In this document: in pieces, positions 1 through 32,000 of the stretch | Layout of the letters: every line of letters begins with the position of its first letter | Numbering within the stretch: the stretch's first letter is position 1 | NCBI GenBank assembly: GCA_002483345.1 | Contig: DLHS01000018.1 | Span: 208,638 to 240,637, forward strand | Source: Bacteroidetes bacterium UBA7662 | Lineage (GTDB): Bacteria; Bacteroidota; Bacteroidia; UBA7662 | Direction: 5' to 3' | DNA: 32,000 nucleotides | The notes under the pieces: generated by a model | Database searches by the model: none | Told to the model about the DNA's origin: nothing | What the model saw: only the letters and a program-made list of their open reading frames with translations | Program-made: the position numbers and the translations under genes

Positions 1-422
1 ATATTTTCTATCTCTCCTACATTCCAGGCAGAGACGATGATGCGGCGGGAATCGGGATTTTTTTTCAGGGTCTGAATCACCTGGCTGATCTGGTCGATGT
101 GGCGGCCATCGGCTGTGGGCCAGCTGCGCCACTGATAACCATAAACCGGCCCCAGTTCGCCATCTTGTCCTGCCCATTCATCCCAGATGCTCACACCGTT
201 TTCTTTCAGGTAGGCGATGTTGGTCTCTCCTTTCAGAAACCACAAAAGTTCATGTATGATGGACCTCAGATGCAGTTTTTTAGTCGTAACCAACGGAAAT
301 CCCTCCTGCAGATTAAAACGCATCTGATAGCCAAAAACACTGACAGTGCCGGTGCCGGTGCGGTCTTCTTTGCGTGCGCCGTTTTCGAGCACATGGCGCA
401 TGAGGTCGTGGTATTGTTTCAT
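1..422 (-). CDS. thyA: Thymidylate synthase, N-terminal ~140 aa; the gene runs off the left window edge
   Basis: Not in the supplied ORF track because there is no stop codon in the window. My reverse-strand translation from the ATG at 422-420 gives [140 protein letters not shown]. This is collinear with E. coli ThyA ([32 protein letters not shown], GPVYGx[14 protein letters not shown]). Confidence 0.95.
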
Positions 423-567
423 ATGGAAAGTAAGAACGAAAGTAAAACAAGCAAACGTTTAAAAATGCACCGCTTTTACACAAAGTGAGTTTAAACCCCT
501 GCTCACACATATTAACAGACAGGGAAACCGCCCGATTGTGTATTTTAGTGCATAGAAATTTGATTTT

Positions 568-2769
568 ATGAAGCGAATACTATGGATCAGCCTCCTCGTG
601 GCAGGTTGCTCAATTTCAGCACTGGCTCAAACGCCGGGCAAAACAACCGGCGGTGGTCAGCAACTTACACTTCAGGAGATTTTTACCAGCGGTAAATTCA
701 GCGCCAGATCGTTATATGGTGTCAATCCGCTGAAAGACGGTAAAACTTATGCTTCGGTGGTTTATCAGCCATCGCAGGCCTTGGTGGTTTATGATTTTGC
801 CAGTGGTAAGGCCGTGGACACCCTGCTCAAACGTGCCTGGCTTACCCCTCAGGACAGCAGTAAACCCATCCGTTTCGGAAACTACACCCCTAATGCCGAC
901 GAAACCAAATTTTTGCTGAGCACAGACGAAGAACAGATTTACCGTCATTCAAGCCGGGAGAACAACTTTGTGTTTGACAAAAACACCAAAAGTCTGAAGG
1001 CACTTTCTCCTCATGGCAAACAGGCCTACGCCAATTTCTCCCCGGATGGCAAAAAAGTCGGTTTTATGAGAGATAATAACCTGTTCATCATCGACCTGGC
1101 AACGGGCCGGGAAGAACAGTTTACTTTCGACGGCAAGCAGAATGAAATCATCAACGGGGGCACCGATTGGGTGTATGAAGAAGAATTTGCTTTTACGAGG
1201 GCTTTTTTCTGGTCGGCCGACAGCAAAACCATCCTCTACTACAAATTTGATGAAAGAGCTGTGCCAGAGTTTCTGATGCCTATTTATGACGGGCTTTACC
1301 CTACCAATTTCCGTTTCAAATACCCTAAAGCAGGAGCGCAGAATGCCACGGTTAGTTTGCATCTCTACACCATTGATAACAAAACCACCCGTAAGGTGGA
1401 AATCGGAGACGGCATAGAATATGTTGCCCGTGCCGGCTGGACAAAAGACCCGAACATTGCCTGGTTTCAGCGGCTTAACCGCCACCAGAATAAGCTGGAA
1501 CTGGTGCTGGTAGATGCCCGTGACAATAGCAGCAAAGTTATCCTCACTGAAACCGACAAGGCCTGGGTGGATGTGGAAGATGACCTTACCTTTCTGGATC
1601 ATAAAAAATTTATCTGGAGCAGTGAGAGAAATGGCTACAAACATCTTTACCTCTATGACCTCAGTGGTGCCGAACTGGGTGCCATCACCCGGGGCAATTG
1701 GGATGTCACCAATTTTTACGGGGTAGATGAAAAAGCCGGGCTGGTGTATTTTCAGGCAGCTGACCCCAATCCTATGTCGCGTATGGTGTACAGTGTAAAG
1801 CTGGATGGCAGCGATATGACCAAAATCAGCTCCAGAGGGGGCAAAAATGCCGCTACTTTCAGTAAAAACTTCAGTCATTTTATCAACTATCACACCGATG
1901 CCAACAGCCCCACCGTTGTTTCAGTACATGATAAATCGGGCAAGGAAGTACGTATGGTGCAGGACAATGCCGATCTGCGCAAAACCCTGGCAGCGTATAA
2001 GCTGGTTAAAAAGGAGTTTTTCAGTTTCGCTAACAATGGCGGAGAGAGCCTGAATGGCTGGATGCTGAAGCCGGCCAATATGAATCCAAAGAAAAAATAC
2101 CCGGTGCTCATGTTTGTATATGGCGGCCCCGGCAGTCAGACAGTCGATGAGTCGTTCGGGCAATATTTCATGTGGTTTCAGTACCTCGTTCAGCAAGGAT
2201 ATGTGGTGGTATCGGTCGACAACCGGGGTACTGGTGCCCGTGGAGCAGCCTTCAAAAAAGTGACCTACCAGCAATTGGGTAAATACGAAATTGAGGATCA
2301 GATAGACGCTGCCAAATACCTCGGAACCCTTCCGTTTGTGGATGCCAAAAACATCGCCATGTTCGGCTGGAGTTATGGTGGCTATATGAGTTCACTGGCT
2401 ATCACCAAGGGTGCCGATGTCTTCAAAGCAGCTGTAGCCGTAGCTCCGGTCATCAACTGGCGTTTTTACGACAGCATTTACACCGAACGTTATATGCGTA
2501 CGCCGCAGGAAAACGCTGCAGGCTATGACGATAACAGTCCCAGCTCACATGCTGAAAAGCTCAAAGGCCCCTACCTCCTTATACATGGGACAGCAGACGA
2601 CAATGTACATTATCAAAACAGTATGGTGATGGTACAGAAGCTGGTAGATGCTAACAAACAATTTGATTTCATGGCCTATCCGGATAAAAACCATGGCATG
2701 GGGGGAAGCAGGACCAGTCTACAGTTGTTTACCAAGATTACCGGCTTTTTGAATGCTAACCTGAAGTAG
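568..2769 (+). CDS. Dipeptidyl-peptidase IV / prolyl-dipeptidyl aminopeptidase (peptidase family S9B), secreted or periplasmic
   Basis: 733-aa ORF with an ATG start. N-terminal signal peptide (MKRILWISLLVAGCSISALAQ). Long DPP-IV-type beta-propeller N-region (WSPDGK-like FSPDGKKVGF, DWVYEEEF). C-terminal alpha/beta-hydrolase with the S9 nucleophile elbow FGWSYGGYMS, acid HGTADDNVH and His in PDKNHGM. Confidence 0.9.
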   Translation: MKRILWISLLVAGCSISALAQTPGKTTGGGQQLTLQEIFTSGKFSARSLYGVNPLKDGKTYASVVYQPSQALVVYDFASGKAVDTLLKRAWLTPQDSSKPIRFGNYTPNADETKFLLSTDEEQIYRHSSRENNFVFDKNTKSLKALSPHGKQAYANFSPDGKKVGFMRDNNLFIIDLATGREEQFTFDGKQNEIINGGTDWVYEEEFAFTRAFFWSADSKTILYYKFDERAVPEFLMPIYDGLYPTNFRFKYPKAGAQNATVSLHLYTIDNKTTRKVEIGDGIEYVARAGWTKDPNIAWFQRLNRHQNKLELVLVDARDNSSKVILTETDKAWVDVEDDLTFLDHKKFIWSSERNGYKHLYLYDLSGAELGAITRGNWDVTNFYGVDEKAGLVYFQAADPNPMSRMVYSVKLDGSDMTKISSRGGKNAATFSKNFSHFINYHTDANSPTVVSVHDKSGKEVRMVQDNADLRKTLAAYKLVKKEFFSFANNGGESLNGWMLKPANMNPKKKYPVLMFVYGGPGSQTVDESFGQYFMWFQYLVQQGYVVVSVDNRGTGARGAAFKKVTYQQLGKYEIEDQIDAAKYLGTLPFVDAKNIAMFGWSYGGYMSSLAITKGADVFKAAVAVAPVINWRFYDSIYTERYMRTPQENAAGYDDNSPSSHAEKLKGPYLLIHGTADDNVHYQNSMVMVQKLVDANKQFDFMAYPDKNHGMGGSRTSLQLFTKITGFLNANLK

Positions 2770-2770
2770 G

Positions 2771-2921
2771 AGACATCGAGATTTCGAGAGGCGAGAAACG
2801 AGACTTTTGATGGTATGTGGCCCTTTGGGCCACTCGTTTAGGCACAAAAAGGGCTGGTTCAATTGAACCAGCCCTTTTTTTTTAAAGTCTCGCACTCTCG
2901 CCTCTCGCACGCTTGATGTCT
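2771..2921. repeat. Nested palindromic element filling the whole stop-to-stop gap between the convergent DPP-IV and POT genes
   Basis: The outer imperfect inverted repeat is agacatcgagatttcgagaggcgagaaacgagact (2771-2805) against agtctcgcactctcgcctctcgcacgcttgatgtct (2886-2921). The left arm is built from iterated cgaga pentamers and the right arm from tctcg. It encloses hairpin gtggccc-ttt-gggccac (2817-2833) and the terminator hairpin at 2846-2883. Confidence 0.6.
2846..2883. terminator. Bidirectional rho-independent terminator shared by the convergent DPP-IV (+) and POT (-) genes
   Basis: Perfect 10-bp stem gggctggttc / gaaccagccc (2851-2860 / 2865-2874) with loop aatt. It is flanked by an A5 tract (2846-2850) and a T9 tract (2875-2883), so it gives a U-tract on either strand. 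Confidence 0.75.
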
Positions 2922-4443
2922 ATTTCACATCCCCCATCAGCTTGCGCATGAGGGGTGAGATGACTATAAGCACAACACCTGCAATGAGGGCATAGAGGGC
3001 GAACTGTTTATACCCTTCTGTGTAAGAGATCAGCTTATCCATGGCCGTTGCATTTTCAATGTCAGATACAATACTGGCACCAAAAAGGCCGGCAACATAC
3101 TGGCCATAGGCCGATGCCAGGAACCACATACCCATCATGATACCCTGCAGGCGTGCAGGTGATAATTTGGTCATGATAGAAAGGCCGATAGGCGATAAAC
3201 AGAGCTCTCCGAGAGTCACCACGAAGTAGGCAATGGTGAATACATCCAACGAGGTAATACCTGCCGCGGAGGCGAACAGCCGCGTTGAGAAGAAAGTATA
3301 GAAGGCAAGCCCAAGCATGATAAAACCTATACCGAATTTGATGACGGTGTTGGGCTCGATTTTCTTTTTGGCCATCGCAATCCAAAGGAGGCCGACGATA
3401 GGCGCGAAAATGATGACGAAAAGGGAATTGGCGGAGTTATTCACGCCGTTCGGGTCGAGGGTAAACACCCCAAGCAGCTTGTTGTCCAGATTGTTGGCGG
3501 CAAACAGGCTCAGAGAGCCTCCTGCCTGCTCGAAAATAGCCCAGAAAACAACTGAGAACAGAATAAACAACAGGGCCGCTATCAGTTTTTTCACCTCATC
3601 GCGGTTGTGTTTAGTCATTTCATAAAACAGGTAAATCAAACTGAACGGCCCGATGATGTACATGAACCAGTCGGTATATACCGTGTTTGAAACCATTTTG
3701 ATGATGACAGGAATCGATAACAGGCCTCCGATGTAAACGGCATATTCCTGCCATTTCTTTTTGTCTTTCACCAGGGTTGCATCACCAAGTTTGGCGGTTT
3801 CAAAAGGCGATAAGCCGATGGGGCCCATGGTTTTGCGGGTGAATACAAAGGTGATAAGGCTGATGGTCATCACCACGGCTACGAGTCCGAAGGCAACATT
3901 CCAGCGGGCGGTTTCCGGCACAATGGAGGCCAGCATATTCCCCTTGCCAATGGCGATACAGGCGTATCCACCTAAAAGGGCACCCAGGTTAATCCCCGAA
4001 TAGAAGAGAGAGAAACCGGCGTCTCTGCGGGTATCATTTTTCTTATAGAGCGCTCCCACCATGGTAGAGATATTGGGCTTAAAAAAGCCCGTTCCGATGA
4101 TGTTGAAGCTCAATCCGAGAAAGAAAAACTCCTTCGGATCATAACATAGTATCAGACTGCCGGTAATCATCAGCAACCCTCCCCAGAAGAGCGATTTTCG
4201 GAAACCCAGGATTTTGTCGGCAAACAAACCTCCGATAAAGGTGAAGGCGTATACAAAAGCCTGTGTGGCGCCGTATTGCAGGTTGGCAGACCTTTCATCC
4301 ATGAAAAGCTGGTTGACCATGAAGAAGGTAAGCATCCCCCTCATGCCGTAGAAACTGAATCGTTCCCACATTTCGGATAGGAACAGGTACCAAAGCTGCT
4401 TTGGATATTTCCCTTCGAAGTTTTGTATGGCTTCTAATTGCAT
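2920..4443 (-). CDS. Proton-dependent oligopeptide transporter (POT/PTR2 family, MFS), di/tripeptide:H+ symporter
   Basis: 507-aa ORF with an ATG start. POT signature ExxERFxYYG (SEMWERFSFYGMR), PTR2 motif GGLFADKILGFRKS and FFKPNISTMVG, TM7 motif FWAIFEQAGGSL. Hydrophobic throughout, with about 14 predicted helices. Confidence 0.9.
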   Translation of the reverse strand: MQLEAIQNFEGKYPKQLWYLFLSEMWERFSFYGMRGMLTFFMVNQLFMDERSANLQYGATQAFVYAFTFIGGLFADKILGFRKSLFWGGLLMITGSLILCYDPKEFFFLGLSFNIIGTGFFKPNISTMVGALYKKNDTRRDAGFSLFYSGINLGALLGGYACIAIGKGNMLASIVPETARWNVAFGLVAVVMTISLITFVFTRKTMGPIGLSPFETAKLGDATLVKDKKKWQEYAVYIGGLLSIPVIIKMVSNTVYTDWFMYIIGPFSLIYLFYEMTKHNRDEVKKLIAALLFILFSVVFWAIFEQAGGSLSLFAANNLDNKLLGVFTLDPNGVNNSANSLFVIIFAPIVGLLWIAMAKKKIEPNTVIKFGIGFIMLGLAFYTFFSTRLFASAAGITSLDVFTIAYFVVTLGELCLSPIGLSIMTKLSPARLQGIMMGMWFLASAYGQYVAGLFGASIVSDIENATAMDKLISYTEGYKQFALYALIAGVVLIVISPLMRKLMGDVK

Positions 4444-4514
4444 ATTAAATAGATAATTATCGTGAATGAGTTCTGACAGCTGTTTCTACGCTTATCAGTT
4501 CCCGCTGGTTGTTT

Positions 4515-6230
4515 TTACTTAACATTGTTCTCGCGCATCACGCCGTTCATCCACTTCAGCATGAGTATCATGACGGTAGCGGCAACCATGACGAGGACAA
4601 AATTCAGCAGGAAGAAATTTTCCTTCTGCTCAATGCCTTCCCACAAGCCCGATAACATACCGGAAAGTTTGTTCCCTACAGAAACCGCCAGGAAAAAGCC
4701 GCCCATCATAAGGGCTGTAATACGGGGTGGTGACAACTTGGACACCAGGGAAAGGCCCATGGGCGACAGGCACAACTCACCGACAGTGATGACGCCATAC
4801 GATGCCAGCAACCAGAATGACCCTGCTTTTATCGATAAATCGTTGGTCGCAAACACAGCACCTACCATCACCAGTGCCGAAAGCGCCGTAATGACCAGAC
4901 CAATCGCAATTTTAGAAGGCGTGCTTGGTTCTCTTTTTTTACTGCGCATAAAACCGAAAATACCCACAATCACAGGGGTCAGTACGACTACCCAGAAAGG
5001 GTTCATGGACTGATACAACTCTGTTGAATACAATTTCAGGTTTTCACCCTTGGCCGGAATTTCCTCTGCCGGCAAGGTGGCAAAATATTTACGCGACTTC
5101 TCCAGCTGACCGATGGAACTGGAAAACCTGGCTTTGGCCAGTAATTCTTCTACAGAAACTGCCGGCATGGCTGCTTCCTGAGCACGAAGTACGTTGATGG
5201 TAGAATCGAAAGTGGCTTGTGGTGCCGAAACGATGTCGTTGTTTACCACCACCTGGGCCATTCCTACCTTATCAGCCACTTGGGCGACACTTTCGGACAT
5301 CTGGCGATCGGTATGATTTTCGGCCCAAACGGTGAGCGCATCTCCGTTTTGGTGGAAGATGGCGAAAAACAGGATGATACAGGTAAATGCTGCCAGCAAG
5401 GCTTTGATGGCCCGGCTTTCTTTGGCTTCAGATTTGAATGCCAGGTATACAAAAAAAGCGATGACAGGAATACAACCAATGATAAAGGCATCGTTGGTAT
5501 CGGTTCCCAGGAAATTGCCGGGTATGAGATAACCGATGATACCAAAAATAAACATCGGTACGACTGTCATGGAGAATATTTTGCCTGTAGACATGTCTCC
5601 CTTTTGAACCGGTTTGATTACATCTACATGTTTGATATGCCGGGTTCCTGACAAGAAAATGAGGACACCGAGCAGCATACCTACACCAGCCGCTGCAAAG
5701 GCATAGCCCCAGCCATAATTGATGCGCATATAGGCAGCTACAAAATTGCAGATGAAGGCACCGATGTTGATGCCCATGTAGAAGATATTATACCCTGCAT
5801 CCTTTTTATCCTTCATATCGTCGGCACTGTAGAGATTGCCTACCATGGTGGAGATATTCGGCTTGAAAAAGCCATTACCCAGGATAATGAAAAGCAGACC
5901 GGCATAGAAGGTCGTAGTATCGTGGATGGAAAGCAGAAAATAACCCATGGCCATAGATAAACCACCCAACACAATGGCTCTGCGGTAGCCTAAAATTCTA
6001 TCAGCAAGGAGGCCGCCAATAAAGGGGGTGAGATAAACCAACCCCAGATAAGTACCATAGATGTCCGATTTTTTGATGGGGTCGAACCCCATCCCCCCGT
6101 TGTTCCAGCCATCCAGCATATACAACGAAAAGATTCCCAGCATCAGATAGTATCCAAAGCGTTCCCACATCTCGGTGGCAAACAAAAACCACAAGCCTGT
6201 GGGATGCCCCTTTTTAATAGCATTTTCCAT
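4515..6230 (-). CDS. Second POT/PTR2 family peptide:H+ symporter, with a ~100-aa hydrophilic insertion in the TM7-TM8 loop
   Basis: The track ORF (to 6290) begins at a TTG. The in-frame ATG at 6230 gives MENAIKKGHPTGLWFLFATEMWERFGYYLML, which matches normal POT N-termini; ATG 6272 is an alternative. Motifs: EMWERFGYY, GGLLADRILGYRR, FFKPNISTMVG, FAIFHQNG. Only 71 bp and no obvious hairpin separate it from the downstream POT gene, so co-transcription is possible. Confidence 0.87.
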   Translation of the reverse strand: MENAIKKGHPTGLWFLFATEMWERFGYYLMLGIFSLYMLDGWNNGGMGFDPIKKSDIYGTYLGLVYLTPFIGGLLADRILGYRRAIVLGGLSMAMGYFLLSIHDTTTFYAGLLFIILGNGFFKPNISTMVGNLYSADDMKDKKDAGYNIFYMGINIGAFICNFVAAYMRINYGWGYAFAAAGVGMLLGVLIFLSGTRHIKHVDVIKPVQKGDMSTGKIFSMTVVPMFIFGIIGYLIPGNFLGTDTNDAFIIGCIPVIAFFVYLAFKSEAKESRAIKALLAAFTCIILFFAIFHQNGDALTVWAENHTDRQMSESVAQVADKVGMAQVVVNNDIVSAPQATFDSTINVLRAQEAAMPAVSVEELLAKARFSSSIGQLEKSRKYFATLPAEEIPAKGENLKLYSTELYQSMNPFWVVVLTPVIVGIFGFMRSKKREPSTPSKIAIGLVITALSALVMVGAVFATNDLSIKAGSFWLLASYGVITVGELCLSPMGLSLVSKLSPPRITALMMGGFFLAVSVGNKLSGMLSGLWEGIEQKENFFLLNFVLVMVAATVMILMLKWMNGVMRENNVK

Positions 6231-6420
6231 AAAATCGATCAGGTTTAACAGCCGAATATAATACAAATTCATGTTTAGCAGCCATTGCAAGGCCGAATTA
6301 GCTACTTAAATCAAACGCTGTTTTCCCGTCGCTGAACTGCAGGTTTGAATCATTTCCAGACAGCCCCTGCCTCGCCCTGGTTAAACCCTTGCTTTCAGGA
6401 GATTTAAACAATCCGGACGG

Positions 6421-6461
6421 GCTGAAAAACAAAAGCCCTTCTGTTTGCACAAAAGGGCTTT
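6421..6461 (-). terminator. Rho-independent terminator of giant gene 1
   Basis: 9-bp stem aaagccctt (6432-6440) / aagggcttt (6453-6461) with a 12-nt loop. On the minus strand it is followed by ttttgtttttc. It lies 20 bp after the stop at 6481. Confidence 0.6.
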
Positions 6462-6480
6462 GTCATTGCATCGTCTGTAA

Positions 6481-9400
6481 TCAGTGGCGAACCATGATTT
6501 TGCCGCTGGCAGATTTTGTTTTACTGCTGATCTGGTAACTGTACCAGCCATTTGGCCATACCTGGGTATCAATTTCCACCGAATGGGCATCTACTGCCAT
6601 TTCGCGGCGGTAAACTTCTCTTCCAAGGGCATCAAAAATTTTCAGGATGGTTTCACTGTGTAATGCTTCTTCCCAGGTCATGAAAACCTTAGCATCGGCA
6701 GGATTGGGATAGGTGGTTACAGCCAGTTTACCAGGGTTGTATACACTTCCTCCGAAAAGCACTTCCTTGCACAGACTATCCTGTGATCCTGATATCCAGA
6801 CACAGACCACATTGCTTTGCAAGGCGAAAAGAATCGGCAAGCTGAAGGTAAATTGAATTGAATCGCCGGCTGGAATAGGCTGCGATACAGTATTGGCAAT
6901 AATCGGGCTGCTGCCGTTCAGGTTGTAGGTCACTTCGAACGGGGTGGTCGATGTATTTCCGCTGTTACCAAGCATAATGCGCACGTCATGTGGGCCTATA
7001 CCGACCGGATGGCTTTCGGGGCTGATGATGCGCTTTATAAACGGCGCACTCAGCGTGCCTCTGATCAGAATAGAGTCACTCAGGGTACAAGTGCCCCTGT
7101 TCACTTCCAGTTGAATGTCACGATCCTGGGTAATGGCAATTGACAATGTTTTACCTGTTCCCAGTATATTACTGCCATCCAGCCATGCTACACTATCGAG
7201 TGGATCTTCCATGATAAAGGCACCATTCATAATCGCAAAACCAGCAGAAGTGCCGTTCGGCTGATTAAACCGCAGTCCGTGATAAACCGTCAGATTGCTG
7301 TCGGTAGCTGCAACCGTGGTAGCAGACTGTCCGGCAGACAGCAGGAGCGCCGCTGAATCAGCTGTTTCAATTTCAAACATATATCGTCTGCCTTTCATCA
7401 GCATGACCGGTGTTTCGAAGTTAACCCGGCTGTACCCATTAATATCCGGCAAGGCACCGGGTTTAACGACAGCGGTGACCAGTTTGCCCCCATTAAAACC
7501 GGGTGCATAAAGGTTGCCATAACGGACCGTGACAGAAGTACGGCGACCAAGACGGACATCCAGGGCGCTTACGATTCCGGTCCGTTTGGCATCCACCTCA
7601 AACCGCAGTTTCTGTCCGTTCTCTCCACCACCTGCCGACACCTCCAGTCTGCTATCGTACATGAAGCCATCCAGCAATACCACCGTTCCTCCGTTAGAAA
7701 TAGTTCTGTCCGGCCCCAAAACCGGTTTGGTAGCCCCATCCACATAACGAAACAAGGCACTGGTATCGGCATTGCCCAATATGCTGCTGACAACTGCCTG
7801 TAATTCTATTTCTTCGCCCCAGTTTGCCGCAGGAACGGTAGCCAGAAATGCCCCTGCTGCAGGGCTGAAAGTGGCTGTCACCGAACGTGGTCCGGTAGGG
7901 GTACGGTATGCTACAGAAGCGTTGGCAACGGCCGTAGGGTTTGGCACATAGATGGCCACGCTATGTGTAATCGGTGTACAATTATCTCCTGGGGTTACAT
8001 CCACACCGGCAATCAGTGCATTGGCCGGTTCTTCCAGATGTAAATCGTCGATGGCAAACCCTTCCCCTTGAATGTTATTGGCATTGCTGAAGAAATTAAT
8101 CCTGAAAATGACACTGCTGTTACCACGCAAGGCTCCCAGAGACATGCGTGCTTCGAGCCAGTTGGTGCCACTTTGATTACCGGTCCATACAGGCTGTCCA
8201 TGAGAAACAACCACACTGTCTGCATTGTACCAGCTACTGCCTGAGCCCACTATACCCAGCACCTGCCAGCTCTGTCCGCCGTCGGTAGAATAGGTAACAT
8301 TGGCCCCAGCGTTCACAGTCATGTAGGCACGATACCGGAAGCTCAGTTCAGGGCGAACGGCATTGGTAAAGTCAAAACAAGGGCTTTGCAACCATGAACG
8401 TTCTTCAAAATGGTAGTTACCGCTTAGATTGGTCGCCCATATCTGTGTTCCGGCTGTTGCTGAATTGATGAGGGTAGCTGTTGGCACACCCCTTTCCCAA
8501 CTGCTGTTTCTGCCTCCTGCGTACCAGTCACCGGATGTTTCAAAACTATTTGCATAAGGCATGGAAGCTGCAGCAAGGTAAACTACTGTTTTGCGGATAG
8601 TGTCCAGTTCATATTCGGTATCTGACCCGAGGCTTGTATTCACCTGAAGCAAATAAGCGGTATTGGGTGTATTGAATCCCAGTGGCAAACTAAATATAGC
8701 CGTATCCGTTTCACCGGGCTGAACCGCTGAAGCAGGTGTGTGGGTAAGATTAAGTACTGTTCCCTGATCTATCCGGACCTCCACAGGAATAGCTGCCAGT
8801 GCATTTAAACCGTCATTCCTCAGCAAAATTTTCAGATCAGTATTACTACCGAATGAACAGGCATCGGCAGGAGACAGGATTGCTGCCACTGATGGGTCTT
8901 CGAGCGGATATTCCGCAAACCGGATGTCATCGATGGCGTAATCTCCTTCAAAACCGGCACCACGTTCTACAACAAAACTAATGCGGGTAGCATTGGCTGG
9001 TAAAAGCATCCGGTGCCGTTTCCAGGGTTCACGGCTGTAAAATTGTTGCTGACCGCGTAAGGTATCCAGTGGTAACCAGGCCGGTCCTGAGGTCTGATAA
9101 AACAATTGAAGTTCGTAAATATCTGCCCCGTAGGCATGGTACCAGAACTCCAGCATCGGATGGGTCAATGCTGCCAAATCCAGACAAGGCGAAACAAGCT
9201 CGGCGGTAGAGCCTGCCGAACCATTGGAAGATTCCACATAGAGATAACGGCCACTACCGCTTCGGGTAGTATGGTCCGCATCAGGGCCTGTACTTCCTGT
9301 AGAAGTAGGACCTGCCTGGCTGAACCAACGGAAAGTACCGGCACTGGAAGTCCAGCCATTTTCAAAGGCCGGCAAACCTGGATTAACCGACTCAAAATTT

Positions 9401-12162
9401 TCGACGGTTGGAAATTGATTGATGCGTTCATTGGCCACAACTACCCCCAGGGTATCGTTGCCTGCATTAAAATCATGCTGATCCAGATAAAACCGGAAAC
9501 GATAAACGCCCCCGTTGAATAAATTGGGTCGGGTTTGTAAACTGATGACTTTACTGCTGTTAGCCAAAATGGTATCCTGAATTGTTTCAACTCCCAGAAG
9601 TTGATTATTCATATAAACATTCAGGGATGCACCATAAACCGGGTCGGTACCATAATTTCTCAGACGCAACTGCAACAGTTGATTCGTGTCAAGTCCGCAG
9701 TTGGTAACCGGACTTACCAGACTGTCGATCGCCAGGTCGATAGCGGGAGCTGTGAATTCATACGCTCCTATATCCGGAGTCGTTATGCTGCGCACCTGGC
9801 CGGCAATATCTTCCCCCAGCCAACTCAAGGCTATTCCTTTGTCATCGATCTGCGGAGAGGTAGGCATAGGATCGGACAAGCTGGAAAAAACCGGATTCAG
9901 GTTACTTCCAACCGTATCAAAACCAAAGGTTGAACGCCAGACCTGTATAGAATCATAATCAGCGACGGGGCTGTTTACCCGGAACAACGGTCTGTTCGCG
10001 CCGATGATGAAATAATTATTGTTTTGAATGTTTGCTTTCGTAAATATTTCAGGAATACTGACAGTAAACGCTCTGAAACCGGCTGGCATACCTGTGGTTC
10101 CGTTAGGATATGCCGTGATTATGTTATTGAATACAATCAGACTGTCAATAGCAGGATTAGTTGCTGAGCCACCGGAAATGTAGAATGCTGCACAGGTAGT
10201 ACTCGTAGAAGCCGAGTTAACCCCTATCAGTACCGTATTATTCACGATTTCCAGGTAATCTCTCGGGTTTGGAGGCGAAGTTGTACTGCTTTGTACCGCC
10301 GTAAAAGTTAATCCTGAGAGAATGCCCGTGGTGCTACTCATGCTGGGCGATTGGAAAGCAGCAATATAATTGTTGTAAACCCTGTTAGACGCGGAACTGC
10401 TTCCGTTGGCGTCATATATAAAAATCGGATAACGTGAAATACCGCCTGTGATACGGTTGTTGTACAATTGCAGACGGGTTAATCCTCTGACCTGAATACC
10501 CGATCCTGAGGTGGTAGTGCCGTTAAAATCACGGACAAGATTATTTCTGACTACCAGAGAATCCTGATTGGTAAAATATATACCATCAATTTTATAGGCT
10601 GTAAGCTCATTGTCCTCCACCACATTCAGATAGGGATAAGGCAAGCCTCCTTCTCCATAAACAGGATGAGCAAATCCATTGAAATAATTCCCCTTTATCA
10701 GATTATTACCTGATGAGGTAATACCAAGCGCCCTGTTGAAGTCTTCAACGGCTCCCAATGAATCAATAAAAGAGCATTCCGTTATTTCATTGAACCCAGC
10801 TCCTCCCTTGAGATGCAATACATAGGTATCGCTGGTATTGGGAAGTACGTTGCGTACAAAGGTCAGTTTTTGGAGCTTTACATAATCCGCGCCATTTAAA
10901 GCCATGTTCTCGGAAGGTAAAACAGCGACATTGTTATATATCCGGACTGCTCCCGGCGCCTGAGCGGCACCACTGATGGTTACCACCTTCCCTGGCCCTG
11001 CTCCCGGAATGGCTGACAGTTCAAACGGCCCCGTGTAGTTTCCAGCTGCCAGGTCGAGATTTACGGCTCCCAGAACCCCGCCACAACTCACCGCCTCCAA
11101 AGCTGCCTGAAGAGTTGTAAAATCGGATGAAGGAGTGCCTACCGTATAAGTACCTGTTGGTATTGCCAGACAAAAATTGCGCTGTATACTGTCATTGGCA
11201 GTGTTCTGATCCGGTCCTTGTCCATTGACACTGCTGATCCAGGCACGAATCTCAACAGCTCCTGAGGCTGGCATGGTAACAGGGTTCAGAAAGGTAAATT
11301 GGGCTCCTGTGGCGGGAGCCAGATTCCCTGTCCAATTGTAGCTCATAGGAGTACCATTGTTCAGGCTTATATTAACCGTTGCGTCAGTGATTGCATTTAC
11401 ACCCTGATTGAACACATCGAGCACCGGTAATTGTATACTTCCTGAAGCAACCGGTGGCTGTGGTGAAATAAGCGCATCGATTCTAAGATCTCTTTGCAAA
11501 GGCACAGAATAGTAAATACGGACGTTTGGTCTCTTTTTTCCATCACTTGTCGTGTTATTCAGAACCGCATTGAAGGATGTTGAACCGGTTACCCCTACTA
11601 TCATGTCCTGCGTACCATTGGTAACATACCAACTGAATTTAGCCGTTCCATATGGGGAACTCCCTCCGATCTGATTCTCAGTCGCTATTTCCAGTCCGCC
11701 TCCTGTATAAGTAAAAGGAGTATTCAAATTAAACTGCACCCAACCCGGGACACCAGGTATGGTTGTATTGCTGTTCTGATATACCAGGGTATGCGTCGAT
11801 AAAATACTTGTCCAGGCAGTAGTGGTAGGCAAGGGTGGTGTCTGAGAAGAATTCGCCATATACAGACTCAGCGTCAATGGAGAGGCAGGCACTGTGGCGC
11901 CAGCGTTGTGTTTTTCAAATGCAATGGCGGTAATCGTGGCCCCGGCAGGAATACCAAGTGCCGAAAGCTCTCCAGCCGTCAAAAGCATATTCCCTCTGTT
12001 TGAGCGCGTCCCGGAGTTGGAACTGGCCCGGTAAACCGGTACAAAGGCACTTGCTGTACCCGTCACAGTATCGGTTCCTGTACCAACCTGAATAAAAGTC
12101 TGACCACTAACTTCAGAACAGGCCACACAAAACAGCAGCCACAGCATAAACAATCTTCTCAT
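6481..12162 (-). CDS. Giant (1893 aa) secreted multidomain T9SS cargo protein: N-domain, CARDB-like x4, right-handed beta-helix, MAM, Asp-box jelly-roll, unassigned region, T9SS CTD
   Basis: The track ORF start 12183 is a TTG; the ATG at 12162 gives the signal peptide MRRLFMLWLLFCVACSEVSGQ. ORF-numbered modules follow. CARDB-like modules start with RDLRIDALISP (231), IDLAIDSLVSP (815), PSVAAILSP (1097) and KRIISPE (1717), and end in xNDS/xNDT. The beta-helix region spans ~340-810 (repeated NN[RT][IV] rungs; ends TTPDIGAYEF). A strong MAM consensus covers 925-1090 (FENGW..FRW..GPDADHT..GSGRYLYVESS..AELVSPCLDL..LEFWYHAYG..YAIDDIRF). A second jelly-roll at 1208-1385 carries the Asp-box STDGGQSW. 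The CTD is YPNPADAKVF...GWYSYQIS...IMVRH. Confidence 0.85.
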   Translation of the reverse strand: MRRLFMLWLLFCVACSEVSGQTFIQVGTGTDTVTGTASAFVPVYRASSNSGTRSNRGNMLLTAGELSALGIPAGATITAIAFEKHNAGATVPASPLTLSLYMANSSQTPPLPTTTAWTSILSTHTLVYQNSNTTIPGVPGWVQFNLNTPFTYTGGGLEIATENQIGGSSPYGTAKFSWYVTNGTQDMIVGVTGSTSFNAVLNNTTSDGKKRPNVRIYYSVPLQRDLRIDALISPQPPVASGSIQLPVLDVFNQGVNAITDATVNISLNNGTPMSYNWTGNLAPATGAQFTFLNPVTMPASGAVEIRAWISSVNGQGPDQNTANDSIQRNFCLAIPTGTYTVGTPSSDFTTLQAALEAVSCGGVLGAVNLDLAAGNYTGPFELSAIPGAGPGKVVTISGAAQAPGAVRIYNNVAVLPSENMALNGADYVKLQKLTFVRNVLPNTSDTYVLHLKGGAGFNEITECSFIDSLGAVEDFNRALGITSSGNNLIKGNYFNGFAHPVYGEGGLPYPYLNVVEDNELTAYKIDGIYFTNQDSLVVRNNLVRDFNGTTTSGSGIQVRGLTRLQLYNNRITGGISRYPIFIYDANGSSSASNRVYNNYIAAFQSPSMSSTTGILSGLTFTAVQSSTTSPPNPRDYLEIVNNTVLIGVNSASTSTTCAAFYISGGSATNPAIDSLIVFNNIITAYPNGTTGMPAGFRAFTVSIPEIFTKANIQNNNYFIIGANRPLFRVNSPVADYDSIQVWRSTFGFDTVGSNLNPVFSSLSDPMPTSPQIDDKGIALSWLGEDIAGQVRSITTPDIGAYEFTAPAIDLAIDSLVSPVTNCGLDTNQLLQLRLRNYGTDPVYGASLNVYMNNQLLGVETIQDTILANSSKVISLQTRPNLFNGGVYRFRFYLDQHDFNAGNDTLGVVVANERINQFPTVENFESVNPGLPAFENGWTSSAGTFRWFSQAGPTSTGSTGPDADHTTRSGSGRYLYVESSNGSAGSTAELVSPCLDLAALTHPMLEFWYHAYGADIYELQLFYQTSGPAWLPLDTLRGQQQFYSREPWKRHRMLLPANATRISFVVERGAGFEGDYAIDDIRFAEYPLEDPSVAAILSPADACSFGSNTDLKILLRNDGLNALAAIPVEVRIDQGTVLNLTHTPASAVQPGETDTAIFSLPLGFNTPNTAYLLQVNTSLGSDTEYELDTIRKTVVYLAAASMPYANSFETSGDWYAGGRNSSWERGVPTATLINSATAGTQIWATNLSGNYHFEERSWLQSPCFDFTNAVRPELSFRYRAYMTVNAGANVTYSTDGGQSWQVLGIVGSGSSWYNADSVVVSHGQPVWTGNQSGTNWLEARMSLGALRGNSSVIFRINFFSNANNIQGEGFAIDDLHLEEPANALIAGVDVTPGDNCTPITHSVAIYVPNPTAVANASVAYRTPTGPRSVTATFSPAAGAFLATVPAANWGEEIELQAVVSSILGNADTSALFRYVDGATKPVLGPDRTISNGGTVVLLDGFMYDSRLEVSAGGGENGQKLRFEVDAKRTGIVSALDVRLGRRTSVTVRYGNLYAPGFNGGKLVTAVVKPGALPDINGYSRVNFETPVMLMKGRRYMFEIETADSAALLLSAGQSATTVAATDSNLTVYHGLRFNQPNGTSAGFAIMNGAFIMEDPLDSVAWLDGSNILGTGKTLSIAITQDRDIQLEVNRGTCTLSDSILIRGTLSAPFIKRIISPESHPVGIGPHDVRIMLGNSGNTSTTPFEVTYNLNGSSPIIANTVSQPIPAGDSIQFTFSLPILFALQSNVVCVWISGSQDSLCKEVLFGGSVYNPGKLAVTTYPNPADAKVFMTWEEALHSETILKIFDALGREVYRREMAVDAHSVEIDTQVWPNGWYSYQISSKTKSASGKIMVRH
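6484..6720 (-). other. Type-A T9SS C-terminal sorting domain (Por_Secre_tail-like) of giant gene 1
   Basis: Last ~79 aa: LAVTTYPNPADAKVFMTWEE..ILKIFDALGREVYRREM....VEIDTQVWPNGWYSYQISSKTKSASGKIMVRH. The pattern is YPNPA, then hydrophobic strands, D..GR.V, then G.Y.Y.... Confidence 0.8.
8908..9411 (-). other. MAM (meprin/A5/mu-like) domain inside giant gene 1
   Basis: ORF aa ~925-1092: FPTVENFES..FENGWTSSAGTFRWFSQAGPTSTGSTGPDADHTTRSGSGRYLYVESSNGSAGSTAELVSPCLDL..PMLEFWYHAYGADIYELQLFY..WKRHRMLLP..RISFVVERGAGFEGDYAIDDIRF. This follows the MAM consensus almost position for position. Confidence 0.75.
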
Positions 12163-12271
12163 AAAGAACTTTTGGATTTGCAATTTAGAGCGTAAAAATT
12201 TTAAATAAGATTAAACTTGACACGAACCTATTGGAATCATTCCAAACCTTAAAACAATGACAGATAATGTC

Positions 12272-12300
12272 AAAAAAAAAGAGGCCCCGAAGGGCCTCTT
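12272..12300 (-). terminator. Rho-independent terminator of giant gene 2
   Basis: Perfect 9-bp stem aagaggccc (12279-12287) / gggcctctt (12292-12300) with loop cgaa. On the minus strand it is followed by a T9 run (complement of 12272-12280). It lies 20 bp after the stop at 12320. Confidence 0.8.
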
Positions 12301-12319
12301 ACTTTTCAGCTTATCTGAA

Positions 12320-15300
12320 TCAATGTTTGACAATAAGATTTCCGTGCTGTACCTGATCTGCAGCAATGAAGCGGTAGCTATAAATACCCGCTGCCCAGTT
12401 TTCAGTACGTACACTCTGAACATTGCCATTTTTCCTGTCAACAGCAATGGAGGCCACTACCCGTCCCAGTTTATCATGGATTTCGAGCAAACCCTTGCCG
12501 GCAAACTCATTGAACTCAAAGTTCACAAACGATTCAGCCGGATTAGGATATACATTACCAATCAAACGATTGTTCAGCAACAGATTCTCCACACTTACCG
12601 TAGATACAAGACTTACGCATGAAGTATCGTTTGAACGAACCAACTCATTCGGCATACCGGTCGTGTTGGCACACAATGCAACCGGACCGGCTGTAGTTGG
12701 CGTCCACGATACCGTAAAGGTATGTTGCAGTGAATCTCCCGGATTAATGGTTTGGGTAATGGAGTTGGTAACGATAGATACCCCGCCATTGATTCTGTAC
12801 TCAACATCAAATCCCGAAGCAGGAACAGTTCCGTAGTTCTTCACAATCACCGTCACAGGAAGGGCAGTAGCACCATCCAATACTGTAGATGTAGTAGGAC
12901 TTACAATTCTGCTCACCCCGATATCAGGATTCAGCTGAAGTGGATTTACCGTTACTGTAACCGTATCCGATTTAGTACAAACAGAGTCTGTAACCGTCAC
13001 AATATAGGTAGTTGTGGTTGCAGGGCTCACTTTCAGGGTATCGCTGCTACCCACAACCGTTCCTCCCAATGTTGTCCACTGCGCGGTAAGCGCAGAACCA
13101 TAGTACACTGTGCCAACCCACAAACGAGGGCTGCAACAAACTGTCCAGTTAGTACAGAAACCTTCTCCGTTTGTAATCGACAAATCAGTATTCGAAAGGC
13201 TGGTTGTTCCTGTAGCATACTGAGAATGGTATTGCAGATAAACACCATAGGTTGCACCGGCAGGAATTGCAAAACCACTCGTCAGATTCAAACGCATGAT
13301 TCCTGCTGCTGTCGGATTAATCGTATAGGTTCCTTCCAGTGTCCAGGCAGCCTGATTCGCCTGCTGGCCATTCTTGGTACCGGAAATGTAGTAAACAGAA
13401 ACAGTCTGGCTGCCTGTATTGAACGGATTGATATCAAATCCTGAAATGTACAAGGAACTTGTCGCTGTGGTAAGATCGAACATGAAACCACCGGCACAGT
13501 TGGTACCTGTTGCCGCAGCTGCATTACCCAGCGAGCCAGCAGCACCAAAACCGGTGCTAAGAACCAAGGTAGCCGTATCGCCCTGAATGATAGTCGTGTC
13601 GTTGCCGGCACTTACTGTCAGGTAATCATCCTTGTAACGACCTGCAGCAAAGTTTGGCGCAAAGTTACCAAGGCTATCCCTGGCAATGATGGTCACGATT
13701 ACAGCCTGATTCGCTGCAGGAGCAGCAGGTATGACACCTGTCCAGGTACCATTCAAAGAAGTACCTGCCGTTCTGGTCAGGAGAATAACAGGTTGTTGTA
13801 CCCCGGCTACGGTATAGCTGGCAGAAACACTGTCAATACCACGACCACCGTTGTTATCACGAGCATAAACCGTTACTGTACGGGCAGTTGCCACACACAA
13901 ATCACCTGAAGGACTGATGTCAACAGAGTCGATGCTTGGCGGGAAAATATCCGGCAAAGCAATACCTGCAAACTCATAAGCACCCATATCAGGGGCTGTA
14001 CCAGTGCCGGCAGGACGATTGTTTCCTGCATAGTCTGTATTCGGTGTGCCCAGGCTGCTGATTACGACTGCACCGGACTCAATACCCGATGTAGTGCCTG
14101 CAGGAATATGAAGATCTGTAATGCTCACAAACGGTGGCAAACTGCGTCCTACCGGCGGAACCGACAGGTTATCGTTGTTCGCGTTACCAACCGATGAAAT
14201 CAGCTTCCAGTCTGCAACCGTAGCATAGTTACCACTACCAGCTGTTGTACCTACCCTGCCCACAAAACATTGTGCATTGGTATCAACATGATACGCGTTG
14301 TTGTTCAGCGTAAGATTCGCAAAGTTGTATGCCGCAACAACCCATACCGCGTTAAACGACGAAACAGGTGTTGTAGAGGTAGCATTCATCGCAAAGATGT
14401 TGTTGCGCACATCGCCTGTAACAGCAGTAGCTGTTACTCCGAAGGCCGCACCAGCTGCACCAGCTGTTGTCACATTCGTGTACGTACCATACAGATAAAC
14501 ACTGTTGTAATGAACACTATGCGCCAATCCACCTGCCAGGCGTATACCAAAGGCATTGTAAAGCTGGCTGGTGTTCGAGTAATTAACTGTTTTCAGGTCG
14601 TAGATAAGGTTGTTGTCTATCGTAACCGAATCACCCGACACTACATTGATACCATAAGCACCCCAGCCTCCGGTGTTCAGGTTCTTAACGCCCCAAACCG
14701 TGTTGCGGTTGATACGGACTCCACGAAGTGAGGTACCTCCCACTTCTATCGCCGCCTGGGTAGTGGCTGTAGGACTCACCAGATTAAAGACCTCGTTGTC
14801 ACGAATACTCGCACCAACAAAGTTCTGAACATCAATACCACGGAAAATAACGAAAGATGCCGTGTCAAGAGAGCCAATACTGTTGTTCATCACCTGGATG
14901 TTCATGCCTGGGTTCGCAACCGTGTTGCGTGCATAAATACCATAGTAGGCTCTGGTAACCACGTTGTTCTGAATCGTCAGATCCAACATCGAATCGCCCG
15001 TTCCGGTAGTAGCTATCGCTGCTCCCTGGGCTGTAATACCAAATGTGGAAGTAACCGTATTCGTACCACCCACTATCTGCAGGTTCTTGAGTGTCGTATG
15101 CTCTACCGTCTCTCCCAGTATACTCCGCAACCAGACCACAGCACTGGTCGCAGCCGACGAAGTCGAACGAAGTGTCAGGTTACGGCTCGAAGTACCATTG
15201 TTTGAACCATCCAGAGTAAACCACTTAACACCCCGCAGCACAAACAAACCTGTGCTACCAGGGGCCGAACCTTCTACAACGACATTCGAACGCGTAACAT

Positions 15301-18244
15301 CAGGCTTGAAGGTAATCGTATTCACAGAACTCACTCCGGGACGTCCCTGAATCGTAATAGGGAATGTCTCAGAAGTACTGTACAACGAGTCTATCAGCAG
15401 GAAGGTCGCGGGACCGTTAACCAGACCCGAACTCAAAAAGTTAGCAGCAGCCGTAAGCGTAGGAAAATCAGCCGTACCACTTACACCAACCCGGTAGGTA
15501 CCCGATACAACTGGCAATACCTTGTAGGCATAAACAGAAAACGGGGCAACTGCATTGTAAACATACAAACCTGTACCACCCAAAGGTGACGTGGTGACCG
15601 TATTCGTAGCGTTACGAACAGCCACGTAATACTGGATCGTATCCATTGCCGCAACCCCGCCAAGCAAGGTGTAATTGACTGTAAAGGTATAGTTGTTGCC
15701 AGCTATCACCGGAACAGTATCCAGCTGCCAGATGCTCTGCGTGCTCTTCTTGTAGAACATACGCGCGGAGCCCGCAACCAATGAACTGCTCGAATCCGTG
15801 ATGGAAGCCGTTACATAACGGTTCGGCCCAACCAGCGTATCCTGCAAAGTAGTCACTGATATCTGAGAAAAAATGGAACCCACAAATTCATAGGCTCCAA
15901 TGTCAGGAGTTGTAAGTGAGCGAGGTGTACCGTCAATATCAGCAGGCACATAACTCAAGGGTGTTCCAAGGTTGTCGAATCCAACGCTGCTCGGAATCGG
16001 AGGATTTGTACTCAGGAAAACAGGGTCAATAGTTCTTGACAAAGTATCCCGGAATACACCCGTCTGCCAGTCAGTCAGGGCAACATACTCCGTTACAGGT
16101 GAGTTGTTCCTGAAGAAATTAGGGACTGTAGCGCCACCCATCCGGTAGTTATTGTGTGAACTCACCAGACTGTCAATGATTGCTGTAATAGCTACACGGA
16201 ACAACCTGAAGTTGGCAGGAAGACTTCCGCTGATCGGGTTTACCTCAATGTGGTTGTTGAAGAACCCTATATAGCTGTAAGCAGGCAATGCGGCTGTTCC
16301 ACCAAGTATATACACCCCACCCTGTGCAGTGGAGGTAGTAGTTGTATTCAAAGAGAATATCACCGTATTATTGGCAATCTCAATCGCATCCCGGGGGCTT
16401 GGCGGCACAGAAGTAGTAGAGAATGTACCAGAGATATACAAGGGCGTCGGAATCATGGCAGTGCTGGTGATAGTCGACGCCTGAGAACCAGAAATAACAT
16501 TGTTAACTACCCTGTTGGTATTAATAAAAGGAGAAATAGTATCCCCGTTAGGATTTGCAACCAATATACCATAAGCAGACATAGGCCCGGTTATGCGGTT
16601 GTTTGACATATTCATACCATAGGTAGCAGATGTCCAGATACCGGCACCACCGGTAGATGTACCTGCAAAATTGGTGATGGTATTGGTCTCAATTGTTACA
16701 AAATCCTGATTCAGCGCATAAATAGCACGATAAGTATAGCTATCAAAAGTATTGTTCTGAATATTGTTCTGCTGTTTGAATGGCAATGAACCTTGTCCTT
16801 CGAGGTAAGCAGCGTAATAGAACCCTTTGAAACTATTGTTCAAAATAAAGGCCGTACCTGCTCTGTAAATCAAACCAAGGTTGCTTGAGCTGGTCGACAA
16901 AGTCTGGTCATCGAATACACAACCAACAATCTGACCTTCATTGGAAGTAGGACCGTATACAAGCACCCCCTGTGCAGCAGCCGGAACCGTTGACCTGCGG
17001 AAGGTCATGTTCTGGAAAACAACTTTCGGGGTATTGTTAATCGTAAAGCTGGTGCGGGTAGTGGCGGCGGCGGCCGTATCACCCATAAGAATCACGTCGG
17101 AGGCTACTCCTGTGCTGCTTGCAAAAATAATCTGGTTTGCACCACCCGAACCAATAACATTACTCAATGTATAAGCCCCGTAGTAAGTGCCCGGGTTTAC
17201 ATTAAAGGTTACAGAACCATTGATACCGCATTGATTAAGCGTATTGACAGCATCGGTGAAATCGAGGAAGTCAGCTGAAGGGCCGCCCAAAGTGAAAACA
17301 CCACTGATGCCGGTACAGATGGTGACCGACAGGGTATCGTTACTCGTATTATTATCAGCACCCAATCCATTGGCGTTGGTTGCCCATACTTTCAGGGTAT
17401 GGGTGCCCGGAGCCAGAATGTTTATGGGTGTGCTGAAACTATAGTTTTCTGATTGCCCCGGCCCCAGTACAGATGACAGGGAGTATCCATTCACCGTAAT
17501 CGGTGCATTGTTATCCAACTGGTATCCGATATCGGCGGTAGCAATGGGGTCAGCTGCAGCATTCTGGATAACCATTTGTACGCTGTTGTTACCAATGGTG
17601 AGGTTGGCAGGAGAAATAAGGTTGGCAATCCTGACATCACGGCCTGTAGCAGGGCGGAATGAAATACCTCCTGTAAACTGGCGTACGTGGTTGGTTGGTG
17701 TTGGAGGCGGGCCACCGTATCCGATATTAAAACCGGTATAAATGGTCACAAAACCATTGGTAAAAGTATCAACCCCTACAGGTGGCAGGTTGGTTGTAGT
17801 TCCGGTGTAAGCAAAGCTGCCCGTTGAACCACTTGTAATACCCACGGCAAAACCATACACACTACCAGCATTCATCAATAAACCGCCGGGTATGACCACC
17901 GGTGAAAAAACAAATCCGTTAGCATTGGTAGTGGTACTATTTCCCAATACTGCCGGAAAAGCGGCATGAATCTGCGTCCAGGCTGGAGCCTGAATCGTAG
18001 GGGCACCATTGATAGGCGTGGTATTATACCAGGCCTGCAGGTTGGTTGAGGCACCCACTGTACCATAAAGCGGTACCCAGATGGTGTCAAGAAACACACT
18101 GGAGATTGCTCTCAGGTTAAAAGTAGTCCCTCCTGCGCCGTTACCACCCAGCAATGGGGGTGAAGTAAACAACGAAAGTTGACCCGATGCATTCCCCGTA
18201 AAAAGGAACAACACCACAATTAGCAGTCGTAGATAGTTTTTCAT
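12320..18244 (-). CDS. Giant (1974 aa) secreted multidomain T9SS cargo protein, paralog of 18455-24304: N-domain, CARDB-like, beta-helix A, Ig-like, beta-helix B, Ig-like, unassigned beta-domain, CARDB-like, T9SS CTD
   Basis: The ATG at 18244 gives the classical signal peptide MKNYLRLLIVVLFLFTGNASGQ. The 20-codon extension to 18304 is hydrophilic and unlikely. ORF aa 222-810 are collinear with the paralog (GRDVRIANLISP..ANGLGADNNTSNDTL..CVFDDQT..FKGFYYAAYL..TTPDIGAYEF). A second beta-helix spans ~933-1446 (SGTYRVGVSGTADFPTL ... APDMGAYEF). The C-terminal ~200 aa are ~70% identical to the paralog. The CTD is VYPNPAESFVNFEFNEF..GIYSYRFIAADQVQHGNLIVKH. Confidence 0.85.
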   Translation of the reverse strand: MKNYLRLLIVVLFLFTGNASGQLSLFTSPPLLGGNGAGGTTFNLRAISSVFLDTIWVPLYGTVGASTNLQAWYNTTPINGAPTIQAPAWTQIHAAFPAVLGNSTTTNANGFVFSPVVIPGGLLMNAGSVYGFAVGITSGSTGSFAYTGTTTNLPPVGVDTFTNGFVTIYTGFNIGYGGPPPTPTNHVRQFTGGISFRPATGRDVRIANLISPANLTIGNNSVQMVIQNAAADPIATADIGYQLDNNAPITVNGYSLSSVLGPGQSENYSFSTPINILAPGTHTLKVWATNANGLGADNNTSNDTLSVTICTGISGVFTLGGPSADFLDFTDAVNTLNQCGINGSVTFNVNPGTYYGAYTLSNVIGSGGANQIIFASSTGVASDVILMGDTAAAATTRTSFTINNTPKVVFQNMTFRRSTVPAAAQGVLVYGPTSNEGQIVGCVFDDQTLSTSSSNLGLIYRAGTAFILNNSFKGFYYAAYLEGQGSLPFKQQNNIQNNTFDSYTYRAIYALNQDFVTIETNTITNFAGTSTGGAGIWTSATYGMNMSNNRITGPMSAYGILVANPNGDTISPFINTNRVVNNVISGSQASTITSTAMIPTPLYISGTFSTTSVPPSPRDAIEIANNTVIFSLNTTTTSTAQGGVYILGGTAALPAYSYIGFFNNHIEVNPISGSLPANFRLFRVAITAIIDSLVSSHNNYRMGGATVPNFFRNNSPVTEYVALTDWQTGVFRDTLSRTIDPVFLSTNPPIPSSVGFDNLGTPLSYVPADIDGTPRSLTTPDIGAYEFVGSIFSQISVTTLQDTLVGPNRYVTASITDSSSSLVAGSARMFYKKSTQSIWQLDTVPVIAGNNYTFTVNYTLLGGVAAMDTIQYYVAVRNATNTVTTSPLGGTGLYVYNAVAPFSVYAYKVLPVVSGTYRVGVSGTADFPTLTAAANFLSSGLVNGPATFLLIDSLYSTSETFPITIQGRPGVSSVNTITFKPDVTRSNVVVEGSAPGSTGLFVLRGVKWFTLDGSNNGTSSRNLTLRSTSSAATSAVVWLRSILGETVEHTTLKNLQIVGGTNTVTSTFGITAQGAAIATTGTGDSMLDLTIQNNVVTRAYYGIYARNTVANPGMNIQVMNNSIGSLDTASFVIFRGIDVQNFVGASIRDNEVFNLVSPTATTQAAIEVGGTSLRGVRINRNTVWGVKNLNTGGWGAYGINVVSGDSVTIDNNLIYDLKTVNYSNTSQLYNAFGIRLAGGLAHSVHYNSVYLYGTYTNVTTAGAAGAAFGVTATAVTGDVRNNIFAMNATSTTPVSSFNAVWVVAAYNFANLTLNNNAYHVDTNAQCFVGRVGTTAGSGNYATVADWKLISSVGNANNDNLSVPPVGRSLPPFVSITDLHIPAGTTSGIESGAVVISSLGTPNTDYAGNNRPAGTGTAPDMGAYEFAGIALPDIFPPSIDSVDISPSGDLCVATARTVTVYARDNNGGRGIDSVSASYTVAGVQQPVILLTRTAGTSLNGTWTGVIPAAPAANQAVIVTIIARDSLGNFAPNFAAGRYKDDYLTVSAGNDTTIIQGDTATLVLSTGFGAAGSLGNAAAATGTNCAGGFMFDLTTATSSLYISGFDINPFNTGSQTVSVYYISGTKNGQQANQAAWTLEGTYTINPTAAGIMRLNLTSGFAIPAGATYGVYLQYHSQYATGTTSLSNTDLSITNGEGFCTNWTVCCSPRLWVGTVYYGSALTAQWTTLGGTVVGSSDTLKVSPATTTTYIVTVTDSVCTKSDTVTVTVNPLQLNPDIGVSRIVSPTTSTVLDGATALPVTVIVKNYGTVPASGFDVEYRINGGVSIVTNSITQTINPGDSLQHTFTVSWTPTTAGPVALCANTTGMPNELVRSNDTSCVSLVSTVSVENLLLNNRLIGNVYPNPAESFVNFEFNEFAGKGLLEIHDKLGRVVASIAVDRKNGNVQSVRTENWAAGIYSYRFIAADQVQHGNLIVKH
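12323..12568 (-). other. Type-A T9SS C-terminal sorting domain of giant gene 2
   Basis: NRLIGNVYPNPAESFVNFEFNEFAGKGLLEIHDKLGRVVASIAVDRKNGNVQSVRTENWAAGIYSYRFIAADQVQHGNLIVKH. By hand alignment, 71 of 83 residues are identical to the tail of gene 3. Confidence 0.8.
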
Positions 18245-18395
18245 AAATGGAATTTGGACTTGTAATTTCAGGATATATCTCCCCTGAAAAGCCCGCCTGT
18301 CCATTAAAATGAAATTAAAATATTAAATCATGATTAAGAATTTACAATAATCAGTCAATGGTTTTAACTTTTTTGCTAAAAAAATTGAATAGAGT

Positions 18396-18432
18396 AAAAA
18401 AGCTGCCCCGGAAAATCCGGGACAGCTTTTTT
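18396..18432 (-). terminator. Rho-independent terminator of giant gene 3
   Basis: 11-bp stem with one mismatch: agctgccccgg (18401-18411) / ccgggacagct (18417-18427), loop aaaat. It is flanked by A5 and T5; on the minus strand the hairpin is followed by tttttt. It lies 23 bp after the stop at 18455. Confidence 0.75.
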
Positions 18433-18454
18433 AAACTCAAGGCTCTGCCTGTCT

Positions 18455-21400
18455 CTATTTCTTCACTACCAGGTTGCCATGCTGAACCTGATCGGAAGCG
18501 ATGAAGCGGTAACTGTACATCCCGGCCGCCCATGTTTCGGTACGTACCGACTGAACAGGGCCATTCGCACGGTCAACAGCCACCGTAGCAACCACCCGAC
18601 CCAGCTTATCATGGATTTCAAGGGTACCCTTGCCCTGGAATTCGTTGAACTCAAAGTTCACAAACGACTCTGCAGGATTCGGATAAACCTTACCAATCAA
18701 ACGGTTACTAATCGCCAACTCATCTACTCCTACGGTTGACACAATAGTTGCGCAGGCAGTATCATTGGCCCGGTTAACTTCATTCGGCAAACCGGTTGTA
18801 TTAGCACAGATAGAGAAAGTAGCACCGGTTGCAGGTGGTGTCCATGCCAGTGTAAAGGTGTGCATCAAAGAATCTCCGGGTGCGATGGTCTGGGTAATTG
18901 AGTTTGTTACAATTGAAAGACCTCCGTTAACCCTGTATTCCACGTCGAAACCTGAAGCTGCAACACCTCCGTAGTTTTTAATCCGGGCTGTTACATCGAT
19001 AGGAGAATTGGTATTGATGGTAGAACCCGAAGCAGGAGCTGCAATGAGTGACACCCCGATATCAGGAGGGCTGGCACCGACAACGACAGTAGCTGTAACG
19101 CTTACATTACACCTTCCGTCACTCAGGGTTGCCGTATAGGTGAAGGTACCGTTGGAAGTGAACGGACCAGCTACCAGCGTGTCGCCGTTGGTGGGAGGAA
19201 TTGTATTCCAGACAATGCTACCGGCACTGGTACTCATGGTCATACCTGTGTTCAACGAACCAACTGACATCAGCGAAGTGGCTGATGAAAGCACCCAGTC
19301 TGCCGCGTCATTGTTATCGCTGTTAGTACGGATAACCCCGGCAAGTCCGCTGGATGAAGCCAAATTACCACTCCAGTCAGCTGCAGTAACACCACTGGCA
19401 ACATCGAATGTATACCCGTTGGTAGCAAGCGCATCTACAATTGTACCGGCAGCATCTTTCATAATATAGCCCGTAGCAGAACCGGAAGAAATACCATCCG
19501 TCGTGCCACCTGTATTAAAGTAGGCGTTGGCCGGATCATCTGTTCCTGTGCCAAGGTGAAGGACAAGCGTTCCATTACCCGGAACAATAGCGCCTGCAGG
19601 GAAAGTATAATTACGGGCACCTGCTCCTACCATATCAAAAGTAAAGCCTGTCAAATCAGCAGGGCTTGAACCCAGGTTGCTGATCTCGACCAAATCCTCA
19701 CCGGAAACATGCGCAGGATAAGTAGGGGTCTGACCGGTACCGGTTCTGTACTGTACAACCTCTGTGATTTTAACATTGGCAATGCCGGTAGCAAAAGCAC
19801 GTAATACCACGGTATCCCCTATGAGCGCTGTTCTGTTTAAAGGGAATACGGTTAAACCCAGATAGTTGTCTTTATACGAAATCGTACCGGAAGTATCTGT
19901 CAGGCCAATCGAATCAACCACTGTTACAAAATAACGATTCCGGACAGCAGGCGAGCTTACAGGAATGGTTGCAGTCCAGTTGCTTGAAATACCCACCCTG
20001 GTCATCGGAATTGCTGTAAACGTTCCGGAACCAACCAGATCATGGTGCAGATTTACAGTGGTGAGAGAACGGAACTGTGTGATATTGGCAGTAATCTCAC
20101 GGGTAGCATTGATACAGCTGTCGGTAGCTGTCGTTACTGTCTGAATGATAGGATCTGTCGGCAGATCAACCCGGAAAGAGTCAATGCCGATACCTTCATT
20201 TTCACCGCTTCCGTCAGAACCGAATAAGAAACGGAAACGTACGCTTGCCTGGTTGGCAAGTGCAGGAATGGTGAGTTCAGCCGGCAACCAGCCACCTGAG
20301 CCAGAACCATTGGTATTTGCCCACACCGGAAGACCATTACTTGCACCTACAGAAGCTGCGCTATACCAGTTAACACCAGCTCCAACTGCCCCTGCAACTG
20401 ACCAGGTGTTACCACCATCAGTAGTATATTGAAGGGTAACGCCATCCCATCCTTCTTCTGTTTCATACCAGATTCCAAACCGGACCCTGACATTACTCAA
20501 GGCACTTAAATCGAAACATGGAGAAGTGATGTGTGACTGTTCATTAGAATTATAGTCACCCGTCAGGTTAGTCACCCAGGCGTTGCTGTCGCTATATGCC
20601 GGTGAGGCACCCCCTGAGGTGGTTGGGATACCCAGAGCCCAGCTGGAAGCTGTTCCACCTGCTATCCATCCACCTGCACCGTTTTCCCAGCTTTCTGTAT
20701 AAGGGAATGAGCTGACAATAGGTATGTTGTTAAAAGTTGTTCTTGCGGTATCGTTGCTGAAATCACCATCACCGGCACGGCCATGGTAGGCAACAATGTT
20801 ATAAACACCGATAGTACTTACGTTCACGAGGGTATTAAAATTGTAAATTATGGTATCACCAGGGTTGATAGGACCGGCAAAGGTCTCTGAAACCGGTGTG
20901 CCCCCGTTCAGGGTGTAAATCAACGGGAAGGCTGATTGTGCAGCTGTTCCATTGTTTATCAGGCGAACCGTAACTGTATCATTGGTGAGACCACAACCTT
21001 CGGTTGGGCCCAGTACCCTGTTAACTGACAAGTCAACCGGTGGCGGCAGGAAGACGCGGAAATTATCCAGGTCAAAATAAACATCAAGACCACTCGTCTG
21101 CTCAAAAACAACCCTCAGGTAAATCTCATCGCCTGTATAGGCATTGAGGTTGATCCGGAAATAAGTGAACTGATCTGAAGCGACATAGTTCTGATCCGTA
21201 ATTGCTGATACCGTCTGGAAACTTACACCACAATCGGTAGAAACCTGAACTTTGATGGTATCGCCCACTCCCAAAGGAAGTGGTGTACCCGGCCAGCTCC
21301 AGCCGCTCCATTCGGTCATTTTATATGCAAACTCAAAAATGTACCCACTGGATGGGATTGGACCAAAAAATGGCAGTGTCACACTGGAAGCATTTACACC

Positions 21401-24304
21401 ATAAACATTGTAACGCAAACCTGCTGTCTGATCCAAACCTGTTACAGTATTGAAACCCATGTTTGATACAAAACCGGCAGGAAGGCTGGTAAGGCTGTTA
21501 AAGTTCTGTGTATATGGAACTGCCGTTGGTGTCACGAAAGATACGGTCCTCGTTCCGCCATTGTTCAGCAAATTGCCATCCGTCGGAGCAACCAGATCAG
21601 CTGTCAGCGTATAAGTGCCGGGGGTGATAAAGTTTACTGCCGATGACACCAGATAAGTCCTTGAGCTGTCTACCCTCAGTGAGTCACTGGTTATATTCAG
21701 GGTAAATGCCTGAGCAATCGGACCGGCGATGTTCACACTGATGGTTGAGTTATTAGCTGCAAAGTTGTAAGTCTGAAAGCCTACATTCTTAAGGGTTACC
21801 CGAATACTATGGTTGCTGTCAGCACAGGCTGAATTGGATATCACAGCTGTAATACCCAGGTCAAATGGCGAAGGCGTAAATTCATAGGCGCCCATATCCG
21901 GAGCTGTAGCACTGCGGGTTGTACCCAAAATATCAGTGGAAACAGCTGGTATAGGCGTTCCGAGGTCGTTGCTCAAAAATGCCGTAGGAATCGCCAGGAT
22001 TGGAGAACTGAAGCCAGGGTTACGGCTGACAGAGTTAGCATCTCTTGTGGATGCAGTTGTCCAGTCTGCCAAAGTCAGATAATCAGTGGCATCCACCTGA
22101 ACCAAAGCATTGGTGAGGGCAGTACCATTGGACTCGTCATACAAATAGAAATTATTGTAATTCGAAACCGTCACATTCTTAAGAGTGTCATTACTGAAAT
22201 ACAAACCACGCATGCCGGAAGCAGCGTTGGCGCCGGTAGGCTGATAGGCTACCATCATATTGTTCATGATGGTGGCACCATTCCAGGCCGGTGTTGTGTT
22301 CGAACCACCTGTCATAAACAGAGGCGCCATGGTGGTGGTTGCCCCTGCCAATACATTGGCTCCGATATTTACAGAATTATGCAATACCGACACACGGTCG
22401 AGCGGATTTACGGGGGCTGTAGCGGTTGCACTGAACGAACCGCTTACATAAATACCGTACAAAGAGGTAAAGGCACTGGTATGTATGAATGACTGTCCTG
22501 AAACAGCATTATTTACAATAAGATTTTCAAGACCTGTGCTATCATTCGCATTGAAAACATAAATACCTGCATTCCCGATGGTTCCTGAAACAACGTTCTG
22601 GGAAATATTGAAGCCGATAACCCGCGATAAATAAATCCCGTATCCAAAAGTTGACGCAGCAGTACTGACCGTATTGCTGTTTACATTCATCATCGACTGA
22701 TTTACACCATAAATACCATAACGGTAGTTGGTCAGTGTATTATTCAGCACCTGGTTGAAGCTTTCATAACCATTGTTGGCAGTAGGTCCTGTCAGGTAAA
22801 TGGTATAATAGAAACCATTGAAGCTGTTTCCTGAAATGTTCAGATTATCTGAATTATCAGCAAAAATACCATAGTTGCCGCTTGAAGTAGAAGACAATGG
22901 TGTCTGGTCATCAAATACACAACTTACGACGGTGCCAAAATTAGATTCTCCGCCAAAACGTATCTGATAAAATGAACCTGCCGGAGCATTCAGCGTCCGT
23001 CTGAAAGTCAGGAGAGAGAACGTTACATTGGGTGTATTGGTCAGATTAAAAATACTCTTATTCGTAGCAGCGGTTGCTGTATCATGTACCAGAATTACAT
23101 CTGCTGCATTGCTGGTGGCCGAGGTAAAAGTGATGCTGTTGGGGGCAGCTGCACCCAATATATTTTGCAGTACATAACTGCCATAATAAACGCCCGGTTG
23201 AATCTGAAAAGTTACCGGAGCAGATATTCCGCAGTTTGTAAGGTCGCTGACTGCTGCAGCGATGGTCGTATAGTTACCGGTAGCACCTATGGTGTAGGTA
23301 CCGAAAAGTCCCGTACAGATATTGGATACCAGGGTATCGTTACTGGTGTTGTTGTCCGCACCCAGTCCATTGGCATTGGAAAGCCAGGTTTTGATGGTGT
23401 AGGCACCTGGAGTCGTAATGTTCAGGGGTGTCGAGAAGGAGTAATCAAATGTTTGTCCTGCAGCCAAAGGTGTCGGCGGTGAAACTGCCGTAACTGATAC
23501 CGGAGGGTTGTTGTTCAATTGATACGACAAATTAAAGTTCGCAATCGGGTCTGCAGCCACGTTTACAACCCGGGCGGTCACCTGATTGTTACCTATGATA
23601 AGGTTAACCGGTGAAACCAAACTACCCAAACGGGCATCCCGACCTGATGGAGGCAGGATACCAATACGCATATTAGGGCGCTGATTCGCTACGGCCAATA
23701 CAGGGCCAAAAGCATTGTCTGTTGCATAGCTACAGTTCCCGTTTCCGTCACTCCTGTAGTTGTAACTGGATACAAAACTTGTAGTAGACTGATTAACAGA
23801 AGCATTGTTGGTATAAGTCGTATTGTTATGACATATTTCAATGATAATGTTACTTACACCATCCCATTGAAATGGGGTAGTAAAAGTATGGGTATTCCAG
23901 CCCAGGACTTCCTGATAACTTGCAACTGTAAATACCTGTGTTAAACCAGTCACGCCAGAAGTCGGAGCTGTTGCCGGAAACTCTGTGAGCGTGGTGTGCC
24001 CTATTTTAATGGTAAAATTCGTCAGTGCTGTTGAATTTGCACCAACGTAAGGATTCACAGCTGAAACATCAAATGCCAGCGACTGAATCATACCAGGGGT
24101 TGCACCAACCGAACTAAGCTCAGAAGCCCGGATGATGTACTGATCTGCCGAGCCCCAATAATAGTTACCATAAGGTGCCGGATAGCTCGTGGATGAGTTG
24201 GTTACCGTGCCAGTGCCAATTTCGTATATCACCTGTGCCGAACTGATGCCGGAGGCCAATACCATTAACAATAACAAGGACCATGAACGTAGATTTTTCA
24301 ACAT
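18455..24304 (-). CDS. Giant (1949 aa) secreted multidomain T9SS cargo protein: N-domain, CARDB-like x4, beta-helix, two jelly-roll (MAM-like/Asp-box) modules, Ig-like, lamin-tail-like domain, T9SS CTD
   Basis: The track start 24310 is a TTG; the ATG at 24304 gives the signal peptide MLKNLRSWSLLLLMVLASGISSAQ. CARDB-like modules start at GRDARLGSLVSP (223), FDLGITAVIS (816), VDLSVNRVLGP (1092) and PDIGVSLIAAP (1749). The beta-helix spans ~335-811 and ends APDMGAYEF. One jelly-roll carries VQVSTDCGVSF (1021). A second jelly-roll carries the Asp-box TTDGGNTW (1296). An LTD-like module spans ~1512-1680. The CTD is VYPNPAESFVNFEFNEF...MYSYRFIASDQVQHGNLVVKK. Confidence 0.85.
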   Translation of the reverse strand: MLKNLRSWSLLLLMVLASGISSAQVIYEIGTGTVTNSSTSYPAPYGNYYWGSADQYIIRASELSSVGATPGMIQSLAFDVSAVNPYVGANSTALTNFTIKIGHTTLTEFPATAPTSGVTGLTQVFTVASYQEVLGWNTHTFTTPFQWDGVSNIIIEICHNNTTYTNNASVNQSTTSFVSSYNYRSDGNGNCSYATDNAFGPVLAVANQRPNMRIGILPPSGRDARLGSLVSPVNLIIGNNQVTARVVNVAADPIANFNLSYQLNNNPPVSVTAVSPPTPLAAGQTFDYSFSTPLNITTPGAYTIKTWLSNANGLGADNNTSNDTLVSNICTGLFGTYTIGATGNYTTIAAAVSDLTNCGISAPVTFQIQPGVYYGSYVLQNILGAAAPNSITFTSATSNAADVILVHDTATAATNKSIFNLTNTPNVTFSLLTFRRTLNAPAGSFYQIRFGGESNFGTVVSCVFDDQTPLSSTSSGNYGIFADNSDNLNISGNSFNGFYYTIYLTGPTANNGYESFNQVLNNTLTNYRYGIYGVNQSMMNVNSNTVSTAASTFGYGIYLSRVIGFNISQNVVSGTIGNAGIYVFNANDSTGLENLIVNNAVSGQSFIHTSAFTSLYGIYVSGSFSATATAPVNPLDRVSVLHNSVNIGANVLAGATTTMAPLFMTGGSNTTPAWNGATIMNNMMVAYQPTGANAASGMRGLYFSNDTLKNVTVSNYNNFYLYDESNGTALTNALVQVDATDYLTLADWTTASTRDANSVSRNPGFSSPILAIPTAFLSNDLGTPIPAVSTDILGTTRSATAPDMGAYEFTPSPFDLGITAVISNSACADSNHSIRVTLKNVGFQTYNFAANNSTISVNIAGPIAQAFTLNITSDSLRVDSSRTYLVSSAVNFITPGTYTLTADLVAPTDGNLLNNGGTRTVSFVTPTAVPYTQNFNSLTSLPAGFVSNMGFNTVTGLDQTAGLRYNVYGVNASSVTLPFFGPIPSSGYIFEFAYKMTEWSGWSWPGTPLPLGVGDTIKVQVSTDCGVSFQTVSAITDQNYVASDQFTYFRINLNAYTGDEIYLRVVFEQTSGLDVYFDLDNFRVFLPPPVDLSVNRVLGPTEGCGLTNDTVTVRLINNGTAAQSAFPLIYTLNGGTPVSETFAGPINPGDTIIYNFNTLVNVSTIGVYNIVAYHGRAGDGDFSNDTARTTFNNIPIVSSFPYTESWENGAGGWIAGGTASSWALGIPTTSGGASPAYSDSNAWVTNLTGDYNSNEQSHITSPCFDLSALSNVRVRFGIWYETEEGWDGVTLQYTTDGGNTWSVAGAVGAGVNWYSAASVGASNGLPVWANTNGSGSGGWLPAELTIPALANQASVRFRFLFGSDGSGENEGIGIDSFRVDLPTDPIIQTVTTATDSCINATREITANITQFRSLTTVNLHHDLVGSGTFTAIPMTRVGISSNWTATIPVSSPAVRNRYFVTVVDSIGLTDTSGTISYKDNYLGLTVFPLNRTALIGDTVVLRAFATGIANVKITEVVQYRTGTGQTPTYPAHVSGEDLVEISNLGSSPADLTGFTFDMVGAGARNYTFPAGAIVPGNGTLVLHLGTGTDDPANAYFNTGGTTDGISSGSATGYIMKDAAGTIVDALATNGYTFDVASGVTAADWSGNLASSSGLAGVIRTNSDNNDAADWVLSSATSLMSVGSLNTGMTMSTSAGSIVWNTIPPTNGDTLVAGPFTSNGTFTYTATLSDGRCNVSVTATVVVGASPPDIGVSLIAAPASGSTINTNSPIDVTARIKNYGGVAASGFDVEYRVNGGLSIVTNSITQTIAPGDSLMHTFTLAWTPPATGATFSICANTTGLPNEVNRANDTACATIVSTVGVDELAISNRLIGKVYPNPAESFVNFEFNEFQGKGTLEIHDKLGRVVATVAVDRANGPVQSVRTETWAAGMYSYRFIASDQVQHGNLVVKK
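18458..18703 (-). other. Type-A T9SS C-terminal sorting domain of giant gene 3
   Basis: NRLIGKVYPNPAESFVNFEFNEFQGKGTLEIHDKLGRVVATVAVDRANGPVQSVRTETWAAGMYSYRFIASDQVQHGNLVVKK. Confidence 0.8.
19271..19777 (-). other. Lamin-tail-domain (LTD)-like module inside giant gene 3
   Basis: ORF aa ~1512-1680: NVKITEVVQYRTGTGQ...SGEDLVEISNLGSSPADLTGFTFDMVGAGARNYTFPAGAIVPGNGTLVLHLGTG...GYIMKDAAGTIVDAL. This follows the LTD pattern I.E(v/i)...(ew)vEl.N.g...vdLsGw.l......ytfp.g..l.pg..lvv........l.L.d..G.vvD.v. Confidence 0.55.
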
Positions 24305-24515
24305 AGCCAAAATTTAAAGTACCAATCTAAGAAAATTTTGACCTGACTTTTTCGTGACAGAGAAAAAAATAAGAAAAAAAAGATACGGTCAACGTCAAAA
24401 AAGTTGCCGATTCCGTCAGATTTTAAGCTGAAAACGTCGTAGTCAGATTAGTTAAAGACCTTTTAATCCTTATTAAAGCAGGATTATAAAACAGGCTTAT
24501 GACATAAATATGACA

Positions 24516-24545
24516 AAAGTCCCTCCCTGAAAGGGCGGATACTTT
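24516..24545 (-). terminator. Possible weak terminator hairpin downstream of the pyrC-like gene
   Basis: Imperfect stem aaagt-ccctccct / agggcgg-at-acttt with internal mismatches, followed on the minus strand by tttgtcatattt. About 115 bp after the stop at 24661. Confidence 0.35.
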
Positions 24546-24660
24546 GTTCAAAAAATGCTATCGGAAATGCTACCTTTTGATGAACCGGCCACTTTGCCAC
24601 TGCTGATCCGTTTTGAAACAATGTATGATTTATCAGGCGTCAGAATTTGTTGGCGCAGTG

Positions 24661-25992
24661 TCATTTGAAAGTCAATCGTTTTCCCCTGACAGCTTCATTC
24701 AGCTTACCCTCACTCCAGACCAATTCCCCGCTGACCAGCGTATGTTTTACATGCTGGCGGAAAATTGTTCCTTCCAGCGGCGACCAACCACATTTGTACA
24801 GGAGATTTTCTTTGCTTACAGACCAGGTTCTATCTTCTATAACCGCTAAATCTGCCCAATAACCTTCACGCACAAAACCTCTTTCCTGTATCCCAAACAA
24901 TATGGCAGGATTGTGTGCCATCTTCTGAACTACACTTTCCAACGATATTTTACCCTGTCTTACAAATTCAAGCATGGCTACCAGGCTGTGTTGTACCAAA
25001 GGTCCGCCAGATGGCGCTCTGAGCAATCCCTGGCTTTTCTCTTCCAGGGTATGGGGGGCATGGTCTGTGGCCACCACATCAATCCGGCCATCAAGCAAGG
25101 CCTCCCATACCCCTGCCCTGTCGGCCGCGGTTTTTACCGCGGGATTCCATTTGATCAGGTTACCCAGTCTTTCATAGTCTTCATCAGAAAACCAAAGGTG
25201 GTGAATACAGGCTTCTGCTGTTATTTTCTTCTCTTCCAGGGGGATATCATTCCTGAATAGCCCGGTTTCTTTGGCTGTAGAAATGTGTAATACGTGCAGC
25301 CGGGTGCCGTGTTTCTCAGCCAGCGCTACCGCCCTGGAAGAAGAGGCATAGCAGGCTGCAGCATTTCTGATCAGCGGATGAAGGCTGGGCGGCAGATTTT
25401 CGCCGTATTCCGCTTTGTAACGGGCCAGATTGGCAGCTATCATCTGGTCGTCCTCGCAATGGACTGCAATGACTGCTTTTACTTCGCTGAAAATACGGTC
25501 CAGGGTACTGCTGTCGTCAACCAGCATATTACCGGTGCTTGACCCCATGAATATTTTAAGACCACACACCTGGCTGAAATCTACTTTGCGGATTTCAGCC
25601 AGATTGTCGTTGGTGGTACCCATGAAAAAAGAATAATTGGCTGCCGAGACTTCGGCGGCACGACTGTACTTCTGCTCCAGCAATGCCAGTGTAGTAGCTC
25701 CCGGAACTGTATTGGGCATTTCCATATAGCTGGTTACACCACCTGCCACGGCAGCAATAGATTCTGTCCTAATCTCCGCTTTATGGGTCAGACCCGGTTC
25801 TCTGAAATGTACCTGGTCGTCGATGGCACCCGGTAAAAGTAATTTACCCTGAAGGTCGAGCACCTGATCTGCAACAGGCCGTTTCTGAAGGCTGTCAAGC
25901 TGCCAGATACGACCATTTTTGACCAGAACGTTGGCTTCAAAGTCTTCTCCTTCGTTGATAATACGGGCATTCCGAATCGCAATGGTCCTCAT
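24661..25992 (-). CDS. pyrC: Dihydroorotase-like cyclic amidohydrolase (metal-dependent amidohydrolase superfamily); most likely PyrC
   Basis: 443-aa ORF with an ATG start. Amidohydrolase ligand set in order: LPGAIDDQVHFREPG (metal site 1), GLKIFMGSS (carbamylated-Lys position), IAVHCEDD, LHVLHIST, VATDHAPH. The length and N/C-terminal composite beta-domain are typical of long (class I-like) DHOases. Confidence 0.78.
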   Translation of the reverse strand: MRTIAIRNARIINEGEDFEANVLVKNGRIWQLDSLQKRPVADQVLDLQGKLLLPGAIDDQVHFREPGLTHKAEIRTESIAAVAGGVTSYMEMPNTVPGATTLALLEQKYSRAAEVSAANYSFFMGTTNDNLAEIRKVDFSQVCGLKIFMGSSTGNMLVDDSSTLDRIFSEVKAVIAVHCEDDQMIAANLARYKAEYGENLPPSLHPLIRNAAACYASSSRAVALAEKHGTRLHVLHISTAKETGLFRNDIPLEEKKITAEACIHHLWFSDEDYERLGNLIKWNPAVKTAADRAGVWEALLDGRIDVVATDHAPHTLEEKSQGLLRAPSGGPLVQHSLVAMLEFVRQGKISLESVVQKMAHNPAILFGIQERGFVREGYWADLAVIEDRTWSVSKENLLYKCGWSPLEGTIFRQHVKHTLVSGELVWSEGKLNEAVRGKRLTFK

Positions 25993-26016
25993 TTGGTGTA
26001 TATTAGTTGGCTAAAA

Positions 26017-26024
26017 CAAAAGTA
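26017..26024 (-). promoter_or_regulatory. Candidate Bacteroidota sigma-A -7 box (TAnnTTTG) for the pyrC-like gene
   Basis: The minus strand reads ...aacaTTGACAaggattcagccagTACTTTTGttttagccaactaatatacaccaaATG. It has an exact TAnnTTTG 24 nt upstream of the ATG and a TTG 16 nt further upstream. It sits in the 76-bp divergent gap shared with the S8 protease gene. Confidence 0.4.
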
Positions 26025-26068
26025 CTGGCTGAATCCTTGTCAATGTTAGGCCTTTCAAAAATAAACGA

Positions 26069-29000
26069 ATGAAGAAACTTCTATGCTGCTTTTCATGCCT
26101 GCTGCTCAGTTTGCAGGCTTTTGCACAGTCCGGCATCATTGATGAAGCCCTGTATCAGCAACTCAACGACCCGCAGCGGCAGGAAGAATATTTCAGGGTA
26201 CGCATCCTTCTGGCTGATCAGGTAGACCTGGCCGCGCTTTCGCAGACACTCGACCAAACGCGTGCCGATCGAGACACCCGTATCCGTACTGTGGTGAAGG
26301 CCTTGATGGACAAAGCTGCGGCTACCCAAACACCACTGCTTGAAACGCTGAGCAGCCTTAGCAAACTTCACAGAGACGATATCAAATTTTATGAGGCCTA
26401 CTGGATTGCCAATCTGGTGGTCACCGATGCACGACCTGCGGTTATACTATATCTGGCACAATCGGTCCCGGGCATTGCCCTGATTGATCCTGACCTGGAT
26501 CTGGAGTTCAAAAACGACCCTGTATTGGAAGAACCCGGACATTTTAGTCCGAATGCTGTCAATGGCAGTGAAATTGGTCTGCGCGTCATCAAATCAGATT
26601 CGCTCTGGAAAAAAGGTTATACCGGCAGGGGCCGTTTGGGCATGATTATCGACAGCGGAGCCAGCGGCAATCACCCTGCCTTGCGTTCCAGGTGGCGTGG
26701 TAATTTTGTACCGGTGAGTCATGCATGGCTGGGGCCGAGTGGTTCTGTTTTCCCCAATGAGTGTGGTGGTGACCATGGTTCACATGTGATGGGCATCATA
26801 CTCGGACTCGACCGGGCCACCAACGATACCATTGGTTCAGCTGTTAATGCCCAATGGATAGCGGCATCAGGCATAAGTTGTTCCGGGGGTCCGTCTACCA
26901 CCGCCTCCTTTCAATGGGGACTGAATCCTGACGGAGATTCCAGCACTACAGCTGATGTGCCGGATGTAATCAATAACTCCTGGGGCGGCAGTACCGGTGG
27001 TACCAGTCAGTGTAACGGGAGCTACGTGCCTGTTTTTAATGCCCTGGAAGCAGCAGGAATTGCGGTTGTTTTTTCAGCAGGTAACAGTGGCCCCAATGTA
27101 TCCACCATTACTTCCCCCAAAAACATCAATACCAACGAAGTAAATGTATTTTGTACAGGCAACATCAACGGGAATAACAGCAGCTTCCCAATTGCCAGCA
27201 GCTCCAGCCGCGGCCCCTCCATCTGTTCGAACCCCGAAAGTGGCCTTCAGATTAAGCCGGAAGTGGTAGCACCAGGCAGCAGTGTGCGTTCTTCCATCGG
27301 AGCCAGCAGCTATGGAACCAAAACCGGCACTTCCATGGCTGCACCCCATGTATCAGGGGGTGTCTTACTTCTTAAGGAAGCCTTCCCCAACGCACCCGGC
27401 AGCGATATACTCCGAGCCATCTATGTTACGGCTATCGATATGGGTACAGCGGGAGAAGATAATACCTATGGCAATGGCCGTGTTGACCTGAATGCTGCCT
27501 TCAACCACCTGGCGCTCACCTACAATCCCACCCCTCCCCAGGGCGGCGCCTACAATGTAAAAGCAGAAAGTACTACCGCAACGAACATGGCCCTGTGTGG
27601 TGACAGTCTTGCCACAGCCGTCACGGTGCGTAACATCGGTGATTCTGTTATCACCAGTATTCAGCTGGATGTTGCCATCAACAACAGCTCCGTACTTCAA
27701 TACAACTGGACAGGTAGCCTGGCCAGCAATGCCAGTACCAGCATACAACTTCCTTCTATGTGGGTACCAGCTGCGGCAACCAACAACAGTCTGTCCATCA
27801 GGGTGAAACTCGACACCAACCTGGCAGAGTTAGACACCTTTGACAACCGTATACTGACTTCATTTCAGGTAAGGGTCAATGCACCCACACCTTTCCGGGA
27901 ACAATTCGAGGCTTCCAACATAAACACCACCCCATTTTATGTGCGCAACCCTGACAATGGCATTGGCTGGGTAAACGGAAGTGCCACCGGCCAGCCAGGT
28001 TCCTTCAGGTCGGCTATGATGAACTGCTACAACTACAGCAGCCGCGATCAGTTTGACTACCTCGAAACCCCTAATTTGCAGCTTCCCGATACCGGACAGG
28101 CTACCCTGCGTTTTTATCTGGCCTATGCACAAAACCCGGGCAACAGTGATAGCCTCTTTGTACAGCTTTCTACCGATTGTGGCCAGAGTTTCAGCGCACC
28201 GGTTTACGCAAACGGCGGCGCCAATATGGGTACCACAACCGCCCGTAACACACCCTTTACCCCCGTGACTGACAGCGACTGGAGGAGAATTGACATCCCG
28301 CTGAACAGCTACATTGGTCAGGGCCGCGTCATTGTCAGGTTTGCCGTCAAGAATGATTTTGGCAACAATATTTATCTGGACAGATTAAGTATTACCAGCA
28401 ACAGCAGCAAGCCGGTAGCTGATTTCAGTTATGACTTGCCATCGGGCTGTGCTCCCCTGAACGTTGATTTTGACGATGTAAGCTTGTTTGCGGGCACCCG
28501 CAGTTGGCAGCTCAACGGTACTCCGGCAGGAACTGCAAACCCGAATACCTTGAGCCTGACAGCTGGCAACCACACTGTAAGCCTGATTGCCAGTAATTCA
28601 TTCGGCAGCGATACACTTACCTATAGCGTAAACGTGCCCTCCTCTCCGATAGTAGATTTTAATGTTTTGATCGATACAGTACGCCAGGGCCAGCAAATCA
28701 ATCTGGTGAATCTGAGTCAGTTTGCCACTTCATTTCTGTGGGAATTCGGAGATGGCACCGTCTCCAACGCCTTTGGTCCGAGCAAAATCTATGCTGACAC
28801 GGGCTGGTACGACATCAGCCTTACCGGAATTACCAATGGCTGTGCCGTGAGACTGGATAAACTACGTGCCGTTTATGTCCAGGGAGCCACGGTCAGTGTA
28901 CACGATCTCGGCGTATCCGGCTTTCGGATTTACCCCAATCCTGCAAAGGATCAACTGACTATAGACGCAGACGAGCCCCTGCTGCAAGGTATTCAGCTTG

Positions 29001-29149
29001 TTGACTTACTCGGTCGCAAACAACTGGACGTAGCTCCGACCTCAGCATCAAGTATTCATATATCCCTGGAAACCCTTAAACCGGGCATGTATCTGATACA
29101 TCTCCCAACTGAAAACGGTGTATTGATCAGAAAACTAATCAAAGAATAA
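26069..29149 (+). CDS. Secreted subtilisin-like serine protease (peptidase S8) with CARDB-like, jelly-roll, 2x PKD-like modules and a T9SS CTD
   Basis: 1026-aa ORF with an ATG start. Signal peptide MKKLLCCFSCLLLSLQAFAQ, followed by a propeptide-like region. Catalytic triad in D-H-S order: GMIIDSGASG (D195), GGDHGSHVMG (H236), GTSMAAPHVSG (S422), plus oxyanion FSAGNSGP (N339). The CARDB-like module spans ~497-603. A jelly-roll at ~607-777 carries VQLSTDCGQSF. PKD-like modules carry CAPLNVDFDD and WEFGDGT. The CTD is FRIYPNPAKDQLTID...GMYLIHL...IRKLIKE. Confidence 0.9.
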   Translation: MKKLLCCFSCLLLSLQAFAQSGIIDEALYQQLNDPQRQEEYFRVRILLADQVDLAALSQTLDQTRADRDTRIRTVVKALMDKAAATQTPLLETLSSLSKLHRDDIKFYEAYWIANLVVTDARPAVILYLAQSVPGIALIDPDLDLEFKNDPVLEEPGHFSPNAVNGSEIGLRVIKSDSLWKKGYTGRGRLGMIIDSGASGNHPALRSRWRGNFVPVSHAWLGPSGSVFPNECGGDHGSHVMGIILGLDRATNDTIGSAVNAQWIAASGISCSGGPSTTASFQWGLNPDGDSSTTADVPDVINNSWGGSTGGTSQCNGSYVPVFNALEAAGIAVVFSAGNSGPNVSTITSPKNINTNEVNVFCTGNINGNNSSFPIASSSSRGPSICSNPESGLQIKPEVVAPGSSVRSSIGASSYGTKTGTSMAAPHVSGGVLLLKEAFPNAPGSDILRAIYVTAIDMGTAGEDNTYGNGRVDLNAAFNHLALTYNPTPPQGGAYNVKAESTTATNMALCGDSLATAVTVRNIGDSVITSIQLDVAINNSSVLQYNWTGSLASNASTSIQLPSMWVPAAATNNSLSIRVKLDTNLAELDTFDNRILTSFQVRVNAPTPFREQFEASNINTTPFYVRNPDNGIGWVNGSATGQPGSFRSAMMNCYNYSSRDQFDYLETPNLQLPDTGQATLRFYLAYAQNPGNSDSLFVQLSTDCGQSFSAPVYANGGANMGTTTARNTPFTPVTDSDWRRIDIPLNSYIGQGRVIVRFAVKNDFGNNIYLDRLSITSNSSKPVADFSYDLPSGCAPLNVDFDDVSLFAGTRSWQLNGTPAGTANPNTLSLTAGNHTVSLIASNSFGSDTLTYSVNVPSSPIVDFNVLIDTVRQGQQINLVNLSQFATSFLWEFGDGTVSNAFGPSKIYADTGWYDISLTGITNGCAVRLDKLRAVYVQGATVSVHDLGVSGFRIYPNPAKDQLTIDADEPLLQGIQLVDLLGRKQLDVAPTSASSIHISLETLKPGMYLIHLPTENGVLIRKLIKE
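28916..29146 (+). other. Type-A T9SS C-terminal sorting domain of the S8 protease
   Basis: VSGFRIYPNPAKDQLTIDADEPLLQGIQLVDLLGRKQLDVAPTSASSIHISLETLKPGMYLIHLPTENGVLIRKLIKE. Confidence 0.8.
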
Positions 29150-29152
29150 GGT

Positions 29153-29208
29153 CTCCGTGCCTCCGTGAACTCAGTGATTTAAGCACGAAGCACACAGAGG
29201 CACGGAGT
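29153..29208. terminator. Palindromic hairpin filling the gap between the convergent S8 protease (+) and OM beta-barrel (-) genes
   Basis: Perfect 11-bp arms ctccgtgcctc (29153-29163) / gaggcacggag (29198-29208) around a 34-nt loop. There is no clean U-tract on either side, so its terminator function is inferred from position only. Confidence 0.5.
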
Positions 29209-29210
29209 AT

Positions 29211-29828
29211 CTATAACCTGTCAGGGGTAAACTGATACCGCAATCCTAAAGTCAGCAGGTTATTGTATGTCCCCCGCTGAATAGCGAAAAAAGGCAGAAA
29301 TCCGGCCTGAGGATCGATGGAGAACATGGAATAATTGGCACGGGCAAAGACACTCAGCTTTTCCCGAAGTTCATAGCGAGCGCCGAAAATCATGGCAGTC
29401 TCAAACCGGGTGAAATTGGTATTAAGCACATTATTGCGCAGGTCATTGTATTTCCAACCCAGTAGGAGGTTGCCGCTTACCCCTCCTTCCAGACTGAACC
29501 GGTCATCGTATTTCCAGTTTACAAGTAAAGGCACATCGATGTAATGCATCTGCAGGCGAATCCAGGGGCCTGCATCCAGGGTTTCGGGTTTAACAACCCT
29601 GCGGCTCCCCTTCTGACTATACGCCAGCTCAAATTGCCACGACCAGTCGGTATTGATAGCCCTGCTAACAAAAAGACTGGTATAGAGTCCTAATTTATGA
29701 TACCCTCCCAGTCCGTCGCCATCTACCTGAGTGCCGCTGAGTCCTGCGTGGAAGCCTGCATCAAAGTTCTGAGCACGTAAGCCGGTGGCCAGAAACAAAA
29801 ACGGGATGATCCAATACCATTGTTTCAT
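29211..29828 (-). CDS. Outer-membrane beta-barrel protein (small porin-like / OMP_b-brl_2-like family)
   Basis: The track start 29846 is a GTG; the ATG at 29828 gives the signal peptide MKQWYWIIPFLFLATGLRAQ. Alternating amphipathic beta-strand pattern with aromatic girdle residues and a C-terminal LGLRYQF-type terminal strand. 205 aa. Confidence 0.7.
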   Translation of the reverse strand: MKQWYWIIPFLFLATGLRAQNFDAGFHAGLSGTQVDGDGLGGYHKLGLYTSLFVSRAINTDWSWQFELAYSQKGSRRVVKPETLDAGPWIRLQMHYIDVPLLVNWKYDDRFSLEGGVSGNLLLGWKYNDLRNNVLNTNFTRFETAMIFGARYELREKLSVFARANYSMFSIDPQAGFLPFFAIQRGTYNNLLTLGLRYQFTPDRL

Positions 29829-29853
29829 CCCGTAATATACAAACACAAATTTT

Positions 29854-30228
29854 TCAGAGCGCCATCAGCCGGTCGAATACCCGGCGTAAATGTCCGCTGT
29901 CGATCATGGCCGCCAGATGGCCGTCGTGGAGGGCTTCGTTGCGACTGTGGGCCGTCATAAGCCGCTGAAGCGTGCCCAGGTCGGCCTTATCAACCAGCTT
30001 AGCATCTTCCGCCAGTTTATCCGCTTCTTTGCCCCAGGCCATCCAGTCGAAATCATAGATAAAATCGCGGGAACGCATTTCATCCAGCAGGCTGTACAAG
30101 GCATCGGCGTAACGGATTAATTCGATTTCCTCGTATTGTTCCCTGCCGTACCAATTGGAAAGCGCCAAAACCCGGGCTACATATTGTTTCAACTCCGGTA
30201 AAGTGGCGGCATCAAATTCGCTCAACAT
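29854..30228 (-). CDS. Hypothetical 124-aa cytoplasmic protein (possibly DUF6508-like; family assignment unverified)
   Basis: ATG start overlapping the upstream stop (minus-strand TGATG at 30230-26). Acidic and helical with no signal peptide. The C-terminal ..AHSRNEALHDGHLAAMIDSGHLRRVFDRLMAL resembles the R..RF.EG.l.....sG.i..ll.RL tail I associate with DUF6508, from memory only. Confidence 0.55.
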   Translation of the reverse strand: MLSEFDAATLPELKQYVARVLALSNWYGREQYEEIELIRYADALYSLLDEMRSRDFIYDFDWMAWGKEADKLAEDAKLVDKADLGTLQRLMTAHSRNEALHDGHLAAMIDSGHLRRVFDRLMAL

Positions 30229-30548
30229 CAGGCCTGCGCGGTTGGTCCTCCGAAAGTCATGGGTACACCACCCTGACCGTGGTCGTTCATATCGATTTCG
30301 CCGTAAACCTGCTCAAACTTGTCGAGATTATCAGCCAGGGCGTGCAGCAGGCGTTTGGCATGATGCGGGGTGAGGATGATGCGTGATTTGACCTTTGCCT
30401 TGGGAACACCCGGCATCAGGCGTACAAAATCCACTACAAACTCGGCATTGCTGTGGGTAATGATGGCGAGGTTTGAATAGGTACCGTCGGCCATCTCTTC
30501 GCTCAGTTCAATATTGATCTGATTCGGGTTTTGAATATCGTCTTGCAT
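30228..30548 (-). CDS. DUF3467 family protein (conserved small protein found downstream of rpoC in Bacteroidota)
   Basis: 106-aa ORF with an ATG start. INIELSEEMADGTYSNLAIITHSNAEFVVDFVRLMPGVPKAKVKSRIILTPHHAKRLLHAL is the characteristic DUF3467 core, and its position directly after rpoC is the usual synteny. Confidence 0.75.
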   Translation of the reverse strand: MQDDIQNPNQINIELSEEMADGTYSNLAIITHSNAEFVVDFVRLMPGVPKAKVKSRIILTPHHAKRLLHALADNLDKFEQVYGEIDMNDHGQGGVPMTFGGPTAQA

Positions 30549-30569
30549 GATAAATTTAGCTTTAAATGG

Positions 30570-30597
30570 AAAGGGAGCCGGTTATCGGCTCCCTTTT
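30570..30597 (-). terminator. Hairpin between rpoC and the DUF3467 gene (attenuator or partial terminator, or a processing site)
   Basis: Perfect 8-bp stem gggagccg (30573-30580) / cggctccc (30586-30593) with loop gttat. On the minus strand it is followed by tttccattt, an interrupted U-tract. Confidence 0.45.
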
Positions 30598-30616
30598 GAA
30601 TTGAATACTATTCCGA

Positions 30617-32000
30617 TCAGTTGACGGTCATCTCTTCGGCGTGTTTCGAAGCCATGAGCTTCTCATACTCCTCCATAGAACCTACCACCACCTTCTCGTA
30701 AGAGCGCCAGCCGGTACCTGCAGGGATGAGGTGACCAACCAATACGTTCTCTTTCAGACCCACCAGTTCGTCGACTTTGCCTGCGATAGCAGCCTCGTTC
30801 AACACCTTGGTGGTTTCCTGGAAGGATGCCGCGCTCAGGAAGCTGCGGGTACCCAAAGATGCTCTGGTAATACCCTGCAACATCGATTGTGAGGTAGCCG
30901 GAATGGCCTCGCGGTATTGTACCGGCTTGAGGTCTTTCCGCTTCAGCATCGAGTTCTCATCGCGCACCTTGCGGAGATTGATGACCTGGCCAACTTTCAG
31001 ATTCGACGAATCGGCAGCATCGGTGATGATAACCTTGTCGTAAATCCAGTTGTTCATTTCTGTGAACTCAATCTTATCGGCTACTTCCTGCTCGAGGAAG
31101 CTGGTATCGCCCGGATCAATGATCAATACCTTCTGCATCATCTGGCGGACAATCACTTCGAAGTGTTTGTCGTTGATTTTCACACCCTGCAGGCGATAAA
31201 CCTCCTGGATGTTATTCACCAGATACTCCTGAACGGCACCCGGTCCTTTGATTGACAGGATAGCGGCAGGCGTGATAGCACCATCTGACAACGGATCACC
31301 GGCTTTTACAAAGTCGTTGTCCTGCACCAGAATGTGCTTGCTCAGAGGCACCAGGTATTTTTTCACCTGACCATCGCGTGATTCAATGATGATTTCGCGG
31401 TTACCACGTTTTACACCACCAAACGATGCCACACCGTCGATTTCGGTCACAATGGCCGGGTTCGATGGGTTACGGGCCTCGAAGAGCTCGGTTACGCGTG
31501 GCAGACCTCCCGTGATATCGCGGGTTTTCGAAGTCGACCGTGGAATTTTAGCGAGAATCAGACCAGGGATGATTTTCTCACCGTGCTCTACCGAAATGTG
31601 GGCGCCTACCGGCAGGTTGTAGCCGCGAAGAAGCTCTCCACCTTTGGCATTCATCACACGGATCGACGGGTTACGGGTCTTATCCTTGGTTTCGATGATT
31701 ACTTTCTCTTTGTGACCGGTTTGTTCGTCCGACTCTTCGCGGAAGGTCATACCTTCTACAATGTGTTCGAAGTCGGCCTTACCTTCGAACTCGGAGATAA
31801 TCACCGCGTTGTAAGGATCCCAGGCACAAATCTTATCTCCTTTTTTCACCATATCACCCGGCTTCACATTCAGCAACGAACCGTAAGGCAGGTTGTTGGT
31901 CATGAGCGGCTGTTTGGTATCAGGATGTACAATTTTCACCTCACCAGAACGCGATACTACCACTTCCTGCGGAGCGTCGCCGCCCTTGTAGATAACAGTC
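30617..32000 (-). CDS. rpoC: DNA-directed RNA polymerase subunit beta-prime, C-terminal ~460 aa; the gene continues beyond the right window edge
   Basis: The M at 31963 in the track is an internal GTG; the frame stays open to position 32000. Conserved beta-prime C-terminal blocks are present: [81 protein letters not shown]. Confidence 0.95.

What the first reader, a model, noticed from the sequence alone, without database searches (positions are those of the whole stretch)
6481..24304. Tandem array of three ~1900-2000-aa paralogous T9SS cargo genes of unknown function, occupying 56% of the window
Three consecutive same-strand ORFs (1893, 1974 and 1949 aa) are each a separate unit. Each has its own cleavable signal peptide, its own AT-rich upstream gap and its own hairpin terminator (6421-6461, 12272-12300, 18396-18432).

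All three follow one scaffold: N-terminal beta-domain, CARDB-like module, ~480-aa right-handed beta-helix, an alternating series of CARDB-like, jelly-roll and Ig-like modules, a terminal CARDB-like module, and a type-A T9SS CTD.

I see no recognisable catalytic motif (no protease, glycosidase, nuclease or toxin signature). The composition is extremely T/S/N/G/A-rich and poor in K/E. The array is embedded among core genes (thyA, pyrC, rpoC) with no mobility genes, so it looks like a resident, expanding surface-protein family rather than an island. Whether these are adhesins, gliding-surface proteins, polysaccharide-binding proteins or S-layer-like proteins is open.
Basis: partly seen in the sequence, partly recalled or inferred. 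Interest (0 to 1): 0.7.

Follow-up and report, generated by a model that had tools for sequence, protein, structure and literature searches.

The report
Three giant T9SS surface-protein paralogs
Three neighbouring genes of an uncultured Bacteroidota bacterium each encode a ~200-kDa modular protein, exported by the type IX secretion system and most likely a surface binding protein. The genes are real and conserved in relatives, but they belong to a very large, already catalogued class of uncharacterised secreted proteins.

Summary
Three minus-strand ORFs (6481-12183, 12320-18304, 18455-24310) are separate units. Each has a signal peptide, an AT-rich upstream gap, a hairpin terminator and a type-A T9SS C-terminal domain above curated cut-offs.

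They are old paralogs (27-40% identity, no near-identical DNA). Each type has full-length orthologs at 38-67% identity in other metagenomes.

The array sits in a conserved frame: rpoC-S8 protease-DHOase-like | array | POT-POT-DPP-IV-thyA. Copy number, order and module content vary between relatives.

A and C share one plan: jelly-roll head, CARDB, 480-aa beta-helix, CARDB/MAM-like series, Ig-like modules, CARDB, CTD. B differs: it has another head family and a second beta-helix.

No catalytic family is detected. Across beta-helix copies only an Asn ladder and a cap motif are invariant.

The head domain ("ND1") matches no Pfam or NCBIfam model, yet occurs in about 9,200 representative proteins. 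Its closest fold matches are phage tail-fibre tip modules and CBMs.

Best reading: glycosylated, C-terminally anchored binding proteins. A glycan-cleaving role is not excluded.

Verdict: ordinary in kind, a new member of a known class. Moderate-low interest.

The parts
6481..12183 (-). Gene A: 1900-aa (probably 1893-aa, ATG at 12162) T9SS type-A cargo protein
   Evidence: ORF. Pfam MAM 83 bits, CARDB, Beta_helix, Por_Secre_tail. TIGR04183 36 bits. Full-length orthologs at 56-60% and 38-40% identity.
12320..18304 (-). Gene B: 1994-aa (probably 1974-aa, ATG at 18244) T9SS type-A cargo protein with two beta-helices
   Evidence: ORF. Beta_helix, Por_Secre_tail, choice_anchor_Q 36.8 bits at aa 1418-1445. 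Second helix at aa 933-1448.
18455..24310 (-). Gene C: 1949/1951-aa T9SS type-A cargo protein with LTD
   Evidence: ORF. CARDB, LTD, Por_Secre_tail. Exact database protein P0001. Orthologs at 47-67% identity, always the first gene of the array.
23669..24220 (-). C ND1 head module (aa 29-212): unannotated jelly-roll
   Evidence: Iterated HMM. No Pfam hit. AF2 pLDDT 91.6. Foldseek matches CBM35/CBM6/CBM32-like folds and phage tail tips.
11521..12087 (-). A ND1 head module (aa 33-221), divergent copy (25% identity to C's)
   Evidence: ND1 HMM, E 1e-22. Alignment A1.
17537..18181 (-). B ND2 head module (aa 42-256), a different family, repeated at aa 1580-1794 (window 12923-13567)
   Evidence: The 'Bu' profile hits both copies, E 2e-57 and 4e-77. 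No Pfam hit.
21869..23308 (-). C right-handed parallel beta-helix (aa 333-812) with DIxGxxRxxxxPDxGAYE cap
   Evidence: BH HMM. AF2 pLDDT 90.6, pTM 0.91. Foldseek matches GH136, PL6, CE8 and tailspikes at TM 0.3-0.54. Invariant Asn ladder and cap.
9748..11157 (-). A beta-helix (aa 343-812)
   Evidence: Pfam Beta_helix 31.5 bits. BH HMM, E 1.5e-100.
15878..17308 (-). B beta-helix 1 (aa 333-809)
   Evidence: Pfam Beta_helix 30.9 bits. BH HMM, E 1.5e-121.
13961..15508 (-). B beta-helix 2 (aa 933-1448). More conserved among B orthologs (44-66% identity, 60-66% in the ten closest) than helix 1 (40-51%)
   Evidence: choice_anchor_Q above cut-off.
8911..9357 (-). A MAM domain (aa 943-1091). A second MAM-like/choice-of-anchor-J module lies at aa 1217-1381 (window 8041-8535)
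   Evidence: Pfam MAM, E 2e-23. PDB MAM hits. NF038128, E 1e-5, below cut-off. MAM HMM.
19418..19780 (-). C lamin-tail domain (aa 1509-1629)
   Evidence: Pfam LTD 42.1 bits against a cut-off of 34.3.
21014..21550 (-). C 'Cu' jelly-roll module (aa 919-1097), shared in part with the neighbouring S8 protease
18458..18685 (-). C type-A T9SS CTD (aa 1874-1949). Equivalent CTDs: A at window 6484-6711, B at window 12323-12550
   Evidence: PF18962 and TIGR04183 above cut-off in all three. YPNPA...GR.V...G.Y.Y motifs.
6432..6461 (-). Terminator hairpin after A
   Evidence: 13-bp stem plus T run.
12279..12300 (-). Terminator hairpin after B
   Evidence: AAGAGGCCC-TTCG-GGGCCTCTT followed by T8.
18396..18432 (-). 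Terminator hairpin after C
   Evidence: AAAAAGCTGTCCCGG-ATTTT-CCGGGGCAGCTTTTT.

Best explanation
The region holds three anciently diverged paralogous genes. Each is its own transcription unit and encodes a ~200-kDa modular cargo protein of the type IX secretion system.

Route (inferred from the family):
- Sec export with signal-peptide cleavage before a Gln.
- Recognition of the type-A C-terminal domain by the T9SS.
- Removal of that domain by the PorU sortase.
- Attachment of the new C-terminus to anionic LPS, or release into the medium.

The C-terminus is therefore proximal to the cell. The N-terminal 'head' (jelly-roll ND1 or ND2, then CARDB, then a 480-aa beta-helix) projects outwards on a stalk of CARDB, MAM-like and Ig-like modules.

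Most likely function: non-enzymatic, O-glycosylated surface binding proteins (adhesin- or lectin-like), with the three paralogs offering different heads.

The locus is a chromosomal hot-spot between rpoC-S8 protease-DHOase-like and POT-POT-DPP-IV-thyA. Copy number, order and module content change between related genomes.

Shown: genes, modules, paralogy, orthology, synteny and predicted folds. Inferred: secretion, anchoring, glycosylation and binding function.
For: - Secretion signals. CTDs are above curated cut-offs and lie at the extreme C-terminus in all three. Signal peptides are present.
- Anchoring precedent. Type-A cargo is anchored through C-terminal glycolipid linkage (PMC7468200). 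GhpA is a T9SS substrate with an N-terminal distal adhesive module on a C-terminally anchored stalk.
- Module content. Only binding or scaffold modules are detected: CARDB, MAM, LTD, Ig-like. There is no catalytic family hit.
- Beta-helix conservation. Across 27 beta-helix copies only the Asn ladder and the cap D/R/P/G/A/E are invariant. Relatives carry 1-4 helices per protein, which is typical of structural use.
- Beta-helix relatives by sequence. The profile matches non-enzymatic NosD and an S. pneumoniae cell-wall-anchored surface protein.
- ND1 head. It is a confident jelly-roll. Its best fold match is an uncharacterised phage protein (E 1e-8, TM 0.73). Lower-ranked matches are phage minor-tail and tail-fibre proteins and CBM35/6/32.
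- ND1 distribution. It occurs in about 9,220 representative proteins, up to 8 copies each. 6 of 9 short carriers scanned also have T9SS CTDs.
- Glycosylation. The O-glycosylation sequon D[ST][AILVMT] is 2-3 fold enriched over shuffles.
- Locus dynamics. Synteny is conserved and copy number varies.
Against: - No experiment exists on any member of the family.
- The nearest solved folds of the beta-helix are all carbohydrate-active enzymes (GH136, PL6, CE8, tailspikes).
- Within each ortholog group some Asp/Arg/His residues in the helix body are conserved, so catalysis is not excluded.
- The T9SS machinery itself is not in the window.
- Type-A cargo can be released rather than anchored.
Confidence: 0.55

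Rival explanations
1. They are secreted or surface polysaccharide-degrading enzymes. The beta-helix would be a catalytic domain of an undescribed lyase, hydrolase or esterase family. ND1, MAM-like and CARDB modules would serve as carbohydrate-binding accessories, as in other multi-modular T9SS CAZymes.
For: - Every top Foldseek match of the beta-helix is a carbohydrate-active enzyme or a depolymerising tailspike.
- ND1 resembles CBM6/35/32.
- Ortholog-group-specific conserved Asp/Arg/His residues lie in the helix body. B's second helix is unusually well conserved.
Against: - TM scores are only 0.2-0.54 with ~10% identity, which reflects the generic fold.
- No charged residue of the helix body is invariant across copies.
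- No CAZy-type Pfam or NCBIfam hit, only the generic Beta_helix/NosD.
- No SusC/SusD or other glycan-utilisation genes in the window or in syntenic loci.
- Relatives carry up to four helices per protein.
Confidence: 0.22
2. They are part of a protein- and peptide-foraging surface apparatus. They would capture proteinaceous substrates for the adjacent T9SS-secreted S8 subtilase, feeding DPP-IV and the two POT peptide transporters at the other end of the array.
For: - The S8 protease, DPP-IV and POT genes flank the array in all close relatives examined.
- The S8 protease shares CARDB and the 'Cu' jelly-roll with protein C.
Against: - The flanking genes are on other strands, behind terminators, and separated from the array by their own gaps.
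- In L009 three A-like genes sit in an unrelated context.
- CARDB and MAM-like modules are generic in T9SS cargo.
- There is no direct evidence of co-regulation.
Confidence: 0.1
3. They form a structural surface layer or coat (S-layer-like, protective, or gliding-related) rather than ligand-specific binders.
For: - Cheap, low-charge, Thr/Ser/Asn/Gly/Ala-rich composition and large size.
- Enriched glycosylation sequons.
- Several paralogs per genome.
Against: - SprB and GhpA, the T9SS-exported appendage proteins, are built of dozens of Ig-like repeats, and the SprB repeat family (PF13573) is not among the hits. GhpA has PorP/PorE-like partner genes next to it, and no such genes are seen here. 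CHU_C, Pfam's other T9SS sorting-signal family, scores 14.5 bits against a cut-off of 27, whereas Por_Secre_tail/TIGR04183 (type A) is above cut-off.
- There are no self-assembly repeats.
- Strongly conserved, movable head modules argue for specific recognition.
Confidence: 0.08
4. The long ORFs are assembly artefacts (collapsed or chimeric repeats).
For: The sequence derives from a metagenome.
Against: - The same order and sequences appear in three assemblies.
- Collinear full-length orthologs from other samples exist for C and A. B's counterparts in three related loci are collinear but split or cut by the locus end.
- DNA repeats are at most 74% identical and there are no tandem repeats.
Confidence: 0.01

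Closest known systems
Type-A CTD cargo of the T9SS (e.g. P. gingivalis and T. forsythia surface proteins; TIGR04183/PF18962 family)
   Same: N-terminal Sec signal, C-terminal ~75-aa sorting domain above curated cut-offs, multi-domain beta-rich passenger. The adjacent S8 protease carries the same tail.
   Different: No catalytic or known adhesin passenger domain. Much larger than most characterised type-A cargo. Anchoring versus release is unknown. The organism is uncultured.
GhpA grappling hook and SprB (giant T9SS-exported surface appendage proteins)
   Same: Topology: distal N-terminal adhesive module, stalk of beta-sandwich modules, C-terminal T9SS signal. Probable O-glycosylation.
   Different: GhpA and SprB are 5,900-6,500 aa and built of dozens of Ig-like repeats. 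GhpA has PorP/PorE-like partner genes next to it. Here the proteins are about 1,900 aa, have a type-A CTD, a beta-helix and CARDB/MAM modules, and no partner genes. No sequence homology was detected.
Beta-helix surface adhesins (PDB 3zpp, a cell-wall-anchored S. pneumoniae surface protein; from memory the adhesin PfbA) and autotransporter passengers
   Same: A right-handed parallel beta-helix displayed on the cell surface as a binding or scaffold element. Weak profile match to 3zpp (E 5e-5).
   Different: Different anchoring system (LPXTG or T5SS against T9SS). Similarity is limited to PbH1 repeats.
Beta-helix carbohydrate-active enzymes (GH136 lacto-N-biosidase, PL6 chondroitinase B/alginate lyase, CE8 pectin methylesterase, phage tailspikes)
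   Same: Overall fold of the 480-aa module. Association with CBM-like jelly-rolls.
   Different: TM 0.2-0.54 and ~10% identity. Catalytic residues are not conserved across copies. No family HMM hit.
Phage tail-fibre or minor-tail distal jelly-rolls and CBM6/35/32 modules (galactose-binding-domain-like fold)
   Same: The ND1 fold. Best match is an uncharacterised phage protein, A0A6J5NL19 (TM 0.73, 21% identity). ND1 also sits at the distal end of the molecule.
   Different: ND1 has its own sequence motifs (GTGT..YPxPYGNxYWGxxHQ, GWNxHxF, ExCFxN, QRPNM) and a conserved Cys pair. It matches no Pfam or NCBIfam model.

Membership tests
T9SS type-A cargo | C-terminal sorting domain (TIGR04183 / PF18962) at the extreme C-terminus, above the curated cut-off | tested here: met
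   TIGR04183: 36.1, 28.5 and 27.3 bits against a cut-off of 23. PF18962: 38.9, 33.4 and 28.7 bits against 27. Each ends within 8 residues of the stop codon.
T9SS type-A cargo | N-terminal Sec signal peptide | tested here: met
   Basic n-region, hydrophobic core, and ...SG|Q or ...SA|Q cleavage context in all three. Judged by eye; no predictor was available.
T9SS type-A cargo | T9SS machinery (SprA/Sov, PorK-N, PorU/V) in the same genome, and T9SS-dependent export | not testable with these tools
   The machinery is not in the 32-kb window or the fetched flanks. The only indirect support is the neighbouring S8 protease with the same CTD.
Right-handed parallel beta-helix (PF13229 / pectate-lyase-like fold) | PbH1 repeats detected by HMM, and a predicted beta-helix fold | tested here: met
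   PF13229: 31.5 bits (A) and 30.9 bits (B) against a cut-off of 25.9. C matches by family HMM (E 1e-140). AF2 pLDDT 90.6 with about 40 short strands. Foldseek matches beta-helix proteins.
Beta-helix polysaccharide lyases and hydrolases (PL6, PL1, GH28, GH136, CE8) | Family HMM match and conserved catalytic residues in the groove | tested here: not met
   No such Pfam or NCBIfam hit. Invariant columns are the Asn ladder plus the cap only. Group-specific conserved charges exist, so catalysis in a new family is not excluded.
CARDB (PF07705) | HMM match above the gathering score | tested here: met
   A 39.6 bits and C 44.3 bits against a cut-off of 22.7. B 21.2 bits, just below. The iterated family HMM finds 4, 2 and 4 copies in A, B and C.
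MAM (PF00629) / choice-of-anchor J | HMM match above cut-off | tested here: met
   A aa 943-1091: 83.2 bits against 26.4, plus PDB MAM hits. C aa 1210-1385: InhA-like_MAM 28.4 bits against 26.9 when scanned alone. NF038128 in A: 25.7 bits, below the cut-off of 30.
Lamin tail domain (PF00932) | HMM match above cut-off | tested here: met
   C only: 42.1 bits against 34.3. Absent from A and B.
SprB/GhpA-type gliding or grappling adhesins | Long arrays of Ig-like or SprB repeats, and PorP/PorE-like partner genes next to the cargo gene (partner genes; that these adhesins use a type-B CTD is from memory, not tested) | tested here: not met
   CHU_C, Pfam's other T9SS sorting-signal family, scores 14.5 bits against a cut-off of 27 in A and is absent in B and C. 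The SprB repeat family (PF13573) is not among the hits. No PorP- or PorE-like gene in the window.
Mobile or genomic island | Integrase or transposase genes, tRNA or direct-repeat borders, atypical composition, absence from relatives | tested here: not met
   No mobility families were found in the flanking ORFs. Gene GC is 0.47-0.49 against 0.48 overall. Both flanks and the array are syntenic in relatives. tRNA genes were not scanned.

The most novel reading that the evidence does not exclude
The array could be a diversity-generating surface-recognition locus. A fixed chromosomal slot would shuffle interchangeable head modules (ND1, ND2, beta-helix) on a common stalk and anchor. This would retarget binding, or cleavage, towards the glycans of partner or prey organisms such as phototrophs in the source community. 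ND1 would then be a new, phage-related family of receptor-binding lectin domains that is specific to T9SS cargo and not yet in the domain databases.
Probability: 0.15. Interest if true: 0.6.

Novelty: new member of a known kind. Interest (0 to 1): 0.3.

Why it matters
Giant T9SS cargo proteins of unknown function are among the largest and most numerous genes in environmental Bacteroidota. They probably set how these cells attach to particles, hosts and phototrophs.

This locus offers three things:
- A clean, syntenically anchored example with three distinct architectures.
- A module map for all three proteins.
- An unannotated head domain (ND1) present in thousands of such proteins.

Defining ND1's ligand would annotate a large block of 'hypothetical' surface proteins. 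The array itself adds no new principle.

Tried and rejected
- Exact look-up of B from the internal ATG (1974 aa) found nothing. The database uses the 1994-aa start.
- The single genome-contig scan returned only one distant relative, so the source genome is not among the species representatives. Cluster look-up gave no names or accessions.
- Sequence search of PDB with whole proteins gave only MAM hits for A and noise for B and C. The ND1 profile against PDB sequences found nothing.
- Pfam on the unassigned modules (ND2, Bx, IgX, IgY, Cu, Au) found nothing above cut-off. The only hints were DUF4082 at E 0.012-0.02.
- Sigma-70 promoter matches are at chance level: 28 found against 28.6 expected. 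No Bacteroidetes-type TAnnTTTG motif lies in the three upstream gaps.
- Rfam found no match in the window.
- Recent duplication or gene conversion is rejected. The best DNA repeat is 74% identical over 300 nt at the B and C 3' ends. C orthologs in other genomes are just as similar to B there (about 65% aa), so this reflects constraint, not conversion.
- Homology to GhpA/SprB was considered and rejected on architecture.
- The literature searches found no paper characterising this architecture.
Full report
**1. Observation**

The window carries three consecutive minus-strand ORFs:
- A: 6481-12183, 1900 aa.
- B: 12320-18304, 1994 aa.
- C: 18455-24310, 1951 aa.

Public gene calls hold exactly these proteins at 1949 aa (P0001), 1994 aa (P0040) and 1900/1893 aa (P0121-P0123).

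The same C-B-A order is present on a 139-kb JGI metagenome contig, a Logan assembly of SRR845265 and a 320-kb NCBI contig.

Features of each gene:
- A hairpin plus T-run follows each gene: 6461-6432, 12300-12279 and 18432-18396.
- An AT-rich gap precedes each gene (GC 0.29-0.36 against 0.48).
- The N-termini look like Sec signal peptides that end just before a Gln. I recall this as typical of Bacteroidota signal-peptidase-I substrates; it was not tested here.

No DNA repeat in the array exceeds 74% identity and there are no tandem repeats. Assembly collapse is therefore excluded.

**2. Surroundings**

The flanks, in window order:
- thyA, N-terminal part on the minus strand at about 1-422.
- DPP-IV (S9).
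- Two POT-family peptide transporters.
- The array.
- A DHOase-like amidohydrolase.
- An S8 subtilase with PKD and a T9SS CTD, on the opposite strand.
- A small OM beta-barrel, DUF6508 and DUF3467.
- The 3' end of rpoC.

No mobility genes are present. The rpoC fragment is at most 77-78% identical to named 'Sphingobacteriia bacterium' MAGs and 70-71% to Mucilaginibacter. The host is therefore an uncultured Bacteroidota lineage.

**3. Paralogy and orthology**

Pairwise BLASTP:
- A-C: 27% over about 1,500 aa.
- B-C: 40% over aa 214-812 and 65% over the last 244 aa.
- A-B: 33% over aa 231-825.
- B aa 935-1445 aligns to C aa 337-811, so B has a second beta-helix.

Each type has its own orthologs:
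- C: 59-67% identity at full length (P0002-P0006) and about 47% (P0007, P0009-P0015).
- A: 56-60% (P0129-P0135) and 38-40% (P0137-P0145), with length held at 1887-1894 aa.
- B: 50-60% identity.

Both flanks are syntenic in relatives. On one side lies rpoC-DUF3467-DUF6508-OMP-(amine oxidase)-S8-(DHOase-like). On the other lies (fasciclin)-POT-POT-DPP-IV-thyA-folA.

The content between the flanks varies:
- L005: C, a B/C/A mosaic, and B.
- L004: C plus a split B-like gene with a C-like tail (aligns to C aa 1230-1724, including its LTD).
- L006: C alone, with a B-like gene 5 kb away.
- The contig of L007: at least four giants.
- L009: three A-like genes in an unrelated context.

The family is resident and old. 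The slot is plastic, but a recent expansion is not shown.

**4. Anatomy**

Pfam and NCBIfam give the following:
- Type-A CTD in all three.
- Beta_helix in A and B (above the cut-off); C has only a weak NosD match (16.8 bits) and is assigned by family HMM and the AF2 model.
- CARDB.
- MAM in A (83 bits).
- LTD in C.
- Choice-of-anchor Q: the cap of B's second helix scores above the cut-off (36.8 bits against 25). The caps in A and C score 16.5 and 17.5 bits, below it.

Iterated HMMs built on 128 homologs resolve the module order.

A:
- ND1 33-221
- CARDB 255-331
- beta-helix 343-812
- CARDB 825-911
- MAM 950-1091
- CARDB 1106-1191
- MAM-like 1217-1381
- IgX 1405-1498
- weak ND2-like 1526-1707
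- CARDB 1731-1803
- CTD

C (1949-aa numbering):
- ND1 29-212
- CARDB 239-324
- beta-helix 333-812
- CARDB 825-915
- 'Cu' jelly-roll 919-1097
- CARDB 1100-1186
- MAM-like 1210-1385
- IgX 1399-1496
- LTD 1509-1629
- IgY 1639-1742
- CARDB 1757-1849
- CTD

B:
- ND2 42-256
- CARDB 238-324
- beta-helix 333-809
- Ig-like 'Bx' 831-936
- beta-helix-2 933-1448
- IgX 1473-1575
- ND2+IgY 1580-1794
- CARDB 1803-1894
- CTD

Composition is as described: T+S+N+G+A at 43-50% and K at 0.9-1.7%.

**5. The beta-helix**

An AF2 model built from a 27-sequence alignment is confident (pLDDT 90.6, pTM 0.91).

Foldseek against PDB finds only generic beta-helix relatives at TM 0.2-0.54 and about 10% identity: GH136 lacto-N-biosidases, chondroitinase B and PL6 lyases, CE8 esterases and tailspikes.

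By sequence profile the nearest solved proteins are:
- NosD (E 1e-7).
- An unnamed parallel beta-helix repeat protein, 9rx2.
- A cell-wall-anchored S. pneumoniae surface protein, 3zpp. From memory this is the adhesin PfbA.

Across copies the invariant columns are a ladder of Asn plus the C-terminal cap D-x5-R-x4-P-x2-G-A-x-E.

Within single ortholog groups some Asp/Arg/His residues in the body are conserved. B's second helix is more conserved than its first: 44-66% identity to its orthologs, 60-66% in the ten closest, against 40-51% for helix 1. Relatives carry one to four such helices per protein.

This favours a scaffold or binding role but does not exclude a new enzyme family.

**6. The head domain ND1**

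The first ~185 residues of C, and more distantly of A, form a module with these motifs:
- GTGT..N...YPxPYGNxYWGxxHQ
- GWNxHxF
- W[DN]GxSN..ExCFxN
- QRPNM
- a conserved Cys pair

It matches nothing in Pfam-A or NCBIfam. Among the homologs it occurs 170 times in 109 proteins, at the N-terminus or internally.

A profile search of 1.84 billion representative proteins finds:
- 9,220 carriers at E <= 1e-3.
- 6,085 carriers at E <= 1e-10.
- Up to eight copies per protein.
- Mostly proteins of 1,000-6,900 aa.

Six of the nine short carriers scanned also have a T9SS CTD.

AF2 gives a jelly-roll (pLDDT 91.6).
- Matches in PDB are weak: CBM35, CBM6, CBM32, Eph ligand-binding domain and mycobacteriophage tail-tip proteins, with best E 4e-3.
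- In the viral predicted-structure library the best hit is an uncharacterised protein of an uncultured Caudovirales phage (E 1e-8, TMq 0.73, rmsd 3.3 A, 21% identity). Minor-tail, collagen-repeat tail-fibre and hemagglutinin-like proteins follow.

ND1 is therefore most plausibly a ligand- or receptor-binding tip module.

**7. Mechanism proposed**

Shown:
- Three independent genes.
- Sec and T9SS signals.
- Module maps and predicted folds.
- Ancient paralogy, orthology and synteny.

Inferred from the family:
- The CTD directs export through the T9SS.
- The CTD is cleaved and the cargo is linked to anionic LPS (PMC7468200), or released.
- The C-terminus is then cell-proximal and the ND-CARDB-helix head is distal. 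GhpA is a T9SS-exported appendage protein with the same orientation.

The Bacteroidota O-glycosylation sequon D[ST][AILVMT] is enriched over shuffles, which suggests glycoproteins:
- A: 19 sites against 6.2 +/- 2.4.
- B: 22 sites against 7.4 +/- 2.5.
- C: 14 sites against 8.1 +/- 2.7.

I rate surface binding proteins at about 0.55. The rivals are:
- Glycan-cleaving enzymes of a new family: 0.22.
- Substrate capture for the neighbouring S8, DPP-IV and POT peptide-foraging genes: 0.10. The S8 protease shares CARDB and the Cu jelly-roll with C.
- Structural coat or gliding role: 0.08.
- Artefact: 0.01.

**8. Comparison and novelty**

These are members of the T9SS type-A cargo class. The CTD and signal-peptide features were tested and met. 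The machinery could not be tested.

They are not SprB/GhpA-type adhesins. They do not meet the tests for known beta-helix CAZyme families.

All of the homologs found are unnamed or labelled 'hypothetical' or 'T9SS type A sorting domain-containing protein', apart from one evident mis-annotation (P0143, 'archaellum component FlaF').

The array is therefore a new member of a known, uncharacterised kind.

The most useful by-products are the module map, the demonstration of a conserved but plastic chromosomal slot, and the ND1 domain family.

Interest is moderate-low at 0.3.

Noticed in passing
window 23669-24220 (-) and 11521-12087 (-): ND1 is a ~175-aa jelly-roll domain with no Pfam-A or NCBIfam model. 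It occurs in about 9,220 representative proteins (6,085 at E<=1e-10), with up to 8 copies per protein. 6 of 9 short carriers scanned also have T9SS CTDs. Its best fold match is an uncharacterised phage protein, A0A6J5NL19 (TM 0.73, 21% identity), followed by phage minor-tail and tail-fibre proteins.
   Followed up: yes
window 17537-18181 (-) and 12923-13567 (-): ND2 is a second unannotated ~200-aa module. It is present twice in B (head and near the C-terminus) and weakly in A (aa 1526-1707). There is no Pfam hit, only a faint DUF4082 similarity in A's copy. Its fold was not predicted.
   Followed up: partly
window 26069-29149 (+): The neighbouring 1026-aa S8 subtilase is itself T9SS cargo. It shares CARDB (aa 511-582) and part of the 'Cu' jelly-roll (aa 687-771) with protein C. 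It is conserved next to the C ortholog in every relative examined.
   Followed up: partly
window 6481-24310 (-): The Bacteroidota O-glycosylation sequon D[ST][AILVMT] is 2-3 fold enriched over shuffles in A and B and mildly in C. The sites are spread over beta-helix, CARDB and Ig-like modules, and several lie at the conserved 'NDT' end of CARDB.
   Followed up: partly
window 1-500: The 5' part of thyA lies on the minus strand ([15 protein letters not shown]...). The listed +strand ORF 99-488 is its antisense shadow and has no family hit.
   Followed up: yes
window 568-6290: This is a peptide-uptake cluster: DPP-IV (S9) plus two tandem POT-family transporters. It is conserved at this end of the array in relatives. 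Relatives also have a fasciclin gene between the last giant gene and the POT genes, and an amine-oxidase gene between the OMP and S8 genes. Both are absent here.
   Followed up: partly
window 13961-15508 (-): B's second beta-helix is more conserved among B-type orthologs (44-66% identity, 60-66% in the ten closest) than its first helix (40-51%). This hints that it is the functionally constrained module of that type.
   Followed up: partly
L005 15464-21184; L004 15950-21288; L009 4236-20539: Relatives show module mosaics. One is a 1906-aa protein with B-like ends and A-like layout. Another is a B-like gene split into 236 + 1526 aa with a C-like tail (aligns to C aa 1230-1724, including its LTD). 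There is also a separate tandem of three A-like genes in an unrelated genomic context.
   Followed up: partly
window 29211-30548 (-): A small OM beta-barrel gene, DUF6508 and DUF3467 follow rpoC in the same order in all relatives examined. Their function is unknown.
   Followed up: no
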